64,000 nucleotides of DNA from an uncultured virus (IMG/VR IMGVR_UViG_3300025770_000897) (lineage: Duplodnaviria > Heunggongvirae > Uroviricota > Caudoviricetes): IMG/VR virus record IMGVR_UViG_3300025770_000897; one strand, written 5' to 3'. Below are positions 1 to 64,000 of this stretch, piece by piece. Both the position numbers and the translations under genes were made by a program. The notes under the pieces were generated by a model that saw only the letters and a list, made by a program, of their open reading frames with translations, ran no database searches and was not told where the DNA came from. Position 1 is the stretch's first letter. Each line of letters starts with the position of its first letter.

Positions 1-648
1 GATGAAAATGCAGAACACCCACGAGAAACTCTTACGAAATCCGTCAAAAAAGCCAAACGGGATGGTTGGAAGCAAGTAAGTTGGATGCAATCAGGTGGCA
101 AGCGAGAAAAACAGATTTGGGGCAAAATGGCTCAAAGCCCTCAATGGAATGCTTGGGTCAAAGACTTCACTGCACGATGCAAATCCGAAGGAAGCATTAT
201 GAGCGAAACATACATGGTTTTTAATGGAACTGCTTACTGGAAAGACACCTACGACCCAGACCACATGGGCGAAGAAGGAGAGTGGGCAATCTTAACCAAA
301 GACAACAAAGTTCTTTTGTTTTACTATTATTCTGACTGGGAGAATAATACGACTGTAATGAGAAAAACTTTCACCGTGCCGACGAAACCTGTGGCTAAAG
401 CCAAGCCCAAACCCAAAGCACGAGCCAAAAGAACCACTACGAAACCCAAGGCTAAGGTTGCTAAGAAAACTACAACTCGTAAAGCCAAGCCAAAGGCTAA
501 AGCCAAGACTGGCCGTAAAGCACCTACAATTTCAGCCACTCGCCGAAAGATTGGCACTCGCATGAGAGGCAACGATGGTAAAATGTGGGAAGTCAAGAAA
601 TCTGGAAAATCACAACGATGGATTGCTGGAGCAGAAACTTTACAATGA
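1..648 (+). CDS. Basic nucleoprotein-like protein, 5'-truncated: histone H1-like K/A/P tract plus a C-terminal GNDG-W module
   Basis: Frame 1 is open from base 1. Contains KPVAKAKPKPKARAK low-complexity tract and RKAPTISATRRKIGTRMRGNDGKMWEVKKSGKSQRW; ends in GAETLQ. Confidence 0.75.
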   Translation, partial: DENAEHPRETLTKSVKKAKRDGWKQVSWMQSGGKREKQIWGKMAQSPQWNAWVKDFTARCKSEGSIMSETYMVFNGTAYWKDTYDPDHMGEEGEWAILTKDNKVLLFYYYSDWENNTTVMRKTFTVPTKPVAKAKPKPKARAKRTTTKPKAKVAKKTTTRKAKPKAKAKTGRKAPTISATRRKIGTRMRGNDGKMWEVKKSGKSQRWIAGAETLQ

Positions 649-690
649 TTGGAAAGAAGACCTAAATAGTTAGACTACCAATTATTTACT

Positions 691-876
691 ATGTCTATTG
701 CACTTCGTTGTTATGAGTGCCAAGAATGGTTACATCAACCCGCACGAGGATGGGCAATTTGTCCTTGTAAAAAGTTAAAGTTATCTTCTACGGGAGGCGT
801 TAGAGGATTATATACAGAATTTTGGAATGAAGAAAAAGATATACACATTATTCATGAAAATCCAAGAGGTATGTAG
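691..876 (+). CDS. Small Cys-rich (zinc-finger-like) protein
   Basis: CYEC...CPC motifs; TATA variant CCTAAATA at 661, 30 nt before ATG. Confidence 0.65.
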   Translation: MSIALRCYECQEWLHQPARGWAICPCKKLKLSSTGGVRGLYTEFWNEEKDIHIIHENPRGM

Positions 877-912
877 GCAAACTACAAATAGTGAAAAAGA
901 CCACAGCAACTT

Positions 913-1563
913 ATGGAGTCTTACACCGAAGGCATTTTAATGCTAAATTGGGTTAAAGAAAGTAATGTTTTAGAAAGCATAGATTATGGTTTTTTAACTA
1001 ATCTCTACTTAGAAGTAGTCCATCTTGCCGAATCTATGCCTTATACTCCAGAAGGCAGAAAGATTCAATTTGATTTAATCAAGTTATCCAGCCGAATCTC
1101 AAATCGTATTGATGATTTAGAAGAGCAATTTGATGAAATTGTAGAAGAAATCTTTGAGGCCACAGCAGATGATATATTAGATGCAGGAGATACTGACCAA
1201 TCCAACGAGGATAAAACTTATACCAAAGAAGTAACCATGAGTAGAGAAATAAATATCCGAGTTAGTTGGAGCATAAGTGAGGTTGAAGGGCCAATCGGAG
1301 AGGTGCCTCGTGATAACCCATATGATTTTACTGACTTTGATAGAGATGTAATAGAAGAAGCCGTTGATGAATGGTATGATAATTTAGATATGATGGATTA
1401 TGTAGATTTTGATGATGAAAGCGGAGAAGAAACCGAGTCAGACTCACTACAAGTTGAGTTTGATGATGAGTTAGCCCCTATAACTGTTACCGTTGAGTGT
1501 GAAGTAACATTTGATTGGTCGGGAGATGATGAAACCGCTTCAACCGAATGGGAAGAATCTTAA
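913..1563 (+). CDS. Acidic hypothetical protein
   Basis: 216-aa ORF, D/E-rich C-terminal half; TATA variant TACAAATA at 883. Confidence 0.75.
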   Translation: MESYTEGILMLNWVKESNVLESIDYGFLTNLYLEVVHLAESMPYTPEGRKIQFDLIKLSSRISNRIDDLEEQFDEIVEEIFEATADDILDAGDTDQSNEDKTYTKEVTMSREINIRVSWSISEVEGPIGEVPRDNPYDFTDFDRDVIEEAVDEWYDNLDMMDYVDFDDESGEETESDSLQVEFDDELAPITVTVECEVTFDWSGDDETASTEWEES

Positions 1564-1567
1564 ATAG

Positions 1568-1891
1568 ATGATAGTTAATAGACCTACTATGCCTGAAGAT
1601 TGGATGAGAGATTATTACGGATATAGCCGCATTTGGAACTCCCTACTTAATGGAACCATACCACAGCACCAAGTTAAGAATCCTGATATGGGAGCCACTT
1701 TGCGCCTTTTGATAGAACAACTGGAACAAATGGCCGAAGAAATTGAAAAGAAAGAAGATTTTGAGGCTGATATTACTTTGCGTTTCAATGATAAAATATA
1801 CAGTATTGAAATTAAACAAGTAGCAGGTTTAGAGCCTGATGAAGATAACACTTCCGACATTTCTGATGAAGATTCCTCAAATGGGGCATAA
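1568..1891 (+). CDS. Hypothetical protein
   Basis: 107-aa ORF starting 4 nt after the previous stop. Confidence 0.65.
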   Translation: MIVNRPTMPEDWMRDYYGYSRIWNSLLNGTIPQHQVKNPDMGATLRLLIEQLEQMAEEIEKKEDFEADITLRFNDKIYSIEIKQVAGLEPDEDNTSDISDEDSSNGA

Positions 1892-1973
1892 TCAGGAAAC
1901 AGTTAATCTTAAATAGAAAGAGATACTTACATTAAGGTAGAGGGAAAAGCGGTTTCCCTATGAACAAACTTTA

Positions 1974-3686
<1,713 letters not shown>

Positions 3687-3852
3687 GTAATAACACGATA
3701 AGTAATGACGGATGAGATTCTATGAAGAGTCTTTTCTTGAACTTGTTTCGTGCAGTTATTTGGATGTTAATGTTTCCGTGGTCTTGGATTATTGGAGAAG
3801 ATTTGCCTTGATTCAAGGAAGTTTTAAGTAAGTGAAAACCTATACACATACT

Positions 3853-4119
3853 ATGAACCCCCGTCGTATGACACCAGCCCAAATGCGTGTGCTTTGCAGC
3901 CGAAAGCAACTTCAAGAATATGTTGGCAAGAGACTTAGTTCTCTCAACAAGCGTAGCGTTGCTTCATGGAATAATCGAAACGAAAAATCAAATCGTGCGA
4001 AAGTTAATCTTGATGCGCTCACAATGGAGACTTTAATTTACATCGCTTCGGCTTTGAATAAATCAGAAAGGATTTCTATAACGCCAGTTATTGCTGAATC
4101 GTTAGAATCTGAAGAGTAA
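3853..4119 (+). CDS. Small basic hypothetical protein
   Basis: Start moved to ATG 3853, 30 nt after TTTAAGTA at 3823. Confidence 0.7.
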   Translation: MNPRRMTPAQMRVLCSRKQLQEYVGKRLSSLNKRSVASWNNRNEKSNRAKVNLDALTMETLIYIASALNKSERISITPVIAESLESEE

Positions 4120-4174
4120 GCGAAGTTTTAAATAGCAGCACAACTTCCAGAATACCATACTGGATTGATGTAAA

Positions 4175-4423
4175 ATGGCATTGAGCGACCACCAAGATTC
4201 TGAACACTTTTCCTATGGAAGAACATGGGATGAAATCGAACAGATGTTATACGCAGCAGAACGCAAACAGAATTATTGGGTGAATACCTTCTTTCAAGCC
4301 AGAGAACGTGGTAACAAAACTATTATGAAGGAAGCAGCACGCAACAAGAAAGCATTAGAAGGTGTAATCAAAACCCTTCGTTGGACCCTCGGTGATATTG
4401 ATGTTACGCACCCGCTTGAGTAA
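4175..4423 (+). CDS. Small helical hypothetical protein
   Basis: 82-aa ORF with TTTAAATA at 4127; motif KALEGVIKTLRWTLGD. Confidence 0.75.
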   Translation: MALSDHQDSEHFSYGRTWDEIEQMLYAAERKQNYWVNTFFQARERGNKTIMKEAARNKKALEGVIKTLRWTLGDIDVTHPLE

Positions 4424-4515
4424 GTTTCTTACAATTTTGACGTTTAAGTTCTTGTCCTATCGAGGAGAACTTTCTCCTGAACAATATAACATACTTGTTG
4501 AAAGGGTTGAATCTT

Positions 4516-4629
4516 ATGTCTGATTGGATACCAGTAGGCGGTCCTTGCCGCAGACAATGTGATGTAGATTCCAAAACTTTGGTTTGTCATTCTTGTGGAA
4601 TGTGGTTTCGTAAAAATAACAATAGGTGA
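4516..4629 (+). CDS. 37-aa Cys4 microprotein (DUF1289-like pattern)
   Basis: Hand translation MSDWIPVGGPCRRQCDVDSKTLVCHSCGMWFRKNNNR; below the ORF-track length cutoff. Confidence 0.45.
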   Translation: MSDWIPVGGPCRRQCDVDSKTLVCHSCGMWFRKNNNR

Positions 4630-4642
4630 TTTTACCGAAGTC

Positions 4643-4650
4643 TTTAAGTA
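4643..4650 (+). promoter_or_regulatory. Archaeal TATA box TTTAAGTA with upstream BRE-like CCGAAG
   Basis: accgaagtctttaagtatcagaa, the full consensus form. Confidence 0.8.
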
Positions 4651-4684
4651 TCAGAACAACTCATGCTGAGTTAGGTGCAAAGTA

Positions 4685-6021
4685 TGGATGCAAAGACTAT
4701 CACAGGCGCAGGAATGATTATTGGTGGTGGCATTCTCGGCTACCGTTCCATGAAAGAACTATCAGGTTTGGGCTGCTACGGTCCTGCTGGATATTTAACA
4801 CTTGGATTAACTGCTGTTGGCGGAGGACTATTCCTTTTCGGAAAACTTCGTGGAGAAGCCGTTGGAGAAGCCACACAAGAAATGAAAGATGAAATCGCTG
4901 GCGTTATGGGTGCAGAATCTATGGGCAAGTGTTTTTCATGTGGTAAAGATGCAGTTTCCGAAAGTCTTGGTCATTGTCTTGATTGTGGACAACAATATAA
5001 TGCTGAAGTAGAATACATGGGAATCCCAGTTATTGCTAACTCTTTCGGTGATTCATCTGCTTTGGAATCTGGTGACGGAGTTCCACAATGGTATGGCTCC
5101 GCAGAAACTTTTGAAGCCTCCGGCTACGGAGGAACAGGACCCCGCACCGTTATGACAACTGCTGACGGCACTCGCAAATACATTCGTCGTAACAAGAAAG
5201 GACAATTCACACCTTACCAAGTAAATATCGCAGGTAAGAAAGGCTCGGCTTCTATTGACCGACGCATGAATGCCCGAAACTATGCTAAGTCTGGACACAG
5301 GGACCAAGGAGACGCAAATCCAGTCGGTATGATTGACCGTGCTTCCCGTAGCATTGAAAACGCTATTGGTGGTGTTTTCGGTTCAGAAACAATTGAAACT
5401 CAAATGGAACCAGTTATTCCTAACTCTTACGGAGACAACTCTGCTTTGTCCTCCAGCAACGGAGTTCCACAATGGTATGGTAGCGCAGAAACTGAAATGG
5501 GTCTTCCAGTAGTTCCTAACTCCTTTGGAGAAGAATCCACAGTTGTTAGTTCAGGACACGGAGTTCCACAATGGATTGGCTCTGCTGAGTTCGAGGCACA
5601 ACCTCGCACCCGTATGACTACTGCTGGCGGCACTCGTAAGTATGTTCGTCGCAACGACAAGGGACAATTCACTACTTATCAAGTCAATGTTGATGGTAAG
5701 CGTGGAGCAGCCTCCATTGACCGACGTATGAAGGCTAAGAATTATGCCAAGCCCGGATACCGCAACGAAGGAGACGCTAACCCTGTTCGACAATCTGACC
5801 GAAAGAATGCAGAGGCTCGCACTCGCATGACCCTTCAAGACGGCACACGCCGATATGTTCGACGCAACAAGCAAGGACAGTTCACCAATTACCAAGTAAA
5901 TGTTGATGGTAAGAAAGGTGCTATCGCTAACGACCGCCGACAAAAGGCTAAGAACTATGCCAAGCCCGGATTCCGTAATGAAGGCGATGCAAAAGCAACC
6001 CGTCAAAGCGACCGTCGTTAA
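4685..6021 (+). CDS. Membrane-anchored mosaic polyprotein: two N-terminal TM helices, Zn finger, 3 GVPQW repeats, 3 RRNxKGQF basic repeats
   Basis: Repeats visible in protein and DNA; modules separated by GAE/NAE/SAE/GSE. GTG 4675 is an alternative start. Confidence 0.8.
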
Positions 6022-6065
6022 GATTCTACGAAGGTTTAAGTAGCAGAAACCACATAGTTCTCTAC

Positions 6066-6434
6066 ATGGACTTTGATGACAGTTTGAAAAAGGCTGTTGC
6101 GGCTCAACAAGCCAGAGATAAACTTCGTCGTCAAGCGCAAGGCGAAAGAACAGGACTTTCAGATTCCAAGCGTCGTGCCGACCCGACACGTCATCAACGA
6201 ACTCCAGAACCAAAAGTTTCATCGAGAGATATTCAACATCCCACTGGAACTCCAGATTGGATTTCTCAAATACAAAAACAAAACGAAACTTCTGAGGCTC
6301 CTAATTTAATTCCTGAATCAGACCCAATTCGTCGCAACATTCAAGGCAACCAATCTCGATTGCTAAACAATGCTGAAGAAGAATTAGAAAAGATAAGAAA
6401 ACAACTACGCCGTGCTTACGGTTTGGAGGATTGA
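6066..6434 (+). CDS. Hypothetical protein
   Basis: TTTAAGTA at 6035, 31 nt before ATG. Confidence 0.75.
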   Translation: MDFDDSLKKAVAAQQARDKLRRQAQGERTGLSDSKRRADPTRHQRTPEPKVSSRDIQHPTGTPDWISQIQKQNETSEAPNLIPESDPIRRNIQGNQSRLLNNAEEELEKIRKQLRRAYGLED

Positions 6435-6438
6435 GTCA

Positions 6439-6924
6439 ATGTCAATTCGTCGTCAAGGTTTTCAATGGGTCGTGGCCGACCTCGGCAATCTACCACCTAA
6501 AGACATAGAACTTTTAGAAAATCGCCCTCAATCTGTGTTCTATTCTAAAATTGGAACTGCAACCATTACCAATCGTTTAACAACTAAGGGCGATGAGTTT
6601 TTGGTTCTTCAATACATAGGTAGCACACCCGGCATTTACGGTTTGGCTAACAACTGGAAACCCGGTGGTTTCGTGAACATTGTAGTTGAATCCACGGCTT
6701 ACTATCAAACTCTTGATGGTCGAGATGCACAAGGGATGTCTGGCACAGCAGCCCCGTATCCGATTTCATCCACAGCCTCTCCAGTGCTTCAAAATTGGAT
6801 TCCAATTGAAATACCACCCGGAACTAACTGGAACGTCACTTATTTTATTTCTAATGCTTTGGTTGAGCCGATTGAGGCATTCCCCAGCGGCGATGGATTT
6901 TCATGGACTACCACAGGAGCGTGA
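6439..6924 (+). CDS. Capsid-family paralogue (jelly-roll-like) lacking the conserved C-terminal segment
   Basis: MSIRRQGFQW, WKPGGFVNIVVESTAYYQ, GMSGTAAPYP and IEIPPGTNW align with 58289 and 45235; GGAGGA RBS before ATG 6439. Confidence 0.75.
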   Translation: MSIRRQGFQWVVADLGNLPPKDIELLENRPQSVFYSKIGTATITNRLTTKGDEFLVLQYIGSTPGIYGLANNWKPGGFVNIVVESTAYYQTLDGRDAQGMSGTAAPYPISSTASPVLQNWIPIEIPPGTNWNVTYFISNALVEPIEAFPSGDGFSWTTTGA

Positions 6925-6928
6925 AACT

Positions 6929-9781
6929 TTGGGTTTGGCTTATGATTTAGATTCTAAAAAGTTTCCCAACCTGAGACTTAACGATTGGTCTTACGTTCTT
7001 TTTCAAGGTGATAGCAATCTCTTTTTAGCCTCTGGTGGTCCACTAAGGGTTGAAGGTATAGACATCCCTCAATTTAATGACGCAAATTATGATGAGTTCG
7101 ATATAATTATCAGAAGCACCACTTATGCTCAAGATTACTATGTAGTTACCGGCAGTTATCGTGCATTTTTTCAAGAACTTAATGGAGGTGCGGGTGCATG
7201 GGCTTGGGATGGATTCGTAACTTTCATTAGAGCGCACAACATTGGAATGGTGAACCCATTCCTTGATGTCCCCGACCCATGCCCTGAAAGTTTCGCTAAT
7301 GACCCCACCAAGTTTTGGCTAACTCCCGGTGTCCTTGAGGGAGGATTCAGATACAACCAACCTTTTTCTCCTGACCTAAACGCTTTTTTCACTTATCTTG
7401 CTCGAATGCCTTACGAAGTAGAACCAGATTTGACAGGCATCGGTTCAGACAGCACACCGGGAATATATGCTATTGACCAAGTAAAAGCCTCCACTATTTA
7501 TCCAGAGTTCAGAATTACAGCAGGAGGTCATCAAAGAATTGCTGCCTCAGAGGGTATGACAAGTTCTCAAAACTATTCGGGTTGGATAACTCAACTTATT
7601 TTCGCTCAAAAGGATGAGTTCGTAATTGGTTTAACCGAAAATGTCCCCGGTGGACGTGACACTACACAACCATACAGAGGTTTGGAGTTTTTACCGGCTC
7701 AGTCATTTACAGCCTCGTGGAAAGGTGATTCAGCCAACCACATTGGTAGATATTTAGCCACATACCCTGCTAAAACTAATACTATGCCTCATATAAGAAT
7801 ATCTATTGAAAATGTAGCCAGAGGAATCAATACTACCACCACCCCTTATACCACTTACAATTTTGATTTACTCACTACTGTTGATAATGGTTATTACATT
7901 AGTAGAATCCATGACCTTGTAGTTACCAATGGAGGACCCTTCCCTTTGCTGATAGGTGAAGCATCACTTCAATTTCAACGTCAATGTATTGCTATCACAG
8001 GAGAAGCCATCGCTGACGATGGTGGAGGTGGTGTCAGTTTTACCACACCGTATGTCGCCTATTGGCAACGAGATAATGCACCCCCACCCGTCGGCACAGG
8101 ATTAGCCGACCTTTACACTTCATTAGGAAATAAAAATTGGGGTCTTGATGCCTCAATACCTGCTTACAATCTTAATGGTGCTTACGGCACAGTTCTGATT
8201 CCCACAGTTGGTATCGCCAACGTCACTGACCTGACTAATATGGCAATTGGTGTTGATAATGTCACTCATGGTGCCACCACTTCAGCCGAAATCTATGTAG
8301 CCAACTTTCAATACGTTTTAGGTGCTTTTGATATGGGGGCTCCAAACTTTACGCCAGCAAAATCTGAAACAGTCTATCCTTTTGCGGTCAAAGGTGGTGG
8401 CTTTGAAACAGCCACTGGATTTACGCTTCCAGAAAAATGGTTAGGTAAGGCAATTCAACAAGCCACATATCTAAGAACCGATGAAGAACAAGCCAAAAAT
8501 TACAATTACTACATTGAATGGTTAGCACAATCCGCCAGCAGAGAAAGTGATACTTTCATAGATTACCAAGCCTATGAAGACCGTAGTTTGTTAGCATTAT
8601 TAGAAAGTGACCCCACACTGGGAAAATTACAACCAGACCCTATCAATTATTTAGTTCCATTTAGACCACCTAATTTTTATCAATACGGTTATGGTATAAA
8701 CGGTCCTTCTGGTGACATAGGCTTGCCCGTCAATCTTGCTTATGGTTTGCTTGGATTTTCCACAGGCACAGGACCCGTGATAATCATGTATGATTACGGA
8801 ACACTCAATATGTATGTGACGAATACCAATCCTATAACTTACGGCATTGGCTCAGACGCAGCAGCCGCAGCCTTCTTAGGACAAACTTTCGACACAATAT
8901 CCGTAGGTAACTCTATCAATGCCGCAATTGTAAATGACAGCAGTTCAACCACCCGCAAACCTGTTTCAGCCCGTTGGGATGCAGACCGTGACCAATGGAT
9001 ATTCACTTTTGCAGATTCTGGCGGCGGTTCATTAGTTTCATGCAATTCTGCTTTCAACCGACAACCACCTACACAAATTGCTTACCTTGACCAAACCGAC
9101 CAATTCGAGGGCATAGATTCTGATTCACAAAGCAGTTTATACATTTCTCGCAATATGACTCCATTTTTAGATGGTTTAGTTCTTTTCGGAGGGGCTTTAG
9201 AGACCAATAACAAGGGTCAAGCAGCCATTACTTCAATTGAAATGGTAATTCCTAATCCACCCTTTGAAGGTGGAACTCGAACTGTTCGAGGATTCCAGCC
9301 TTATGTTATTCAAGGAACTACGGGTCGTGAAGCCCGTGTATGGGTTGATTACTTACTTTTCGACGGTGTGGATTCTATGGTAGCAACCGAACTTCAAAGT
9401 CTCGGCTTGAGAGTTACAGTTGAAAATGTAGAATGGTATAAGGCTAAGATTCTCAAAGCAGGTAAAACGGGAATCACCCCTGAAGAAATTGAGGATTGGG
9501 TTCGTTCACAACAAACTGAATATCGTGAAACTTTGAAATTAAAAGAACGTCAAGGTAGGCTTCGCACACGTCGTCGCCAACAAGCCGCATGGAGAGAAGG
9601 TTTAGAAGACACCATTTCAGGTGATTTCCAAGAAACAACTGGTTTCGAGTCTTTGGAATCTTTGGATACTGCCGCAGAAACATTTGTGCCATCACCATCC
9701 GATTCAGCCCCGATTTCAGGTAACAAAAGTAAGAAACATTCCAGTATCCAGAAATCAAAAGCAGATAAAAAGCGAGATTAA
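6929..9781 (+). CDS. Large beta-rich virion protein (vertex/spike candidate) ending in the capsid-family C-terminal motif
   Basis: Likely TTG start 6929 after GGAGCGTGA (ORF track starts at 6686). VWVDYLLFDGVDSMVATELQSLGLRVTVENVEWYK matches FVKYTLYDGPDALIANKLLELG..NVDWYK. Confidence 0.75.
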   Translation: MGLAYDLDSKKFPNLRLNDWSYVLFQGDSNLFLASGGPLRVEGIDIPQFNDANYDEFDIIIRSTTYAQDYYVVTGSYRAFFQELNGGAGAWAWDGFVTFIRAHNIGMVNPFLDVPDPCPESFANDPTKFWLTPGVLEGGFRYNQPFSPDLNAFFTYLARMPYEVEPDLTGIGSDSTPGIYAIDQVKASTIYPEFRITAGGHQRIAASEGMTSSQNYSGWITQLIFAQKDEFVIGLTENVPGGRDTTQPYRGLEFLPAQSFTASWKGDSANHIGRYLATYPAKTNTMPHIRISIENVARGINTTTTPYTTYNFDLLTTVDNGYYISRIHDLVVTNGGPFPLLIGEASLQFQRQCIAITGEAIADDGGGGVSFTTPYVAYWQRDNAPPPVGTGLADLYTSLGNKNWGLDASIPAYNLNGAYGTVLIPTVGIANVTDLTNMAIGVDNVTHGATTSAEIYVANFQYVLGAFDMGAPNFTPAKSETVYPFAVKGGGFETATGFTLPEKWLGKAIQQATYLRTDEEQAKNYNYYIEWLAQSASRESDTFIDYQAYEDRSLLALLESDPTLGKLQPDPINYLVPFRPPNFYQYGYGINGPSGDIGLPVNLAYGLLGFSTGTGPVIIMYDYGTLNMYVTNTNPITYGIGSDAAAAAFLGQTFDTISVGNSINAAIVNDSSSTTRKPVSARWDADRDQWIFTFADSGGGSLVSCNSAFNRQPPTQIAYLDQTDQFEGIDSDSQSSLYISRNMTPFLDGLVLFGGALETNNKGQAAITSIEMVIPNPPFEGGTRTVRGFQPYVIQGTTGREARVWVDYLLFDGVDSMVATELQSLGLRVTVENVEWYKAKILKAGKTGITPEEIEDWVRSQQTEYRETLKLKERQGRLRTRRRQQAAWREGLEDTISGDFQETTGFESLESLDTAAETFVPSPSDSAPISGNKSKKHSSIQKSKADKKRD

Positions 9782-9800
9782 GACGCAGAAAACCTTAATC

Positions 9801-9808
9801 TTTAAGTA
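9801..9808 (+). promoter_or_regulatory. TATA box, leaderless gene
   Basis: TTTAAGTATCAGAA, 30 nt before ATG 9831. Confidence 0.8.
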
Positions 9809-9830
9809 TCAGAAAACACTCATATAGGGT

Positions 9831-10283
9831 ATGTCTGAAAAGACAGATGAATACTACGGCATTGTGGATTTACCGATTAACCCTTCAACAGTTTCAATCG
9901 GAACTATCAATGTTGCTGAAAATGTTTGTTTAGACACACTCGTTATTGGACCCAACGCTGCTGCATATCTGGCAGGGTTAGAGTTTGTTATTTTGTTAGA
10001 CGGACAAAGTGTTTGGGAAGGCCACGTTCCCGAAACAGGTCGTCACATTGGTATTCCTACGGAAATGTCTCATTCAGAAGAAAAAAGATTACTCATGGTT
10101 TTGGTTAATCCTTCTGATTATCTACCTCCAATGGATTTTGATACCAGCAGTATTTTGGTTGCAGTTAAGGGTTCAGTAGGAGAATGCCCTTTAATGATAG
10201 ACATTCCAGATTATCCTGAAGAGTTCGATTCCGAAGAAGGAAACTTTGCTTTTGACACCGATTTCCAATCCGATTGGATTTAA
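9831..10283 (+). CDS. Small beta-rich protein (possible single jelly-roll minor capsid protein)
   Basis: Alternating beta-strand patterns LDTLVIG, FVILLDGQSVW, LLMVLVN, ILVAVKG. Confidence 0.6.
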   Translation: MSEKTDEYYGIVDLPINPSTVSIGTINVAENVCLDTLVIGPNAAAYLAGLEFVILLDGQSVWEGHVPETGRHIGIPTEMSHSEEKRLLMVLVNPSDYLPPMDFDTSSILVAVKGSVGECPLMIDIPDYPEEFDSEEGNFAFDTDFQSDWI

Positions 10284-10319
10284 GGATGTTTTAAGTAGGT
10301 GCGCCAACCTAACAACAAC

Positions 10320-11519
10320 ATGGCACAGATGCTGTTATTTACAGGAAAAGGTGGCGTAGGCAAATCTACTGTCTCGGCTGCTACGGCTTTGCACCACGCT
10401 CATTCAGGGCTACGAACACTTTTAGTTTCTTCGGACCCAGCCCATAGCACCGATGATACTCTCGGCATCCGAGTCGGATTCGAGCCAACCCCAGTAACAG
10501 GTGTTCCTAACTTGTGGGCTAAAAATCTTAATGCCGAAGAACTCGCCGGCGATTTTTTTGGTCAAATTGAAACTCTCATGGATAAATCTTTCGGAAGCCT
10601 CCCCGGTTTTGATTCGTCTATGTTATCCGAACTTTCTAAGTTTCCGGGCATGGATGAAGCCTTTGCTTTAGAAGAAATTAACCGATTGTGTTCAGGCACA
10701 GATTATGACTTAATCGTTTTCGATACAGCACCCACAGGACACACCTTGAAAGCCCTTTCTGCACCAGATTATCTCAATACATTCCTTCTTAAGATTCTTC
10801 GTATGAAAGCCAAGATTGAAAATCTCAAAGGTTTCTTTATCAAAAAAGGAGATACCTCTAAATTGGTGGCTCTAATGGAAGACTTCATCAAGCGTATTGA
10901 ACGACTCAAAGCGTTGCTGCGTAATCCTGAATACGTTAGCATCAATTTGGTTTCTATTCCAACCGAAGCGGGTTATGCTGAGTGCGCTCGAACTGTCCGA
11001 TTCATGGACAGCATGAATATCCCAGTAAATCACATTATTATCAATCAAATTATCCCAAACTTTGGAGAGGATGTTTGGGCTACTGCGGCGAATAATCCTG
11101 CCGCAGCCTTGCTCCATAACGAATGGTTGATTCAACAGCCATATCTTGAAAAGTTTCGGACACTTTCATCCGAAACATCTATCCGAATCGTAGGAATGAC
11201 TCGATTACCATTTGAACCTCGTGGTTCACGACTCACCGAAGTTGCAGAAACTCTCTGGAATGAAAGGGGACTTCGTTTTGAAACTTTTGAATCATTCAAC
11301 ATTTCTGAATCCGAAGGCAAAGCCGTTATTCGCACAGCGTATATCACTTCCGCTAAATGGAGTCGAAACAATCGAGAGTTTTATTATGGTGGTTCAGATG
11401 CCTCAGTTGGTAATTTTGTTTATGAACTTTCGGATTTACCCGATGTCAAGATTTCACGTCGCAAGCAACTGGGCAACGTAGTTTTGACTTGGAAGCCAGA
11501 GGCGGATTCGGATGATTGA
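10320..11519 (+). CDS. ArsA/Get3 (TRC40)-family ATPase, single domain with C-terminal extension
   Basis: TGKGGVGKST P-loop, SSDPAHS switch I, PGMDEAF, DTAPTGHT switch II; start 30 nt after TATA at 10290. Confidence 0.92.
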   Translation: MAQMLLFTGKGGVGKSTVSAATALHHAHSGLRTLLVSSDPAHSTDDTLGIRVGFEPTPVTGVPNLWAKNLNAEELAGDFFGQIETLMDKSFGSLPGFDSSMLSELSKFPGMDEAFALEEINRLCSGTDYDLIVFDTAPTGHTLKALSAPDYLNTFLLKILRMKAKIENLKGFFIKKGDTSKLVALMEDFIKRIERLKALLRNPEYVSINLVSIPTEAGYAECARTVRFMDSMNIPVNHIIINQIIPNFGEDVWATAANNPAAALLHNEWLIQQPYLEKFRTLSSETSIRIVGMTRLPFEPRGSRLTEVAETLWNERGLRFETFESFNISESEGKAVIRTAYITSAKWSRNNREFYYGGSDASVGNFVYELSDLPDVKISRRKQLGNVVLTWKPEADSDD

Positions 11520-11679
11520 TTGGGAATGGGCTTTGTTAGTTTTGTTGGCTTGTGTTGTAGCCTTACAAGGCACACTTAGCATTTATTTTGTTCGCTGGGT
11601 GTTATGGCGTAACAAATTGCTGACAGAATTGGCTGTTTGGAAGTATCGTTTCAATAAAGATACAGACTCTGAAGAATGA
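11512..11679 (+). CDS. 55-aa single-pass membrane protein overlapping the Get3-like stop
   Basis: Hand translation MIDWEWALLVLLACVVALQGTLSIYFVRWVLWRNKLL...DSEE; not in the ORF track. Confidence 0.6.
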   Translation: MIDWEWALLVLLACVVALQGTLSIYFVRWVLWRNKLLTELAVWKYRFNKDTDSEE

Positions 11680-11714
11680 AAATCTTTAAGTATCAGTAGC
11701 GAACCATACTTAGT

Positions 11715-12569
11715 ATGGCACAAGCGCAAGTAATTGGTATTTTGGGTGCAGTAGTCGCAGGTGGATTGGCTTATTGGAAGTTCAAGCCCGACAACTCAGA
11801 AGAAACTGAAACCACAGTTGTAACTCCTACGACTCCAACAGTCACACCAACTGAAACCAAACCTCTCGACAACTTCACTAAGAAAACAGGTTCACTTTAT
11901 CCAGCGATGGGGTCCAGCAATCTTTATCGAGGCACAAAACCCGACGAACCCAGAGCCGCTTACAAAACAGTGGAAGAGGCTGCTGCTCAATGTGATTCGG
12001 ATGAAAACTGTATTGGATTCACCCATTGGCCTGAAAGATATACTACTGACCACCCTAAATCACCAGAAACACCTTGTTCTACTGACACAAACTGTGGCTC
12101 AGGCAAGTGCGTAAATAACTACTGCCGAAGTTTCAACTGGGGACTTTCTTACTTCTGGACAGATAGTTCTGCTCCGAATCTTCCCAGCGACTACAAAGGT
12201 AGCACATGGAAGTCAGCCAACGGCTCACTTTCACTTTCTCAAGGTGTCGGACCCTCCCATGAATATCTTGATTCACGCCGACCTCGTGGAGAAGCCGCTA
12301 ACCATCTTGAAGGAGATGTTGAAAAGGACTGGAAGTATGCACAACACATGAGTCAAAAGGGTGTTTCTTACATCAAGGCTGGCTTTGAAGATTTCAAATA
12401 CTCGGATAAGTTCAACGATGACGGCACAGCCAAGACTTCAGAATCCGATAATCAAACTAACGAGGCTGAAGAAGTCTCCGCACCTGTGGAATACACACCT
12501 TTGTCGTATCAACCAGCCAGTAATTCGATTCAGTTTGACCCTAAGTCTCGCCCCGATAATTGCTTTTAA
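11715..12569 (+). CDS. N-anchored membrane protein with PAN/apple-like and small disulfide-knot motifs
   Basis: N-terminal TM, T/P linker, AAAQCDSDENCIGFT, CSTDTNCGSGKCVNNYC; TATA at 11685. Confidence 0.75.
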   Translation: MAQAQVIGILGAVVAGGLAYWKFKPDNSEETETTVVTPTTPTVTPTETKPLDNFTKKTGSLYPAMGSSNLYRGTKPDEPRAAYKTVEEAAAQCDSDENCIGFTHWPERYTTDHPKSPETPCSTDTNCGSGKCVNNYCRSFNWGLSYFWTDSSAPNLPSDYKGSTWKSANGSLSLSQGVGPSHEYLDSRRPRGEAANHLEGDVEKDWKYAQHMSQKGVSYIKAGFEDFKYSDKFNDDGTAKTSESDNQTNEAEEVSAPVEYTPLSYQPASNSIQFDPKSRPDNCF

Positions 12570-12578
12570 GGTGAGACC

Positions 12579-12782
12579 ATGAGGATGACAACTTATTCAG
12601 ATGGTGAACCCATCCCAGAAGCGTTGCCGCAAGCCTACGAAGAAGGCAATCTTGAAAAGAATTGTAGCAACTGCGCTCATGTTATGTTTCTTAACGGAGA
12701 ATACTTTTGTGGGTTGTTTTCAGGCAATCCCGAAGTGCGAGCCGATTGGGTTTGTGCAGCATGGAAATCAACTGCTGAATAA
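12579..12782 (+). CDS. HiPIP-like four-Cys protein
   Basis: NCSNC...CGLFSG...VRADWVCAAW spacing resembles high-potential iron-sulfur proteins; GGTGA RBS. Confidence 0.6.
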   Translation: MRMTTYSDGEPIPEALPQAYEEGNLEKNCSNCAHVMFLNGEYFCGLFSGNPEVRADWVCAAWKSTAE

Positions 12783-12817
12783 ACACGTTTAAGTCAGTGA
12801 TAGGTTTTATTGTAACC

Positions 12818-13234
12818 ATGAGTTCTGGTTTAACTTTCGATTGGGATGATACAGACATTTCTAATCCCAAAGTTATGAAAGCCCTGTCTGTGCTTTGCAC
12901 CGAGTTTGGACCCCGTGTTTGGGTGCGAACCAGTTCATCAGGAACCGGACTTCATGTTCTCATCGGAGAATTAACTTACGATACTTTGTTTGGTATTGTT
13001 ATGTGTCCAGTTCCAATGGATTTAGCCACTCAAATGATGTGGCGAAAAGTGTTTTCAGAAAAACCGTGGAATCTGGAATGCGTGGGGCGATTGTTTTCTG
13101 ACCAAGTTCGTTCCGCCGAAGGTTTCCGAACCAGTCGTGTTTTCAAATCTAAAAACGGTATGACTTCGGATAAGTGGATTTCTGCCGAAACTCTTGATTT
13201 ACCCATAGTAGGTGAACTGCATGAAGAAGAATGA
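12818..13234 (+). CDS. Minimal archaeo-eukaryotic primase (PrimPol)-like protein
   Basis: LTFDWDD (hhDxD motif I) and RTSSSGTGLHVLI (motif II); start 30 nt after TTTAAGTC at 12788. Confidence 0.55.
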   Translation: MSSGLTFDWDDTDISNPKVMKALSVLCTEFGPRVWVRTSSSGTGLHVLIGELTYDTLFGIVMCPVPMDLATQMMWRKVFSEKPWNLECVGRLFSDQVRSAEGFRTSRVFKSKNGMTSDKWISAETLDLPIVGELHEEE

Positions 13235-13403
13235 AAGATACATTCCCCCGCACGTTCCATTAAATGAAATGAAACTTATCATTGATTTAGAACAGCATCA
13301 AGGCAAGCAGTTTTTTATCAACGGTGAGTCTGAAACAGATTCCTTAACAATTGCGAAAGCCATTTGGTCTGGTTCGGCAGTTATTAGTTTTAAGAACTTT
13401 TAA
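13221..13403 (+). CDS. Small hypothetical protein
   Basis: GGTGA RBS; overlaps the previous stop. Confidence 0.55.
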   Translation: MKKNERYIPPHVPLNEMKLIIDLEQHQGKQFFINGESETDSLTIAKAIWSGSAVISFKNF

Positions 13404-13428
13404 GTAGGTGTGCTTGCATACAAGCATT

Positions 13429-13833
13429 ATGAACACCGAACAAGAGATGCGATATTGGCCGAGAGTTGGCATGAAAGTCACCAAAGAAACTGCTGAACAA
13501 TTCATTTCCCGTATTGTCGATTCAGTCGCTGGTAGCAAACTTGATGAAGACCTTGAAGAGTTCACCACTATTTCAACCATGACGGCTGCGGAACTTGCAG
13601 TAGAAATTGAGAATCTGTTTGTGGGCGAATATGAAGACAGTCCTTTTGAGATGGATAACACCAACTTAGCAATTTTGAAACTGATGACTTACGAAAGTCG
13701 TCGCAAGGAAATTATCTTGGAACACAAGAATGCAGGAAAGTCTTTGGAAGAATCTAAAGATGCCTACGAAGAAGGCAAGCGTCTATTGGTTCGAGAAAAC
13801 CTTGATATACCCGACTCCGATGAAGAGGAGTGA
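13429..13833 (+). CDS. Acidic helical hypothetical protein
   Basis: ATG 30 nt after TTTAAGTA at 13399. Confidence 0.75.
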   Translation: MNTEQEMRYWPRVGMKVTKETAEQFISRIVDSVAGSKLDEDLEEFTTISTMTAAELAVEIENLFVGEYEDSPFEMDNTNLAILKLMTYESRRKEIILEHKNAGKSLEESKDAYEEGKRLLVRENLDIPDSDEEE

Positions 13834-14315
13834 AACCCTTGAGTTCACCAGATACTCCAGAGGGTCGAAGGACTTCAACACCACTCCCTTTGGTAGAAAC
13901 TTTAGTATTTGATATAGTAGAGTATCTTTTAGAAAAAGGTGGTTACGGCCACAGCACAGTAATTGCACAGAAAATGCTGGAACTCAAGCCTCGTCGTTAT
14001 ACTACCAGAGAGGTTATCGGTATTCTTCGTAATCGACCTATGTTTAGGCACGCTCAAAGCCGAGAACGTAGTGGTGGAATCCGTTGGCGATTAGATTTGT
14101 TAGCCCTTAACAAATACTTGACTTCTAAAGGCTATGAAGACCGAGCCGACAGCCGAGACCTTTACACCAAGATGCACAACCTAAAATGGAAGCAATTGAT
14201 GGATACCTTTACAGCCTTAAACACACTTATGTCTGATTTCAATCCAGAATCTGAATCAGTTCCTGATGAATCCGTGGCTCAATGCTACGAGTATTTGGCA
14301 CAAGTTTGGTCTTGA
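13830..14315 (+). CDS. Winged-helix-like DNA-binding protein
   Basis: IVEYLLEKG..STVIAQKML..TTREVIGILR followed by a wing ending in RWRL; GTG start overlaps previous stop. Confidence 0.55.
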   Translation: MKPLSSPDTPEGRRTSTPLPLVETLVFDIVEYLLEKGGYGHSTVIAQKMLELKPRRYTTREVIGILRNRPMFRHAQSRERSGGIRWRLDLLALNKYLTSKGYEDRADSRDLYTKMHNLKWKQLMDTFTALNTLMSDFNPESESVPDESVAQCYEYLAQVWS

Positions 14316-14319
14316 TAGT

Positions 14320-14430
14320 ATGTTATCTAAATTAGAATCCATTGTCAGCAATTATCCTAATGTCATGGCTCTTATCCGAACTTTTGCTTCTGTGGCTGCC
14401 GTAGGATTGTTAATTTATCTCAACACCTAA
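14320..14430 (+). CDS. 36-aa microprotein with C-terminal hydrophobic helix
   Basis: Hand translation MLSKLESIVSNYPNVMALIRTFASVAAVGLLIYLNT. Confidence 0.45.
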   Translation: MLSKLESIVSNYPNVMALIRTFASVAAVGLLIYLNT

Positions 14431-14437
14431 TCGGATA

Positions 14438-14456
14438 TTCGGATACGTCATCCGAA
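14438..14456. promoter_or_regulatory. Perfect 7-bp inverted repeat TTCGGAT-N5-ATCCGAA next to a promoter
   Basis: Ends 11 nt before the TATA box at 14467. Confidence 0.45.
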
Positions 14457-14496
14457 ATCAAGAACCTTTAAGTATCAGAAACATCATAGTGTTGCT

Positions 14497-15246
14497 ATGG
14501 GCTATTTTGTTCGTCGTTATCAAAAGGGTATTAAAAACTCTGGATGTAAGGACATCTTGCGTTCTGAAGACCCGATTAGTGTTTCAGAATTAGTTGATTT
14601 TGCTAATGAAACAGGACCCGGTAAATACGTTTTGGGTGTTCGTGGGAACGGCATTCGTGGCTGGAAGAAAATTACAGATGTGTTAATCGAAGTAGGTGAT
14701 ACCGAAACAGCAATTTTCGCTGCCGAATCAATTTCAGTTCGTAAAAACATGAAGTTGGAAGAAATGAATGACAGCGAACTTATGGATTTGTTGTATTCCA
14801 TGAGTCGTAAAACACCATCTCCCGAAGAATTGACTACTTATCAGTCTGACCTCGGAAAAATCCACGCAGAGTTGTCTAAGCGTAATGGTTCATCTCAACG
14901 GGCAGCAGCCGCCGAAACTGCTACTGTTGGTGGTAAATCACCAGTGGCTTCTGCTGGTTTTGCTGTCGGCGGTAAATCTGCTGCCGCTATGGGCATGATG
15001 GCTGGTTTAGTCATCGGTGCGCTTGGAACTTCTTGGTATTACAAAAGCCAAATTGATGATTTGAAATCCACTATTGACCGTTTCGACAAAAAACTTTCAG
15101 AAGCCGAAGATTACATGAAGCGTGCTGAAGACCGAGAAACCAAAAAAGTAGCCGAAAACCAAGCCGCCAACCGTTTCGATGCTATGAGTAATTTGAATAA
15201 CTTCCTTTTAGGAGATTTCAATAAACGCAACGGCCCACAATTCTGA
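14497..15246 (+). CDS. Membrane protein with C-terminal coiled coil
   Basis: TM AMGMMAGLVIGALGTSWYY, then heptad-like IDDLKSTIDRFDKKLSEAE; TATA at 14467. Confidence 0.8.
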   Translation: MGYFVRRYQKGIKNSGCKDILRSEDPISVSELVDFANETGPGKYVLGVRGNGIRGWKKITDVLIEVGDTETAIFAAESISVRKNMKLEEMNDSELMDLLYSMSRKTPSPEELTTYQSDLGKIHAELSKRNGSSQRAAAAETATVGGKSPVASAGFAVGGKSAAAMGMMAGLVIGALGTSWYYKSQIDDLKSTIDRFDKKLSEAEDYMKRAEDRETKKVAENQAANRFDAMSNLNNFLLGDFNKRNGPQF

Positions 15247-15248
15247 GG

Positions 15249-15773
15249 GTGAGTATTGTGAATCCTAAAGAACTATTTGAAAATCTTTCGGTAATGAGAG
15301 AGTCTCTTTCAACGTATCAGAAGTTTTTAGAACTGCAACGAGCGCAAACCATTAAACAACAATTCCGAGAGTTCACGGAATCAATGGGAATCGAAGCCAA
15401 CCAACAACAAATTGAATCTTTATACGAAAGTTTTGATAGCATCGTTTCATCATTAGATGAAGACACCGAATTATCATTACAAGACAAGATTCTTAATACT
15501 TTGGAATCTCCATTTATTATTCAAATCTTATCACTCAAAACGGCAGCCCGTGAAAGCGAAATGCGACGTATGACTCAACATTTGTCCGAGTTTATCCGAA
15601 AAGTTCCTGCTACGGGTGATGACAGCCAATTCCTTCACGATTTGTTGGCTACCAGCCTCGATACATTAGCAGACCAAGCCGAGTTTCAAAGAGACCACGG
15701 CAGTTCTGACACTTACAACGAAGCATGGCTCTCTAATCTTCGAGAACAAGCCGAAAAGTTGTTTAAAAGATAA
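15249..15773 (+). CDS. Helical hypothetical protein
   Basis: 174-aa ORF directly after the previous gene. Confidence 0.75.
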   Translation: MSIVNPKELFENLSVMRESLSTYQKFLELQRAQTIKQQFREFTESMGIEANQQQIESLYESFDSIVSSLDEDTELSLQDKILNTLESPFIIQILSLKTAARESEMRRMTQHLSEFIRKVPATGDDSQFLHDLLATSLDTLADQAEFQRDHGSSDTYNEAWLSNLREQAEKLFKR

Positions 15774-15806
15774 AGTTTTAAGTAGTTGTGACTCTATATG
15801 GAGTCT

Positions 15807-16955
15807 ATGAGTGACTTCGATGACTTGCTTCGCAACAGCAAGACTGAAAACAATTCCAGTTCCAACGCAGATTCTGATAAAAGTTCTGACAGCAAGAAGA
15901 AATCTTCCAGTTCGGCTTCAGTTGCTGGTATGTTCGGTGCTTCCGACATGGCCGAATTGACCCGAAAGTTTAATCTGGACCCCGAAATGGGAGAACGAGT
16001 TTTAGTTCCCTTAGTGAACTTTTTGGAAAAGTATGGTGTAGCCGATGCGGTGGACACTTCGCCTACGGCATCTCGATTGCTTAATCTGGCTGAGTTTTGG
16101 AATGATATTGCCCCAGTTGTTAGAAATGCTTCCGATTTCTTCGGAGGTCGCAAGCAAACTCTTGATGATTCAGACAAAGAGTTTTTGGAACGTATTCGTG
16201 CTGCTCAAAACGATTCAGCCGATATGACACTGTTTCAATCTGACGATGACAGCACTTCGGATGTAGTTAGTATAGGTGAATCAGTTTCTACTGCTCCCGC
16301 CCCGGCTCCCGAACCCGTTGAACTTCCGAAAGACCCTTTCACAGATGGACCCGTTGATTGGTATGATGTTCTGGGCGCACCAAATCCTTCCAAACAAAGG
16401 TCACACTACGAAACTTCTGGTATAAATACCAGAGTTGAAACTCAATTCGGAATCAATGGATTAGAACAATTGGCTCGTGAAGCAGGTTTGTCTGTGGATG
16501 AAGTTATGTCCAGAGATTCTCAAAACAAAATCAATAGAAAATCCTCTGATGGTGTAGATTACACCGCCGAAGGTGGAATCCCCACTTTCCAAAGTGGTGT
16601 TGATAAAATCCAAGCACAGATGGCTGCTGAAGCCGAGAATCACCGACGCAACTCCAAAGTTACCTTTTCAGATATGCCCACCCCAGAATCAGCCGAACAG
16701 TATAATCCGTTGGCTATTGATGGCCTCGATATGCCAAGTTTGATGGGTGGTGGTTTGGAATCTATTGCAGACATGGCTGTTAAGGCAGGAGTTTCTGAAG
16801 AAGACCTTAAGATTCAACCTGTGGGTTCTAAAGAAGCAAAACCTGACACCATAACTCAACAAGAACTTTCAGAGGTTCACAACATTGGAGAAATAGTTCT
16901 CCCCCAAAATCCTGATAAACCAGATGTTTCAACCTTTTTAGTAGATTTCGAGTGA
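15807..16955 (+). CDS. Acidic, partly disordered hypothetical protein (scaffold-like)
   Basis: ATG 30 nt after TATA at 15777; repeated GLE-(Q/S)-(L/I)A-x-x-AG motif. Confidence 0.8.
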   Translation: MSDFDDLLRNSKTENNSSSNADSDKSSDSKKKSSSSASVAGMFGASDMAELTRKFNLDPEMGERVLVPLVNFLEKYGVADAVDTSPTASRLLNLAEFWNDIAPVVRNASDFFGGRKQTLDDSDKEFLERIRAAQNDSADMTLFQSDDDSTSDVVSIGESVSTAPAPAPEPVELPKDPFTDGPVDWYDVLGAPNPSKQRSHYETSGINTRVETQFGINGLEQLAREAGLSVDEVMSRDSQNKINRKSSDGVDYTAEGGIPTFQSGVDKIQAQMAAEAENHRRNSKVTFSDMPTPESAEQYNPLAIDGLDMPSLMGGGLESIADMAVKAGVSEEDLKIQPVGSKEAKPDTITQQELSEVHNIGEIVLPQNPDKPDVSTFLVDFE

Positions 16956-16964
16956 GGCATACCC

Positions 16965-17381
16965 ATGTCACTCAATCCGATTTGGACTCATTACTGTGCT
17001 AACCACATGGAAGGTTGGCTAATGTGGACTCGTGGAGTTCACTTGCAGAGTTATCTGGAACTTATGGAAAGATTCATTCTTTCCCATCCTTTTTACACAC
17101 CTAATGAAGCAGATTTTTCAGAAGAAACCAACGATTTGTTTAATCGTTTGATAGCAAACCGAGAGTTTATCATAAGTCTTTCTGATAAAGGATTGTCTGT
17201 TTGGGCTAATTCTGGATTCTCTGATTTTTTGGATGCTTTAGAACCGTATGGTTCACGCTATCGTGATATTCGCCATCTTTCAGATTTTCTTCGATTGCAT
17301 GAAAACTGGTTTCGTCGATTGTATCAATTTTTCCGTGCCGATATTATTATGTATCTCAGAGAACAGGGTCGGAATCTTTAA
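16965..17381 (+). CDS. Hypothetical protein, aromatic-rich helical
   Basis: GAGG RBS, 138 aa. Confidence 0.75.
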   Translation: MSLNPIWTHYCANHMEGWLMWTRGVHLQSYLELMERFILSHPFYTPNEADFSEETNDLFNRLIANREFIISLSDKGLSVWANSGFSDFLDALEPYGSRYRDIRHLSDFLRLHENWFRRLYQFFRADIIMYLREQGRNL

Positions 17382-17406
17382 GTAGTAGAACAGGATGATG
17401 ATATAC

Positions 17407-19551
17407 ATGGCAAACGTAGATGCAGACAAGGCTCAGAAAATCCTGATGTATCTTTGGGCTAATGGTTTCAAATATACCAACATGGCTCAAAGTGCTGGTG
17501 TCGGCCTCGGTGCAGACACTATCGCTTTTTTGGAAGGTCAAGGTCACACCCTAACATCCAAAGCCCGAATGTATTTGCTTTGTGATGGAAATACTAAATA
17601 CACTCCCAAAGGTAGTGGTATCGCAGGTAGCACTTATTCGGAACTTGTTGGAAGTCAATGGCACGATTCAAAGGCAGCATACATGGCGAAAATCGGTGAA
17701 ACTTTCGGATTAAATCGTGATGAGGTAGATACTCTTTATTCTAATCAAGTTCTTAAATTAGGAGTTCCAGTTCCGGCTCGAAAGGGTGGAGCAGGTCGTT
17801 CTCAAAAGTATGGCAAGTTTAATCGTGATGGCTGGGGTGCTATCAACATCAATTCTATTGCAGAAACTGGTTCAGTAGATTCTAACTGGACAAAATCTGT
17901 AAAAGACAATGCTGCTGGCCTAACCACTATGGAAGTATTGAGACCCAACTCAGGGTATGAATTAGGAAGTGCGCTTGGAACCTATTCAAAAACTCTTCCC
18001 ACAGTTAGTCCCTCTGGTATTGCTCCCGCAGCATCAGCCAAACCCGTAACAGCAACAGGAAGTGCTACAACAGAAGAGGAAGAAGAAGAAGAAGAAATGA
18101 CTGTGCCTCCTGCAACACCAGCACCACCCTCCGAGTTTGAAAAGTATTTGGTTATGGATGATTTGTCATTGTGGTGGAAGGATGGGCAAGCACCTGTTTC
18201 TATTCCCACACATACATACGGAAATCGTGAAGTCAGTTCTAAGGCTTGGACAGCCAAAGGAGGAAAAATTGACATTGGAACTGCCCCAATTCGAGTTCGT
18301 GTCGGAACAGCCAGTCCAAAATGGACTACTGATTTTCTTACAATGTTAATTTCCAACGGCGATATTGATGGTGCAGAATACGCTGAGTTTGAATCTGCAC
18401 TTACCAACACAGAAACGCTTGTAAATGTTGATATGGATGAATACGAGAGCATCAAAACACCCGAAGTTTCTTTCGTCTTTATGGATAATAAGTCTTACAT
18501 TGAGGTTGAAGGTTTCGGAATGGTTCCAGCCACCAGAGGTGGGGACTTTGCTACATACGCACTTCTTGAAATCGTTATGACTGAACCTACGCTTGGTGGA
18601 GAAATAACTGATATTATAGTCAATAAAACTTCTTTCAAGGCAGTAATTTCAAACATGGAAGGCATTTATGGATTCCCATATCTTGGTTTTGAAGGTTTAG
18701 AAAACCGTTTCAAGGCTGACAACTACACCGATGAGGGTGCAGGTAACACCGCCGACCAACAAGCCACCCGTGCTTTAAGTCTTGCTTACATTAACGAAGG
18801 ATACCGTCAAATTGATTTTGAACCAGTCATCAAGGATATTGAGTTTGACAAAGCAACTCTGGATGAAACTTTGCTACAACCACTTGCTTTGGACTTTGAC
18901 ACCAAACTTAACTTAGATACTGAAGGTGTGTTTTTCGCACTCGATTACGCTTCTTCTAAAGATGCTTCCAACTTATTCCCCGGTTTCAATATCAACGATA
19001 GTTCTGATAGTAACCAACAAGAGTTTATGTTCCCCTTCGACATCCGAAACTTGAAACCTATCAATGAAGACGGTAAAGTTTTATCACCTAAGAAGCGAGA
19101 TGTTGGCGAAGGCATTGTTTCAATTGAAGTTGCTTCCAAGAATGCTTCAGCAGAACCTTATTCAATAAAGTTAGGTAACAAAACTTACGAGACTACTACA
19201 TACAGCCAAATCAAAATAACAACCGTTGATGGTGAAACTATTCTGATACCAGACAATGATGAACGCTTCAAGGCTTTGGATAATCAACAAAAAGAAATCA
19301 AAGGCACAGTTAATATCGTTGAGAGTCGCCCTACACTTATGGTCGTTAAAGGCAAACTGGAAGTTGCAGACATTGAAAAGTATTTGACAACTTCACGTCG
19401 TTCTTCCAGACTTTCGGCTAAATACAATGCTATTGATGAACTCACAGGACAAGTTGATACCAAAACAATTATGGTTCAACAGAACAATGATTACGTTATC
19501 ATTGTGGGCGTTGGACCCAACACGTATGCAATAAAAATCAGGGGCGATTAA
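17407..19551 (+). CDS. Large hypothetical protein, first gene of the MoxR operon
   Basis: ATG 30 nt after TATA at 17377; two domains joined by an A/T/E/P linker with poly-E. Confidence 0.8.
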   Translation: MANVDADKAQKILMYLWANGFKYTNMAQSAGVGLGADTIAFLEGQGHTLTSKARMYLLCDGNTKYTPKGSGIAGSTYSELVGSQWHDSKAAYMAKIGETFGLNRDEVDTLYSNQVLKLGVPVPARKGGAGRSQKYGKFNRDGWGAININSIAETGSVDSNWTKSVKDNAAGLTTMEVLRPNSGYELGSALGTYSKTLPTVSPSGIAPAASAKPVTATGSATTEEEEEEEEMTVPPATPAPPSEFEKYLVMDDLSLWWKDGQAPVSIPTHTYGNREVSSKAWTAKGGKIDIGTAPIRVRVGTASPKWTTDFLTMLISNGDIDGAEYAEFESALTNTETLVNVDMDEYESIKTPEVSFVFMDNKSYIEVEGFGMVPATRGGDFATYALLEIVMTEPTLGGEITDIIVNKTSFKAVISNMEGIYGFPYLGFEGLENRFKADNYTDEGAGNTADQQATRALSLAYINEGYRQIDFEPVIKDIEFDKATLDETLLQPLALDFDTKLNLDTEGVFFALDYASSKDASNLFPGFNINDSSDSNQQEFMFPFDIRNLKPINEDGKVLSPKKRDVGEGIVSIEVASKNASAEPYSIKLGNKTYETTTYSQIKITTVDGETILIPDNDERFKALDNQQKEIKGTVNIVESRPTLMVVKGKLEVADIEKYLTTSRRSSRLSAKYNAIDELTGQVDTKTIMVQQNNDYVIIVGVGPNTYAIKIRGD

Positions 19552-19553
19552 AT

Positions 19554-22500
19554 ATGACAACTTTTGAAGAACAATTGGAAGAACTTATCGGTAAGCAAGG
19601 CATGGCAGTTCTCAAAGAAGTTGCAGCCAGTAGTGGTCGCAAGTTAGAAGAAATGGTCTCCCTTGAAGAAATGGATGAAACCCTCGGTAGCGTTGAAGTT
19701 TTCTCTGGCGTTAATCGTGGACCCTTGAACTTTTTAGTTATTGATGAGGATGGAGATGAAATCGACCTTGATTTAGGTTTGGAAGAATCTGATTATGGCG
19801 GTTACGAAGTTTCGGCAGTTTATGACGATACAGTAATGAGTAAAGGATTACCTGCTACATTAGGTGCTGCTTTAGGAAAAATCTTTGAAGCCAAATTGAA
19901 ACTTACCAAACTTACACAAAACAAAAAGGCTCACGAGATGAGACTCAAAAAGGTTCAAACCAGTATGACCAATCTCGGTGAAGTTTTCGGTTTCGATACT
20001 TACGAACACCTTGAAATGTTCACAGCCGCATGGTTGATGAAAGATTCTACTTGCCGATTGTCTGGTATTCCCGGCACAGGTAAAACCACAGTTATTGAAT
20101 CTGCCGCAGTTTTGTTGTGCAATTCTTACGGACACTCTGGAAAAAAGCGATTTGTTGTTTCTGAAGGTAAAACTTACACCGATAACGCTCGTTTCAATCA
20201 ACCTTACGTTCCCAAAGAGTTCCCTGCTGGTCAAAACTATGCAATTGATTACTCCAACGATGCTTACTTTGCAGTTCGTGACAACTGGAACAAATGGCGA
20301 TTTACCCATTGGGAACAAGATTCTCAAGTTTCAGGGGCTTATCTTTACGACACCCAATTCTTGCACTCTAATGCCAAGAACAGCAAAGGAGATTCTTTCA
20401 ACAAAAACACTATGTCAATTGAAGATTACTTCTATCTACTTACCAATTGCTACGTTTCCAAAGTCCCCATTCAAGGATTCAACCACCCAGATTTGGAAAA
20501 GAAAGATGATTTGACCGCCGCAGACATTCTGAAACTCTTACCAGAAAACGAAGTTGAAATGGCTGTTGCACCAATTCAAATCCTGAACGAAAAAGGAGAG
20601 TTTGTTTTCAGTAACACTCGTGAATACCAAGTTACAGATTCTACTGGAGATGTTGAACTGACTTACACAATGGGTCTGCAATATCCTCAATACAATGCTG
20701 ACACTCCTGAAGAAACTCAAAATTACCGAAACATTGTTTTAGACCGCCCCGGAGCAGGTGGATACGCTCGTGATAGTCTCAGTGATTACCTCGTTGCAGG
20801 TCATGGTCTTTACACCGATGCAGGTCGTAACGAAGGTTTTAACTTCCGTGCTTTTTTGATGGAACATTTCTATGACTTGCGTTCAGAGTGGATTCCAGCA
20901 TCAGGTGGTGGAAAATACAACGACACTAAAAGTATTCTTGAAGAAATGCTTCGTGAAATCGGTGTGGCTAAGATTGACTACGAAAAGCGTGCTGACGAAG
21001 TTCTTTACGGTATTGAAATCCGTCAAGCCACCAAACAAAATGAATTGCGTGGTGTGGAAGAATCAACTTACGAGTTCGAGCCAGTTCCACGACCTATCGT
21101 TACCCAACCTGTTAAGTTCTTCAACGAAGCCAACCGTTCACAGGCTGGTGTCGAAGACGCTGTTCTGGGTCTAATTGCCGAGCGAAAAGTAGAATACCGT
21201 GGTCGCAGTTTCGATTCACCTTCTTTCGTTGCTTGGATGGATACCAACCCTCACCAAAAAGGAAACGACCTTGCTTTCATTGACCGTATCGACATGGAAT
21301 TGCTGTTTAAGTCAATTTCTCTGGGTGCCAGATATGAACAACTTTCAGGCAAAGTTCTCGGTGGCGGTGGACCCCCACAAGAGCGATTGGTTGTTAAAGC
21401 CATTCAAGGACAAATTGAACCTCTACGTTTCAACGAATTGGCTTCAGTTTGGAACTTTGTAGGCAAAGACATTGGTTACGCCCCACCCGGTCAAACTGTT
21501 GGTAGTTCAACTTACGACGCACTTCGAGAAATGTCTTACATTTCAGTCTTGTTCACTCAACGATTCCAACCACTTAACACCAAACTCAAGGCTGCCTCAA
21601 AGAAAAACCTCGTTCCAAAATCTTCAGGCTATCTGTATGCTTCACCACTTATGGATTTCTCAATTACTACTAATACTAATGAAGATGGAACTTCCAAAAT
21701 CAGACCCGACAGTGAAATCGGTAAAACTTACGAAGACCACGCACCCAGCGATATTGGACGTGTTCTTGGTTTCCGTTTCACCAACTCACTTCAGAAACTT
21801 TCGGCGGCTTTAGCATTCTTGCGAGGTAAATCTTACGTTACCCGCAGCGAGATTCTCGATGCTTTGCCTTATGTGACGGCTCACCGTTTGGGGCGTGCTA
21901 AGAGTAGCAAAGGTGAAATCTCTGGTATGAAAGGAGATGAACTCAACTACAACAACGAACAGGAATGGATTCGAGAGGCTATTGTGAACAAATACTTGCT
22001 TCAAGACGGCACAGATTTGGGAGTTTCAAAGGGTGGATACCCACTCCTCGATGTTTGGGATTTGTTTTACCGCCGATGTATGGATGTTCTTCGTTCAGCA
22101 CCTAATCTTTGGAATTACGAACAAACCGTTTTGGTTCCACTTCGTAAAAGTATGATTCAAGCAAATGCAGGTAAAAACTTCACTCCTGTTCATTGGCATA
22201 TTGCTACAATGGTCATTGAGAACGAGCGTGCGGCTCTTAACACCCCAGATTCCGCTACTAAACCTTCTCGAACTTATGGCTCTGCTAACGATTACACAGA
22301 AAACTACAACAATTATTTGAGTCGTGTATCTTATGACCCTAACGATAAAAAGGATACTTCGGCACAAGTTTTGTTTGATTATTACCAACTTCGTGGTGAC
22401 ATTTGTGGAGAACCCAACTTGTTTTCAGATGACCGAGACACGTTGCTGTCGCTTTTGGATTCCAACATGGCTCCAATTTGTGGCGGACCAGTCAATAAAA

Positions 22501-23393
22501 CCGAATTAGGTATTGCTAACAAAATTGCCCGAAGCGGCAACGGATGGACCGCCCTGACCAACAATGGATTCAAAAATGCTACCAATAGTTTCCAATGGAG
22601 AACTTATCAAGATTCTATCGGTGCATGGGGTCGTATGTTGGCCGCACCGGGTAACACCGGCTCTGGCGGCACAGGCTCAGGCAAACCATTTGAAGAAAGC
22701 CAAATGTCTGGTATGTCTTATGCTTCATCTTTTGCAGACCAAGCCTTGATGATTTCAGGTCGATTACCAATTCGTAAGATTTCATCCAAGCGAGGTAGCC
22801 GAGGTGCTGGCTCTCTACAACGAGATAATTTCGTGGACCAACTCACGAAACTTCAAACGTCCTACACAACTTCTGTGGGTAGTGGCGGAGTTCAGATACT
22901 TAACTTAGAAGGCAACGAGGACAGCATTAGTAACACAACTTTTACTGATTTCATGTCTGGTGTCATAGGATGGGCAACAGATTATACCAATCGAGAAGAC
23001 ACCGAGTTTGTTGAGAAAAGCGCATTACAAGAAACTTTCGGAGGACTTACTGGAAATCTTAAAACTGATGGTCTCATGGCTTGTTTCCCACTTAATCACG
23101 CTGCGGGTTCACCCACAGGACAAACTGATTATGAAGGCGACGACCACCTTCGACTTTGGGTTCGCTTCTTTGTGAGTGAAACATCTGGCGGATTTACCAC
23201 CCTCAACCTCACTATGGGTATTACTTCCAACTTAATTTCGGGCAAGAAGTTCTTAGAAGTTTCTGAACCAATGGCTTACACTACGGCCAGTTACACTAAC
23301 CTCGTTAATGAGGGTGTCAAAGATTCAGGAAACATCTCATTGATTGATTCGCTGCATTATCAGTTAATCTTTAATGAAGCCACCATGCTTTAA
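19554..23393 (+). CDS. MoxR-like AAA+ ATPase with large insertions
   Basis: Walker A GIPGTGKT, variant Walker B VKFFNEANR, LGLIAERKVEY, DTNP sensor, AFIDRID arginine finger, AALAFLRGKSYVTRSEI lid. Confidence 0.85.
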   Translation: MTTFEEQLEELIGKQGMAVLKEVAASSGRKLEEMVSLEEMDETLGSVEVFSGVNRGPLNFLVIDEDGDEIDLDLGLEESDYGGYEVSAVYDDTVMSKGLPATLGAALGKIFEAKLKLTKLTQNKKAHEMRLKKVQTSMTNLGEVFGFDTYEHLEMFTAAWLMKDSTCRLSGIPGTGKTTVIESAAVLLCNSYGHSGKKRFVVSEGKTYTDNARFNQPYVPKEFPAGQNYAIDYSNDAYFAVRDNWNKWRFTHWEQDSQVSGAYLYDTQFLHSNAKNSKGDSFNKNTMSIEDYFYLLTNCYVSKVPIQGFNHPDLEKKDDLTAADILKLLPENEVEMAVAPIQILNEKGEFVFSNTREYQVTDSTGDVELTYTMGLQYPQYNADTPEETQNYRNIVLDRPGAGGYARDSLSDYLVAGHGLYTDAGRNEGFNFRAFLMEHFYDLRSEWIPASGGGKYNDTKSILEEMLREIGVAKIDYEKRADEVLYGIEIRQATKQNELRGVEESTYEFEPVPRPIVTQPVKFFNEANRSQAGVEDAVLGLIAERKVEYRGRSFDSPSFVAWMDTNPHQKGNDLAFIDRIDMELLFKSISLGARYEQLSGKVLGGGGPPQERLVVKAIQGQIEPLRFNELASVWNFVGKDIGYAPPGQTVGSSTYDALREMSYISVLFTQRFQPLNTKLKAASKKNLVPKSSGYLYASPLMDFSITTNTNEDGTSKIRPDSEIGKTYEDHAPSDIGRVLGFRFTNSLQKLSAALAFLRGKSYVTRSEILDALPYVTAHRLGRAKSSKGEISGMKGDELNYNNEQEWIREAIVNKYLLQDGTDLGVSKGGYPLLDVWDLFYRRCMDVLRSAPNLWNYEQTVLVPLRKSMIQANAGKNFTPVHWHIATMVIENERAALNTPDSATKPSRTYGSANDYTENYNNYLSRVSYDPNDKKDTSAQVLFDYYQLRGDICGEPNLFSDDRDTLLSLLDSNMAPICGGPVNKTELGIANKIARSGNGWTALTNNGFKNATNSFQWRTYQDSIGAWGRMLAAPGNTGSGGTGSGKPFEESQMSGMSYASSFADQALMISGRLPIRKISSKRGSRGAGSLQRDNFVDQLTKLQTSYTTSVGSGGVQILNLEGNEDSISNTTFTDFMSGVIGWATDYTNREDTEFVEKSALQETFGGLTGNLKTDGLMACFPLNHAAGSPTGQTDYEGDDHLRLWVRFFVSETSGGFTTLNLTMGITSNLISGKKFLEVSEPMAYTTASYTNLVNEGVKDSGNISLIDSLHYQLIFNEATML

Positions 23394-23428
23394 GAAGTTT
23401 TAAGTATCGGAAACCCCTAATGTCAATT

Positions 23429-24769
23429 ATGGCAGACGATGATGAGTTCATAGACACTTACATGACCATCGAACCTGCTGGTGATAACGTTCCAGAAGAT
23501 TTTTACAAAATGTTGGGCAAATTAAAAAAGGCCAACGGAATATCCAACGAGTTAATGCTGGTCGATTCAGCAGAGCATTTTGCTCAAACTAACATGGATT
23601 ACATTTCTCTTTCTAACGATTACATGGCTCATGGACTTCCTGAAAATTATCACGGCTTCACTGAAAAACGTATATCCGAGGATTTACTTTTCGTGATTCA
23701 ACACGAAATTGGACATCTCAATATCCATCCCAACCAAAGTTACGGATGGAAAGAGGAAATACAAGGTTTGCCCTTAGAAAGAAGTCGTCGAGGACGTTGG
23801 GCTAATGTCTTTTCAGATGTCATCGTCAATTACACGGCAGGTAATGGAGTTCAATTAGTTCCAAGTCCTGATAAAGCACAAGATACTGAGGCTATGAACA
23901 ATGCTATGTGGTCTTCTTACGCAGGAGGTTATCGAACTTGCTACGATGGTAATGGGATGTTGGAGGGTCAAGTCCAACACAGACTATTATTGGAATCTGG
24001 AAAATTGGTGGATAATCGTTTCAATAATGGTCGTTACACCAATCCAGCCACAGTAGATGGCTACACCCCTTCAGATGACACACCCAGATATGAAAGATGG
24101 CAAGGTCACGGTCGGGGTCCACAGTTATATCCTTCTGTGGCTTGGTGTGTGTCACATAAAATGCCTGTTGGCACAGATATGGGTGCAGGTTTGGGATTGT
24201 CCAAAACACCCCAAGCATTTCCAGACAACTGGAAACAAGTAGAAGTCAAAGCCACCCTTAATATCGAATACTCCCCTAATGCAAACAAGTGGTTGGGCTA
24301 CAATCCAACACCCGGAACTTGTCCCCTAACTGCTGGAGAGACCACAAACGAGGGAAAAATCTCCTCTGGAACTTACACAGTTTTGTCCACTCGAACTTAT
24401 GACAACATCATTGACACCAAAGAACTTCGACCTATTGAGTTCTATCAAATTGATTACGGAGGCACACCTCGTTGGATACCTGCCCATTATTGTATTACAC
24501 TTTGTCCTGCCTGTGGACTTCCAGCACCCACTCAATTTGAGTTAGGTTTCGGTTACAAGCCTTACATGAAAGACATTATAGAATACGACCCTCGCACCAT
24601 GAATCAAGCCGAGAGAAGTAAGTTGTATGCTCAATTACTTCATAATTTACTGGCTGGTCTTTACTCTACTTCTAAAGAAGGTTTCGACGGTAAAACCGGA
24701 GTGGCCGCTGGTGAAGCATGGCTTTATGAAACTGCATGGGATATGCACTTACAACACACAGGAAATTAA
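23429..24769 (+). CDS. Putative HExxH metallopeptidase (DUF2201 N-terminal-like, MoxR/VWA-associated)
   Basis: FVIQHEIGH...WANVFSDVIVN plus a C-terminal CPAC; ATG 30 nt after TATA at 23399. Confidence 0.65.
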   Translation: MADDDEFIDTYMTIEPAGDNVPEDFYKMLGKLKKANGISNELMLVDSAEHFAQTNMDYISLSNDYMAHGLPENYHGFTEKRISEDLLFVIQHEIGHLNIHPNQSYGWKEEIQGLPLERSRRGRWANVFSDVIVNYTAGNGVQLVPSPDKAQDTEAMNNAMWSSYAGGYRTCYDGNGMLEGQVQHRLLLESGKLVDNRFNNGRYTNPATVDGYTPSDDTPRYERWQGHGRGPQLYPSVAWCVSHKMPVGTDMGAGLGLSKTPQAFPDNWKQVEVKATLNIEYSPNANKWLGYNPTPGTCPLTAGETTNEGKISSGTYTVLSTRTYDNIIDTKELRPIEFYQIDYGGTPRWIPAHYCITLCPACGLPAPTQFELGFGYKPYMKDIIEYDPRTMNQAERSKLYAQLLHNLLAGLYSTSKEGFDGKTGVAAGEAWLYETAWDMHLQHTGN

Positions 24770-24782
24770 GTGGTGAACTATT

Positions 24783-27581
24783 ATGCCTTACGAAAACAAT
24801 ACTTACATTTCTGATAAAGGAAGAGAATACTCTCGTGCAATTTTCCACAATATGTTTAAGAATGATGGCGAAAAAATGGATGTTACATCAGTAAATGCCA
24901 TCGTAGGACACATGAGAGGAGTAGATGGAACCACTTTCCATCAAACTCTCGGAATGGTAAAACAATTTATTACAGGTTATCGCCATAAAAATGCTGGACA
25001 ATCATTTGATACAGGAGTTTTGATTTGCCCATCTTGCACTCGTCGAGACTTTATGCCTTTTTGGGAGTTTGTAGATTTCGGATTCCGCAACGATAACGAT
25101 GAGTGGACTTCCACCGTTAAACCAAGAAAGGACCGGTATTCTGTTGGAGGCGACTTACAAGTTTTCGGTTATCATATAGTTTCCAGAGTAGTGTGCAACC
25201 ATGCTACCACTTGTTTAGAGTGTAACACCACAGTCACAGGACATTATTCCCAATGCCGAGCAAGTGGTTGTCGAAGTTCCAACGTGGTTCAAGTTGGTTG
25301 CGGCCATGAGTTTTCACACCATTCCGTAGTCAGTGAATATCAAGCCTCAGAATGGGTTGCTTTAGGTCGTTCCTCAACAGATATGGCTGGTGTTTTTGAA
25401 AACAGAGGTGGCAAGATGGTCAAAAAGTTTGGTTCTCAACCATTTTTCTGGAGGGTTGGATATGAAGGACCTATGCCGGAGGGTGTAGTTTTAACAGACC
25501 CCTTAACTGCGTTTGAATACATACCTAAATTACAAATAGGTTACGAAACTTTTGATGGTGAACGAAGACCTTATGGTTACAAATGTCCAGACCCAAGTTG
25601 TGACTTTGAGCGATATGCACCACCTAAGAACCAAAATTACGATGCACCAATCATGGCTCCCAGTGCTTATAATTCAACTAAACGGACTTACTCAGACACG
25701 GGAAGTGATGGGCAACCACTAAGTAGCGGCTGTCAAGCAACTTACAATCGAAATGACCAAGAACAACGTGGTGGATTGGTAAATAACATGGGTAAGTGTC
25801 CAATACACGATTTAACCTTAGTTCCTCGAAAATCCATTAAAGAGAAACCATCATCAGATTGGTTTTTGCCTTCTGGATTGCCGAAAACGGCTTTGACGCA
25901 TTCAAGGTCCGTTGGATATAGTCATGGTTCATACAGCGCAGATACCGGCAAGGGTTTAAGTTTTGATGACCAAAGAGTTCACGCAGAAGTTGAAGAGTAT
26001 TCAACGAGGCAAATGACTCGTTGGGCTAATTCCACACCAATGAGTTATCCAATTAGCAGTTTGCTGAGGATGTTTGTGCAAGTTCCCAAAGAAGTTTGCA
26101 TCTTTTGTATTGAAGAACACACTGGATACGGTTCTGTAAATGAAGATAGTAATTTTTATTACTCCCCCGGTAAGGGCTATACTTTGGAATGTCAAAGATG
26201 TGGTAGATGGCAACCTCAATACCGCCGACCAGCCAAAGATAATTCTATGATGGAGAATCCATCGTTGTATTCAATTGGAAGCCCCCAACCATTAGGCGGA
26301 ATACTGAATGACGACGAAGATAATCCGATTTACACAATTCTTTTAGATTCTAAGATGGCTCCTGATAAATCAATTCGTCAAGAACAGTTGGGTCTTTGGT
26401 CAGGGATTAACATACCATCTGGACCAGAAAGTGGTCCCGACACAGGTATGTCAGTTATGCTTTGCCCCAATGATAGAGTAGGAGAATCAGGTGCTACTGG
26501 AGAACTTCGTCGTAAAGAGTTGGCCGACAAAGCCAGCGAGATTGATGTTACTGATGGAGACATACTGATTGAAACTCAATTACTCAATCTTGACGGATTA
26601 ACTCGTGATGGGGACAATTTGAAAAAGGCATTTCAAACCGCCCAAAATGCGATGGAGATTCCACGTTCAGTTCGTGTCAGAGGATTAGTTCAATACATAC
26701 CGACTACAATGGATGATGAGTTCGTTACCATTACTACACCCCAATTACTTAAATATCGTTCCACAGACCCCGTAGGAGACTTACCCGGTCGAATCTGGAG
26801 ATTTGAAGTCAGAAAGGAAAACATCCTATTACAACAAGAAGATGATTCACCATTAGGTGAGTCTGGCCCGGGTTACACTTATGTTGTAACTGAAGGTCGT
26901 AGTCGTGAATGTTTCTATAATTCCAAGGACCGATTACTTGATGCCAGTTCTCAATGTTTCAGTTACCGAGACCGTGCAACAGGTGAACCTCAAAGCACAC
27001 TTCGCCAGTATCCTCGTTGGACACAAACACCAGCACAAGACGTTAGACCAGACGGTATTCCCGGCTCTCCAGAATACATCACCAATAATGGTAAGTATGT
27101 ATGGAACTCTAACACTCACATGGCACAAGACCGATACCGAATCAATGAATACCTTAACACTTTCATGCCCAAAAATGAAAGGGGAGAGCCAAGTCTTGAA
27201 CCGAAATACCATAGTTTCAGAGAGTTACCGCCACCGACACATGATGTTGAAGTCAATCAAGTTCATATCTTCTACGAATGTCAAACTTGTAAAGAGATGT
27301 GGACTATCGGAAGTGAAATGAAAAAGGCTGGAACTTATGAACCCGGTGCTGCTGTAACTGAGTATTATCGTCGTCGAGGTTGGGTTGATGCCGCAGGTGA
27401 AATTACTCAGCCGAAAGTATTCCCAGAAGTTGCTTTAGATGCTGCTAAAGAACGAGAAAAAAATGACCCCAATAATCTTGGTGTTGAAGACCCTGCAATT
27501 CAAGCCTTTAACCGTGGCGATGGCAAAACAGCCAAAGAAATGTTAGAACAAAAGAAGATGGTGGTGAAAACAGATGAGTAA
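24783..27581 (+). CDS. Large multi-zinc-finger protein
   Basis: CPSC, CLEC, CRASGC, CPDPSC, CPIH, CIFC, CQRC and CQTC motifs; GGTGA RBS. Confidence 0.8.
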   Translation: MPYENNTYISDKGREYSRAIFHNMFKNDGEKMDVTSVNAIVGHMRGVDGTTFHQTLGMVKQFITGYRHKNAGQSFDTGVLICPSCTRRDFMPFWEFVDFGFRNDNDEWTSTVKPRKDRYSVGGDLQVFGYHIVSRVVCNHATTCLECNTTVTGHYSQCRASGCRSSNVVQVGCGHEFSHHSVVSEYQASEWVALGRSSTDMAGVFENRGGKMVKKFGSQPFFWRVGYEGPMPEGVVLTDPLTAFEYIPKLQIGYETFDGERRPYGYKCPDPSCDFERYAPPKNQNYDAPIMAPSAYNSTKRTYSDTGSDGQPLSSGCQATYNRNDQEQRGGLVNNMGKCPIHDLTLVPRKSIKEKPSSDWFLPSGLPKTALTHSRSVGYSHGSYSADTGKGLSFDDQRVHAEVEEYSTRQMTRWANSTPMSYPISSLLRMFVQVPKEVCIFCIEEHTGYGSVNEDSNFYYSPGKGYTLECQRCGRWQPQYRRPAKDNSMMENPSLYSIGSPQPLGGILNDDEDNPIYTILLDSKMAPDKSIRQEQLGLWSGINIPSGPESGPDTGMSVMLCPNDRVGESGATGELRRKELADKASEIDVTDGDILIETQLLNLDGLTRDGDNLKKAFQTAQNAMEIPRSVRVRGLVQYIPTTMDDEFVTITTPQLLKYRSTDPVGDLPGRIWRFEVRKENILLQQEDDSPLGESGPGYTYVVTEGRSRECFYNSKDRLLDASSQCFSYRDRATGEPQSTLRQYPRWTQTPAQDVRPDGIPGSPEYITNNGKYVWNSNTHMAQDRYRINEYLNTFMPKNERGEPSLEPKYHSFRELPPPTHDVEVNQVHIFYECQTCKEMWTIGSEMKKAGTYEPGAAVTEYYRRRGWVDAAGEITQPKVFPEVALDAAKEREKNDPNNLGVEDPAIQAFNRGDGKTAKEMLEQKKMVVKTDE

Positions 27582-28737
27582 TTATCAAAGCGACGGATGG
27601 GCTGATAACCCTTTTACTTTTATGCAAAGCAGAGATGTGCCTATCATTGATTGTTCACCAACTCCTATGAAACCATTACTTCGAGATTTGTTCGACAAAA
27701 TCAAAGCCAAATATCTTCGGATGCCTCCTGCTAAAATCACTCCTTTAGAACCTGTGGCTACTACACAATGGTCTCCAGAAATGGGAATGACTCAAACTTT
27801 AGTGGACCGATTTGCACCCAATCCTGCATTTATTGGACTACCTCTACGTCGTAAAGACATTGAAACTCAAGTAGGCAGCAAAGGTTTCAACACGCATTAC
27901 AACATTATGATAGACCAATCGGGTTCTATGAGGGCTCCTGCTTGTCATTATGAAGGTAACGCACTTCACAGAGGTTTAGTTTGTCGATTAGCAACTGCTA
28001 ATTTGATTTCACAAGCCAAACTTAATTTGGATAGTTTCATTGTTTATTCTTATAATAACACAGGTAAAATCGTTTGGCCTTTGCCCGGTGGTGAACCCAG
28101 TTATGATTATGACGAGGCAGTAGATTTCTTAACAGGCGATGGAATCAAACAACTTTGGAATCCTATTGAAATGGATGGTGTAACAGACGCTTGGGGCGAC
28201 GACACGAACAACATCGTAAATGCTTTGGATGCTATCGTTCCTGACGGCGATAACAATGAAGCGGCGGCTTTTGAAATTATGATTGAAAATACTCAAAAAC
28301 ACGACATTGGCGGAAGCATTACTGTTTTCATTACCGACGGCCATAATCTCAAAGGACCCTTAGAAGAAAGCAGTTCAGTATCTGGAGGCAAAAGTTTCGA
28401 TAATTGGTTCCGAAGTGCAAATCCACAAAACAAAGTTTTCTACATTATTCTTCAAGACGCTCGTTCCGAAAGTTCTATGGATAGATTCTGCAAAGGTGTT
28501 GAAGATGCTTTAATCAGTATCTACGGTTATCCCCGTGAAATTGCTTCAAAGTTTGTTTGGAAGTTCCCAGACTCTCGTATGGTGGACCCAGAAACAGGCG
28601 AAATCATTGAGGATTTGTGGGACCAAATGGGTTGGCTATTTACAGAGATTGGTAAGATTTTTGCAGGTATTTCTGAAGAGTTTGAAGATGTTGTCGAATA
28701 CTTTGAAGAGATTGGACACGAGGACCCAGACGATTGA
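27574..28737 (+). CDS. von Willebrand factor A (VWA) domain protein
   Basis: MIDAS IMIDQSGSM and VFITDG; GGTGA RBS. Confidence 0.85.
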   Translation: MSNYQSDGWADNPFTFMQSRDVPIIDCSPTPMKPLLRDLFDKIKAKYLRMPPAKITPLEPVATTQWSPEMGMTQTLVDRFAPNPAFIGLPLRRKDIETQVGSKGFNTHYNIMIDQSGSMRAPACHYEGNALHRGLVCRLATANLISQAKLNLDSFIVYSYNNTGKIVWPLPGGEPSYDYDEAVDFLTGDGIKQLWNPIEMDGVTDAWGDDTNNIVNALDAIVPDGDNNEAAAFEIMIENTQKHDIGGSITVFITDGHNLKGPLEESSSVSGGKSFDNWFRSANPQNKVFYIILQDARSESSMDRFCKGVEDALISIYGYPREIASKFVWKFPDSRMVDPETGEIIEDLWDQMGWLFTEIGKIFAGISEEFEDVVEYFEEIGHEDPDD

Positions 28738-28774
28738 GCAAGGTTTTAAGTAGTCGTGCAACGAAGTGTTTGAC

Positions 28775-30034
28775 ATGGATGCTCCTGTTGCCTCATCACC
28801 TGCACGTCAGGCTGAAGCGTTTCCAACACCTTCCGAGATTTGTCTGGGACGTAAATTGAGATTTCCCGCCTACGGAGAAGACAGTTTAATTTCAAATGTT
28901 TTGTTTATCACTGGTAAGCGTGGCTCAGGAAAGTCATTTACTGCTGGTGTAATGATGGAAGAGTTTCACCGACTTGGACTTCAGTTCGTTTGTTTCGATG
29001 CTCTCGATGCTCACGGTGGCTTAGACCAAATGCCCCGTGTAGAATCCATCAAACCCGAAGAAGGTCAAAGTATTGACATGAAAAGTCTGGTTCAAAGATT
29101 GAAAACTACTGACAAGTCTTTGGTTATTAAAATGGGTGGTCTTAGCCTTACCAAACAACAAGAAATTATTGGAGACTATTGTGAAGCACTTATTGAGGCT
29201 CGTATTAACAAAGGATTGCACACAATTTTTGAAGAGTGTCAAGATTTTATTCCCCAAGTTGGCCGACCGATTTCGTTTGACCCCATCGTGCGATTGTGCA
29301 AACTGGGTCGTGCATTAGGATACGGTGCTACGCTGGTTTCGCAACGACCCGCAGGTGTGAACAAAGAAGCCTTATCACAGGCTTCAGTTTATCTGGTTCA
29401 CAACGTCATTAACAATCGAGACTTGAAAACTTTGGATGAACAATTAAGTTTCGGAACAGATAAACGACTCATTAAGAAAATCTTGAATGGTATTTCATCG
29501 GCTCGTAAAGGTGAATGTGTTGCTTACGCACCAGAGTTTTTCAGAGACCGAGGTTACATTGTAATTGATAAAATCCGTGGAGACCGTGTAACTGAACACA
29601 CTGGTAACAACATTGACGTTCAAAGTTTAATTGGTGGTAATGCAACACCCGAAAGTTCCGGCGAGTTATTTGATGCAAACAGCACACCAATGCCAGATGA
29701 TGCTATCGGTAGTATTTCTGATGCTGAAAGTTTCGCTCGACACAGTTCACCGCTTTCACCAGCAACTCCAATTCCAGCAGTTCCACCAGTTTCCTCAGTT
29801 TCCCCAGAGTTCTTAAATGAAATGAAATCCTATGATGATTGGGAGCCATCACTTCCGCATTTTGAATACGACCCTTATGATGCAGATTCGCTCGAAACTT
29901 CTTTAGAAGATTGGGAAACTTATGCCCCACCATCAGGTTCTAACAATCGTTGGGTGCCTGTGGCTGCTATCGGAGGCACGGCTTTGACTTCGGCATTACT
30001 GTTGGTCGTTATGCGTGGCCTACGGATTCGTTGA
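28775..30034 (+). CDS. HerA/FtsK-superfamily ATPase with C-terminal TM anchor (candidate genome-packaging ATPase)
   Basis: ITGKRGSGKS Walker A, IFEECQDF Walker B, LGRALG arginine finger, VSQRPA; C-terminal VAAIGGTALTSALLLVVMR; TATA at 28745. Confidence 0.85.
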   Translation: MDAPVASSPARQAEAFPTPSEICLGRKLRFPAYGEDSLISNVLFITGKRGSGKSFTAGVMMEEFHRLGLQFVCFDALDAHGGLDQMPRVESIKPEEGQSIDMKSLVQRLKTTDKSLVIKMGGLSLTKQQEIIGDYCEALIEARINKGLHTIFEECQDFIPQVGRPISFDPIVRLCKLGRALGYGATLVSQRPAGVNKEALSQASVYLVHNVINNRDLKTLDEQLSFGTDKRLIKKILNGISSARKGECVAYAPEFFRDRGYIVIDKIRGDRVTEHTGNNIDVQSLIGGNATPESSGELFDANSTPMPDDAIGSISDAESFARHSSPLSPATPIPAVPPVSSVSPEFLNEMKSYDDWEPSLPHFEYDPYDADSLETSLEDWETYAPPSGSNNRWVPVAAIGGTALTSALLLVVMRGLRIR

Positions 30035-30073
30035 AGTTGAAACTTTAAGTGAGTGATTGGCCTTACACTATCC

Positions 30074-30856
30074 ATGTATCAGATGGGTCAAGGAATTATC
30101 CGTTCCGAAGACCTTGTTATTGCGTTGCGTAAATCTGATTCACCAATAGCCATAGAACATTTTTCTGAACCTCCGTCTATGTTTTTACACCGTTGGGGCG
30201 AAACAGCCCTGCAACACATCACAGACCTTCAAGTTACCATTTGGTTTATTCTGGGTCCTTCGCATCGTCGAACACACGATTGGCGAGCCGTAACTGCTAA
30301 TGGAGAAATGTGTCATTTAACCAACAAAGATATTTTCAGCACCGCTAAACTGGCACACGGCACACATAAGTTCCAAAAATGGTGCATCATTGATGAACTC
30401 CACAACAAAACAGTGCCAGAACTTGCCGCCGATTGCCCACTCACAGGAACTCAATTTCGATTACTTAATCGCTTTCAATTTGTAGCCTTGATGCAACCTC
30501 GTGGTGCTTTTGTTAAACCCACAGGATTAGTCAATTCTTTCCAAGACCTTGGACCACTTGTTTTCAACGCACCCCATTTCAATGAGAATCATGGAAAAGT
30601 TATCAAATCTAAATACGGAATCGGTTATGTAGTAGAACCCCAAAAAGAACCCACCTATAATTTTTCCCACCGTTGTAATGCTGTGGTTCACGACCACTTT
30701 AATTCTTATCCTGTGGGTCACGATAACCGATACTATGTTCCACTTCGGTTTTTAGAGCCGTATGCAATACCCACAGGCATATTAGCACCTCAAACTTTAA
30801 ATGTCCTTAATTGGTGTATCACCGGATGTGACCAACTCATCCATAGAAGTCTTTAA
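30074..30856 (+). CDS. Hypothetical protein, His-rich
   Basis: ATG 30 nt after TTTAAGTG at 30044. Confidence 0.7.
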   Translation: MYQMGQGIIRSEDLVIALRKSDSPIAIEHFSEPPSMFLHRWGETALQHITDLQVTIWFILGPSHRRTHDWRAVTANGEMCHLTNKDIFSTAKLAHGTHKFQKWCIIDELHNKTVPELAADCPLTGTQFRLLNRFQFVALMQPRGAFVKPTGLVNSFQDLGPLVFNAPHFNENHGKVIKSKYGIGYVVEPQKEPTYNFSHRCNAVVHDHFNSYPVGHDNRYYVPLRFLEPYAIPTGILAPQTLNVLNWCITGCDQLIHRSL

Positions 30857-30893
30857 GTATCAGAACCACCCAGATGTAAGATAGGTAAGACCT

Positions 30894-31295
30894 ATGATGC
30901 AAGATTCAGGATTTAATGAACCATTGATTGAAGACCCGAACACTACTGTTGGTTCTTACCCGTGGGAAGGAAATTACGGAGCCACACGTTCCTATGATAC
31001 CACAAACATGAGCCACATGACTACTCCAGTTACTGCTATGGTTGCTCCTCAAAAGGAAGCCACAGACGAACAATTCGTCGGTGCGGGCAACGACCCAGAA
31101 GGTGCAGACGCTGGACAAAATGATGCTGGCGGAGATGCTGACGGAGAAAACTTCGGACAGGACCAAGGCGAACAAGACCGTATGGAATCTGAATACTACT
31201 CAGAAGGAATGTCCACTGGTGTTAAGTTTGGACTCGGTGCTACTGCTGTGGCATTGGGACTCTTCGGCATGGTCTATGTTCTTTCCAGTCAATGA
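30894..31295 (+). CDS. Tail-anchored acidic membrane protein
   Basis: C-terminal FGLGATAVALGLFGMVYVL; TATA at 30852. Confidence 0.75.
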   Translation: MMQDSGFNEPLIEDPNTTVGSYPWEGNYGATRSYDTTNMSHMTTPVTAMVAPQKEATDEQFVGAGNDPEGADAGQNDAGGDADGENFGQDQGEQDRMESEYYSEGMSTGVKFGLGATAVALGLFGMVYVLSSQ

Positions 31296-31332
31296 GCAAA
31301 TCTTTAAGTAGTTGAACGAATAAGGTGATATT

Positions 31333-32202
31333 ATGGCACGAACAATCGGAACCAGCACAGTCTTACCAGATTTGCCCTATTCACCTAATCTGCAAGTTCT
31401 TCCCGAAGTTTCATTGATAAATGATACACTCGCAGGATACAACGCTAAAATTGAACTTGGACAAGGTTTGACCTCTCAAGCCCCACGCCCAATGCCTACT
31501 GTATCGAAAGTTCCATCAATCAACGTTCCACAAACTCGTGCTTTGTCAGAATCCGAAACAATTTTCGGTGCTGGATACGGTCAAGGTATTGTTCCTAACT
31601 CACCACGCCCCGCACCTACTAAGGTAAATACTCCTCGTTTGGATATTCCTGTCGGAAGCATGGCTGCTGATTTCAACCTTCAGAACTATTCTTTGACTGG
31701 ACAAGGTTTGACTCCTCAAGCCCAATACTTGAAGCCAACTCACACAATGGAACTTTACGCTCCTCCTGCTATGCCTAACGTGTCCAACATGACTCGCATG
31801 AAGCCTGAACAAATCATGGGTAGTATCAACGCTCACCAACCACAGGCTAACCTCGGTGGAGACCCTCGCTTTGAAGCCGAGATGACCACAGTTCGACCTA
31901 CCAACCCTCGTGCTATGATGAATGCGCCAACTATCAATGTTCCAGTCACACAAAAGCGTATGGCTCTCAGAGAGTTGCCAATCATCCCTCGTAGCACACA
32001 ACCTCGTATTCCAAATGTTTCCAAGCAAATTGGACCTATTAAGCAGGTTCGTATGGAAGCACAATATGTAGCACCACCAGTCCGAAACGCAGACATGGGT
32101 GGATTGCTCAACAGCACCAGCCGAGTTGGTGGATTTGGAAACAGTAACGGTCGAACCTTTGGTGCTTCAGGCGCATTAGCAAAGGGTCGATTTAAACTAT
32201 AA
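31333..32202 (+). CDS. Pro-rich internal-repeat protein (GQGL-x-P..P-x-I-x-VP repeats)
   Basis: Three GQG(L/I) repeats; DNA repeat ggacaaggtttgac near 31459 and 31699; TATA at 31303. Confidence 0.8.
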   Translation: MARTIGTSTVLPDLPYSPNLQVLPEVSLINDTLAGYNAKIELGQGLTSQAPRPMPTVSKVPSINVPQTRALSESETIFGAGYGQGIVPNSPRPAPTKVNTPRLDIPVGSMAADFNLQNYSLTGQGLTPQAQYLKPTHTMELYAPPAMPNVSNMTRMKPEQIMGSINAHQPQANLGGDPRFEAEMTTVRPTNPRAMMNAPTINVPVTQKRMALRELPIIPRSTQPRIPNVSKQIGPIKQVRMEAQYVAPPVRNADMGGLLNSTSRVGGFGNSNGRTFGASGALAKGRFKL

Positions 32203-32216
32203 ACAAAACTACGGAG

Positions 32217-32444
32217 ATGAAAAATATGGATTACAAAACAATTATCGTTGGAACAAGCCTTATGGTTGCCGGTGGACTCGCTTCAATGGGTGGAACTTAT
32301 GAGATTTTCACTCGAAGCCTTCCAGTTATCGGTGTGAATACCCTACAACTTGGCGGTGCAATTACTATGCTCGTCGGTGTTGCTACATTCACACGCTTTG
32401 ACCCCCTACGCCTACGCCAAACCACACCTGTTATCAACGTTTGA
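32217..32444 (+). CDS. Small two-TM membrane protein
   Basis: Two hydrophobic helices. Confidence 0.7.
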   Translation: MKNMDYKTIIVGTSLMVAGGLASMGGTYEIFTRSLPVIGVNTLQLGGAITMLVGVATFTRFDPLRLRQTTPVINV

Positions 32445-32475
32445 GACCTCTCAGGCATAGCCGGAGGAATCAAGC

Positions 32476-32820
32476 ATGAACAGTCGCATGAAAGCCGAAA
32501 CCACACGAGTTTGTGATGCTGGGCTTTCAGCCTATCTTGCTGACAAACATTCAGAGTTTAGACTTCGTAGTTTTTCTCGTGGTGTAGTCGGCGGTGCAAT
32601 TTTAACACTACCAACATATTTCTTGGTTCAAAGCACAGGCATTAACCCAATTTTCTCAATTCTTCCTTTAGCCTCTGGTCTTCTTGGCGGAACTTGGACT
32701 GGTTTAACTCAAGCAGACCGAGCCGATGGTTCAAATAGTGCAGATTTCGATGAAGTTTGCGCTACCTTAGAAGAATCAGAATCTGATGAAGACTCGGAAG
32801 ACTCTGAGGATTCAAACTGA
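32476..32820 (+). CDS. Small membrane protein with acidic tail
   Basis: GGAGG RBS; two Gly-rich hydrophobic segments. Confidence 0.7.
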   Translation: MNSRMKAETTRVCDAGLSAYLADKHSEFRLRSFSRGVVGGAILTLPTYFLVQSTGINPIFSILPLASGLLGGTWTGLTQADRADGSNSADFDEVCATLEESESDEDSEDSEDSN

Positions 32821-32853
32821 ATCTTTAAGTATCAGAACAGTTAAGGGATTGTT

Positions 32854-33123
32854 ATGGACTGGCAAGAAACTATTGGTCGTGTCGGATTAGGCATCCTTGT
32901 AATTTACGGTATCGGAGTTGTATCCAAGAAATTGAAACTTAGGTCTGAATCAAAAAGGGCAGAAGCCCCATTTGGTTTTCAAGAACCTGAATATCCAGAA
33001 ATGGTTGTAGAATCTTTGGTAATGAGACCTGCTGTTAATGAATACTTGAACACTGAGTTCGGGTCAGCACCTTTGCCATCTACTTCTAATTTTGTTGCTA
33101 TGATTCGTGGAACACCCATTTGA
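32854..33123 (+). CDS. N-anchored small membrane protein
   Basis: TM VGLGILVIYGIGVV; TATA at 32824. Confidence 0.75.
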   Translation: MDWQETIGRVGLGILVIYGIGVVSKKLKLRSESKRAEAPFGFQEPEYPEMVVESLVMRPAVNEYLNTEFGSAPLPSTSNFVAMIRGTPI

Positions 33124-33135
33124 TTAGGTGATATA

Positions 33136-33684
33136 ATGCAGGTTACACCAGAAAATGCTCGAAAAGTTGGTATGGTTGGGGCTACTGTTGGCCTTGCTAT
33201 GTATCTCACAGGATATTATTTCGGTCACGGCAGTAAAGATTGTGGCTGCAAAGACAACGATTCCGAAGTTTCAGAAGCCGAAACACGTTCTACTGGGGTT
33301 ACCCGTGGCACAATTGTTTCCGAAAGTTTCGGTTCAGAGATGAATCAAGACATGAGTGGGTCCTCAGCAGATTTGAATCGAATCAATCCCACCGTAGTTG
33401 AAGGTGCCGAAGATATTATGGGAGCCGAAAGTTTTGATGTAGAATATCGAAATCTTAACCCTCTGGATTATCAAACACCTGCTGCATTCTCCGATGTTTC
33501 GGGTTATGCCTCCCAACCTTTCTGGGACCAAGCCAATGACGTGCTTCCAGAATACCGATTCCCTATGCCGTGGTCTGCTTCTTACAGCCCACTTAGTCCA
33601 TACCGACCTTTGGATTATCAACAACAATCAGTAACTTACGTTCAAAATGACCGTCAAGTTCGACCAGCAGTTCAGAATTGGTAG
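33136..33684 (+). CDS. N-anchored membrane protein with AE/SE-delimited segments
   Basis: GGTGA RBS, TM, CGC motif, then SEAE/FGSE/EGAE/MGAE. Confidence 0.75.
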   Translation: MQVTPENARKVGMVGATVGLAMYLTGYYFGHGSKDCGCKDNDSEVSEAETRSTGVTRGTIVSESFGSEMNQDMSGSSADLNRINPTVVEGAEDIMGAESFDVEYRNLNPLDYQTPAAFSDVSGYASQPFWDQANDVLPEYRFPMPWSASYSPLSPYRPLDYQQQSVTYVQNDRQVRPAVQNW

Positions 33685-33719
33685 AAATCTTTAAGTAGTC
33701 GTGCAACCGAATGTTGCAC

Positions 33720-34238
33720 ATGAGTTCTATGACTAATGGTTATGTCCGTAAAGACATGAATCGAGAGTCCAACTTTTTTTCCAACGCAGAAGGTCAAGAA
33801 CATTTGTTAATGGCTGATGGCACAGCCATGTCAGCAGATGCTTTTCGTGATGCTCACCCCACCACTAAGTTCACACCTGAAGAATTGGGTATGAATCCAG
33901 AAGCCTCACCGTTCCACCAAGCCAACCAACCAATGGCAGATTCATACGCAGGTCAGGCTCCTGTGTATCACGATAAACAAACAGTAGCCAGTGGTGGCGA
34001 AGCCAGTCAGTTAGGCATTTACACCGCTAAATCTTTCGATGCAGAACCCGCAGCCATTGTTTCAGGACTCAACTCATGGGTTTCTAAAAATCTTGGAACT
34101 TTGTTAGTAACATCATTTGCAGTATTTGGTATTTACAAAGTTGGAGTCCGTCGTGGCCGCAATTTTTATGCTACACAACAAGCCGAATACAAATCTATGA
34201 TGAAAGACCCTGAAACCCTATTTTTCCGTAAGGGTTGA
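33720..34238 (+). CDS. Membrane protein with near-C-terminal TM
   Basis: LGTLLVTSFAVFGIY; ATG 30 nt after TATA at 33690. Confidence 0.75.
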   Translation: MSSMTNGYVRKDMNRESNFFSNAEGQEHLLMADGTAMSADAFRDAHPTTKFTPEELGMNPEASPFHQANQPMADSYAGQAPVYHDKQTVASGGEASQLGIYTAKSFDAEPAAIVSGLNSWVSKNLGTLLVTSFAVFGIYKVGVRRGRNFYATQQAEYKSMMKDPETLFFRKG

Positions 34239-34244
34239 TGTCCA

Positions 34245-34814
34245 ATGCTTAGAGAATACGAAAAAGGCAATCGAGTAACTTCGGTCGCAATTCAAAGTCT
34301 CGGCATCGGCACTATTGAACACCCCAGTTTTACCCATGCTACGGTAGTTTGGGATGACGGCACTTGGAGTAAAGAACGTTACCAAGACCTCATTTTTGTA
34401 GGACACAGCCGAAATGAACCACTTCCAATACCAACTGAAAATGGTGCTAATCCTTTACCATTAGTCGGCAGTAACGAAGGTCTCAACGACCATTCACGAA
34501 AGTTTGATGAAACTCCTGACTTTGAAAAAGATAATCCGAAATACAATCCTGATATGCCCGGTGGAAGTTCTTATCAATACGGTTCAGCCAATCTCAACCC
34601 AGATGTTTTTTCCGCCCCATTAGTTGCTTACGAAACATGGAATCCTGAAGACGGCAACAGTCACAGCAATTTTGGAAGCACTTTACAAAACTCCAAGATT
34701 TCAGGCGGAGACCTCCCAGTTGCTAAGATTCGACAAGAAGAACTCGACAAAGAACTTCAAAGAGTTATTACCAAACGCTTGTTATCTGGTCGTATCACGG
34801 AGGGTTCACTTTGA
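34245..34814 (+). CDS. Hypothetical protein with N-terminal SH3/KOW-like barrel
   Basis: YEKGNRV...GIGTI...ATVVWDDG...DLIFV. Confidence 0.65.
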   Translation: MLREYEKGNRVTSVAIQSLGIGTIEHPSFTHATVVWDDGTWSKERYQDLIFVGHSRNEPLPIPTENGANPLPLVGSNEGLNDHSRKFDETPDFEKDNPKYNPDMPGGSSYQYGSANLNPDVFSAPLVAYETWNPEDGNSHSNFGSTLQNSKISGGDLPVAKIRQEELDKELQRVITKRLLSGRITEGSL

Positions 34815-36112
34815 TTTCAGGTCCCGAAACTTCCAAGAAATCTGGTTGGCCTGTTCCACGTTATTATCAAGATGTAGCCACTGGTGAAACACTTCCAGTT
34901 TTGGTTTGGGCTATGAACAATCAGTTGTATCAACAAGCCGACGGCACACTCCGAGCCTACTCACGATTTGGACACAGCCAACCACCAATGACTTTACGCT
35001 CTGTTGATACACCATCTAATTCAGATTTTGCACCGCAAGACCTTGTTCAAAATCCTCAATTTTTAGAAATAGTTCGTAACAAAATGCAGCATAGACGCAA
35101 CTTCTTATCAGAATCAGAACCTTTAGTGAAACTTTCGGAACTCAACTTTGATTCGCTGCGCCGAGAACTACGCTCTGTTGGATTCAATTTACAAAGAACT
35201 GGTCGTGTTCCCGAAAGTTGGGTTTCAGTTCGCACCGAATCTTTGGGTTCAGGTTATTCTTTAGAAATGTTAGTTTCTCCTGATTATTATTCTGGATATG
35301 ATGCCGACCCTTACCAACAAGTTATCGGAGGATTAGGTGAAGCAGGTATCAACCAAGAAGGAATTGGTATTGTTCTACGAGATTCCTCAAAAGCAATTGC
35401 TAAAACTATTGCTTACCGTGGCACATCATTTGAGCAACAAACTAAGTTTTTCAACGATGCTGTGGCTGCTGGTTCTCAATATCTCAATCCCACAACTTCT
35501 TATCGAAACCTCGGAACTACTGTGGGTCAAAGTCCGTTTGCAGAATCGGGTCGCCCGTGGAAACCCGGTGACCTTGTGAACATTAGTCGTTCATCGGGAG
35601 ATGCTGGAGGCTTGGCTACGGCTCACGTTGTTCGAGTTTATCCTACCAAAGTTCAAGTTGCTTGGCCTAATGATGCAGACCACCCCGTTTCCGAGTTTCC
35701 TCGTGGCTGGTATTCATTAGAAGAAAAATCAGATTTGATTTACATTAAAGAAGACCCTCAATGGTTAGTTCAATGGCGAAAACGCCCTCGTAACTTATCA
35801 TCTGCTTTCGGCTCAGAAAACTCAATTTATCCGTATGGTATTGGAACTCCCACAGATGGACCCAACATTGACCGACATTCTTTTGATAATTCACAAACCA
35901 CAGGCCATGACCCTGAACGTTTTGTAGAATCTAAAATGTTAGGACCCAGCCCAGTATGGACTCAAGATGTAACCATGCCAGAGTTTTTATCCATGAAAAC
36001 CAGCCCAGTAGCAGCATCAGGAGATTTATACGGACAACAAGATGAACTTATGATGTATATCCGAAAACAAAATGCCTTAGCCCAACTCATAGGTGTTAAA
36101 AACCCGTGGTGA
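34811..36112 (+). CDS. Multi-module hypothetical protein including an SH3/Tudor-like segment
   Basis: WKPGDLVNI...AHVVRVYPTKVQVAWP; TTG start overlapping the previous stop. Confidence 0.75.
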   Translation: MISGPETSKKSGWPVPRYYQDVATGETLPVLVWAMNNQLYQQADGTLRAYSRFGHSQPPMTLRSVDTPSNSDFAPQDLVQNPQFLEIVRNKMQHRRNFLSESEPLVKLSELNFDSLRRELRSVGFNLQRTGRVPESWVSVRTESLGSGYSLEMLVSPDYYSGYDADPYQQVIGGLGEAGINQEGIGIVLRDSSKAIAKTIAYRGTSFEQQTKFFNDAVAAGSQYLNPTTSYRNLGTTVGQSPFAESGRPWKPGDLVNISRSSGDAGGLATAHVVRVYPTKVQVAWPNDADHPVSEFPRGWYSLEEKSDLIYIKEDPQWLVQWRKRPRNLSSAFGSENSIYPYGIGTPTDGPNIDRHSFDNSQTTGHDPERFVESKMLGPSPVWTQDVTMPEFLSMKTSPVAASGDLYGQQDELMMYIRKQNALAQLIGVKNPW

Positions 36113-36657
36113 ATGCTATGACTCCTAATGAAGCACTTACAGAATGGGGTCTGCGTGGTAACACATTTTTGGGCGGTAAAGATATTTTGACTGAACTTTA
36201 CAACACTACTTCAAGACATGATTCAGTGGGTCTGGAGGATAGTTTGTTTAGTCGTGGTCGTTTAAACCATGATTTAGGTATTTTCGATGTAAATAATTGG
36301 ATGGCTCAAAAAGTAGATTTTCAGTTTTATGAAAACAACAAAACATTACCTTACCTTATTGTTAAAGATTCAGAAAATCTCCCTGTTGGTGTCGAGAAAC
36401 AGGTTAGACTTGAACTGATGGTTCCAGCACTCGGGTTTGAGCCTTCCGAGGGTAACGCTGGTGTAACCTTTGAGTTCATTGAAAGTGAGGGAATAGATTA
36501 CTATTATTTTTTCAAAGGCCGTCAGACTCGTCTCTTCGACCGACAGATTCATCTTGGAGAAAGTAGCAACGATAAGTATTACTTAATTAGTGATTTTTGG
36601 AAGATGCTTGCTAAAACTTTAAACTGGACTACGTTTCCAAAATCGTTGATTGAGTAA
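36106..36657 (+). CDS. Hypothetical protein
   Basis: 183-aa ORF overlapping the previous stop. Confidence 0.7.
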   Translation: MVNAMTPNEALTEWGLRGNTFLGGKDILTELYNTTSRHDSVGLEDSLFSRGRLNHDLGIFDVNNWMAQKVDFQFYENNKTLPYLIVKDSENLPVGVEKQVRLELMVPALGFEPSEGNAGVTFEFIESEGIDYYYFFKGRQTRLFDRQIHLGESSNDKYYLISDFWKMLAKTLNWTTFPKSLIE

Positions 36658-36697
36658 AACCGAAGTCTTTAAGTATCAGAACAGAGAGATGATTATC

Positions 36698-37543
36698 ATG
36701 CGTTGGTCTCAATTTGGTCTCGGAGCCGTTTTGGTCGGTGTCGCTGCCTTCTTCGGTAATGAAAAGTTTCGTAGCAAAGTAACTTCAGCCTTCAGTGCTG
36801 ATGGCATAACTCCAGCAAATCTGGAAGAGATGCACATTGAAAGTTCTGGTGTCACAATTGACCAAGTTCCAACTTCTTTAGCACAAGCCTTCCTCGGCTA
36901 TCAACAACTTCACCTACAAGGCACTAATTCTATTGCTAATGATTCACCATTTATGGATGGCCTTATTGATGCACAACCAGTTTATGTTAATCCCCACGAC
37001 CTCGGATATTCATTCCAACCCGCAGAACAAGGATTTTCTTCCGAGTATGTGGATGAAGTCGGACAAACCGCTTCTTCTATGAACACCACCAACAACGAGT
37101 TCATTACAGGACCCGGAATGCCTTACACCCAAACCCCTTCCCAAGACCCAGTTAGTCTCGACCCCAGCACTGGTGCAGGTGTCGGTATTACTTATGATGG
37201 AAGTCGTTTGCCAGTGGCTCGATTGGCTCCCGAAGTCAATAGTGATTTCCCTTATCTTGTTTCTATGGTTGATGCTCCGTTTTTGACTCCACCCACAGGA
37301 GAAGTTGGAGGCAACCGTATTGGAAGCGTATCTCGTAACAGCACAGATGATAACGTCAATGGCCGTCTCGGAGAAGTTGCCCTCAGCCCAGATGTTGATT
37401 CCTCTTATCTTGATACTTCTACTGGTCGCACCCTACCACTAAGTCAATGGCGAAGCACCCACACAATCCTCCGTATTTCTGATACTATGGTATCAGCAAT
37501 TCCTTTTAGCGGAGGCTTTGAAACACAACTAAGGAGAGTATGA
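36698..37543 (+). CDS. N-anchored membrane protein
   Basis: ATG 30 nt after TATA at 36668; TM FGLGAVLVGVAAFFG, then FSAD. Confidence 0.8.
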   Translation: MRWSQFGLGAVLVGVAAFFGNEKFRSKVTSAFSADGITPANLEEMHIESSGVTIDQVPTSLAQAFLGYQQLHLQGTNSIANDSPFMDGLIDAQPVYVNPHDLGYSFQPAEQGFSSEYVDEVGQTASSMNTTNNEFITGPGMPYTQTPSQDPVSLDPSTGAGVGITYDGSRLPVARLAPEVNSDFPYLVSMVDAPFLTPPTGEVGGNRIGSVSRNSTDDNVNGRLGEVALSPDVDSSYLDTSTGRTLPLSQWRSTHTILRISDTMVSAIPFSGGFETQLRRV

Positions 37544-40092
37544 AAATGACTAAAATGCTATTTATTCAATCTGAAGATTACTGGGGATATGATGCTTCCT
37601 CATTCGATGATACCATTAACTTTTACAAGTTTGCTTGGACTGTCCCACTCGCACAATACATGGAGATGAGTGAAGAAGACCAAAAACGTTTGTATCCTTG
37701 TGCGCTCTTTTATGTTGCAGGTGTTACCGACAATCACAATTTCTTGACTCTTAAGATTATTCAAGACAGCACCGAAGCCAAAGTTTCAGGAATGGAAGGC
37801 ACTAAGCGTCGAACACGTCGTTATCAAATCGGTTCAAATGCTCAGTATTCCGTCGGCAGTTATGCACTTCAAGCCGCACCCGCTTCCGCTACTAACATTA
37901 TGGAAATTAAAGAAGCCGTTGAAGCCGGTAGCACTTCTGAAGGAAGTTTCCTTGTTTCAGGATTCCTTGATGATGCTGCAAGCGTGGCTAAACAAGTGAA
38001 CTACGAACCCGCAGAAAAATCTGCTGAATCCGTAGGATTTGCTGCACCAGCCACCGAACCATCAGGCTCGGCTTACGAACCTGCTGACCCCACAGTAGCC
38101 AACCCATCTACCGAAGGACCCTCAGAATCAGAACTCATTACTATGTCTGCTGAAATTGAATACGCAGAATTGGGTGACGAGTCATACCCTATTGTTCCTA
38201 ACACCACAGGGCAAGATTCTTCCTTTAGTGGTCATGGAGTTCCACAATGGTATGGTGCCGAAAGTTCTGGCTCCATCAGAGCATACGCTGACATTGATTA
38301 TTCATGGGACTCAGACCCAGACCCACATAAACATGAAGACCAACTGGATGAAAGTGACATCAGTGGTATGATTGAAGAACTTGTTCAAGAAGAAGTAGAT
38401 TCTGGTAACACTTCTGGAAGCGGTTACACTTCAACTGAAGTAGGTTTTGAGGGTCCCGGTAAAGACGATTACTCTTATGAAGACGTAGATATTCATTATC
38501 GGTGGGGTGCTGAAGGCTTTGGTGCAGAAGGCGAGGGCGATATTAGCCACTCCCGTATAGACGAAGAAGAAGACCAACCAGTTATTCTCCGATACGACAA
38601 TGCAACAACTTTTTACGAATGGAAAATTGTCGGACCTGTAACTTATGACGAAGAATATGAGATTGAAGAGAAAATCGAAGGCGAACTCGGAGACTCACCA
38701 GAACGAGGACAAACCGACTTTGAGTTCACACTCGATGAGGATGGCCGAGAAGTTAATGTAGATACAGATACAGATTATGGCGAAGGTCGTTTTTATGGTC
38801 TGGCTGCTGAAGCCGAGGTATCCATAGAAATTGAAGACGAAGATGGTGGTTATCAATGTGGCAAGTGTTACACTGGCTTTGAAGATAAATCTCAGGCAGA
38901 TAATTGTTGTTCTGCTTGTTATGAGTGTGGTTATTCTGCTCATGTAGGCTTTGAACGAGCGCAAAAGTGCTGTGCTTGTGATTGTGATGAAACTGGTGGC
39001 GGACCTAATGGAACTTGCCAACAAATGTTCTCTGCTGAAGGCGGTCGCCTCCGAGACATCCGTGGTAAGTTTATGAACCGTGGTAAAGCCAAGAATGCAG
39101 TTTTCGGTGAAGTTATGTCTCAACAAATGGGCGGATATTACCGCACAGGCATTGTCGGAGATAACCCACCAGTCGGTCAAGATATTTCTCGACGCAACCC
39201 CGTAGCCAAAGCCAAATACTTTGTGCAACCCGGTGTTCAAAACGACAACACAGGAGCATGGTCTAAAGGACCCAACTTCCAACAAGCCCGCAAGATTGCT
39301 AAAGGAGTAGCATGGGACACCGTTCAAGACATGGGACTCGCTGCTGAAACCTTCGCCAGCGAAACTTTCTGTGCTGATTGTGGCACTACCAAAAAATACC
39401 GTGGCGAACAAGAAGAAGGCGTGGAGTGTGGCGATTGTGGTCGCCCCGCAACCCATTCTGCCCGAGGTGGAACAGTCAATCGTTGTGACCGATGTTGGCC
39501 CGGTGATGGTTCTATGTCTGCTGAAATGGAATACGCTGAACTTGGAGAAGAACTTTACCCAGTTGTTCCTAACTCAGAAGGTGGCAACACCGCTTTGGAT
39601 TCAGGATACGGAGTTCCTCAATGGTATGGCTCGGCTGAAACTTTAAAACCATATTTTGAAAGAGATGATGCACCTGAAGAAGATTATGAGTTTTCTGAAC
39701 GAGGACCACAAATGCTTCGTGCTATTGCGCCCCAAGCAGGATTATATTTTGATTTTAGAGTTGATGAGTGGGAAGACGCTTCATGGGCCAACTTACCAGA
39801 CATGACCGAAGAAGAATATGATGCTTGTTATTTTGATTTCAAGAAAGGTGGTGTCTTTGACAGTTCAGATAATCTAATTGTTTCTATGGATGATTTCGCA
39901 GAGGCAATTTTCAACTACGACATTGTGAACATTGATGGTAACTATAATTGGTCTAAAGGAAACCTTGCCTCTCGTCAAGGCATTACTGATACTTTGGAAG
40001 AAGCCTCACCTACTAAGGGAGTTCTTGTAGCACCTGCTTTGGCTGCTATTGCTGGAATCTTAGGCGGTATTTTCTACGCACGTCGTTCTTAA
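37540..40092 (+). CDS. Tail-anchored mosaic polyprotein: acidic modules, Zn fingers, 2 GVPQWYG repeats, basic RDxxGKF module
   Basis: More than 10 xAE/xSE sites; CGKC/CYEC/CADC/CGDC; C-terminal TM ALAAIAGILGGIFYARRS. Confidence 0.8.
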   Translation: MKMTKMLFIQSEDYWGYDASSFDDTINFYKFAWTVPLAQYMEMSEEDQKRLYPCALFYVAGVTDNHNFLTLKIIQDSTEAKVSGMEGTKRRTRRYQIGSNAQYSVGSYALQAAPASATNIMEIKEAVEAGSTSEGSFLVSGFLDDAASVAKQVNYEPAEKSAESVGFAAPATEPSGSAYEPADPTVANPSTEGPSESELITMSAEIEYAELGDESYPIVPNTTGQDSSFSGHGVPQWYGAESSGSIRAYADIDYSWDSDPDPHKHEDQLDESDISGMIEELVQEEVDSGNTSGSGYTSTEVGFEGPGKDDYSYEDVDIHYRWGAEGFGAEGEGDISHSRIDEEEDQPVILRYDNATTFYEWKIVGPVTYDEEYEIEEKIEGELGDSPERGQTDFEFTLDEDGREVNVDTDTDYGEGRFYGLAAEAEVSIEIEDEDGGYQCGKCYTGFEDKSQADNCCSACYECGYSAHVGFERAQKCCACDCDETGGGPNGTCQQMFSAEGGRLRDIRGKFMNRGKAKNAVFGEVMSQQMGGYYRTGIVGDNPPVGQDISRRNPVAKAKYFVQPGVQNDNTGAWSKGPNFQQARKIAKGVAWDTVQDMGLAAETFASETFCADCGTTKKYRGEQEEGVECGDCGRPATHSARGGTVNRCDRCWPGDGSMSAEMEYAELGEELYPVVPNSEGGNTALDSGYGVPQWYGSAETLKPYFERDDAPEEDYEFSERGPQMLRAIAPQAGLYFDFRVDEWEDASWANLPDMTEEEYDACYFDFKKGGVFDSSDNLIVSMDDFAEAIFNYDIVNIDGNYNWSKGNLASRQGITDTLEEASPTKGVLVAPALAAIAGILGGIFYARRS

Positions 40093-40104
40093 GGAGATGA
40101 AATT

Positions 40105-40341
40105 ATGGTAACTAACTATCCTAAACTTTTCTTTGAACAAGAATCGAAACTAATTCACAAAGTAGGATATTCTGTGGCTCTTGCTATGATGACAATTGGT
40201 TTGGCTGAAACAGTTCACTCTATTCCTTACATGGTCAAAAAAGAATCCTCTCCTGTGGGTATTGTATTAGGACCTGCTGGAATTGCTGCCGGAAGTTTGG
40301 TGGCTTATCTTTATCTTCGTGAAGCCAAAGTGGTTTATTGA
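40105..40341 (+). CDS. Small two-TM membrane protein
   Basis: GGAG RBS; two hydrophobic helices. Confidence 0.7.
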   Translation: MVTNYPKLFFEQESKLIHKVGYSVALAMMTIGLAETVHSIPYMVKKESSPVGIVLGPAGIAAGSLVAYLYLREAKVVY

Positions 40342-40486
40342 CCGATTCTAAGTCGAATCAGTCTGGGGGGACAACCTTTCCCCGACTCTTCGAGTCTCCC
40401 CTATCCGGAGTGGGTGTGAAATCATAGATTTCTCTTTTAAGATAAACGTCCAAAAGTTTATAACTGTCCTTAAACAATTAGATATT

Positions 40487-40855
40487 ATGACTCCTACTGA
40501 ATACTACTGGGGAACATTCGGTTATCCCTTTGAAGATTGTGAAGTTACATCTCTCGATTCTGTTTCTGCATGGTCGTGGGCTGGACACATAGGTATTCCC
40601 AGCATTTCACAATTTGATTTTAAAATCGGACAACCTGACCCCAGAGGCATCGGCCAAGTCACCGCTATCTATGAATTAACACATTCATATCAAGACACAC
40701 CTGAAATTGAAATCATCATTTGTCTTGAAGGCGAAGTAGGTGCAACTACATGGGAAAAACTACGGCCTGTGGCGTATCATACCTCGGAAGAAGCCATCCG
40801 TTGTTTTGAATCTGAGAGTCCGTGGGTCGGCACTCCTTCAGTATCATTTAACTGA
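40487..40855 (+). CDS. Hypothetical protein
   Basis: Promoter variant TTTATAAC at 40457, 30 nt before ATG. Confidence 0.65.
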   Translation: MTPTEYYWGTFGYPFEDCEVTSLDSVSAWSWAGHIGIPSISQFDFKIGQPDPRGIGQVTAIYELTHSYQDTPEIEIIICLEGEVGATTWEKLRPVAYHTSEEAIRCFESESPWVGTPSVSFN

Positions 40856-40893
40856 AGCCAACCTTTAAGTATCAAAAGCGAACCATGTTCAGT

Positions 40894-41802
40894 ATGGATG
40901 ATGACGTTTCACCGTTCCTTTCGGAATTAGAATCTGAAGTTCAAACCGAAGCCGCAGGTAATCCAAATAACAAAATGGCTTTCAATGGTGAAGCCCCATC
41001 TAACTCAGTTGTTGAAACTGTGGAAGTCACTGATGAAGATTTGAAAAAGTATCTTACAGAAGGACAGCGTAATTCTTTACCAAAGGCTTTACAAGAAGGT
41101 ATTGCTCGCAAAAAGAAAATCTCTGAATCCGAAGAAGCCAATATGCCCAGTTTTGAAAACATGAGAAGCGAGTATGATAATCCAGAGACGATTCCCGAAG
41201 TTTCTGCTGATGAACCACTTCCAGAATCACCAGAAGAACTCACTCCTGAAACTGAGATTCCTCCAGAAGTTGCTGGACCTCCCGAAACTTTTGAACCCAA
41301 CTTGCCCGAACCTGCTGATGTTACACTTTTAGCAGAAAGGTTATCCAATCAAGACCAAGAAGTTCGTATTGCCAGTATGACTCAACGCCAATTTGAAGAT
41401 TGGTTGTTTCCAGAAGACGGTGAAAGTTCCGATTGGGCATCTGGTCAAGTTGCACTTGCTCGAATCTTAGCCAACCTCAAAGCGGCTGGTTACGATGCTA
41501 ATACTTTGACAATCGACGAAACTTTATTCCCACGTTACCTTCAAGTTGCTTCGGCTTTGTGGTCTCGACAGAATCTGGTAGAAACTGACCGTGAATCTGT
41601 ATTACTTAAATTAGAAAATGCTCCTGCATCTCAAATCGTTGCTATGCTTACTGCTACGGCAGATGCAATTCCTATTACAATGGCTGCTGAATTATTCAGC
41701 CCAGTTGAAGTTGAATCCGAACCTACAAATTATCTACCGTATGCTGCTGTGGGAATCACTACAATTGCCGCTATGCTTATACCCATGTTTTGGAAGAAGT
41801 AA
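40894..41802 (+). CDS. Tail-anchored acidic/Pro-rich protein
   Basis: C-terminal YAAVGITTIAAMLIPMFWKK; ATG 30 nt after TATA at 40864. Confidence 0.8.
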   Translation: MDDDVSPFLSELESEVQTEAAGNPNNKMAFNGEAPSNSVVETVEVTDEDLKKYLTEGQRNSLPKALQEGIARKKKISESEEANMPSFENMRSEYDNPETIPEVSADEPLPESPEELTPETEIPPEVAGPPETFEPNLPEPADVTLLAERLSNQDQEVRIASMTQRQFEDWLFPEDGESSDWASGQVALARILANLKAAGYDANTLTIDETLFPRYLQVASALWSRQNLVETDRESVLLKLENAPASQIVAMLTATADAIPITMAAELFSPVEVESEPTNYLPYAAVGITTIAAMLIPMFWKK

Positions 41803-41840
41803 CCGAAGTCTTTAAGTATCAAAAGGGAGTAGAGAATAAT

Positions 41841-42638
41841 ATGAATCTGGACCTTGCTATTCAGAACACGCTTCGGCGTAGCCCAATGGAAGGAGCCATG
41901 CACGGAGTTATGTCCGATTTTGGTAACACATATCAACTAACATCATACACGGAATCCAGCAAGGCTGCTGAAAGTATTCTCGGTAAGCCTGTGGCTCACA
42001 TGACTCCTAATGCTTTGAGCCGACCAGTTCATGCTGAAAAGAGAGTCGTTAAAAACGCCGAGCCAACTTCTGACATTTCCACAGTTATTGATGGTTACAC
42101 CCTATCTTACACCGCCAATTCAAAGAATTGGACACTTAGTTCCACTGGAGTCCCCGGTTTCTGGGACAAACTTTTGGGTCGCTCTGGTAAATCAACTGTA
42201 TTAGCAACCAAATACGGTGCTAACAGTAGTCACCGATTCCTATCAGAAATCGAATCCTTGTCACAACTTTCGTCACGTTCTAAAAACAACATCGCTGGTT
42301 TCGTCTTAGAAAACTCTGGTCGCATTTCTACCGAAACTCTTCAAACAGGATATACTGTTGATACGCAACCTCTTGACGATGCTCTTACCAGTAGTGGTTC
42401 AACTAAGATTTTGGAAGCCAGTGGGTCCTCACGACAATTTGAACTTGGTTTGGCATCAGAGTATGCTGGAGTCGCCAAGCAACGTAACAATACTTTCATG
42501 GGAGATACTGTTATTCCACAACCGCTATCACAAGCGCAAATCGGAATGGTCAGAACTCCATTGGGTGACCCAGTGGGAGTGCATATTGCACCACCGACTC
42601 GACACATGGGTTCAATAAGAACTAACCGAAGTCTTTAA
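41841..42638 (+). CDS. Hypothetical virion-associated protein
   Basis: ATG 30 nt after TATA at 41811; AAE/HAE/NAE sites. Confidence 0.75.
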   Translation: MNLDLAIQNTLRRSPMEGAMHGVMSDFGNTYQLTSYTESSKAAESILGKPVAHMTPNALSRPVHAEKRVVKNAEPTSDISTVIDGYTLSYTANSKNWTLSSTGVPGFWDKLLGRSGKSTVLATKYGANSSHRFLSEIESLSQLSSRSKNNIAGFVLENSGRISTETLQTGYTVDTQPLDDALTSSGSTKILEASGSSRQFELGLASEYAGVAKQRNNTFMGDTVIPQPLSQAQIGMVRTPLGDPVGVHIAPPTRHMGSIRTNRSL

Positions 42639-42663
42639 GTAGTTGAACGTGAAAGGTGATAAT

Positions 42664-43698
42664 ATGAGTGCAATAGGAAATGTTGTTGAATCCTCTAAGG
42701 CTGGATTGATGTCCCCTGACTTTTATTCTGGTGTTGCAGGTATCGCAGTTGGCGGTGTCCTCGGCTCTGCACTTACTTTGATTCCTTTCCAGCGTGCTGG
42801 AATGTTTGGTAACGCTCTCCGAACTGGTGTTACACTTGGTTCAGGTGCTTACCTTGTGAACAAGTCTCGTTCCGAATCAGGAGATATGAGTCGCTTGTAT
42901 CTTAGTGCAGGAACAATTCTCGGATTTGCAGGTGTTAGTCAAGTTCTTGGTTATCTTACTGCTATGACTGGACTTTCAATCCCCGGTTTCAACGGTCTTG
43001 GAACTATGATTACTGCTAACGCAGAATCTGATGACACACAATTGATTGCACAGCGAGGCTCTGGCTCAGTTATCGGTCAAGAAACCGCTACTCAAAGTTT
43101 CTCCGACATTTACTCGGCTGATACTTTCGAGGAAGGCACACAAGAAATGGTGAACCGTGTTCCTCCGGGCAATCCAGTAGATTCAGTTTATGAACCTGCT
43201 CCAATGGGTCACGGTGTTGCACAGTGGTTCGGTTCTGAAGATATGGACATCGCTCCTACTGGTGGACTCGACCAAAACCTCGGTGGTTCTTCCGCAGAAC
43301 CTACTACCGTTGCTATGCCTCAAGAAGAAAAACTTGGTGACTTTATTAACAGCGTCGATACTCTCGGACTTCGTGCTATGAACCCACTGGGTCGTGCTAA
43401 CGCTTTCGTTGATTCCAAGTATCCCGGTGGCGACCCTCCAGTTGCTTACGGTGCTGAAGAACCAATGCTCAATGTTGAATACCCAAATCCAACTCCTCAA
43501 ATGGGAAGTCTCCCTGATATGTTGAACACATATATTAAGCCCAGCACAACCGCAGAACAATCCATCATGGATTCGGTTCGTCTTATCAACCCGGGGCAAC
43601 CTATTCAATACTTTGGTGCAGAAAACGGCAAGATGGCCGGCACCGTTACACATTCGCTGACATCGGCAGAGGGCTTCGGCTCCGTGATTGGTCAGTAA
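42664..43698 (+). CDS. Multi-TM membrane protein with AE-delimited C-terminal peptides
   Basis: Three N-terminal hydrophobic helices; GHGVAQWFGSE and two GSVIGQ; TATA at 42634. Confidence 0.8.
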   Translation: MSAIGNVVESSKAGLMSPDFYSGVAGIAVGGVLGSALTLIPFQRAGMFGNALRTGVTLGSGAYLVNKSRSESGDMSRLYLSAGTILGFAGVSQVLGYLTAMTGLSIPGFNGLGTMITANAESDDTQLIAQRGSGSVIGQETATQSFSDIYSADTFEEGTQEMVNRVPPGNPVDSVYEPAPMGHGVAQWFGSEDMDIAPTGGLDQNLGGSSAEPTTVAMPQEEKLGDFINSVDTLGLRAMNPLGRANAFVDSKYPGGDPPVAYGAEEPMLNVEYPNPTPQMGSLPDMLNTYIKPSTTAEQSIMDSVRLINPGQPIQYFGAENGKMAGTVTHSLTSAEGFGSVIGQ

Positions 43699-43715
43699 AA
43701 TAAAAGGTGAAGAAA

Positions 43716-43967
43716 ATGATGAACAAACTTTGTAACTGGTCAGAATCTAAAAACGGACAATATGTAACTGGAATCGCTGCTCTTGTTGGCGGTTTGCACT
43801 TGATGGCAACTGAAGCACAACCAGTTCTCGGTTTCCTCCCTGCTTTTTCAGTCGATATTATGGGTCGCACCATTGGCGCACAACAACTTGTTGGTGCTGC
43901 TGTGGCCGTAACTGGACTTGGCGTTGTTCTTTGCCAACTCAATGGACCTTCAATGATGGGTCTTTAA
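43716..43967 (+). CDS. Small two-TM membrane protein
   Basis: GGTGA RBS; hairpin topology like 32217 and the N-terminus of 43995. Confidence 0.7.
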   Translation: MMNKLCNWSESKNGQYVTGIAALVGGLHLMATEAQPVLGFLPAFSVDIMGRTIGAQQLVGAAVAVTGLGVVLCQLNGPSMMGL

Positions 43968-43994
43968 AATTAGAACACAACGGAAGTGAATAAT

Positions 43995-44549
43995 ATGAAA
44001 CTACGACAAATACTTGTGAACGAATACACCGTCGGTGGCAGCCTTCTCCTTATAGGTGCAGGTTTCTGGTCCACCCGATTTACTGAGGCTCTGGGATACA
44101 AACTCTTTACCATCCCTTCAATGCTTCCACTTATCGGTGGTATGGACGTTACTGTTGGCCGTGCTGCTGCACTTGTGCCACTTTCGCTGGGTGCTGCATT
44201 CTTGCTCGGTAAGATTCGCCCAGTTACTGCTAAAGTTCCAGTCGTTGATAAGGTCGTGGACCTTGCAGACCGAATCGTGAACGAAGTTTCCAAGCCAGTG
44301 GCCTCTGAAATCAAGAGTGCTGAAAAGGCTGCTGAGGAAATCGAAGTTTCGGAGGCTGAATCCGTGGACCAACTCAACCCCACAGAAGTTACTGGAAATG
44401 ATGAAGAAGTTTCGTTTAAGGCCGAAGGCGGCAAAATGAAGTGGAAGGATGCTATCGCACAAGCCCGCAAGGAACTTGGAATCACAGGATTCACCGCTAT
44501 CAAGAAGGGAACCCCTCTTTACAAGCGTGCTAAAGCACTATCATCTTAA
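43995..44549 (+). CDS. Membrane protein with C-terminal DVNP-like basic module
   Basis: Two TMs, acidic AE-rich linker, then WKDAIAQARKELGITGFTAIKKGTPLYKRAKAL. Confidence 0.75.
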   Translation: MKLRQILVNEYTVGGSLLLIGAGFWSTRFTEALGYKLFTIPSMLPLIGGMDVTVGRAAALVPLSLGAAFLLGKIRPVTAKVPVVDKVVDLADRIVNEVSKPVASEIKSAEKAAEEIEVSEAESVDQLNPTEVTGNDEEVSFKAEGGKMKWKDAIAQARKELGITGFTAIKKGTPLYKRAKALSS

Positions 44550-44561
44550 GCCCAACCGTAG

Positions 44562-45158
44562 GTGATTACCATAGAAATGTGGTTTCCCCGAACTCTAAAT
44601 GAGTTTTCACCTTATCCGTGGGCTAATAAAGAGTCTTTTAACTCTTTCGATTACAATGTGGACCTTTACGCCATCAACCCTTACCAGATTCTTTCAGATA
44701 TGACAGATTCCAGTGAAAATACTGTATATGTTTTTTACGATGCCTCAACATCTAAATCCTATTTGATTCAAGAAAAGTTTCACGGAAGTCAATACGTTAT
44801 CGTTTCTCAAATTATTCGACCAAGTAGGCTCCTGAAAGGTGAGCGTCGTCGAGGTTACCTTATTTATCCAATTGAGGCTGAGGGTGGAATACGAATGTTA
44901 CAACCCGTCGGTGAGTCCATAAAGTCGGGGAAACCTTCGGGTAGTCCCCTTGAGCCGTCTTCAAAAGGGAGAACTCCTATGTATTTCGATAACTACACAC
45001 ATTTAAAAACTGATGTCCAAAAATGGATTGACGACACTACCCAAAAACCTTCTGAATCTACCAATGCCCATCACGGTTACAAATATATTTTCACAGGGAA
45101 CCCACCTTTTATTGGTGTTTTGAATTGGAATCTGTTTCCAAATACCATTTTAGACTAA
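44562..45158 (+). CDS. Hypothetical protein
   Basis: 198-aa ORF; true start may be ATG 44577 after GGTGA. Confidence 0.65.
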   Translation: MITIEMWFPRTLNEFSPYPWANKESFNSFDYNVDLYAINPYQILSDMTDSSENTVYVFYDASTSKSYLIQEKFHGSQYVIVSQIIRPSRLLKGERRRGYLIYPIEAEGGIRMLQPVGESIKSGKPSGSPLEPSSKGRTPMYFDNYTHLKTDVQKWIDDTTQKPSESTNAHHGYKYIFTGNPPFIGVLNWNLFPNTILD

Positions 45159-45172
45159 GAATAACCGAAGTC

Positions 45173-45180
45173 TTTAAGTA
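45173..45180 (+). promoter_or_regulatory. Full-consensus promoter of the capsid operon (leadered transcript)
   Basis: taaccgaagtctttaagtagttgaa; ATG lies 62 nt downstream of the TATA start. Confidence 0.8.
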
Positions 45181-45234
45181 GTTGAAAAGTCCATGTATAG
45201 TTAAGCGCAAGTCGCTATAATAGGAAAGATTATT

Positions 45235-45918
45235 ATGTCAATGAGAAGCCAAGTATATGAATGGGCCAACCTCGCACCAGTCGGTGTGTCGTCTGCTCTA
45301 CGCCGAAGCACAGCCGATGTCCCGAAAGCCTTGACCGCAGGTCGTGAATACGATTTGTTTATTGGTGGAACTGGAAACAACATCACCAAGCCAGCCGAAA
45401 CAACTGCAACCCAGTTTATCGTTATCGAGGACATCGCTTGTTCTCCTCATCTTGGTGGTGCTATTCAAATCCGTATCAACACCACTGATTACTTCCAGAA
45501 CCCTGACGTTACCGACCAAGCAGGTATCCCCGGTCTGGCAAGTCCTTACCCTCGTGGTGCGCCTTCATCTGTGAACCTCGCCAGTGCTACCCCACTGAAC
45601 AGCGACCAACTCTTGAAGTCCTTCGACCTTTACCCAGACGTTTATGTTCTGCCCGGTCAAACCTTCCAGATTCTTTATACTGCTGAAACCGCAACTGGTG
45701 TCGGTGTTGCTGCTACTTCAACTGAAGTCGTTGCTGCTTTCGTGAAATACACTCTTTACGACGGTCCAGATGCACTCATCGCAAACAAACTTCTTGAACT
45801 TGGTGTGACCATCAATCCTAACAACGTGGATTGGTATAAGCGAAGCCTCATTGAACAACAGCAACGCTCGGCTTCTATGGCTGCTGCGGCTGCTATGGCA
45901 AACGGAGGTCAGGCTTGA
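45235..45918 (+). CDS. Putative major capsid protein 1 (single jelly-roll-like)
   Basis: Beta-strand pattern, C-ending-biased codons, adjacent close paralogue, three further paralogues in the window. Confidence 0.7.
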   Translation: MSMRSQVYEWANLAPVGVSSALRRSTADVPKALTAGREYDLFIGGTGNNITKPAETTATQFIVIEDIACSPHLGGAIQIRINTTDYFQNPDVTDQAGIPGLASPYPRGAPSSVNLASATPLNSDQLLKSFDLYPDVYVLPGQTFQILYTAETATGVGVAATSTEVVAAFVKYTLYDGPDALIANKLLELGVTINPNNVDWYKRSLIEQQQRSASMAAAAAMANGGQA

Positions 45919-45961
45919 GGTTTCCCCTTTTCAGGAGAAAACTTTAAGATAGGTGATAATT

Positions 45962-46591
45962 ATGAGTATGAGAAGCCAAGTATATGACTGGGATGCAAGC
46001 CGTGGAACTGCTATGACTGTTGCGACAAGCGCAGGAAAGCGAACATCAATTTTTATTGGTGGCGTGGGTAACAACATCACAAAGCCCGCAGAAACAAGCG
46101 CAACAGAGTTCGTTGTCATTGAAGACATCGCTGTTACGCCGACACTACCAATTGGTGTCGATACACAAATCGCAACTGCACAACGTGGTCTTACCTACGG
46201 TGTCGCTATGGGAATCGCAGGACCTCGTGCCTACGTCCAAGTCCGTATCAACACCACAGACTACTTCCTCGACCCTGACAACGTTCCAAACGACGGAATC
46301 CCCGGAACTTCAAGTCCTTACCCACGTAGTATCGACTTCCAGCCTTCGTTCAACCTCTACCCTGACGTGTATGTTCTCCCCGGACAAGTTTGGGATGTTC
46401 TCGTGACATTCTTCAACACACAGGCTTTCGCTGGTGCTACTGCTGCTGCTGGTGAACTCCGATGTTTCGTGAAATACACTCTTTACGACGGACCTGATGC
46501 ACTCATCGCCAACAAGTTGTTGGAAATGGGTATCTCCATCAACCCCGGAAACGTGGACTGGTATAAGCGAAGCCTCCTTGCTTCCCAATAA
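45962..46591 (+). CDS. Putative major capsid protein 2 (paralogue of 45235)
   Basis: Shares MSMRSQVY, NNITKPAET, RINTTDYF, LYPDVYVLPGQ and FVKYTLYDGPDALIANKLLE; GGTGA RBS. Confidence 0.7.
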   Translation: MSMRSQVYDWDASRGTAMTVATSAGKRTSIFIGGVGNNITKPAETSATEFVVIEDIAVTPTLPIGVDTQIATAQRGLTYGVAMGIAGPRAYVQVRINTTDYFLDPDNVPNDGIPGTSSPYPRSIDFQPSFNLYPDVYVLPGQVWDVLVTFFNTQAFAGATAAAGELRCFVKYTLYDGPDALIANKLLEMGISINPGNVDWYKRSLLASQ

Positions 46592-46620
46592 GCAAGAACT
46601 GGTCTTAGACCTCTAAGCCA

Positions 46621-46678
46621 TTAGGCTTGGGACAGAGTATTGAGTCGAAAGGCTCTTGCAGATGAAGTCCCAGCCTAA
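46621..46678 (+). other. Long RNA stem-loop after the capsid genes (GAAA tetraloop, K-turn-like internal loop)
   Basis: ttaggc(t)tgggac pairs with gtcccagcctaa; inner gagtc-gaaa-ggctc. Confidence 0.6.
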
Positions 46679-46711
46679 CAGGTCTTGGTAGATTCTGAGG
46701 ATGTGTTCACT

Positions 46712-46945
46712 ATGCGAATGGGAACTTTGATGACTGATGTTGTCGTGATAGGCTCTGCTTTGTTCTTAATCGGAACATGGTTGTCTTCACACCACACTCA
46801 CAAGGTTGTAACACAGAAACACCCTGAACATCGAGTTCGACAGTTTCTGATATACACTTGTATAGGTGTCTGCTTTATGACTGTTGGTTCTAACATGATG
46901 ACTGACGGCGTAGTAGAACGTCTCAAAGGTTCTGGTGAGGCTTAA
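46712..46945 (+). CDS. Small two-TM membrane protein (paralogue of the next gene)
   Basis: IGVCFMTVGSNM versus IGVGLFQIGSNL. Confidence 0.7.
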   Translation: MRMGTLMTDVVVIGSALFLIGTWLSSHHTHKVVTQKHPEHRVRQFLIYTCIGVCFMTVGSNMMTDGVVERLKGSGEA

Positions 46946-47139
46946 TGTCTAAGAGTTTAACTCTGGGCGCAGCCATGTTCACCACAGGATTTTTGCTGAC
47001 TACTTATCACGCCAGCATTTTGTTCGACCCCAAAAGACGAGTAGTTTCACATCTTGTGTGGGCTATGATAGGTGTAGGATTGTTTCAAATTGGTTCTAAT
47101 CTTACTGCCAGTGGCTTACACGATAAACTTACGGTGTAA
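46945..47139 (+). CDS. Small two-TM membrane protein
   Basis: GGTGAGG RBS; TAATG stop/start overlap. Confidence 0.7.
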   Translation: MSKSLTLGAAMFTTGFLLTTYHASILFDPKRRVVSHLVWAMIGVGLFQIGSNLTASGLHDKLTV

Positions 47140-47172
47140 AACTTTAAATAGTCTAAACGCTTAATCAAAGTT

Positions 47173-47877
47173 GTGTGGGAAGAAAACTTAGCAGGGATGA
47201 CCATTCCTGAACTCAAAGAGTTACTGAAAAGACATGATTTGGTTCCGTCTGGAACACGACAACAAATGATTTCCAGATTATCAATCTCTCTTTGGAGAGG
47301 TGAATTATTGAAGTATGAATCTTTTGAAAAAATGACTGTTCCTGAACTCAAGGAACTTCTCAAGGCTGATGGAAAATCATTTGCTGGAAAGAAAAAAGAG
47401 TTAATTGAAAGAGTTGTCGGATTAACTAAAAAAGAAATCTTAGGAGGGATTGGTAAGTATGTGTATGATGCTGTGCCTTTAGCACTTATGCCCTCAATCA
47501 ATTTTCACCTTCGAGATTACGGTATCAACGCCAATGACCCCAATAAAACCCTCATAGGACTTACTAAACTGGGTGGGAAAGACCTCAAAAGACTGTTTCA
47601 GCAATTAGTCGTTTCCGTTCATACTCCTTTCATAGACGAAAATGATGCGAAGTATATTAGTTCTACGACTCAAAAAACCCTACTTCGGATTATGAGTGTC
47701 GTTTATTTCGGTGATTGGATGGGATTTCCATCCACCTCGGATATGATGGCTTTTTTAGACTTAGAACTAAGACCTAATTTCATAATGAATTGGGTCAGCG
47801 AAGATTTTATCCAACTCATGCGCCGACAAGGACCCACGGCTCCCGGTGTCTTCACCCTTTTCAACCAATTTGAGTAG
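47173..47877 (+). CDS. Tandem SAP-domain DNA-binding protein
   Basis: MTIPELKELLKRHDLVPSGTRQQMISRL and MTVPELKELLKADGKSFAGKKKELIERV; TTTAAATA at 47143. Confidence 0.8.
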   Translation: MWEENLAGMTIPELKELLKRHDLVPSGTRQQMISRLSISLWRGELLKYESFEKMTVPELKELLKADGKSFAGKKKELIERVVGLTKKEILGGIGKYVYDAVPLALMPSINFHLRDYGINANDPNKTLIGLTKLGGKDLKRLFQQLVVSVHTPFIDENDAKYISSTTQKTLLRIMSVVYFGDWMGFPSTSDMMAFLDLELRPNFIMNWVSEDFIQLMRRQGPTAPGVFTLFNQFE

Positions 47878-47908
47878 TTTTAAGTAAGTAAAACATCATA
47901 GTATAACT

Positions 47909-48856
47909 ATGTTTGATGTCATCGTTGTGACTTACAAGGTTTCGCCAGAGTTCATTACTCGTTGTTTAGACAGCATTCTGTCTCAAACTTTCAGTGATTA
48001 TCATGTGTATATTTGTGACGGCACTCCTGAAGATTACGAAGGTTACTCAGACATTATGAAAACTTTCGATAATTACACCACAGATTCTCGTTTTACTTTA
48101 CTTCAACAAACAGGCCGTGGGGTTAGTCAAGCACGTAACCAAGCCATCGCTGCTGGAACTCGCCCTTACATCGCCACTTTAGACGGAGACGATTTGTGGT
48201 ATCCAGAGCATTTAGAATGGATGACTGAAGCCATTGAAACTACACAGTCTGAACAATTGCCTGTGGCTTTTTGGTGGGCAGGTGCTGACGCTGAAATCAA
48301 ATTACAATCTCTCAAATCAGATGAAGTTTATACCAAAATAGGTGTCATCGGTTGGTATCCTCAATGGCAGAAGGTTCAACCTGACGAAACTTTCTTCTTT
48401 TGTTTTGGTAATCCTCTGATGCCCAGCAATTCTGCAATTCTACGTTCTCGATATGAAGCCGTTAATGGCTATGATGAAACTCTTCAAATAGGTGAAGATA
48501 CAGATTTATTTATTCGCATGGCAGGAAATCCAATCAAATATGCGCCAAACTCTGATAACTTAGGAACTGAATTATTTTATGGACATCAAGTTGATGCCGT
48601 TTCAGGTTATCATGGCTGCGGACCGTGGCAAACAACCACAATGGGACATCAATCTTCTGCCGCCGATAATCGAAGTTTTAAAGAAGTTCAAGCCGAGTTT
48701 CAACGTCAAGCCGACTCACGCACCCTCAAGTCATATTGGTTTTCAGAATCTGACAGACCCTCATGGATTGATTCGGAGCGTTGGACTCTGCTCTGTGAAC
48801 TTGCATTCCAAAAATCTAACGATGTAGAAATACTAAAACTCAAGGCTGAAGTTTAA
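47909..48856 (+). CDS. Glycosyltransferase family 2
   Basis: VIVVTY, CLDSILSQTF, GVSQARNQAI, LDGDD, GEDTDL. Confidence 0.9.
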   Translation: MFDVIVVTYKVSPEFITRCLDSILSQTFSDYHVYICDGTPEDYEGYSDIMKTFDNYTTDSRFTLLQQTGRGVSQARNQAIAAGTRPYIATLDGDDLWYPEHLEWMTEAIETTQSEQLPVAFWWAGADAEIKLQSLKSDEVYTKIGVIGWYPQWQKVQPDETFFFCFGNPLMPSNSAILRSRYEAVNGYDETLQIGEDTDLFIRMAGNPIKYAPNSDNLGTELFYGHQVDAVSGYHGCGPWQTTTMGHQSSAADNRSFKEVQAEFQRQADSRTLKSYWFSESDRPSWIDSERWTLLCELAFQKSNDVEILKLKAEV

Positions 48857-48881
48857 GTTGGTGATTTACCTTACAATGTTC

Positions 48882-50252
48882 ATGGCAGTTAATGAACTAC
48901 GAATCGAAACACCAATTGGACCCATCACCGCACCATTAGAAGCCCTTAGTGAATCTTTGAGTTATTTGGCTAATCAAGTTCGTAAAACGGATAAAGCAGA
49001 CCAGTCTATTGAAAAGTTCCTAAGTCTGGGACAAGATTCCGAAACCTATTCCATTGAATCCAAGCGTAAGTTTTACATTGACCGTTCTTATGTTTTCTGG
49101 ATGGAAGCCTTGTTGGGAGTCATTGATTCTGAATGGGAAATTACCAAAGTTGAAAACTACAACCACGGTGAAAATAAAACTGCTCCCGTTTGGTTTGACG
49201 AAAAAGTTGGAAACCGAGTTATCAAAGTTCCTCACAAACTCATTATGTTTGTTCAAAACAAAACCACTCCCGAAAACCGTTTTGTGATTTCCTTTACTCC
49301 TTACGATGAATACGAAGTAGATGTTGTTACACAGTTCCGTAGCGACCAATTCGATTACACCGAGTTCCACGCTAAAATGGAAACTTATTTCTTTGAGCAA
49401 GGTTCGCTTCGTGGAGCGCATTTTGACGCTTCTTACAAGTTTTTGGAAACGCCTCAAGTGGATTGGGATGCAATCATCATCAAAAATGAAGACCGCCACG
49501 TTCTGGACCGAAACTTAACCCGATTTATTGAATCAGTTCCGTTGTTCCAAGACAAAGGATTACGCAGTAGTCGAGGCGTTCTTTTGACGGGTCCACCCGG
49601 AACAGGCAAAACCCTAACTTGTAAAGTTCTGATTAACCAATTGGATGCTACTGTTATCTATGTAGCCCGTGATTCCATCTCCGATGTGGGACAAATTACT
49701 TCGCTTTACAAAGTAGCCCGCCGTTTGTCGCCTTGTGTGGTTATTCTGGAAGATATTGATACCCTCGGTGGACTTTCTCGTGAAGATGCAGACCATCCAG
49801 TTCTCGGAGAGTTCTTAAACTGTTTAGCAGGTGTTGAAGACAACCACGGTGTTGTTACTTTAGCAACCACTAACCACCCAGAAAAGTTGGATTGGGCTTT
49901 AACAGACCGACCCGGCCGTTTTGATGTTCGCTTAGACTTTGGCTATCCTGACGAAACCCTTCGTGAAAGTATTTTGTCTAAGTATCTGTCACCGTTCAAA
50001 ACAGGTAAAATCAACTTGACTCGTATTGCTAAAGATACCAATAAGTTTTCAGGTGCTTATCTACAAGAAATCATTCAATCTGCCTTCATGTTGGCTCACG
50101 AAGAATGTGATTACTGTCACGAACCAGTAATCATGCAAAGTCACCTTGACATGGCTCTATCTCACATCAAGTCTCAGCGTGAAATTGTAGGCCGTGAAAA
50201 GAATCTTTCGTATGCCAGCAACGAAAAAGGGTCTTATGACTTGTATGGTTGA
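48882..50252 (+). CDS. Classical-clade AAA ATPase (single AAA domain)
   Basis: GVLLTGPPGTGKT, VILEDID, TTNHPEKLDWALTDRPGRFD, FSGAYL; ATG 30 nt after TTTAAGTT at 48852. Confidence 0.9.
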   Translation: MAVNELRIETPIGPITAPLEALSESLSYLANQVRKTDKADQSIEKFLSLGQDSETYSIESKRKFYIDRSYVFWMEALLGVIDSEWEITKVENYNHGENKTAPVWFDEKVGNRVIKVPHKLIMFVQNKTTPENRFVISFTPYDEYEVDVVTQFRSDQFDYTEFHAKMETYFFEQGSLRGAHFDASYKFLETPQVDWDAIIIKNEDRHVLDRNLTRFIESVPLFQDKGLRSSRGVLLTGPPGTGKTLTCKVLINQLDATVIYVARDSISDVGQITSLYKVARRLSPCVVILEDIDTLGGLSREDADHPVLGEFLNCLAGVEDNHGVVTLATTNHPEKLDWALTDRPGRFDVRLDFGYPDETLRESILSKYLSPFKTGKINLTRIAKDTNKFSGAYLQEIIQSAFMLAHEECDYCHEPVIMQSHLDMALSHIKSQREIVGREKNLSYASNEKGSYDLYG

Positions 50253-50297
50253 AACCATAACAAAGGTTTTAAGTATCAGAATGACTCTATGTAGGTC

Positions 50298-50945
50298 ATG
50301 TATGGTCGTCAAGTAACTATTCGGGACCTTTCTCTTTTGATGATGGACCTCGACTCGCAACTTAGTTTCGATGAGGCTTACGACCAAGTGGCAGATTTGT
50401 TAAGGCAACACCCAAACGGTGACACTCCCGAAGTTCGAGCCATGCTGGAGTTTGAAATGGTGGATGCTTTGATGGAATCCGAAGTGCGAGATGACGAAGA
50501 TTTAATCGTAGAAGGTCTTATTCGTGCTACACGTCATGGAATCATAGAACCTGAAGCAATTCCTCCAGAACTGGCCGAAAAAGTAGCCAACCGAATGCAA
50601 TTCCAAGAAGAATACGCTGCTGAAGAGTCTCACCCTAAGAACTACATGGTTCATGCCGACATCGCTCGTATTGTGAACTCAGCCCACCGTTTAGAACGTC
50701 TGCAAAATATGTTTTCTGATTACGATGAATGGTTCAAAAGCCGATTATCCGTAAATGCTGATACTCTCGATAGTTTAGCCGATTATCTGGAAGACCAAGA
50801 AAGTTTCATCATGGAAGAAATCAACGCTCGTGACTCTGCGGAATACCTTCGTCAAGAAATGTCAGCCGAAACTTCTGAACCAATAGGTAACTTCCCTAAG
50901 CCAGCACCCTTCAAAGGGATTAGTTATCGCAGTTTGTTACTTTAA
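50298..50945 (+). CDS. Acidic helical protein with AE-flanked helical module
   Basis: YAAE|ESHPKNYMVHADIARI...WFKSRL...LADYLE...SAE; TATA at 50268. Confidence 0.75.
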   Translation: MYGRQVTIRDLSLLMMDLDSQLSFDEAYDQVADLLRQHPNGDTPEVRAMLEFEMVDALMESEVRDDEDLIVEGLIRATRHGIIEPEAIPPELAEKVANRMQFQEEYAAEESHPKNYMVHADIARIVNSAHRLERLQNMFSDYDEWFKSRLSVNADTLDSLADYLEDQESFIMEEINARDSAEYLRQEMSAETSEPIGNFPKPAPFKGISYRSLLL

Positions 50946-50983
50946 GCAAAGTCTTTAAGTATCAGAAGAACTCAACATTTGTT

Positions 50984-52219
50984 ATGGGTGTCAAGACTCC
51001 TAAGTTTAACGGCCACGATAAGTGTGTTGAATGTGGTAGTATTGAAATACCCTTGAGTGAGATGGATGGAGGAGAAATCGGATTGTCGGACTACTACTTC
51101 TCATGTGCTGAATGTGATTTTTCATGGTATGTAGCAGTAAGGACTGATGAACATGAAGATGGGCCAAGTGCAGGTATTGAGTTTGTAGGATTTATGGATG
51201 AAGACGGGAATATACTCGCAGAAGCCCAAGAGTCTAAGTCCATGACTTCTGATTGTCTTCATTGTTCCGAAACAATTATACCTAATGAACCATATCTCTA
51301 TTGTAATGATTGTGGAGACCAAGCGCACTACGATTGTGGTGACGATAATGGATGGAGACAAATAGATGACGACATATTTTGTGAAGGTTGCTACGAATCA
51401 ATCATGGATGCTGCCTATTATCGAGGAGCCCCAGTCGTCATAGGCTTTGATGTTGATAAATTACAGGCTGAAACTTTCGAGGCTATGGGTTGGCATGACC
51501 CACGTTGGGCAGGAGACCGTGAGTCTGTTGAAGCCAAGTTCAAGGCTATGTATCCAACTTACAACATTGAAGAGGACTCAATAGATTATCTCGTTTATTC
51601 TGGTGGTAACAGCAACAAGTATCATGTATTCTTCCTTGCTACCGACCCTGCTGGCAATTATCACTCTTTCAATGCTTACGGTCGAATCGGTTACGCACCT
51701 ACTCTGCACCACAATGCAGGACCCGGAACAAAAGGTTCAGTTACTCAAGCCATCTCGAAAAAGCGACACGCAAAATCCAAGAAAGGATACGTCCAAATGG
51801 CCGAAGAGAACTTCGGACCAAAAAGATTCCGATTAAAAGTCAAACACAACATGGAAGATGGTTGGGAACACGTCGCAGATTTTGACGATGAAGAAGAAGC
51901 AACAAGTATGTATTATGACTTGTCTGAGGCCCGTCAAAGGAAACTCTCAAGAGTTCCCGAATTGAAATTACTTGAGGTTGATGACGACGGTAATGGTGAT
52001 GTTCTATACATACAAAGAAATGCTGCTGAAGAATCTTTTGCTTATCGAGTTCTTGATTCCTTTATCGGTGAACCAGAAGACTATGAAAAAATAGAATTGG
52101 CTAAACCAATTCGCACAGGCTGGTCTATTGGTGCTGGAATAACACTATTCTCTCTTACAGCAGGTATCTTCACACTTGCTGCTGCTAACCTCTTAGGTAG
52201 AAATAATGGTGATGAATAA
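50984..52219 (+). CDS. Tail-anchored mosaic protein: Zn fingers plus WGR-like domain
   Basis: CVEC/CAEC, CLHC/CNDC/CEGC; NSNKYH...YGRIG...KSKKGY; near-C-terminal TM; TATA at 50954. Confidence 0.8.
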   Translation: MGVKTPKFNGHDKCVECGSIEIPLSEMDGGEIGLSDYYFSCAECDFSWYVAVRTDEHEDGPSAGIEFVGFMDEDGNILAEAQESKSMTSDCLHCSETIIPNEPYLYCNDCGDQAHYDCGDDNGWRQIDDDIFCEGCYESIMDAAYYRGAPVVIGFDVDKLQAETFEAMGWHDPRWAGDRESVEAKFKAMYPTYNIEEDSIDYLVYSGGNSNKYHVFFLATDPAGNYHSFNAYGRIGYAPTLHHNAGPGTKGSVTQAISKKRHAKSKKGYVQMAEENFGPKRFRLKVKHNMEDGWEHVADFDDEEEATSMYYDLSEARQRKLSRVPELKLLEVDDDGNGDVLYIQRNAAEESFAYRVLDSFIGEPEDYEKIELAKPIRTGWSIGAGITLFSLTAGIFTLAAANLLGRNNGDE

Positions 52220-52584
52220 TGAATAACAACGTAAAAATCGGATTTGGAATCTTAACTGCTGTGGCTGTTTGGACACAACGAGACAAACTCAAAGAAGTTT
52301 TGGGTGGCTCTGTTTTCAATGCTCATGTGAACCCTGCGGCTGATGCCCAAGTTGCTCGAAACTTTGGAACTGTGAACTTGGTTTCCACCGAACGTAACAT
52401 CATGGCAGGACAAGCCGTCGGGCAAACTCTCAATTACTCTGGTATGGGTCTTTCTCCTGAACAAGTAGGTGCAACTAATGGCCTCAGCCAAATCTTTGAT
52501 TTGTCGGCTTACGCTGCAACCATGAGAACCACCGAACCAGTGTGGGGTCAGAACTATCCCGGCAGAGCCATTGGACAAGACTAA
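52219..52584 (+). CDS. N-anchored small protein
   Basis: IGFGILTAVAVW; GGTGA RBS and TAATG overlap. Confidence 0.7.
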   Translation: MNNNVKIGFGILTAVAVWTQRDKLKEVLGGSVFNAHVNPAADAQVARNFGTVNLVSTERNIMAGQAVGQTLNYSGMGLSPEQVGATNGLSQIFDLSAYAATMRTTEPVWGQNYPGRAIGQD

Positions 52585-52622
52585 CCGAAGTCTTTAAGTA
52601 GTCGTGCCGAGAAAGAAACCTC

Positions 52623-53183
52623 ATGGTAGATTTTGCAGAACTTCGGAATCGTATTCTCAACGGAGAAGACGAGATTCCAGATGAAGTCAAAGAATCTCCT
52701 GTGACAGAAGAGTTTCTTCGACCAGCCACAGGATTTCCGATAATGTTTGGTGCGTTAAGCGTGGCTTTGGTTGTAGCCGATAAACTAAAATTAGAAATGC
52801 TTAAAACTGATGAGTATAACTATCGCCCCATTGTGCTTTCTGTGTTTGGATTTTTGCCACTTGGTTTTGGCCTCGGAGAACTTATGAGGGGACTTTCGGC
52901 TCAAAAGCAATTTTCTCGTTATGAAACTCTTGTTGAAGCCGCCGAATCTGAAGTAGAAAAACTAACTGAAGATGATGTCGAACAAGGTTCACAAGACAAT
53001 TCTTATTCTTACGAAGCCGAAGCCAACTATCAGGCACAAAACCTTGCTGCACTCGGTATGCAACCACTGACAACTTCAAACCTCGGCACAGACGTAGGTG
53101 TATATTCTGACGGAATCTTCGGTCAAGAATCTCCATCACTTTTCAGACCTCCGAGTTATGAAGCCTCAACCTTTGGATGGTGA
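52623..53183 (+). CDS. Two-TM membrane protein
   Basis: TATA at 52593, 30 nt before ATG. Confidence 0.75.
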   Translation: MVDFAELRNRILNGEDEIPDEVKESPVTEEFLRPATGFPIMFGALSVALVVADKLKLEMLKTDEYNYRPIVLSVFGFLPLGFGLGELMRGLSAQKQFSRYETLVEAAESEVEKLTEDDVEQGSQDNSYSYEAEANYQAQNLAALGMQPLTTSNLGTDVGVYSDGIFGQESPSLFRPPSYEASTFGW

Positions 53184-53189
53184 TTTTAA

Positions 53190-54407
53190 ATGACAGAAAA
53201 GTTTTACTGCGTAGGATGCAAACAACATTATGAACTTGAAGTTCATGCTGCACAACGACAACCCAGCAAAGGTGGAAGTTTCCGTCATTCGCTAATTTCC
53301 GAGTGTCCAAAAGGACATCGTGTCAATAAATTGTGCAAAAAAGAAAGGTATGAATCCCAACGTGCTTCTAAGAAAATGTCTGCTGAACGACGCTTCCCAC
53401 ATCCACCAACAACGAAGGAAAATTGGAAACCCGCTGAAGGAATCCGTCATAACAAATCTCTTCGCCCCGAAACTTTTGAGTCACCTTATGTTGGGTCCAA
53501 AGCCTTAAGCGATATTTCTGTAACAACTGACCAATTAACCGAAACTATTGGCTCAGGAGATTTCGACAAAGCCAGTTTGAACTCATCGGGACATCAAAAC
53601 ATCTTTGCTAACGCTGAAGAAGGCAACGCCCCTGTTCAAGACCCAATGGAGTTTGGAGAAATGGCTAACTGGACACCACTTGATGGCACACCTTCACTCA
53701 AGCGTCGTAAAGATGCCGAAGCAGGAAGTTTCCGTGATGGCACAGGCTGTATTTCTAAAGGTTCCTTCCCCAGTATGACTTGTGAACACTGTGGGTTTGA
53801 CCCACACGAACTCGTGTATTACCAATGTAAGCAGAACGATGAAGATTTAACCCGTGATGAATGGAAAGAACAATTGGAGTTTTACTTCTATGAAGGCTCA
53901 CACGGCGAACAGTGTCAAGGTCTTATTGATGAGAACAAAGAAGCAGAAGGCATGACTGTTGGAGTTAATTTGGAAGCCCTTGAACCAACTCCTGATGAAC
54001 CCGAAACTGGTGAATCAATGGTTCCTGCGGATAGTTTCATGCCCGAAGGTTCAGGACACGTTATTGGTTCTCAAAGCACCTCTCACAATTTCACGCCGTT
54101 CCATTCTGAAGACGAAGATGATTTTTATCAGAATGCCGAAACTTTCATCGCTTACCCAGAACTCAAAAACCATCTGGTTTCGATTATGCCAGACAAAGTG
54201 TATAACATCAATTTAATGGAAGACGGCGATTTTCAAATGAGTGTAGCCAATCGCTACATGGATGAAGTAATTTCTGCTGTCAGTGATTATCAAGCCACCG
54301 AAAAATCAGAGTCTGATTTCGTCTTTGGACAATCCAAAACTACTGTTGCAGTAGCGGCTGCAAGTTTGGCGGTTGTCGGAGCATGGCTTTGGAACAAAAG
54401 GAAGTGA
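53190..54407 (+). CDS. Tail-anchored mosaic protein with N-terminal zinc-ribbon (DUF5679-like) module
   Basis: FYCVGCK...ECPKGH; MSAE/NAE/DAE/EAE/HSE sites; C-terminal VAVAAASLAVVGAWLWNKRK. Confidence 0.8.
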   Translation: MTEKFYCVGCKQHYELEVHAAQRQPSKGGSFRHSLISECPKGHRVNKLCKKERYESQRASKKMSAERRFPHPPTTKENWKPAEGIRHNKSLRPETFESPYVGSKALSDISVTTDQLTETIGSGDFDKASLNSSGHQNIFANAEEGNAPVQDPMEFGEMANWTPLDGTPSLKRRKDAEAGSFRDGTGCISKGSFPSMTCEHCGFDPHELVYYQCKQNDEDLTRDEWKEQLEFYFYEGSHGEQCQGLIDENKEAEGMTVGVNLEALEPTPDEPETGESMVPADSFMPEGSGHVIGSQSTSHNFTPFHSEDEDDFYQNAETFIAYPELKNHLVSIMPDKVYNINLMEDGDFQMSVANRYMDEVISAVSDYQATEKSESDFVFGQSKTTVAVAAASLAVVGAWLWNKRK

Positions 54408-54411
54408 AACT

Positions 54412-54936
54412 ATGAGTGGATATGATATTACTTGTGACCCCGGAGATTTATACAGTCGAAAGTGCTACGTGAACAACCCCAAAACAGGGGCTAAAGAAGA
54501 AATTATTGGATATGATGGTGCAGGTAACCCGCTTTCAAAGGGTGCAACTACGGCTGCTGGCACAGCATGGCAAGTCAATTTGACAACACTTAATCAAGAC
54601 GGCACGGCTTACCAGCCTTATGGCTCAGGTGGCGTTCCATACACCCTTATGGGCGGTATCACAGGACTCTTAGGCCGCATTATGCCTTCGGGTGGGGCAG
54701 ATATGCAAGATTGGAAATACATAACTGAGTCGGCTCCGGGTAGTCAGGCTCGTAAAACTTATGAACAGAGGGTTTGTAACCCTCTTTGGCCGACCTTTGG
54801 TTGCCGACAAGGACCTCTTGAAACCGACCTTAACGCCAGCCCCATCGCCGGCGCATCATCTCCTGAAACGGCTTATGAAAACAAATCATCTGGTGAGAAA
54901 ATCGTCGGATGGTGGAAAAGCCTCTTAGGTGCGTGA
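54412..54936 (+). CDS. Hypothetical Gly-rich protein
   Basis: ATG 54412 follows GTGAAACT. Confidence 0.7.
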   Translation: MSGYDITCDPGDLYSRKCYVNNPKTGAKEEIIGYDGAGNPLSKGATTAAGTAWQVNLTTLNQDGTAYQPYGSGGVPYTLMGGITGLLGRIMPSGGADMQDWKYITESAPGSQARKTYEQRVCNPLWPTFGCRQGPLETDLNASPIAGASSPETAYENKSSGEKIVGWWKSLLGA

Positions 54937-54940
54937 AACT

Positions 54941-55267
54941 ATGTCTAAGCGTTCAGTAACTGCTACGCATCGTGGGTCTATTGATGCTAAGTTCGCTGCT
55001 GATGCTGCTACGGAAGATTTGAATGCACGTCAAGCATGGCGTAGTCTTTTGATTCCTGCTGTTGGGTCGGCTTGTTTCTTTGCTTCTGCTGTGGTTGGTT
55101 TTATCCGAACTTACCGCAAGCATGGGTTTCCTAAGAATGCCTTTACAGGTGCTGATTATGCACTCATGGGATTACCATTCGTGGTTATTGGTATGACTCT
55201 GTTTTATCAAGCCGAAGAAGCCGAATTAGCCGAAACTACTGCTGCTGCTTCGGAGAGTGGAGTTTGA
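54941..55267 (+). CDS. Two-TM membrane protein
   Basis: Two hydrophobic helices and an AE-rich tail. Confidence 0.7.
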   Translation: MSKRSVTATHRGSIDAKFAADAATEDLNARQAWRSLLIPAVGSACFFASAVVGFIRTYRKHGFPKNAFTGADYALMGLPFVVIGMTLFYQAEEAELAETTAAASESGV

Positions 55268-55572
55268 TGTTGTGTCCAGTCTGTGACGTAAATTGTTCAC
55301 AAGTTTCGGAAGATTTGTTCGATTGTGACGCTTGTGAAATGCGTTGGGTTTTAGAAACTGACTCAGATACAAAAGTTTCGTATTTAGAAGCAGAAAACAA
55401 CACGGACCCAACTCGTCGAGATTTAGTTCTACTGGGTATGGGTGCTGTCGTCGGAGTTTTTTCAGGAGTCATCGGTGAAATCTTGGCTGAGTTATTTTTA
55501 GACAAACTTCGTCTCCGACACGCCAAACAATATCAACCAATACTTGAGCCAGAACCCGAAACACCTCAGTAG
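55267..55572 (+). CDS. Zinc-ribbon plus TM small protein
   Basis: CPVC..CDAC, LEAE, then a hydrophobic helix. Confidence 0.7.
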   Translation: MLCPVCDVNCSQVSEDLFDCDACEMRWVLETDSDTKVSYLEAENNTDPTRRDLVLLGMGAVVGVFSGVIGEILAELFLDKLRLRHAKQYQPILEPEPETPQ

Positions 55573-55603
55573 TTTTAAGTAGTTTGTATTTCATATCCGT
55601 AAC

Positions 55604-56086
55604 ATGGATAGCGAATCTCGACAGATTTTCTGGGATGGCTATTTAGCCGCCCGTCGAGAACACTTTTTTAAAGAACAACAAGTTTTGTTAGGCAACGAGT
55701 TTCGTAGTAATCCTACGTTTTGGCTTGAAGTAGCCGAAAAAGAATGGGCAGTTGTTAAAGAAAGATTGTCCACAGGTGCTGATGTTTCCGAAACAGTTCA
55801 AGAAACAATCGGTTTAGATTTTTTCGAGGGCAAAATTGTAGTCGTTTCCAGTCAAACTTTTCAACTTGATGATGAAGACCCAGATTCCATAATTTTACCC
55901 TTGTATTCCTACGAAGATTTTGTTATGCTTGCTAATCAAGGTATCTTTCGAGAAACGGATTTTATCTTAGACCGTGAACGACGTTGGCAACCCAAAGTAG
56001 AACAATTGTTAGCACGACACGGCTATGAGCGAGTCGATGTTATTTGGAGAGGAGGTGGTTCTTATCTTAGATTCGTCATTAAATGA
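55604..56086 (+). CDS. Hypothetical protein
   Basis: TATA at 55574, 30 nt before ATG. Confidence 0.75.
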   Translation: MDSESRQIFWDGYLAARREHFFKEQQVLLGNEFRSNPTFWLEVAEKEWAVVKERLSTGADVSETVQETIGLDFFEGKIVVVSSQTFQLDDEDPDSIILPLYSYEDFVMLANQGIFRETDFILDRERRWQPKVEQLLARHGYERVDVIWRGGGSYLRFVIK

Positions 56087-56591
56087 AACACAGTTAGCCA
56101 GCAAATGGGAAAAACTTTCAGAAATGAAGTTCATCACAGTTAAACACATGATTGGCATTATGTTAATCTTAGAAACTCTCATTCAGATTCCGTTTGTTTG
56201 GTTAGCACCCACTCTTGGTTTAGAAACATTTAGTTCTCCGTGGTGGTTACTCCAATTTGCAGGTGTAGTCATGGCAACTAATATCGGAGCAGTTGTGTTA
56301 GCCATCATCGCTCAAGACGCTGCTAACAAGATTGGTCGTTCACAAAGCGAAGCCTTTACCGTAGATTTTATGGAAGGCATCGAAACTTTGACTCAAATTA
56401 TGGCAACTTTAGAAGAAACCGCTTCCCAACGAGGCGAAAACCTTTCAGACCAAATCACGGAATTGATTCCTTTATACTATGACCTCGGTTTAAGTTATGT
56501 CCGAACTCACAACACACCAGCCGTGCAACCACCTCACATTGAAGTTTCACCTGCTGCTGAATACGAATCGGAATCAGAATTGTTTGATTGA
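56025..56591 (+). CDS. Two-TM membrane protein (start uncertain, possibly 56124)
   Basis: Two hydrophobic helices. Confidence 0.65.
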   Translation: MSESMLFGEEVVLILDSSLNETQLASKWEKLSEMKFITVKHMIGIMLILETLIQIPFVWLAPTLGLETFSSPWWLLQFAGVVMATNIGAVVLAIIAQDAANKIGRSQSEAFTVDFMEGIETLTQIMATLEETASQRGENLSDQITELIPLYYDLGLSYVRTHNTPAVQPPHIEVSPAAEYESESELFD

Positions 56592-56641
56592 AGCATTCAA
56601 AGGTTACTTTTAAGTAGTCGAAAACCAGTATTTTAAGTGTT

Positions 56642-57022
56642 ATGCGTTGGCACACCCTTTGGAGTTTTATTCTTTTGTTGTTGTTTAGTTCTGCAACATA
56701 TCTTACTTATTTGGTAAGTCGTGCTGGAGGTGGCTTAGACCCCATTATGATTATTGACATCATGCAAAATGACGTAGCCACTTTAGGACCTGCTGCGTTT
56801 CTGTTAGACATTGTAGTGTTTGGTCTCATCATTCGTTGGTTTGTAGTATCTCGACGGAAAAAGGCAACTGCTGTTTCAAAACCTGCACTTTTTATTCCAT
56901 CTATGATTGAATTACCTGCACCAGAGACCATTCTCCCGTATCCCGAACTCCCAACTTATCAACCAGACTCGGCTACAATTTGGGAAGAAATGGCGATGCT
57001 CAACGAACATGAGAACCTTTAA
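56642..57022 (+). CDS. Two-TM membrane protein
   Basis: TATA at 56609; hydrophobic helices followed by RRKK. Confidence 0.7.
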   Translation: MRWHTLWSFILLLLFSSATYLTYLVSRAGGGLDPIMIIDIMQNDVATLGPAAFLLDIVVFGLIIRWFVVSRRKKATAVSKPALFIPSMIELPAPETILPYPELPTYQPDSATIWEEMAMLNEHENL

Positions 57023-57061
57023 GTATCAGAACAGGCATAACCATGCTACGGAGTTGTTAAA

Positions 57062-57541
57062 ATGGCAAACCAAGACCCACAACCAGAGATTTATTCGACA
57101 TCACACACATTTGCAGGTGCCGCAGCAGCCGGAACATCAAACCAAGTTAGTATTTTTACTAATCAGGCTAACAACGAAGAAGTTCGACTTTACGCCATCG
57201 GTGTTGAAATGTTGGATGCTACCACAGGTGCAGCCTTGACAACAGGTCTCGATTACGATGTCGCCATTCAAGTCGGTCCTAACAACGTCCCATCCAATGC
57301 TTTCTCAGCAGGTTTCATCAACTCCAAGAATGACAAGATGCTGGCTTTCAGCACACCCGTTCTTTGTCTTTTCCAGCAACCACTTTCAGTTACTGTGACC
57401 ACCAACGCTAACGTCGGTGCTAACGGCAGCATTATTCGTATTTCTCTTGTCGGTGAACTTGCTATCCAAAAGATTGCGGCTCACTCAGGATTGGTTGGAT
57501 ACCCAGTCAATGAGATGGCTCCACAAATGCGCCGACGCTAA
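57062..57541 (+). CDS. Small jelly-roll-like structural protein (penton/minor capsid candidate)
   Basis: Beta pattern VRLYAIGV, YDVAIQVG, FSTPVL, LSVTVT, IRISLVG; TATA at 57018. Confidence 0.6.
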   Translation: MANQDPQPEIYSTSHTFAGAAAAGTSNQVSIFTNQANNEEVRLYAIGVEMLDATTGAALTTGLDYDVAIQVGPNNVPSNAFSAGFINSKNDKMLAFSTPVLCLFQQPLSVTVTTNANVGANGSIIRISLVGELAIQKIAAHSGLVGYPVNEMAPQMRRR

Positions 57542-57590
57542 ACCGCTTCAACAAAGTAGTTTTAAGTAGTCGGACAACCATACAATCGGT

Positions 57591-58289
57591 ATGAGTCTGC
57601 GTCGTCAAGCCTATGAGTGGCGAAACATAGTTCCTGTTGGCTCAAATGTCTCCAACACAGGTCATCCAATTTTAACTTACGATGCCGCAGGTGCTGTGCA
57701 AGCCACAGTTCGACAAATAGACCCTGACAGACCCATAGATATTATGATTGGTGGTGTTGGAAACAACCTTGAAGAACCTGCTGAATTGCGTGCTAATCAA
57801 TTTATTGTTATTGACTCTGTGGCTTGTTGGCCGATTTCTTCTGCTATCAATATCCGCATCGGCACAACTCGATACTTTCAAGACCCCTCTGGAATACCAA
57901 ATGCAGGTATGACTGGTGCGGCTATGCCGTATCTACCTTCAGATGCTACTCAACAATTTATAGGTCATTACGATACTTTGATACCTCCTATCTACGTTTT
58001 GCCCGGTCAAGCGTGGGGTATTGAATACACGGCCACTGAAACCCTTAATGCTGGCTCACCAGTTCCTACTTTAGATTCACAAATTGCGACGGCTTATGTT
58101 CGTTATTTACTTATTGATGGTGCTGATATGTTAGTTGCTATGAAACTTTTAGATTCCAACATACCAGTTTCTGCCGAAACTATTCAATGGTATAAGAGAA
58201 ATCTCATTCGCCACAGTCTCATGGCTGATGTTGCTTCTGAAGAATCACTTTCGGAAGTTTTACAAGACATGGAAAGGAGGCTAATTTGA
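57591..58289 (+). CDS. Capsid-family paralogue 3
   Basis: MSLRRQAYEW, IGGVGNN, QFIVID, PIYVLPGQ, YVRYLLIDGAD..QWYKR; TATA at 57561. Confidence 0.75.
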   Translation: MSLRRQAYEWRNIVPVGSNVSNTGHPILTYDAAGAVQATVRQIDPDRPIDIMIGGVGNNLEEPAELRANQFIVIDSVACWPISSAINIRIGTTRYFQDPSGIPNAGMTGAAMPYLPSDATQQFIGHYDTLIPPIYVLPGQAWGIEYTATETLNAGSPVPTLDSQIATAYVRYLLIDGADMLVAMKLLDSNIPVSAETIQWYKRNLIRHSLMADVASEESLSEVLQDMERRLI

Positions 58290-59020
58290 TGGGTATCCGA
58301 GTTCAAAATTACGAATGGACTCTTCGTGGAAACGGAACTTATGTCGCCACAGATTATCCACAAGCCCACGTTCAAAACTCAATTTTCATCAGTGATTTCG
58401 GCAATCGTATTGAAATCCCTCCTTTGGTTCGAGAAACTGAGTTTGTTGTTATTCATCAGTTTGGTTGCACCGAAGGTGTTTTGGCTAAACCCAGTGTAAC
58501 AGCCAACCGTCTTTTGTCATGGAAACCCAATGGTTTTATGCAAATCGTGATTAACACCACAGGATATTACCAAGACCCTCAAAATACTTTTTCTGGAGGT
58601 ATCTCTGGCACAGCAGCACCGTATCCGTGGACTGTCACCGATGTTCCACCCCACTACGAACTTTTACCTCCAATTTACATTTTACCTGAGCAAACATGGG
58701 ACTTTCGATTCACTATGCTTAATGACCTTCGTGATTACTGCGCTACGGCGGGCATAACTGAAATCCCTGAAACGACAATTTTGGCTCAATGTTTCGTGCA
58801 ATACCATTTATTTGATGGACCCGATGCTTTAATTTGTCACCAATTACTTGAAATGGGTATTCCAATTACAGTTGATAACGTCGAGTGGTATAAAAGAATC
58901 TTACTTCGTAGCAGAGGTCTTGATACTCAAACATGGGAATACTATCTGTCAGCCATGCAAGCCTACCGAGAAAGAGATGAATACCACGAAAAATACGGTT
59001 CACGCACCCGAAAAGGATAA
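58289..59020 (+). CDS. Capsid-family paralogue 4
   Basis: RVQNYEW, EFVVIH, INTTGYYQDP, PIYILPEQ, FVQYHLFDGPDALI..NVEWYKR; GGAGG RBS. Confidence 0.75.
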   Translation: MGIRVQNYEWTLRGNGTYVATDYPQAHVQNSIFISDFGNRIEIPPLVRETEFVVIHQFGCTEGVLAKPSVTANRLLSWKPNGFMQIVINTTGYYQDPQNTFSGGISGTAAPYPWTVTDVPPHYELLPPIYILPEQTWDFRFTMLNDLRDYCATAGITEIPETTILAQCFVQYHLFDGPDALICHQLLEMGIPITVDNVEWYKRILLRSRGLDTQTWEYYLSAMQAYRERDEYHEKYGSRTRKG

Positions 59021-59069
59021 CTACCACTTCGGGGAAATCTTTAAGTAGTCGGAGCATCCATGAAACTGT

Positions 59070-59999
59070 ATGAGTTACTCTGGTTCTTACGGCGAAAACA
59101 TTCGTGACAGAAAGCGACCTTATCGCAAGCAAGCCCTTCAAACCGGCTATTCTCAAAAAGGTGCAGCAGTAAATAGCACACCACAACCAGTTCACACTTA
59201 TTCAACGGCTACGGTTCAACAAACTGAAGCCATTCGACCCGGAGTGGACCCACACACATTCAATCGGCCAGTTCGCCCTGCGGTAGAAGCCATTGAAGGA
59301 GGTATGCCGATTGCTTCGGCTTTCTTTCCGTGGCACACAGTATCTAAGCCAGAGTCTGCGAACCTTATTCAGCGTCAAAAAGTTAATTTGACCACTACCA
59401 ACATCGCTAACGGTGCTTATCTCGATGCGGTCGTTATCAATGTTTCTAACAACGTCACAGGAACTGATTCATGGACTGGTGGCGCACCAGTTTCCACCGC
59501 TTTCACAGGCACAGCCCCATCTCCCAGACTTCCACAACAAGTCGGAACGATTACTTCCACGCCCGGTGCGCCCAGTAACACTGGTCAAGCCAACCGTCGG
59601 AATGTCAGCACAAACCCAGTGACCAGTCGTGCAGCAGGTGGCACAACCTTTGCACCCTCAATTGCTAATATCACCTCTGGTTCTAATCAATTCATTTATC
59701 GAGTAGCCAGTTTCGGCCATGCTGAAAGCACAGGTGCCGCTAATGGCGTTACTTATCAGATTTGGATTGATGGAAAGTTATTCATGGAATGGCCGGATTT
59801 CCAATGGTCACCTACAATTCCACAGCGAGACCAATGGTTCTTTGAAAATCCATTAGTTGTAGAACAGCAAATTGTCTATCGTGTTATCAACGAAACTGGT
59901 GGAGTCATCAATACTGGTGTAGCCGAGGCTATCTTCTCAGGCTGGGTTGAAAACCGTGACTACTACAACGATGTAGGATACGACCAACTCAAGTCTTGA
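59070..59999 (+). CDS. Structural protein with C-terminal jelly-roll-like domain (vertex candidate)
   Basis: FIYRVASFG, YQIWIDG, FFENPLVV, IVYRVIN, AIFSGW; TATA at 59040. Confidence 0.65.
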   Translation: MSYSGSYGENIRDRKRPYRKQALQTGYSQKGAAVNSTPQPVHTYSTATVQQTEAIRPGVDPHTFNRPVRPAVEAIEGGMPIASAFFPWHTVSKPESANLIQRQKVNLTTTNIANGAYLDAVVINVSNNVTGTDSWTGGAPVSTAFTGTAPSPRLPQQVGTITSTPGAPSNTGQANRRNVSTNPVTSRAAGGTTFAPSIANITSGSNQFIYRVASFGHAESTGAANGVTYQIWIDGKLFMEWPDFQWSPTIPQRDQWFFENPLVVEQQIVYRVINETGGVINTGVAEAIFSGWVENRDYYNDVGYDQLKS

Positions 60000-60011
60000 G
60001 GTGAATAAAAC

Positions 60012-60674
60012 ATGGCATCAATCTACTCTGGCTCCGACGCTGGTAAATCTGGCTTAGAATTGGTGGAACTTGATGGTAGCCCTGATGTTCGAGGAGTTAC
60101 CAAAATCAAAGTTTCCAATACCACGCTCACGGATGATGGCAACGGCGAAGTTACCTTACAAACAGGCGGCGGTGGCGGTGGCGGTGGAACAGTTACCGAA
60201 GTAGCCACAGGAGTCGGATTACAAGGAGGCCCAATTACTACCACAGGAACTATTGCTCTTACCGATACCGCAGTTACACCGGGAGTTTATACCAACGCCA
60301 CAGTTACTGTAAATCAAAAAGGAAGGATAACTGCCGCTTCAAGTGGGACAGGAGGAGGTGTGACACTTTCAGGCAGCACCAACAATACCATTTCCACCGT
60401 CACAGGTGCTAACGCCCTACAAGGAGAAGCCAATTTAACTTTTGACGGCACACTTCTAACAGTTACAGGTAATTTGTCAGTCGGTGTCAATGCAGCCAGC
60501 ACTCTTGGATTTTATGGGGCTACTCCGACGGCTCGTATAACAATTGATGATATTACTGCTGCTCCACCCCCAGACCCCGGACAAGGTGGACAATTTGCTA
60601 CCGTAGATGCTTTGGTCGCTTGGGCTGCTACGGTTCAAGGGCTGATTACTACTATTGGACTCGGAAATGTATGA
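60012..60674 (+). CDS. Fibre/spike protein A1
   Basis: Poly-G hinge, GTVTEVATGVGLQGGPITTTGTI, YTNATVTVNQKGRITAAS, GEANLTFDG. Confidence 0.8.
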   Translation: MASIYSGSDAGKSGLELVELDGSPDVRGVTKIKVSNTTLTDDGNGEVTLQTGGGGGGGGTVTEVATGVGLQGGPITTTGTIALTDTAVTPGVYTNATVTVNQKGRITAASSGTGGGVTLSGSTNNTISTVTGANALQGEANLTFDGTLLTVTGNLSVGVNAASTLGFYGATPTARITIDDITAAPPPDPGQGGQFATVDALVAWAATVQGLITTIGLGNV

Positions 60675-60698
60675 AACTAATGCTGGAGATGATGATTT

Positions 60699-61307
60699 GT
60701 GGCTACTAAATACACCGGTTCAAATGAGGGTGTTGAAGGTCTCCGAATGCGAGACCAAGATGGTAACCCTAACGTCACCCCAGTAACTGAGATTCGAGTT
60801 ACCAACGGCACTTTAACCGATGATGGCAACGGCATAGTCTCTTTGCAGACTGGCGGAGGCGGAGGTGGTGGAGGCACATCTTCAGGACCCACAGGTGCAG
60901 TTCAACTTTCAGACGGTGGCGGTGGTTTCACCAACGATACAGATTTAGATTATGATAGCACCAATGACCGACTCAATTTGGGCGATTCAGCCCTCGGAAC
61001 GGCAGCAACGGCTGTGCCGGGGATAGCAACAATTATTGATTCATGGCCTATTACTACTTATCGTTCTGCTAAATACTCAGTTCAAATTACCGATACAGTT
61101 ACTGCTGAATATCAAACTTCCGAGATAGCAGAACTTCACGATGGAGCCACAGTTATTTTTAATGAATACGGTGTTTTGTTTTCGGGAGGTAACCCACTCG
61201 GAACTTTCGCCGGCAACATTTCTTCGGGTGCGGCTCGCCTTATTTTTACTCCCACTAATGCTAACGCTATGAACATCAAAGTTACTCGAACCTTGTTAGA
61301 AGTCTAA
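60699..61307 (+). CDS. Fibre/spike protein A2
   Basis: N-terminus paralogous to 60012; C-terminal YRSAKY..HDG..EYG domain shared with 61357. Confidence 0.8.
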   Translation: MATKYTGSNEGVEGLRMRDQDGNPNVTPVTEIRVTNGTLTDDGNGIVSLQTGGGGGGGGTSSGPTGAVQLSDGGGGFTNDTDLDYDSTNDRLNLGDSALGTAATAVPGIATIIDSWPITTYRSAKYSVQITDTVTAEYQTSEIAELHDGATVIFNEYGVLFSGGNPLGTFAGNISSGAARLIFTPTNANAMNIKVTRTLLEV

Positions 61308-61356
61308 CGACATCTTTAAATAGCAAAAGGAATAAAGATTTACTGGAGTTGATTTT

Positions 61357-62358
61357 ATGGCCCAAGCACCATTTCGAGTCGCAGCCTTGACAGCCACGGG
61401 CGATGTCACTTTAGGTGCTACTGGACAATTGACTGTCACGGCTTCTAACGGGAACATCGAAACTTCAGGAACCGGAAGTTTCGGAGCAACTACGGTGACC
61501 AGTCTTAACGCCAGTTCTGGTGGAATCACCAATGCAGGTGCAATTGCTGGTGCTACTACAATTAACGCTTCTGGAGCAATCACTGGCGGCACACTTACTG
61601 ACGGAACTGCTTTAACCATAACTGGTGGAAACCTTACTGGTGCTACTACTGTTTCTTCCGTTACTGTCACCGATGGTGCAGGTTCTACTATGACTGGTGG
61701 CTCAGTTACCGCTACAACTCTCACGGATGGTGCTTTCAGCGTTACATCTGGTGCCGTCACAGGCGTAACTACTTTGAATATGTCCTCAACTCTGACCATT
61801 GGAACTGGTGGCACAACTTACGCTTTCCCAACGGCTCGTGGAACTGCAAATCAAATCTTGAAGATTGATGGTTCTGGTAATCTAACTTTCCAAGATGACG
61901 GTGGAGCCACAGGTCCCGGTGGAGCATCTGGAAACATTCAGTTTAACGACGGAGCAGGTGGTTTCAGTGGAGAAGCATCTTTGAATTGGGATTCTACCAA
62001 TGACGTTCTCGAACTCGGAAACGGTGGAACTGCTTACGCTGGTATTGCCAGTAACACTCAAGCCGTTGCTGGTGGAGCAACCACAGCCATTGATACTTTC
62101 GCTCAAACCGCTTATGTGGCTGCTAAATACTTGATTACCGCAGAAAATGTAGGTAACAACGAAGTTCATACCGTAGAACTTTTGATTTCTGGTGACGGCA
62201 CTACTACTAATTTCGTGCCTTTCGCTGATGTCTTTACTGGAGGCGCACCGTTGTTTTCAATTGCAGTATCAGGAACCGGAACTATTTCGATTGATGTTAC
62301 CAATTTAGATGGTGCTAACGCTATCAACGTTCAATTTATGCGAACCACACTTGCTTAA
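61357..62358 (+). CDS. Fibre/spike protein B1, G/T-rich beta-repeat shaft
   Basis: T/G repeats, QILKIDGSGNLTF, C-terminal YVAAKY domain; TTTAAATA at 61315. Confidence 0.8.
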   Translation: MAQAPFRVAALTATGDVTLGATGQLTVTASNGNIETSGTGSFGATTVTSLNASSGGITNAGAIAGATTINASGAITGGTLTDGTALTITGGNLTGATTVSSVTVTDGAGSTMTGGSVTATTLTDGAFSVTSGAVTGVTTLNMSSTLTIGTGGTTYAFPTARGTANQILKIDGSGNLTFQDDGGATGPGGASGNIQFNDGAGGFSGEASLNWDSTNDVLELGNGGTAYAGIASNTQAVAGGATTAIDTFAQTAYVAAKYLITAENVGNNEVHTVELLISGDGTTTNFVPFADVFTGGAPLFSIAVSGTGTISIDVTNLDGANAINVQFMRTTLA

Positions 62359-62397
62359 GCAGAGAGTTTTAAGTAGTCGTGAAACTTTATTCTTATC

Positions 62398-64000
62398 ATG
62401 GCTGAAGTCCCTTTCCGTGTCAAGGATGTAACTGCTTCAGATGAAGTGAAAGTTCCCAGTAGCAAACTTTTCATCAATAATACTGCGGTTACCAGTTCTG
62501 CGGCAGATTTAAATCAACTCGATGGCATAACCCTCGGCACAGCCGCCCAAGCCAACACGGGAGATTTTGCTACGGCTGCACAAGGAGCCACAGCAGACAC
62601 GGCTTTACAAGTGGTAGCCGTAGATGGAACCACAATTACAGGAGATGGAACAGGAGGCAACCCTTTAATCGCAGCCTCACAAGGTATTTCTATCGGAGAT
62701 ACCATCACAGGAGCCACAGAAGGTTCAGTATTATTTGCGGGTTCGTCGGGTGTTCTTACTCAAGACAATGCTAAGTTGTTTTTCGATGACAGCACTAACC
62801 GATTAGGCGTAGGAACAAATAATCCTTCGGTTTTACTTCACCTTCAAGAGAACTCTTTGGATGAAATACTACGGATTGAATCAACAGATGCTACGGCAGG
62901 TTCTAACTCCGCCCCCGATGTAGTGATTAAAAGCCCTAAACAGACCGCTGACGACTACTTAGGAAGTCTTTGGTGGTATGGGAACGATGATGGCGGAAAC
63001 GCCGAAGCATACGCCCGTATAGGGGTAATTTTAGACGACCCTACCGATGGTGTGGAATCAGGTGCTATGTTTATCCAATCCGATATTGAAGGAACTCTTA
63101 GAACCATGCTTTACATAGAAGGCCATACCACAGGCGGAACGGGGCAAGTAGTAACCAATTATAACGCTAAAAATGTCAATTTTAGAACCTTAAATCTCGC
63201 AGCCCCCGCAGGTCCCGGTGGCTACGGTATCGCTCATGATGCTTCCACAGGAAGAATAGGAATTGGGACTTCTGCACCATCTTCACTTTTACACTTAGTA
63301 GGTGTTGATGATGATAATCCAGAACTTCGCATCAGCAGGTCGGGTGTTACCTCTCAATATCTTTCGATGCAAAATGAAGATGCTTCCGGTGGTTTCGTTT
63401 CTTCTCAATCGGGTGAAAGCAATAAAAAGCCACTTTACTTAGAATCCCTCCATAATTCGGGTGGTTCAGCCGCAGGTGATAACTCCATTTTGATTAGAAC
63501 GGGTGCTGCTTCAAGTCCGACTACCAGAGTGACCTTAAGTGATACCGCCAACAAGTTCATAATCGAAAGCGGAACTGTGTTGAGCGTGGATGATAACATA
63601 AGAGTAGGCAATACTTCAGGACCCACAGAAACAGATTATTCAATATCGGCTTCCAAAAGTGCATCCACAGTCTCAGGTGGGTTATTTTCTTCAAGCACTG
63701 GTGAAGGTGCAATTACTAATGATAATGCAGGGTGGTGGCTTACTGCGGCGGGAATGAATACCTCTTCTAAATATACCCCTGCGCTCAAGTTCGGTTCATC
63801 CGACACCGCATTCACTACGGATAGCCCAAAATGGCTTGCAGGTATCATAGGTCGAGCAGGTGAAACGTATTCTTCCGATACTACTGGTGGTATGGCTCTT
63901 GATTTCTTAACTTTCCCCGATGGTGGAGGTGCTACGGGTGGACCCACAACCCGTATGACAATTCACGAAAACGGTTTTGTCGGTATTGGAACAACATCCC
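62398..64000 (+). CDS. Long fibre protein B2, 3'-truncated
   Basis: Hand translation MAEVPFRV..., RLGVGTNNPS, RIGIGTSAPS, GFVGIGTTS fibre repeats; ATG 30 nt after TATA at 62368; absent from the ORF track, presumably because it runs off the window. Confidence 0.85.
   Translation, partial: MAEVPFRVKDVTASDEVKVPSSKLFINNTAVTSSAADLNQLDGITLGTAAQANTGDFATAAQGATADTALQVVAVDGTTITGDGTGGNPLIAASQGISIGDTITGATEGSVLFAGSSGVLTQDNAKLFFDDSTNRLGVGTNNPSVLLHLQENSLDEILRIESTDATAGSNSAPDVVIKSPKQTADDYLGSLWWYGNDDGGNAEAYARIGVILDDPTDGVESGAMFIQSDIEGTLRTMLYIEGHTTGGTGQVVTNYNAKNVNFRTLNLAAPAGPGGYGIAHDASTGRIGIGTSAPSSLLHLVGVDDDNPELRISRSGVTSQYLSMQNEDASGGFVSSQSGESNKKPLYLESLHNSGGSAAGDNSILIRTGAASSPTTRVTLSDTANKFIIESGTVLSVDDNIRVGNTSGPTETDYSISASKSASTVSGGLFSSSTGEGAITNDNAGWWLTAAGMNTSSKYTPALKFGSSDTAFTTDSPKWLAGIIGRAGETYSSDTTGGMALDFLTFPDGGGATGGPTTRMTIHENGFVGIGTTS

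What the first reader, a model, noticed from the sequence alone, without database searches (positions are those of the whole stretch)
4685..54407. Membrane-anchored polyproteins punctuated by an x-(A/S)-E motif: candidate protease-matured cargo system
Seen: in 4685, 33136, 37540, 42664, 43995, 50298, 50984 and 53190, unrelated short modules begin and end at [FMYWKN]-x-AE or -SE sites. Examples are MGAE, YNAE, YGSAE, FGSE, KNAE, MSAE, WGAEGFGAE, FSAE, LAAETFASE, FKAE and LQAETFEA. Repeated modules start immediately after such a site. The motif looks scarce in the capsid, ATPase and fibre proteins. Established: T4 gp21 and phiKZ gp175 cleave virion proteins after Glu at (L/I)xE and (S/A/G)xE. 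Inference: these are tethered polyproteins cut by a Glu-specific maturation protease, releasing small DNA-binding and effector peptides inside the virion.
Basis: partly seen in the sequence, partly recalled or inferred. Interest (0 to 1): 0.88.

Follow-up and report, generated by a model that had tools for sequence, protein, structure and literature searches.

The report
Modular viral proteins jointed at Ala-Glu
A large, uncharacterised marine virus with archaeal-type genes strings unrelated small protein modules into long genes, and nearly every joint carries the same short hydrophobic-x-Ala-Glu motif, most likely a protease cutting site, though no cutting has been shown.

Summary
In the eight named ORFs AE occurs 49 times against 22.5 expected. 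The fuller motif [FYWML]-x-A-E is about twofold enriched in the window and in two related 160-166 kb viral contigs. It is almost fivefold enriched in 78 distant relatives, while eight control tetrapeptides are not comparably enriched.

Comparative data settle the module claim. Modules are gained, lost and swapped between relatives at AE: 13 of 20 homology breakpoints lie within 3 residues of an AE end, against 2 expected. Of 51 independent insert families, 23 have both ends at AE, against 1 expected. Six of six Pfam domains in such ORFs sit between AE sites.

Cleavage itself is inferred, not shown. No S21/S77/S78/S80, adenain-like or other Pfam peptidase was found. The only protease-like gene is 23420-24769, which has an invariant HExxH and a weak M48/minigluzincin fold match.

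The system is not T4- or phiKZ-like. The motif register differs, the packaging ATPase is HerA/SH1-type, and the relatives carry TBP, TFIIB and PolD.

Verdict: junction motif confirmed; protease-processed modular precursors are the best reading (about 0.55). It is a new variant of a known kind.

The parts
4675..6021 (+). Modular ORF (448 aa). Modules by residue: 1-81 hydrophobic hairpin ending VMGAE; 82-111 CxxC..CxxC module ending YNAE; 112-144 'PQWYG' module; 145-272 basic module followed by a PQWYG module; 273-305 PQWYG module; 306-380 and 381-448 basic modules (net +10 and +13).
   Evidence: AE ends at residues 81, 111, 144, 272, 305, 380. Two whole-module indels against G001 fall exactly at AE. 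380 homologues in marine metagenomes.
33136..33684 (+). 182-aa ORF with an N-terminal hydrophobic stretch and the sites SEAE, FGSE, EGAE and MGAE.
   Evidence: AE 3 vs 0.8 and SE 4 vs 1.1. The EGAE and MGAE sites are kept in G001 and G002.
37540..40092 (+). 850-aa tail-anchored modular ORF with 15 AE. It holds two PQWYG modules, two Cys-rich modules (11 and 6 Cys), one basic module (501-603, net +8) and acidic modules. C-terminal TM at 827-845.
   Evidence: [FYWML]-x-AE 8 vs 1.4. Modules are swapped against G001 at AE.
42643..43698 (+). 351-aa ORF with an N-terminal TM (31-49) and 6 AE (ANAE, SSAE, YGAE, TTAE, FGAE, TSAE). It has one degenerate PQWYG-like stretch ending WFGSE.
   Evidence: (AE 6 vs 1.6, p 0.008).
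43986..44549 (+). 187-aa ORF with a TM (55-73), then KSAE, KAAE, SEAE and FKAE, then a 40-aa basic C-terminal module (net +8).
50298..50945 (+). 215-aa ORF without a hydrophobic anchor, carrying LAE, YAAE, DSAE and MSAE. Its G002 counterpart is the C-terminal part of a 675-aa multi-module ORF.
   Evidence: [GSA]AE 3 vs 0.4.
50984..52219 (+). 411-aa tail-anchored modular ORF: Cys-rich modules, a WGR-domain module (164-274) lying between LQAE and QMAE, and a C-terminal TM (382-400).
   Evidence: Pfam WGR at 206-272. AE ends at 163 and 274. Modules differ in G001 and G002.
53190..54407 (+). 405-aa modular ORF with a C-terminal hydrophobic tail. Modules end in MSAE, KPAE, ANAE, KDAE, KEAE and QNAE. 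G001 carries extra modules inserted at these sites.
55264..55572 (+). 102-aa ORF: zinc-ribbon module, YLEAE, then a TM. The G002 counterpart (483 aa) has four further N-terminal modules, each ending in AE.
85..648 (+). 187-aa basic ORF ending ..IAGAETLQ. In G001 and G002 the same module lies inside 572- and 574-aa multi-module ORFs, followed by GAE.
23420..24769 (+). Candidate zinc metallopeptidase (449 aa). HEIGH at residues 95-99, with H103, E113 and E120 also invariant. The model also has an SH3-like barrel at 271-362. This is the only protease-like gene found, and its link to the AE sites is not shown.
   Evidence: H95, E96 and H99 are invariant in 30 of 30 sequences. AF2 mean pLDDT 83. 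VIA-align top hits: ZMPSTE24 Z 6.6, Ste24p 5.6, abylysin 5.3, selecase 5.3, BepA 5.3, BlaR1 5.2. No Pfam hit at E<=1 apart from a spurious one.
10299..11519 (+). ArsA/Get3-type ATPase, a possible insertion factor for the tail-anchored ORFs. That role is an inference from the family's known function.
   Evidence: Pfam ArsA_ATPase E 1.2e-59.
28766..30034 (+). HerA/FtsK-type ATPase with a C-terminal TM. It marks the region as the morphogenesis module of a probably membrane-containing virus.
   Evidence: Pfam DUF87 E 2e-4. phrog_2666 E 2e-13. Best matches in the phage collection are the SH1 and HHIV-2 ATPases, 26% identity, E 3e-4. TM at 397-415.

Best explanation
These ORFs are modular precursor proteins, that is, polyproteins. 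Each is a string of small, functionally independent units: basic modules, zinc-ribbon modules, a WGR domain, a 33-aa acidic 'PQWYG' module and others. Most strings are tied to a membrane anchor at one end.

Each unit carries a recognition motif at its C-terminal edge. The motif has M, F, Y, W or L at P4, often S, A or D at P3, Ala (rarely Ser) at P2, Glu (rarely Asp) at P1, and often G, T or S followed by Phe after it. An endopeptidase that cuts after this Glu would release the units. Release probably happens during or after delivery to the viral membrane or particle.

Shown: the modules, the motif, and its strict link to module boundaries.

Inferred: that the motif is cut, that the cut follows Glu, where and when it happens, and which enzyme does it. 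The enzyme could be the virus's own HExxH protein at 23420-24769, an unrecognised viral protease, or a host protease.
For: 1. Specificity. [FYWML]-x-AE is enriched in four sequence sets (z 3.7, 8.9, 7.5, 23.8). Seven of eight control tetrapeptides stay within z 2.5, and the eighth (AQ) reaches z 3.7 in one set. With the PQWYG module masked, AE is the second most enriched of all dipeptides in 78 distant representatives, 331 vs 190. It is the most enriched dipeptide in G001.

2. The same flanks recur in all sets. P4 shows M 2.0-3.7x, F 1.4-2.7x and Y 1.3-2.6x; P2' shows F 1.8-4.3x.

3. Module boundaries.
- 13 of 20 window-G001 nucleotide homology breakpoints inside four modular genes lie within 3 aa of an AE end. 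Expected 2.0, P 3.7e-9.
- Among 77 non-redundant homologues, 23 of 51 distinct insert families have both ends within 3 aa of AE. Random placement gives a mean of 0.99 and a maximum of 5 in 1000 trials. Control dipeptides give 0-2.

4. Six of six Pfam envelopes in such ORFs (SOD, a ZNF592-like zinc finger, DUF5872, WGR, MarR, DUF2387) contain no AE. Each lies between two AE ends, and the C-terminal AE follows within 2-6 residues for four of them.

5. The constraint is at the protein level. Ala codons vary (GCT 15, GCC 12, GCA 7 of 34 sites). At orthologous joints E is invariant and P2 is A or S across 38 sequences down to 50% identity.

6. The same modules sit in different carrier ORFs in different genomes. 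Terminal modules do not need the motif: 0 of 67, 2 of 218 and 0 of 198 proteins end in AE. This fits a signal needed only between units.

7. Precedent. Phage head proteases of T4, phiKZ, 201phi2-1 and SPN3US all cut C-terminal to Glu at short motifs; SPN3US cuts at A-X-E (passages read in PMC5694885 and PMC10052503).

8. A conserved HExxH protein whose fold is nearest to M48/minigluzincin peptidases lies in the same gene block.
Against: - No cleavage product has been seen. There is no proteomic or N-terminal data of any kind.
- No protease of a class known to cut after Glu was found. I saw no Pfam peptidase family in 64 window, 120 G001 and 93 G002 ORFs, and no conserved GDSG-type motif.
- Zinc metallopeptidases usually read the primed side, whereas this motif is mostly on the unprimed side (my recollection).
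- The fold match of 23420 is weak: Z 5-6.6, below the tool's own caution line of 8, and Foldseek found nothing at E<0.3.
- The motif is not avoided elsewhere. The other 59 window ORFs have AE 81 vs 75. PolD DP2 has 10 vs 7.2-7.8, and RNR 9 vs 4.0 and 4 vs 3.9.
- Not all joints fit. 28 of 51 insert families lack AE within 3 aa at one or both ends. With exact placement only 32 of 178 distinct indel segments have AE at both ends.
- Over all orthologue pairs the excess at indel ends is modest: 12 of 66 vs 3.5, 6 of 110 vs 4.5, and 18 of 256 vs 11.1.
- Single sites decay. RPE in the window stands for FDAE in G001. Four sites in the G002 orthologue of ORF 31333 are mostly absent from the window.
- The AF2 model of ORF 4675 has mean pLDDT 36. 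It therefore cannot show that sites lie between folded domains.
- The strongly conserved PQWYG module could be a binding peptide rather than a released product.
Confidence: 0.55

Rival explanations
1. These are uncleaved beads-on-a-string tether or scaffold proteins. The ORFs act at full length, anchored in the viral membrane, with basic modules holding DNA and PQWYG modules holding another partner. The hydrophobic-x-Ala-Glu motif is a docking or capping element of the linkers: it is bound, not cut.
For: - The PQWYG module is highly conserved (G, V, P, W, G, E invariant in 13 of 13 copies).
- It is predicted disordered (pLDDT 25-29), as short binding motifs are.
- It has a P-[VI]-[VI]-P core.
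- It occurs up to 6 times per protein at full module length (one weak hit shows 11 short stretches), in only 84 of 1.84e9 cluster representatives, which suits a lineage-specific interaction.
- No Glu-specific protease was found.
- Stand-alone copies of the basic module were not found. All 3 short hits look like fragments.
Against: - A linker has no need of one specific four-residue motif at the C-terminal edge of every kind of module. These include enzyme domains such as SOD and GNAT-like units in soluble ORFs.
- Modules move freely between carriers, and their order changes between close relatives. That is hard to reconcile with a defined full-length architecture.
- Terminal modules lack the motif.
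Confidence: 0.25
2. The motif is a by-product of how modules are shuffled at the DNA level. Recombination happens at short shared junction sequences, which therefore travel with each module and have no role in the protein.
For: Indel and swap breakpoints between close relatives fall on the motif at the nucleotide level. The junction often extends to AE-T-F-E-A, which would give 12-18 nt of possible microhomology.
Against: - Ala codons at the sites vary with genome-wide usage (GCT 15, GCC 12, GCA 7).
- Flanking residues vary.
- Orthologous joints keep E, and A or S, through divergence to 50% identity while the neighbouring linker residues change. That shows selection on the protein.
- Six nucleotides are too few for homologous recombination (general knowledge).
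Confidence: 0.07
3. Another reaction takes place at the motif, not simple endoproteolysis. Examples are transpeptidation or sorting by a sortase-like enzyme, or cleavage before rather than after the Glu, as for the SSV1 capsid protein whose mature N-terminus is a Glu.
For: SSV1 VP1 is processed at a conserved Glu by an unknown protease, and the mature protein starts with that Glu (passages read in PMC5748691). Sequence comparison alone leaves the cut position uncertain by up to 2 residues.
Against: - The G002 WGR-module ORF starts M-T-D-F-E-A-M where the window has ..LQAE-T-F-E-A-M.
- One G001 ORF stops right after ..SGAE.
- Both observations place the unit boundary after Glu.
- No sortase- or archaeosortase-like Pfam hit was found.
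Confidence: 0.08
4. The pattern is chance or composition: Ala and Glu are both common helix formers, so AE is frequent anyway.
For: AE is only 1.3-fold enriched over the whole window. ORF 14497 has many AE in what look like helical stretches.
Against: - The shuffles keep each protein's composition.
- Control tetrapeptides with the same hydrophobic P4 are flat.
- The boundary association has P 3.7e-9 and 23 vs 0.99.
Confidence: 0.02

Closest known systems
Head-protein processing by Glu-specific prohead proteases of T4 (gp21) and giant phages (phiKZ gp175, SPN3US gp245; MEROPS S77/S80)
   Same: Both have a short motif ending in Glu, repeated within substrates. Both concern internal or packaged proteins. 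Multiple sites per substrate are described for the phages (passages of PMC5694885 and PMC10052503).
   Different: - Register: the phage motifs put A, S, G or L/I at P3 with a free P2. Here Ala is at P2 and the hydrophobic residue at P4. [GSA]-x-E is not enriched (288 vs 311).
- In the phages mostly N-terminal propeptides are removed. Here up to about 20 unrelated units per ORF are delimited.
- No assemblin-fold protease, HK97 capsid protein or portal was detected.
- The relatives carry archaeal-type replication and transcription genes.
Polyproteins of large eukaryotic dsDNA viruses with inner membranes or cores (ASFV pp220/pp62 cut at GG-X; adenovirus precursors cut at (M/I/L)-X-G-G|X; vaccinia AG|X).
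   Same: - Structural or core proteins are made as precursors.
- A short junction motif has a small residue at P2.
- In adenovirus there is a hydrophobic residue at P4.
- Basic DNA-condensing peptides are released inside the particle.
   Different: - P1 here is Glu, not Gly.
- No clan-CE cysteine protease hit was found (Pfam scans).
- The modules here are far more numerous, smaller, and rapidly exchanged between genomes.
3C-like protease polyproteins of RNA viruses (hydrophobic P4, small P2, Gln or Glu at P1). Recalled from memory.
   Same: The site architecture is the same: hydrophobic-x-small-(Glu/Gln)|small. One motif separates functionally unrelated units.
   Different: This is a dsDNA virus of about 160 kb with many separate genes. 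No chymotrypsin-like protease was detected by Pfam, and the GDSG-type matches found are not conserved between G001 and G002.
M48 / M56 / minigluzincin zinc metallopeptidases (Ste24, BepA, BlaR1, abylysin, selecase), compared with ORF 23420-24769 only
   Same: Invariant HExxH. The N-terminal 7-175 of the model aligns to these folds, which make up 8 of the 17 best VIA-align rows.
   Different: - Z is only 4.9-6.6.
- There is no Pfam or PDB sequence match.
- The protein has no TM segments.
- It has an extra SH3-like barrel.
- These families are not known to be specific for Glu (recalled).
SSV1 VP1 processing at a conserved Glu (archaeal fusellovirus)
   Same: An archaeal virus structural protein is cut at a conserved Glu by an unidentified protease (PMC5748691 passages).
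   Different: It is a single site, and the cut is before the Glu. There are no modules and no repeated motif.

Membership tests
T4 gp21 / phiKZ gp175-type prohead-protease maturation system | An assemblin-fold serine protease gene (Pfam Peptidase_S77/S78/S80/S21 types) in the genome | tested here: inconclusive
   No peptidase family appeared in Pfam scans of 64 window ORFs (E<=0.01), 117+3 G001 ORFs and 92+1 G002 ORFs. PHROGs gave none either. These tests work on sequence only, and a diverged fold could be missed. ORFs under 90-100 aa were not scanned, nor were one G001 ORF and 3 G002 ORFs that cross locus boundaries.
T4 gp21 / phiKZ gp175-type prohead-protease maturation system | Cleavage motif with the key residue at P3: (L/I)-x-E or (S/A/G)-x-E | tested here: not met
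   [GSA]-x-E is 288 vs 311 expected (z -1.6). The enriched pattern has Ala at P2 and M, F, Y, W or L at P4.
T4 gp21 / phiKZ gp175-type prohead-protease maturation system | Tailed-phage head module (HK97-fold capsid protein, portal, terminase) | tested here: not met
   There are no such Pfam or PHROG hits. The only packaging-type enzyme is a HerA/FtsK-type ATPase nearest to those of the tailless archaeal viruses SH1 and HHIV-2.
Viral polyprotein processed by a dedicated protease (functional class) | Several functionally unrelated units in one reading frame | tested here: met
   WGR, zinc-ribbon and basic modules occur in window ORFs. One G001 ORF holds SOD, a ZNF592-like zinc finger and DUF5872; another holds a MarR HTH.
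Viral polyprotein processed by a dedicated protease (functional class) | One conserved short motif at the unit junctions | tested here: met
   23 of 51 insert families, 13 of 20 breakpoints and 6 of 6 Pfam envelopes are bracketed by AE.
Viral polyprotein processed by a dedicated protease (functional class) | A protease with matching specificity | tested here: inconclusive
   The only candidate is the HExxH protein at 23420-24769. Its specificity is unknown.
Viral polyprotein processed by a dedicated protease (functional class) | Mature products with termini at the junctions | not testable with these tools
   This needs proteomics or N-terminal sequencing.
M48 / minigluzincin zinc metallopeptidases (for ORF 23420-24769) | HExxH zinc-binding motif conserved | tested here: met
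   H95, E96 and H99 are invariant in 30 of 30 aligned sequences.
M48 / minigluzincin zinc metallopeptidases (for ORF 23420-24769) | Gluzincin catalytic-domain fold | tested here: inconclusive
   VIA-align Z 6.6 (ZMPSTE24, rmsd 4.8, 157 aligned), 5.6, 5.3, 5.3, 5.3, 5.2, 5.0 and 4.9 for eight M48, M56 or minigluzincin chains. All are under the tool's caution line of 8. The best Foldseek E-value is 0.3.
M48 / minigluzincin zinc metallopeptidases (for ORF 23420-24769) | Sequence-profile membership | tested here: not met
   No peptidase Pfam family at E<=1. No PDB sequence relative. The only other pointer is a feature-based Atlas lead to DUF2201_N at score 0.76, below the tool's trust level.

The most novel reading that the evidence does not exclude
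A widespread, undescribed lineage of ~160-kb marine viruses has archaeal-type PolD, TBP and TFIIB genes and probably an inner membrane. It expresses much of its particle-associated and accessory proteome as cassette polyproteins. Dozens of small units are freely shuffled between carrier genes and genomes, because each unit brings its own hydrophobic-x-Ala-Glu cutting signal. These units include basic DNA-binding modules, zinc ribbons, WGR, SOD and GNAT-like enzymes.

In this reading the cutting enzyme belongs to no known viral maturation protease family. It would be the M48/minigluzincin-like HExxH protein, working with the neighbouring MoxR-type AAA+ and VWA proteins. It would dock through its SH3-like barrel on the PxxP core of the PQWYG spacer module.
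Probability: 0.12. Interest if true: 0.92.

Novelty: new variant of a known kind. Interest (0 to 1): 0.78.

Why it matters
If the joints are cut, this would be the first polyprotein strategy I know of in a virus of archaea or bacteria that lacks a tailed-phage head. I found no such report in four literature searches. Precursor processing of inner-core proteins, known from adenovirus, ASFV and giant phages, would then extend to a new and apparently abundant marine lineage. ORF 4675 alone has 380 homologues, on contigs up to 169 kb.

The motif gives a simple rule for predicting mature products from sequence. It explains why these genes vary so much in length between close relatives. It also defines a sharp experiment: look for peptide termini at ..AE|. 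The unknown protease would be a new specificity class worth finding.

Tried and rejected
- No whole genome is held for the window (error). I used two IMG/VR relatives instead.
- The search of earlier findings returned nothing, by place, by sequence or by words.
- Alignment A1 was built from ORFs that I had cut at locus ends. I discarded it and replaced it with A2.
- Complex prediction of the HExxH protein with a PQWYG module plus 6 downstream residues gave no verdict (score 0.02). It says nothing either way.
- Foldseek against the PDB for the 23420 model found nothing at E<0.3. A PDB sequence search found only spurious LRR matches.
- AF2 of ORF 4675 with a 38-sequence alignment gave mean pLDDT 36, too low to place sites relative to folds.
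- The Atlas search with a basic module gave no usable hit.
- A PDB sequence search with the capsid-like paralogue family gave 0 hits. A tblastn of 45235 against phage records gave no match.
- A GDSG/GxSG motif scan for a chymotrypsin-like protease gave two leads. One is absent from G002 and the other's motif is not conserved.
- A 2A-like NPGP signal occurs 0 times in all three genomes.
- A search for stand-alone short forms of the basic module gave 3 hits, all looking like fragments.
- An exact-placement test of indels was too strict for alignments of repeated modules: 32 both ends, 43 one end, 103 neither, of 178. I replaced it with a 3-residue tolerance and a randomisation.
- Literature searches for this virus group or for archaeal-virus polyproteins gave nothing specific (listings and abstracts only).

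Full report
What the window is.

All sizeable ORFs lie on the + strand, and G+C is 42-47%. Only 11 of the 64 ORFs scanned have a Pfam hit at or above the curated cut-off or otherwise convincing:
- ArsA/Get3-type ATPase (10299-11519, E 1e-59).
- An AAA lid in a 1279-aa protein (19554).
- A weak VWA hit (27574).
- A HerA/DUF87-type ATPase with a C-terminal TM (28766).
- SAP, GT2, AAA, WGR and TSP3 repeats.

PHROGs add almost nothing.

The window is collinear with an IMG/VR contig of 166 kb (G001) at 81-96% nucleotide identity, over 18 segments longer than 300 bp that span window 1938-63998. It is more distantly related to a second contig of 160 kb (G002). Both contigs are classed as having inverted terminal repeats. 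64 of 67 window ORFs have a counterpart in G001 and 60 of 67 in G002, in the same order.

Outside the collinear part the relatives encode TBP, TFIIB, both PolD subunits, MCM-like, PCNA, primase, an Hjc-like resolvase, RNR, ligase and several C5 methylases. The packaging-type ATPase is nearest to those of the tailless, membrane-containing archaeal viruses SH1 and HHIV-2, at 26% identity and E 3e-4. I therefore read the window as the morphogenesis region of a large, undescribed virus of archaea, probably with a lipid membrane. That reading is an inference from gene content.

The observation.

Shuffles that keep each protein's composition give, over 67 ORFs:
- AE 130 vs 97 (z 3.6).
- [GSA]AE 46 vs 23 (z 5.0).
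- AE[TSG][FLM] 18 vs 3.2 (z 8.1).

The excess sits in the named ORFs, 49 vs 22.5 (P 8.5e-7). The other 59 ORFs have 81 vs 75.

An unbiased look at all 400 dipeptides puts AE first in G001, third in G002 and fourth in the window. Around AE the same preferences recur in all three genomes: M, F or Y at P4; T or S at P1'; F or Y at P2'.

The four-residue pattern [FYWML]-x-AE is 34 vs 18, 111 vs 50 and 102 vs 50 in the three genomes. The same pattern with GE, TE, AD, AQ, AK, VE or EA is flat there, and with SE only mildly raised.

Modules and their boundaries.

Cutting the translations after each AE makes the architecture obvious. ORF 4675 reads, in order:
- a hydrophobic hairpin;
- a CxxC..CxxC unit;
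- a 33-aa acidic unit ending GVPQWYGSAE (the 'PQWYG' module);
- a basic unit;
- two more PQWYG units;
- two basic units with net charge +10 and +13.

The G001 orthologue lacks exactly the zinc-ribbon unit and has one extra unit (QGYNDRDDES..MMAE) between two PQWYG units. Both changes are bounded by AE.

At the nucleotide level, 13 of the 20 ends of collinear BLAST segments inside genes 4675, 37540, 50984 and 53190 fall within 3 residues of an AE end. Expectation is 2.0, P 3.7e-9. Two more fall on a window RPE that is FDAE in G001.

ORF 4675 has 380 homologues in marine metagenomes. Among 77 non-redundant ones of the 120 listed, I found 209 clean indels of 10 or more residues, which reduce to 51 distinct insert families. 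Of these, 23 have both ends within 3 residues of AE, against 0.99 on random placement (maximum 5 in 1000). Nine control dipeptides give 0-2.

Results that are weaker must be told too:
- With exact placement only 32 of 178 distinct segments have AE at both ends.
- Over all orthologue pairs of whole genomes the excess at indel ends is small: 12 of 66 vs 3.5, 6 of 110 vs 4.5, and 18 of 256 vs 11.1.
- Several exceptions carry SE, GE or AD in place of AE.

Independent support.

A profile of the PQWYG module finds only 84 cluster representatives among 1.84 billion proteins, of very different lengths and with up to six full-length copies. In 78 of them, with the module itself masked, AE is 331 vs 190, second among all dipeptides. 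P4 is M, F, Y, W or L at 2.2-3.7 times background, and P2' is F at 4.3 times. [FYWML]-x-AE is 187 vs 40.

Six of six Pfam envelopes found in such ORFs hold no AE and lie between two AE ends: SOD, a zinc finger, DUF5872, WGR, MarR and DUF2387. For four of them the next AE follows the envelope within 2-6 residues.

The constraint acts on the protein. Ala codons at the sites vary. In a 38-sequence alignment the junction Glu is invariant and P2 is Ala or Ser, while the neighbouring residues drift.

Proteins do not generally end in AE: 0 of 67, 2 of 218 and 0 of 198. The motif is therefore needed between units, not at the end of every unit.

The pattern is not confined to anchored proteins. G001 and G002 have soluble ORFs of 460-920 aa of the same build near their replication genes.

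Mechanism.

A specific short motif at the C-terminal edge of otherwise unrelated and freely exchangeable units is what a processing site looks like. Head proteases of T4, phiKZ, 201phi2-1 and SPN3US do cut after Glu at short motifs (passages read). I therefore favour cleavage after the Glu. It would release basic units (DNA-binding by charge only), zinc ribbons, PQWYG peptides and other units from membrane-tethered precursors.

Two observations put the boundary after Glu. The G002 WGR-module ORF starts M-T-D-F-E-A-M where the window has AE-T-F-E-A-M, and one G001 ORF stops after ..SGAE.

Nothing here shows that cleavage occurs.

The protease question is open. No Pfam peptidase turned up in the window, G001 or G002, and no conserved serine-protease motif.

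The one protease-like gene is 23420-24769:
- HEIGH is invariant in 30 of 30 sequences.
- The model is confident (pLDDT 83).
- Its N-terminal domain aligns best, though weakly (Z 4.9-6.6), to M48, M56 and minigluzincin metallopeptidases, and it is followed by an SH3-like barrel.
- Foldseek and sequence searches are silent.
- It lies between a MoxR-type AAA+ protein and a VWA protein.

Whether it cuts at AE is unknown.

Post hoc, the proteins of this morphogenesis block are poor in AE in all three genomes (45 vs 72, P 4e-4), whereas replication enzymes are not. That would fit a protease acting at the assembly site, but the grouping was chosen after seeing the data.

Comparison and verdict.

The system works like the maturation of packaged proteins in T4 and phiKZ-type phages, and like the core polyproteins of adenovirus and ASFV (the latter two recalled from memory). 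It is not a member of the phage system. The motif register differs, the protease family was not found, and the virion module is of another kind.

I rate the junction motif as confirmed. Proteolytic processing is the best explanation at about 0.55, and an uncleaved tether with a docking motif is the main rival at about 0.25. The finding is a new variant of a known kind.

Noticed in passing
G001 (L012-L020) and G002 (L021-L028), outside the part collinear with the window: The relatives encode TBP, TFIIB, PolD DP1 and DP2, MCM-like, PCNA, primase small subunit, an Hjc-like resolvase, class II RNR, ATP ligase, PolX (G002), UvdE, Fpg and 3-4 tandem C5 DNA methylases. The genomes are ~160-166 kb, linear, and have inverted terminal repeats. 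This is an archaeal-type information-processing set in a large virus that I could not match to any described group.
   Followed up: partly
window 10299-11519, together with 28766, 30894, 37540, 40885, 50984, 53190: A virus-encoded ArsA/Get3-type ATPase (Pfam E 1e-59) sits in a gene block with many tail-anchored ORFs (C-terminal TM). The virus may bring its own factor for inserting tail-anchored proteins into membranes.
   Followed up: no
window 19554-28737: Four conserved genes lie in a row: a 1279-aa MoxR-type AAA+ protein, the HExxH protein, a 932-aa protein full of CxxC pairs, and a VWA protein. This looks like a split and enlarged MoxR/VWA/metallopeptidase system inside a virion gene module.
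   Followed up: partly
window 6412-6924, 45235-45918, 45953-46591, 57591-58289, 58286-59020 (and the C-terminus of 6686-9781): A family of five small paralogues shares a TxYYQ/PYP core. Four of them, and the C-terminus of the 1031-aa ORF, also share a ..DGPDAL..LLE.G....N..WYKR.. tail. There is no Pfam, PHROG, PDB-sequence or phage-record match. They may be capsid proteins, but that is a guess.
   Followed up: partly
window 1974-3686: A secreted-looking protein has bacterial TSP3 repeats at both ends and about 190 residues of GQ/QGQ repeats in the middle. In G001 the homologous region is split over two reading frames.
   Followed up: no
whole window, G001, G002: The dipeptide NP is strongly enriched over composition in G001 and G002 (z about 6.8-6.9) and less so in the window (z 3.2). 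The 2A-like NPGP does not occur. Unexplained.
   Followed up: no
window 913-1563, 1568-1891, 44562-45158: Three ORFs have no counterpart in G001 or G002. The first two are very acidic. They are probably strain-specific insertions.
   Followed up: no
window 5008-5106, 5392-5490, 5491-5589, 38170-38262, 39541-39639: The 33-aa PQWYG module is predicted disordered and has a P-[VI]-[VI]-P (PxxP-like) core. It is confined to 84 cluster representatives among 1.84 billion proteins. The SH3-like barrel in the HExxH protein suggests a docking pair, but the one complex job gave no verdict.
   Followed up: partly
G001 151891-154662 (- strand; L019:11891-14662): A Cu/Zn superoxide dismutase domain is embedded in a 923-aa multi-module ORF between ..SLRAE and ..IGLAE. 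The same ORF holds zinc fingers, a GNAT-like stretch (judged by eye) and DUF5872.
   Followed up: partly

Follow-up and report, generated by a model that had tools for sequence, protein, structure and literature searches.

Get3/TRC40 delivers tail-anchored (TA) proteins to membranes. It is known as a cellular factor, and eukaryotic viruses are understood to borrow the host pathway for their own TA proteins. Arsenite ArsA is a two-domain ATPase that works with ArsB or Acr3. The deviant Walker A motif GKGGVGKS/T, the switch I motif DPAHS and the switch II motif DTAPTGHT presumably play the parts assigned to their residues in the Get3 literature. The archaeal Get3/TRC40 proteins of M. thermautotrophicus (PDB entry 3zq6) and M. 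jannaschii (3ug6) have one domain, with a P-loop, both switch motifs and a helical client-binding subdomain. The CxxC motif is not universal: a Get3 survey describes plant and archaeal Get3s that function in its absence, and archaeal homologues of this sort are able to form dimers and to bind TA proteins (PMC6593721). Get3d and the bacterial homologues that bear an alpha-crystallin domain (8elf, 3igf/8egk) combine a Get3 core with a TRC40-insert-like region and carry an alpha-crystallin-type domain at the C-terminus, according to two reports (PMC6593721, PMC10248533). The survey also suggests that alpha-crystallin-bearing homologues may be general chaperones and not TA-targeting factors, and it describes Nostoc Get3d as having no nucleotide site (PMC6593721).

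Here we describe Get3v, a Get3-type ATPase encoded in a 64,000-nucleotide stretch of DNA from an uncultured virus (IMG/VR record IMGVR_UViG_3300025770_000897), analysed as a whole and called the window below. Our literature searches returned no paper on a Get3 encoded by a virus, and the word 'virus' does not occur in the survey (PMC6593721). No viral Get3 is present among the 50 top-ranking fold matches listed from BFVD, a set of predicted viral structures, and 50,697 GenBank phage records hold no full-length match to Get3v.

Gene, motifs and predicted fold of Get3v

The open reading frame extends from 10299 to 11519 on the plus strand. Because homologues open with MAQM, MAYL or MASL, the ATG at 10320 was taken as the start, and Get3v (10320..11519, plus strand) is thus 399 residues long. 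It comprises a core (residues 1–316), a beta-rich C-terminal domain (about 317–392) and a final acidic tail. The preliminary description had proposed a single ATPase domain with a helical insert after DTAPTGHT and no CxxC, and all three features are confirmed. One PF02374 (ArsA_ATPase) domain covers residues 3–286 with E 1.2e-59 and 202.5 bits (cut-off 24.3), and TIGR00345 (GET3_arsA_TRC40), whose cut-off is 135, gives 201.9 bits. GKGGVGKS (residues 9–16), SSDPAHS (DPAHS being residues 39–43) and DTAPTGHT (135–142) are near- or fully invariant in 77 aligned homologues. CxxC is absent from the whole sequence, which has only two cysteines, C124 and C222.

The AF2 model of Get3v has a pLDDT of 88.6 and a pTM of 0.88. 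Helices 148–168 and 176–200 come after DTAPTGHT and are joined by a linker of lower confidence (pLDDT 70–79). As modelled, this arrangement matches the layout of TA-targeting Get3, with predicted extended helices 7 and 9 and a linker resembling the TRC40 insert or lid between them. The five helices of the subdomain have 43–53% hydrophobic residues by composition of a single chain, and the helix 7–9 stretch has only two methionines, M162 and M186. On the reading that we favour, Get3v, with its P-loop and switch motifs intact, is a catalytically competent ATPase of the archaeal Get3/TRC40 type. Short contigs from three of four marine metatranscriptome runs map on Get3v; since DNA carry-over is possible, they were not counted as expression.

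Comparison with archaeal Get3, Get3d and ArsA

The closest solved relatives by sequence are Get3 proteins that target TA proteins, namely 3zq6 (E 1.4e-40), 3ug6 (E 1.8e-39) and Chlamydomonas ArsA1 (5zme). VIA gives Z values of 26.0 for 3zq6 (rmsd 3.9 over 278 aligned residues, model residues 1–315), 25.7 for diatom Get3 (8had), 24.4 for 3ug6 and 21.9 for E. coli ArsA (1ihu), and Foldseek agrees. Get3v shares with the two archaeal proteins about 30% identity, the single domain, the P-loop and the switch I and II motifs, and their helical client-binding subdomain aligns with Get3v through helices 7–9. HMMER alignment with M. thermautotrophicus Get3 spans helices 7–9, while those with E. coli ArsA and Get3d end near residue 156. 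Several features set Get3v apart from 3zq6 and 3ug6: an added beta-rich C-terminal domain of about 80 residues, the absence of CxxC, a virus-like element as its carrier and the pairing with a 55-aa membrane ORF. The Get3d-type homologues show a similar domain order, but they match Get3v weakly and only over residues 1 to about 159 (E 9.7e-10 and 1.4e-7), and Get3v keeps all the ATPase motifs, unlike Nostoc Get3d.

ArsA pump ATPases (E. coli 1f48/1ihu, L. ferriphilum 9nbl) have the superfamily and core fold in common with Get3v, with VIA Z values of 21–22. ArsA is marked by tandem duplication of the ATPase domain, cysteines that bind metalloid and a partner, ArsB or Acr3, and none of these traits is found in Get3v or its genomes. 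On Get3v, TIGR04291 (arsen_driv_ArsA) reaches 105.8 bits where its cut-off is 650, and NF041417 reaches 98.8 where its cut-off is 800. ArsB (PF02040) and Acr3/SBF (PF01758) were detected in none of five related viral records, where positive controls were detected, and both families are absent from Pfam scans of the window. In a tree from a quick LG+G4 search, the Get3v group and the halves of two-domain ArsA are split with an SH-aLRT of 100. All 21 viral-family rows are monophyletic (SH-aLRT 89). Together with six of eight shorter metagenome forms (316–338 aa) they make a clade at 99, which P0191 joins at the next node (99); this viral and shorter-form clade is nested within the single-domain archaeal-type group. 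Poseidoniales Get3 was not recovered as sister to the viral family. The family scores, the tree and the missing pump genes support Get3v as a Get3-type ATPase and not an arsenite-pump ATPase. That distinction had been drawn earlier, and the phylogeny suggested as its check shows no clustering with arsenite-resistance ArsA.

C-terminal domain and the cellular Get3 of Poseidoniales

The C-terminal extension of Get3v (residues 317–399, 11268..11516, plus strand) follows the core and has six strands in residues 326–390 of the AF2 model. The extension noted in the preliminary description is therefore real, but it is probably not a viral addition. Archaea of the Poseidoniales (Marine Group II) encode a cellular Get3 of 387–422 aa that has a C-terminal HSP20-like domain and the same order of core and beta domain as Get3v. 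With hhalign, a profile of 65 viral extensions aligns with the C-terminus of Poseidoniales Get3 with a probability of 88.3%; the alignment spans 74 columns at E 2.9e-6, compared with E 0.65 for a reversed control, and none of 20 column shuffles falls under E 0.1. Because the HSP20-like domain of Poseidoniales Get3 lies at the matching position and the deep profiles align, the extension was probably inherited rather than invented by the virus.

The extension is probably a divergent ArsA_HSP20 or alpha-crystallin-like domain. The deep-profile alignment, with its clean controls, favours this earlier suggestion, but a shallow profile of the extension failed (probability 1.3%), and Pfam offers no match to the extension, PF17886 passing its cut-off in none of four viral extensions. 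The same model is over cut-off in one of five cellular Poseidoniales Get3 proteins scanned. Folded alone from a 5-sequence alignment, the extension reached a pLDDT of 49.6, too poor for a fold search, and the structure searches with the whole model covered residues 1–316 only. The three Atlas clusters closest to the extension are all PF17886, with scores of 0.75–0.76, which we take as a lead only.

Poseidoniales Get3 also gives the best cellular matches to Get3v in a GTDB scan (39%, among at least 603 matching stretches listed). In 301 Poseidoniales genomes, cellular Get3 was found in 156, with 36–42% identity to Get3v over residues 1 to about 260. Core identity is about 40%, whereas the C-terminal domain is recognisable only by deep profiles, and the insert past helix 4 is longer in the cellular proteins than in Get3v. 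The matches listed in these genomes include no full-length Get3 of the viral type; at least eight of them are partial, with 49–56% identity confined to the first 87–150 residues.

Carrier element and host

Gene order in the window follows that of a linear IMG/VR genome of 166 kb, which bears inverted terminal repeats and encodes PolD, TFB, TBP and PCNA. These four genes mark the host as archaeal. The host is probably a member of Poseidoniales, and this call stays moderate because DP2 is only 43–46% identical to Poseidoniales DP2. The element is classed as viral in IMG/VR, and its replication and transcription genes are archaeal. No capsid protein is matched by Pfam or PHROG in the window, and a capsid search with ORFs 23420, 27574 and 34811 gave no credible PDB sequence match. 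No virion membrane was identified either, and the carrier could be a non-viral linear replicon. Weak matches of ORF 34811 to neuroglobin (best E 0.0046) look like chance. One related record, G005, is labelled 'provirus' in IMG/VR. It has homologues of other viral genomes from base 1 to about 120.3 kb of its 123.4 kb, and its GC is flat, so no host flank is evident.

Get3, the 55-aa ORF and the TA topology are all retained in relatives whose Get3 identity falls as low as 52%. Each of the four distinct IMG/VR genomes with the TA ATPase described below also has Get3, and no loss of Get3 was seen in this co-occurrence check. The metagenome clusters of Get3 and of the ATPase show parallel identity tiers, and the lengths of their longest contigs (160505, 165532 and 70281) are common to both; a length of 88476 is likewise shared by a member of a Get3 cluster and a metagenome contig that bears the ATPase. 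For the ATPase, 80 metagenome loci were retained from 273 relatives, and 30 of these lie on contigs extending at least 25 kb upstream of it. Five of five Poseidoniales genomes have a Get1/EMC3-family insertase, whereas none of five viral records has a match above the cut-off for it.

Tail-anchored proteins

With one crude hydropathy predictor applied identically throughout, TA proteins account for 6 of the 75 ORFs in the window. Three related genomes have 12 of 221, 14 of 201 and 12 of 190 (5–7%), and a fourth has 16 of 150. The Poseidoniaceae control, 400 kb of a single genome, has 1 of 331 (0.3%) with the same crude TM predictor and ORF caller. This excess is not chance (Fisher p 2e-4 to 9e-6), and the TA-rich proteome proposed for the virus is borne out by its relatives. 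TA proteins make up 23–30% of the predicted membrane proteins in these genomes versus 1–2% in the host sample. Other TM topologies are present too, for example in 31 of the 221 ORFs of genome G001. Acidic C-terminal tails are weakly enriched (5–9% versus 3.3%, p 0.03–0.28).

The six TA genes named in the preliminary description were all recovered, five at the strict threshold and the one at 53190 only at the lenient threshold. Four starts (30894, 37540, 50984 and 53190) are unchanged, while 28775 moves to 28766 and 40894 to 40885. All the genes below are on the plus strand, and TA topology persists in orthologues at 27–69% identity. The gene at 30894..31295 encodes a 133-aa TA protein with the tail SSQ, and its orthologue in genome G002 is also TA. 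An 850-aa TA protein with the tail YARRS (37540..40092) has a TA orthologue in G002; in the one from G003 the C-terminal segment is borderline and is not called by the predictor. The 78-aa protein at 40105..40341 has a C-terminal TM segment and a TA orthologue in G002. TA orthologues are found in both G002 and G003 for the 305-aa TA protein with the tail WKK (40885..41802) and for a 411-aa TA protein with a WGR domain (50984..52219; PF05406, E 1.7e-5). An 86-aa protein with a C-terminal TM segment (43707..43967) has a counterpart in G001, at 80349-80597, that is called TA. The 405-aa protein at 53190..54407 ends in a TM segment rich in alanine, followed by the tail KRK; its score is 1.44, and its best G002 match is not called TA.

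The TA protein at 28766..30034 is an ATPase of the HerA/FtsK superfamily, with a match to phrog_2666 (E 2.1e-13) and matches to DUF87/HerA. It has a core of about 290 residues, a variable linker and a C-terminal TM segment (TM score 2.06), followed by the tail MRGLRIR. All 28 aligned homologues retain the hydrophobic segment at the C-terminus, so the earlier claim of a tail-anchored packaging-type ATPase holds as to the anchor. We regard the protein as a putative genome-packaging or DNA-translocating ATPase, and it could also be a DNA-transfer ATPase. NCBIfam CedD matches it weakly (E 4.5e-6).

The overlapping 55-aa membrane protein

The start of a 55-aa membrane protein (11512..11679, plus strand) overlaps the Get3v stop by 8 nt, as had been described. 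It has an N-terminal TM or hydrophobic segment, followed by a conserved basic amphipathic stretch, YFV[RW]W.LWRNK.LT.L.V. The ORF is kept in all four distinct related genomes. It adjoins Get3 in loci L001, L082 and L085; in G003 it lies 2 kb downstream on the same strand. The protein has no Pfam family and no named Atlas cluster.

Proposed function and alternatives

We lean towards the view that Get3v chaperones and targets the TA proteins of the virus, and that it was captured long ago from an archaeal host lineage. The HSP20-like C-terminal domain would have been taken along with it. In its ATP-bound form, a closed Get3v dimer or tetramer would shield the C-terminal TM helix of newly made viral TA proteins with the helical subdomain (helices at about 72–125 and 148–200). 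Among the clients would be the HerA/FtsK-type ATPase, alongside five or more further conserved TA proteins, and after ATP hydrolysis Get3v would pass them to a membrane. Docking may rely on the host's EMC3/Get1-family insertase; alternatively, the 55-aa membrane protein encoded alongside Get3v could serve, its basic cytosolic helix acting as a tether. Client binding, membrane destination and partner are all inferred here, by homology with described Get3 systems. Get3v's lack of CxxC and its scarcity of methionines in helices 7–9 weigh against TA targeting, as does the general chaperone role suggested for alpha-crystallin-bearing homologues (PMC6593721). Nor is it obvious why a virus would need its own copy, since the presumed host already has a Get3, as seen in the Poseidoniales genomes. 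A private copy may provide chaperone capacity for a burst of TA synthesis, for which the TA-poor host is not built. Of the earlier interpretation, the Get3 type, the viral carrier, the richness in TA proteins and the conservation all stand, while TA binding, a virion membrane and the receptor role of the 55-aa protein are conjectural.

Get3v may instead be a general ATP-regulated holdase, in which the core and the HSP20-like domain keep aggregation-prone viral proteins soluble with no specific TA targeting. We consider this possible but doubtful. The probable HSP20/alpha-crystallin-like nature of the C-terminal domain suits such a role, as do the many membrane proteins of other topologies, and the survey reports holdase activity of yeast Get3 and a general chaperone role proposed for such homologues (PMC6593721). 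However, a holdase leaves unexplained both the large TA share of the predicted membrane proteins and the conserved gene for a small membrane partner. The holdase and TA-targeting roles are not mutually exclusive. It is distinctly improbable that Get3v hijacks or blocks the host GET pathway by competing with host Get3 for access to the insertase or to the TA proteins of the host. The host does own both Get3 and a Get1/EMC3-family insertase, and Get3v has diverged from host Get3 as a specialised competitor should, but the catalytic motifs are all invariant in the viral family, and a TA-rich element fits a productive role more simply.

An auxiliary gene for arsenite or antimonite resistance is close to refuted. 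Homologues are labelled 'arsenite-transporting ATPase' in several sources, and seven GenBank phage records carry ArsA-type genes with 28–36% identity and at most 55% coverage; against this stand the single domain, the score far below the TIGR04291 cut-off, the fully supported split in the tree, the missing ArsB/Acr3 and the presence of just two cysteines. A ParA/MinD-type positioning ATPase that segregates the linear genome is equally remote, since the weak secondary matches to ParA, CbiA, AAA_31 and phrog_164 (ParA-like, E 6.8e-9) span only the shared P-loop region at 28–30 bits, versus 202 for ArsA/Get3, and the Get3 fold match over residues 1–316 includes a helical subdomain absent from ParA.

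Implications

Returning to Get3v as a targeting factor, a viral Get3 together with a TA-rich proteome would form a natural compact system, with one ATPase, a few conserved clients and a candidate 55-aa partner. Such a system may be used for probing the action of archaeal Get3 and its docking site. If the 55-aa protein is indeed a receptor, no smaller Get3 receptor would be known, and it would give a handle on the archaeal one. The carrier itself matters, as it appears to be an abundant, undescribed group of marine archaeal viruses with PolD. As a broader and quite speculative picture, this could be an undescribed, widespread lineage of linear archaeal viruses of about 150–170 kb, with inverted terminal repeats and their own family-D DNA polymerase, abundant in seawater metagenomes, that have a TA-rich membrane including a TA packaging ATPase and encode a minimal GET pathway of their own, made up of Get3v as the targeting ATPase and the 55-aa protein as a one-helix receptor. 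The TA-targeting reading of Get3v suggests a route by which a large archaeal virus may load its membrane with cytosol-facing proteins, including a DNA-translocating ATPase.

Sequence and structural relatives of Get3v

The Get3v open reading frame spans 10299-11519 on the + strand of the window. Its start is assigned to the ATG at 10320, giving 399 aa, because the homologues begin with MAQM, MAYL or MASL. The protein matches PF02374 over residues 3-286 (E 1.2e-59, 202.5 bits) and scores 201.9 bits against TIGR00345 'TRC40/GET3/ArsA' (cut-off 135). Its three signature motifs, the P-loop (GKGGVGKS), switch I (SSDPAHS) and switch II (DTAPTGHT), show little or no variation across an alignment of 77 homologues. 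Get3v has two cysteines and no CxxC motif. In PMC6593721, archaeal Get3s lacking this motif are described as forming dimers and binding tail-anchored (TA) proteins, so its absence is no argument against function. From the 77-sequence alignment, AlphaFold2 gives a confident model (pLDDT 88.6, pTM 0.88) with an NTPase core, a helical subdomain (helices 72-91, 100-106, 111-125, 148-168 and 176-200, the last two joined by a linker of lower confidence, 169-175) and six β strands within residues 326-390. The preliminary description of the protein is right on every checkable point.

By sequence, three solved structures stand closest: Chlamydomonas ArsA1 (5zme), which is a tandem factor for TA targeting, TRC40 of M. 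thermautotrophicus (3zq6, E 1.4e-40) and Get3 of M. jannaschii (3ug6, E 1.8e-39). In contrast, the match to E. coli ArsA (E 2.6e-28) is limited to residues 4-156, and that to Get3d-type chains (8elf and 3igf, 1e-9 to 1e-7) to residues 1-~159. Archaeal and diatom Get3 take the top Foldseek ranks for the model. VIA-align Z values, all covering model residues 1-316, are 26.0 for 3zq6, 25.7 for 8had, 24.4 for 3ug6 and 21.9 for E. coli ArsA (1ihu).

In a maximum-likelihood tree (quick LG+G4 search, 135 rows, one row of <230 aa dropped), all 21 viral-family rows fall in a single clade (SH-aLRT 89), nested in the single-domain archaeal-type group. Six of eight shorter metagenome forms (316-338 aa) join the viral rows with SH-aLRT 99, and P0191, another such form, is added at the next node (SH-aLRT 99); the eighth, P0262, is placed next to the Poseidoniales clade together with a bacterial row. 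Whether this wider clade is closest to Poseidoniales, Asgard or Altiarchaeales sequences is not settled by the tree. Four 316-aa metagenome proteins (P0099, P0109, P0119 and P0121) form a sister group of Get3v. They lack the C-terminal extension, their core is 55-57% identical to Get3v, and their contigs reach 146 kb; they may come from related viruses or from an unsampled host lineage.

An arsenite-pump role is effectively excluded: the arsenite-pump equivalog TIGR04291 scores 105.8 bits (cut-off 650), the viral-family clade is split at SH-aLRT 100 from two-domain bacterial ArsA, whichever half is compared, and a search for ArsB and Acr3/SBF drew a blank in all five related viral records while the control genomes were positive. 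The earlier assignment to Get3 rather than ArsA is upheld by this phylogeny and gene content.

C-terminal extension

The β-rich extension (residues ~317-399) is present in 65 of the 77 aligned homologues. Cellular Get3, detected in 156 of 301 Poseidoniales genomes sampled, is 387-422 aa long and carries a C-terminal domain at the matching position. PF17886 (ArsA_HSP20) passes its cut-off in one of five cellular proteins scanned and matches weakly in two, while none of four viral extensions scanned gives a match. A profile of 65 viral extensions aligns in register with a profile of 11 cellular domains over 74 columns (probability 88.3%, E 2.9e-6); reversal as a control raises E to 0.65, and the lowest E among 20 column shuffles is 0.11. 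Cut to five viral sequences, the profile gives a probability of 1.3% and E 0.041. The three ESM Atlas clusters nearest to residues 316-399 are all ArsA_HSP20, with scores of 0.75-0.76 that serve as a lead only. By our reading of these profiles, the extension would be a diverged α-crystallin-like domain inherited with the gene, and it probably did not arise in the virus.

Cellular Poseidoniales Get3s (at loci L002, L007, L014, L026, L031 and others) measure ~390-420 aa and end in an HSP20-like domain; therefore, these archaea appear to possess α-crystallin-bearing Get3. PMC6593721 describes this architecture for bacteria and plant plastids.

The 55-aa protein downstream of Get3v

The ATG of the 55-aa ORF overlaps the Get3v stop (8 nt). 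Homologues lie directly 3' of Get3 in three loci of related genomes (L001, L082 and L085), and in the related record G003 one follows after 2 kb on the same strand (hmmsearch E 3e-17). The conserved part covers the end of the hydrophobic segment and a basic amphipathic stretch, YFV[RW]W.LWRNK.LT.L.V. This is a genuine gene, both conserved and linked to Get3v, and the distribution of charges points to an N-out, C-in orientation of its product. The protein has no Pfam family and no named ESM Atlas neighbour, and its proposed role as a receptor is only a hypothesis.

Just 3' of this ORF, 11715-12569 encodes a 284-aa Cys-rich protein with an N-terminal anchor, conserved in L001 and L082. Contigs of it occur in all four marine RNA libraries (780-830 nt in two), with fuller coverage than over Get3v; DNA carry-over may contribute to this.

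Tail-anchored proteins

A protein was counted as TA if exactly one 19-residue window reached a Kyte-Doolittle value of at least 1.6, and if this window began beyond residue 40 and ended at most 25 residues from the C-terminus. This crude rule was applied alike to all sequences. It selects 6 of 75 ORFs in the window and 12 of 221, 14 of 201, 12 of 190 and 16 of 150 in the related records G001, G002, G003 and G005, against 1 of 331 in 400 kb of the Poseidoniaceae genome G007. At a threshold of 1.4, the counts are 7 (window), 14, 18, 16 and 19, and 3 in the G007 sample, where all 3 look spurious. Fisher p for the enrichment over G007 lies between 5e-4 and 6e-6. The share of TA proteins among predicted membrane proteins is 23-30% for the element and 1-2% for the host sample. 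All six TA genes listed in the preliminary description are recovered, 53190 at the lenient threshold only; a seventh lenient call, 60012, is doubtful. Small ORFs with a C-terminal anchor lie at 40105 and 43707. The G002 orthologues of 28766, 30894, 37540, 40885 and 50984 are all tail-anchored (5/5), as are the G003 orthologues of 28766, 40885 and 50984; TA topology is kept across these orthologues where sequence diverges.

The HerA/FtsK-type ATPase (28766-30034) has a conserved core, a variable linker, a C-terminal hydrophobic helix and a short basic tail. All 28 aligned homologues keep this architecture, the most distant at 52% identity. To our knowledge, known membrane-containing viruses have soluble packaging ATPases, so that a form anchored in the membrane would be unusual. 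A DNA-transfer role is also conceivable, given a weak NCBIfam match to CedD, the DNA-import ATPase of archaea (E 4.5e-6).

Several window ORFs (ends at 11516, 13231, 13830, 28734 and 32817, for example) terminate in Asp/Glu/Ser runs. Compared with the host sample, such ends are weakly enriched (7/75 versus 11/331, p 0.03), and not significantly so in G001.

The carrier element

From ~1.9 kb to its end, the window is collinear with G001 at 59.6-123 kb, with aligned blocks of 81-99% nucleotide identity. G001, a linear IMG/VR record, measures 166,176 bp and has an inverted terminal repeat of 3.2 kb. Its genes form two single-strand blocks, ~0-59 kb on the + strand and ~59-166 kb on the - strand, converging near 59 kb, a layout that resembles that of Borg elements. 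The four distinct IMG/VR relatives, G001, G002, G003/G004 and G005, encode Get3 proteins 95%, 65%, 52% and 54% identical to Get3v. G002 is 160 kb long; its ends are inverted terminal repeats in the IMG/VR class and measure 103 bp on direct check. G005, a 123-kb record labelled provirus by IMG/VR (segments L234-L240), has homologues in other viral genomes from base 1 to ~120.3 of 123.4 kb (74 of 150 ORFs); GC stays at 0.39-0.42 throughout, with no sign of a host flank. The element's protein clusters occur in many marine metagenomes, where the longest contigs are repeatedly ~149-166 kb. The carrier looks like an abundant, undescribed lineage separate from magroviruses.

Outside its window-matching part, G001 encodes both PolD subunits: DP2 (segment L103:14761-18348, +; three Pfam domains, E 1e-79 to 1e-104) and DP1 (L108:5645-7030, -; OB, DNA_pol_E_B and Metallophos domains). 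PolB was found in none of five records. Abstracts of the PolD literature describe this polymerase as exclusive to archaea, and the accessible literature yielded no report of a virus-encoded PolD. G001 further encodes TFB (L102:1914-2900), TBP (L108:8372-8935), PCNA (L107:9517-10314), an MCM-like ATPase (L103:3771-5489), a class II ribonucleotide reductase (L107:7134-9197), four C5 DNA methyltransferases (L103:7168-9766 and L108:2377-3333), UvdE, Fpg, ERCC4, a Hjc-like resolvase, an ATP-dependent ligase and dCMP deaminase. G001 is thereby equipped with basal transcription factors of archaeal type and with a wide range of functions in replication, repair and nucleotide metabolism; PolD, TFB, TBP and PCNA mark it as an archaeal element. 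The host is probably a member of the Poseidoniales, on moderate evidence, because the best cellular Get3 matches are from this order and the element's DP2 is 43-46% identical to Poseidoniales DP2 over long segments.

G001 also encodes a 923-aa protein (L108:11894-14662, -) in which an N-terminal Cu/Zn superoxide dismutase domain (PF00080, E 1.5e-40) is fused to a long region including DUF5872. The window itself encodes a 570-aa protein that combines a hydrophobic N-terminal segment with bacterial TSP3 repeats (1974-3686), a 234-aa protein with two SAP domains (47173-47877, E 4.3e-17), a family-2 glycosyltransferase (47909-48856) and a CDC48/FtsH/PAN-like AAA+ ATPase (48858-50252; PF00004, E 1.8e-23).

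No capsid protein was recognised in the window with Pfam and PHROG or by PDB sequence search of selected ORFs, so 'virus' status rests on the IMG/VR classification, the HerA/FtsK-type ATPase (phrog_2666, E 2.1e-13) and gene content. The carrier may possibly be a non-viral linear replicon.

Proposed function

We give slightly better than even chances to Get3v being a targeting factor for the element's own TA proteins. It would capture their C-terminal TM helices post-translationally and deliver them to a membrane, docking through a host Get1/EMC3-family insertase or the 55-aa protein. Such an insertase is found in five of five Poseidoniales genomes, and none of five viral records has a match passing the cut-off. 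Against delivery by Get3v counts the host's own Get3 (156/301 genomes). The main rival, that Get3v acts as a general holdase, seems unlikely to us; PMC6593721 suggests a general chaperone role for α-crystallin-bearing Get3 homologues.

No virus-encoded Get3/ArsA of archaeal or giant viruses was found in the accessible literature, whose supplements could list some. Papers on Poseidoniales viruses describe, in their available parts, head-tailed, PolB-encoding magroviruses and related groups (PMC11706807, PMC5434244); their text, where searched, does not mention ArsA, Get3 or PolD, and their supplements could differ. Among the best 50 BFVD matches listed there is no Get3-like fold (best TM <=0.35), and GenBank phages give only seven ArsA-type matches to Get3v, all partial. 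For a targeting role of Get3v, the protein family and mechanism are known; what we rate as new is the carrier of Get3, its conserved candidate partner and the matching set of putative clients.
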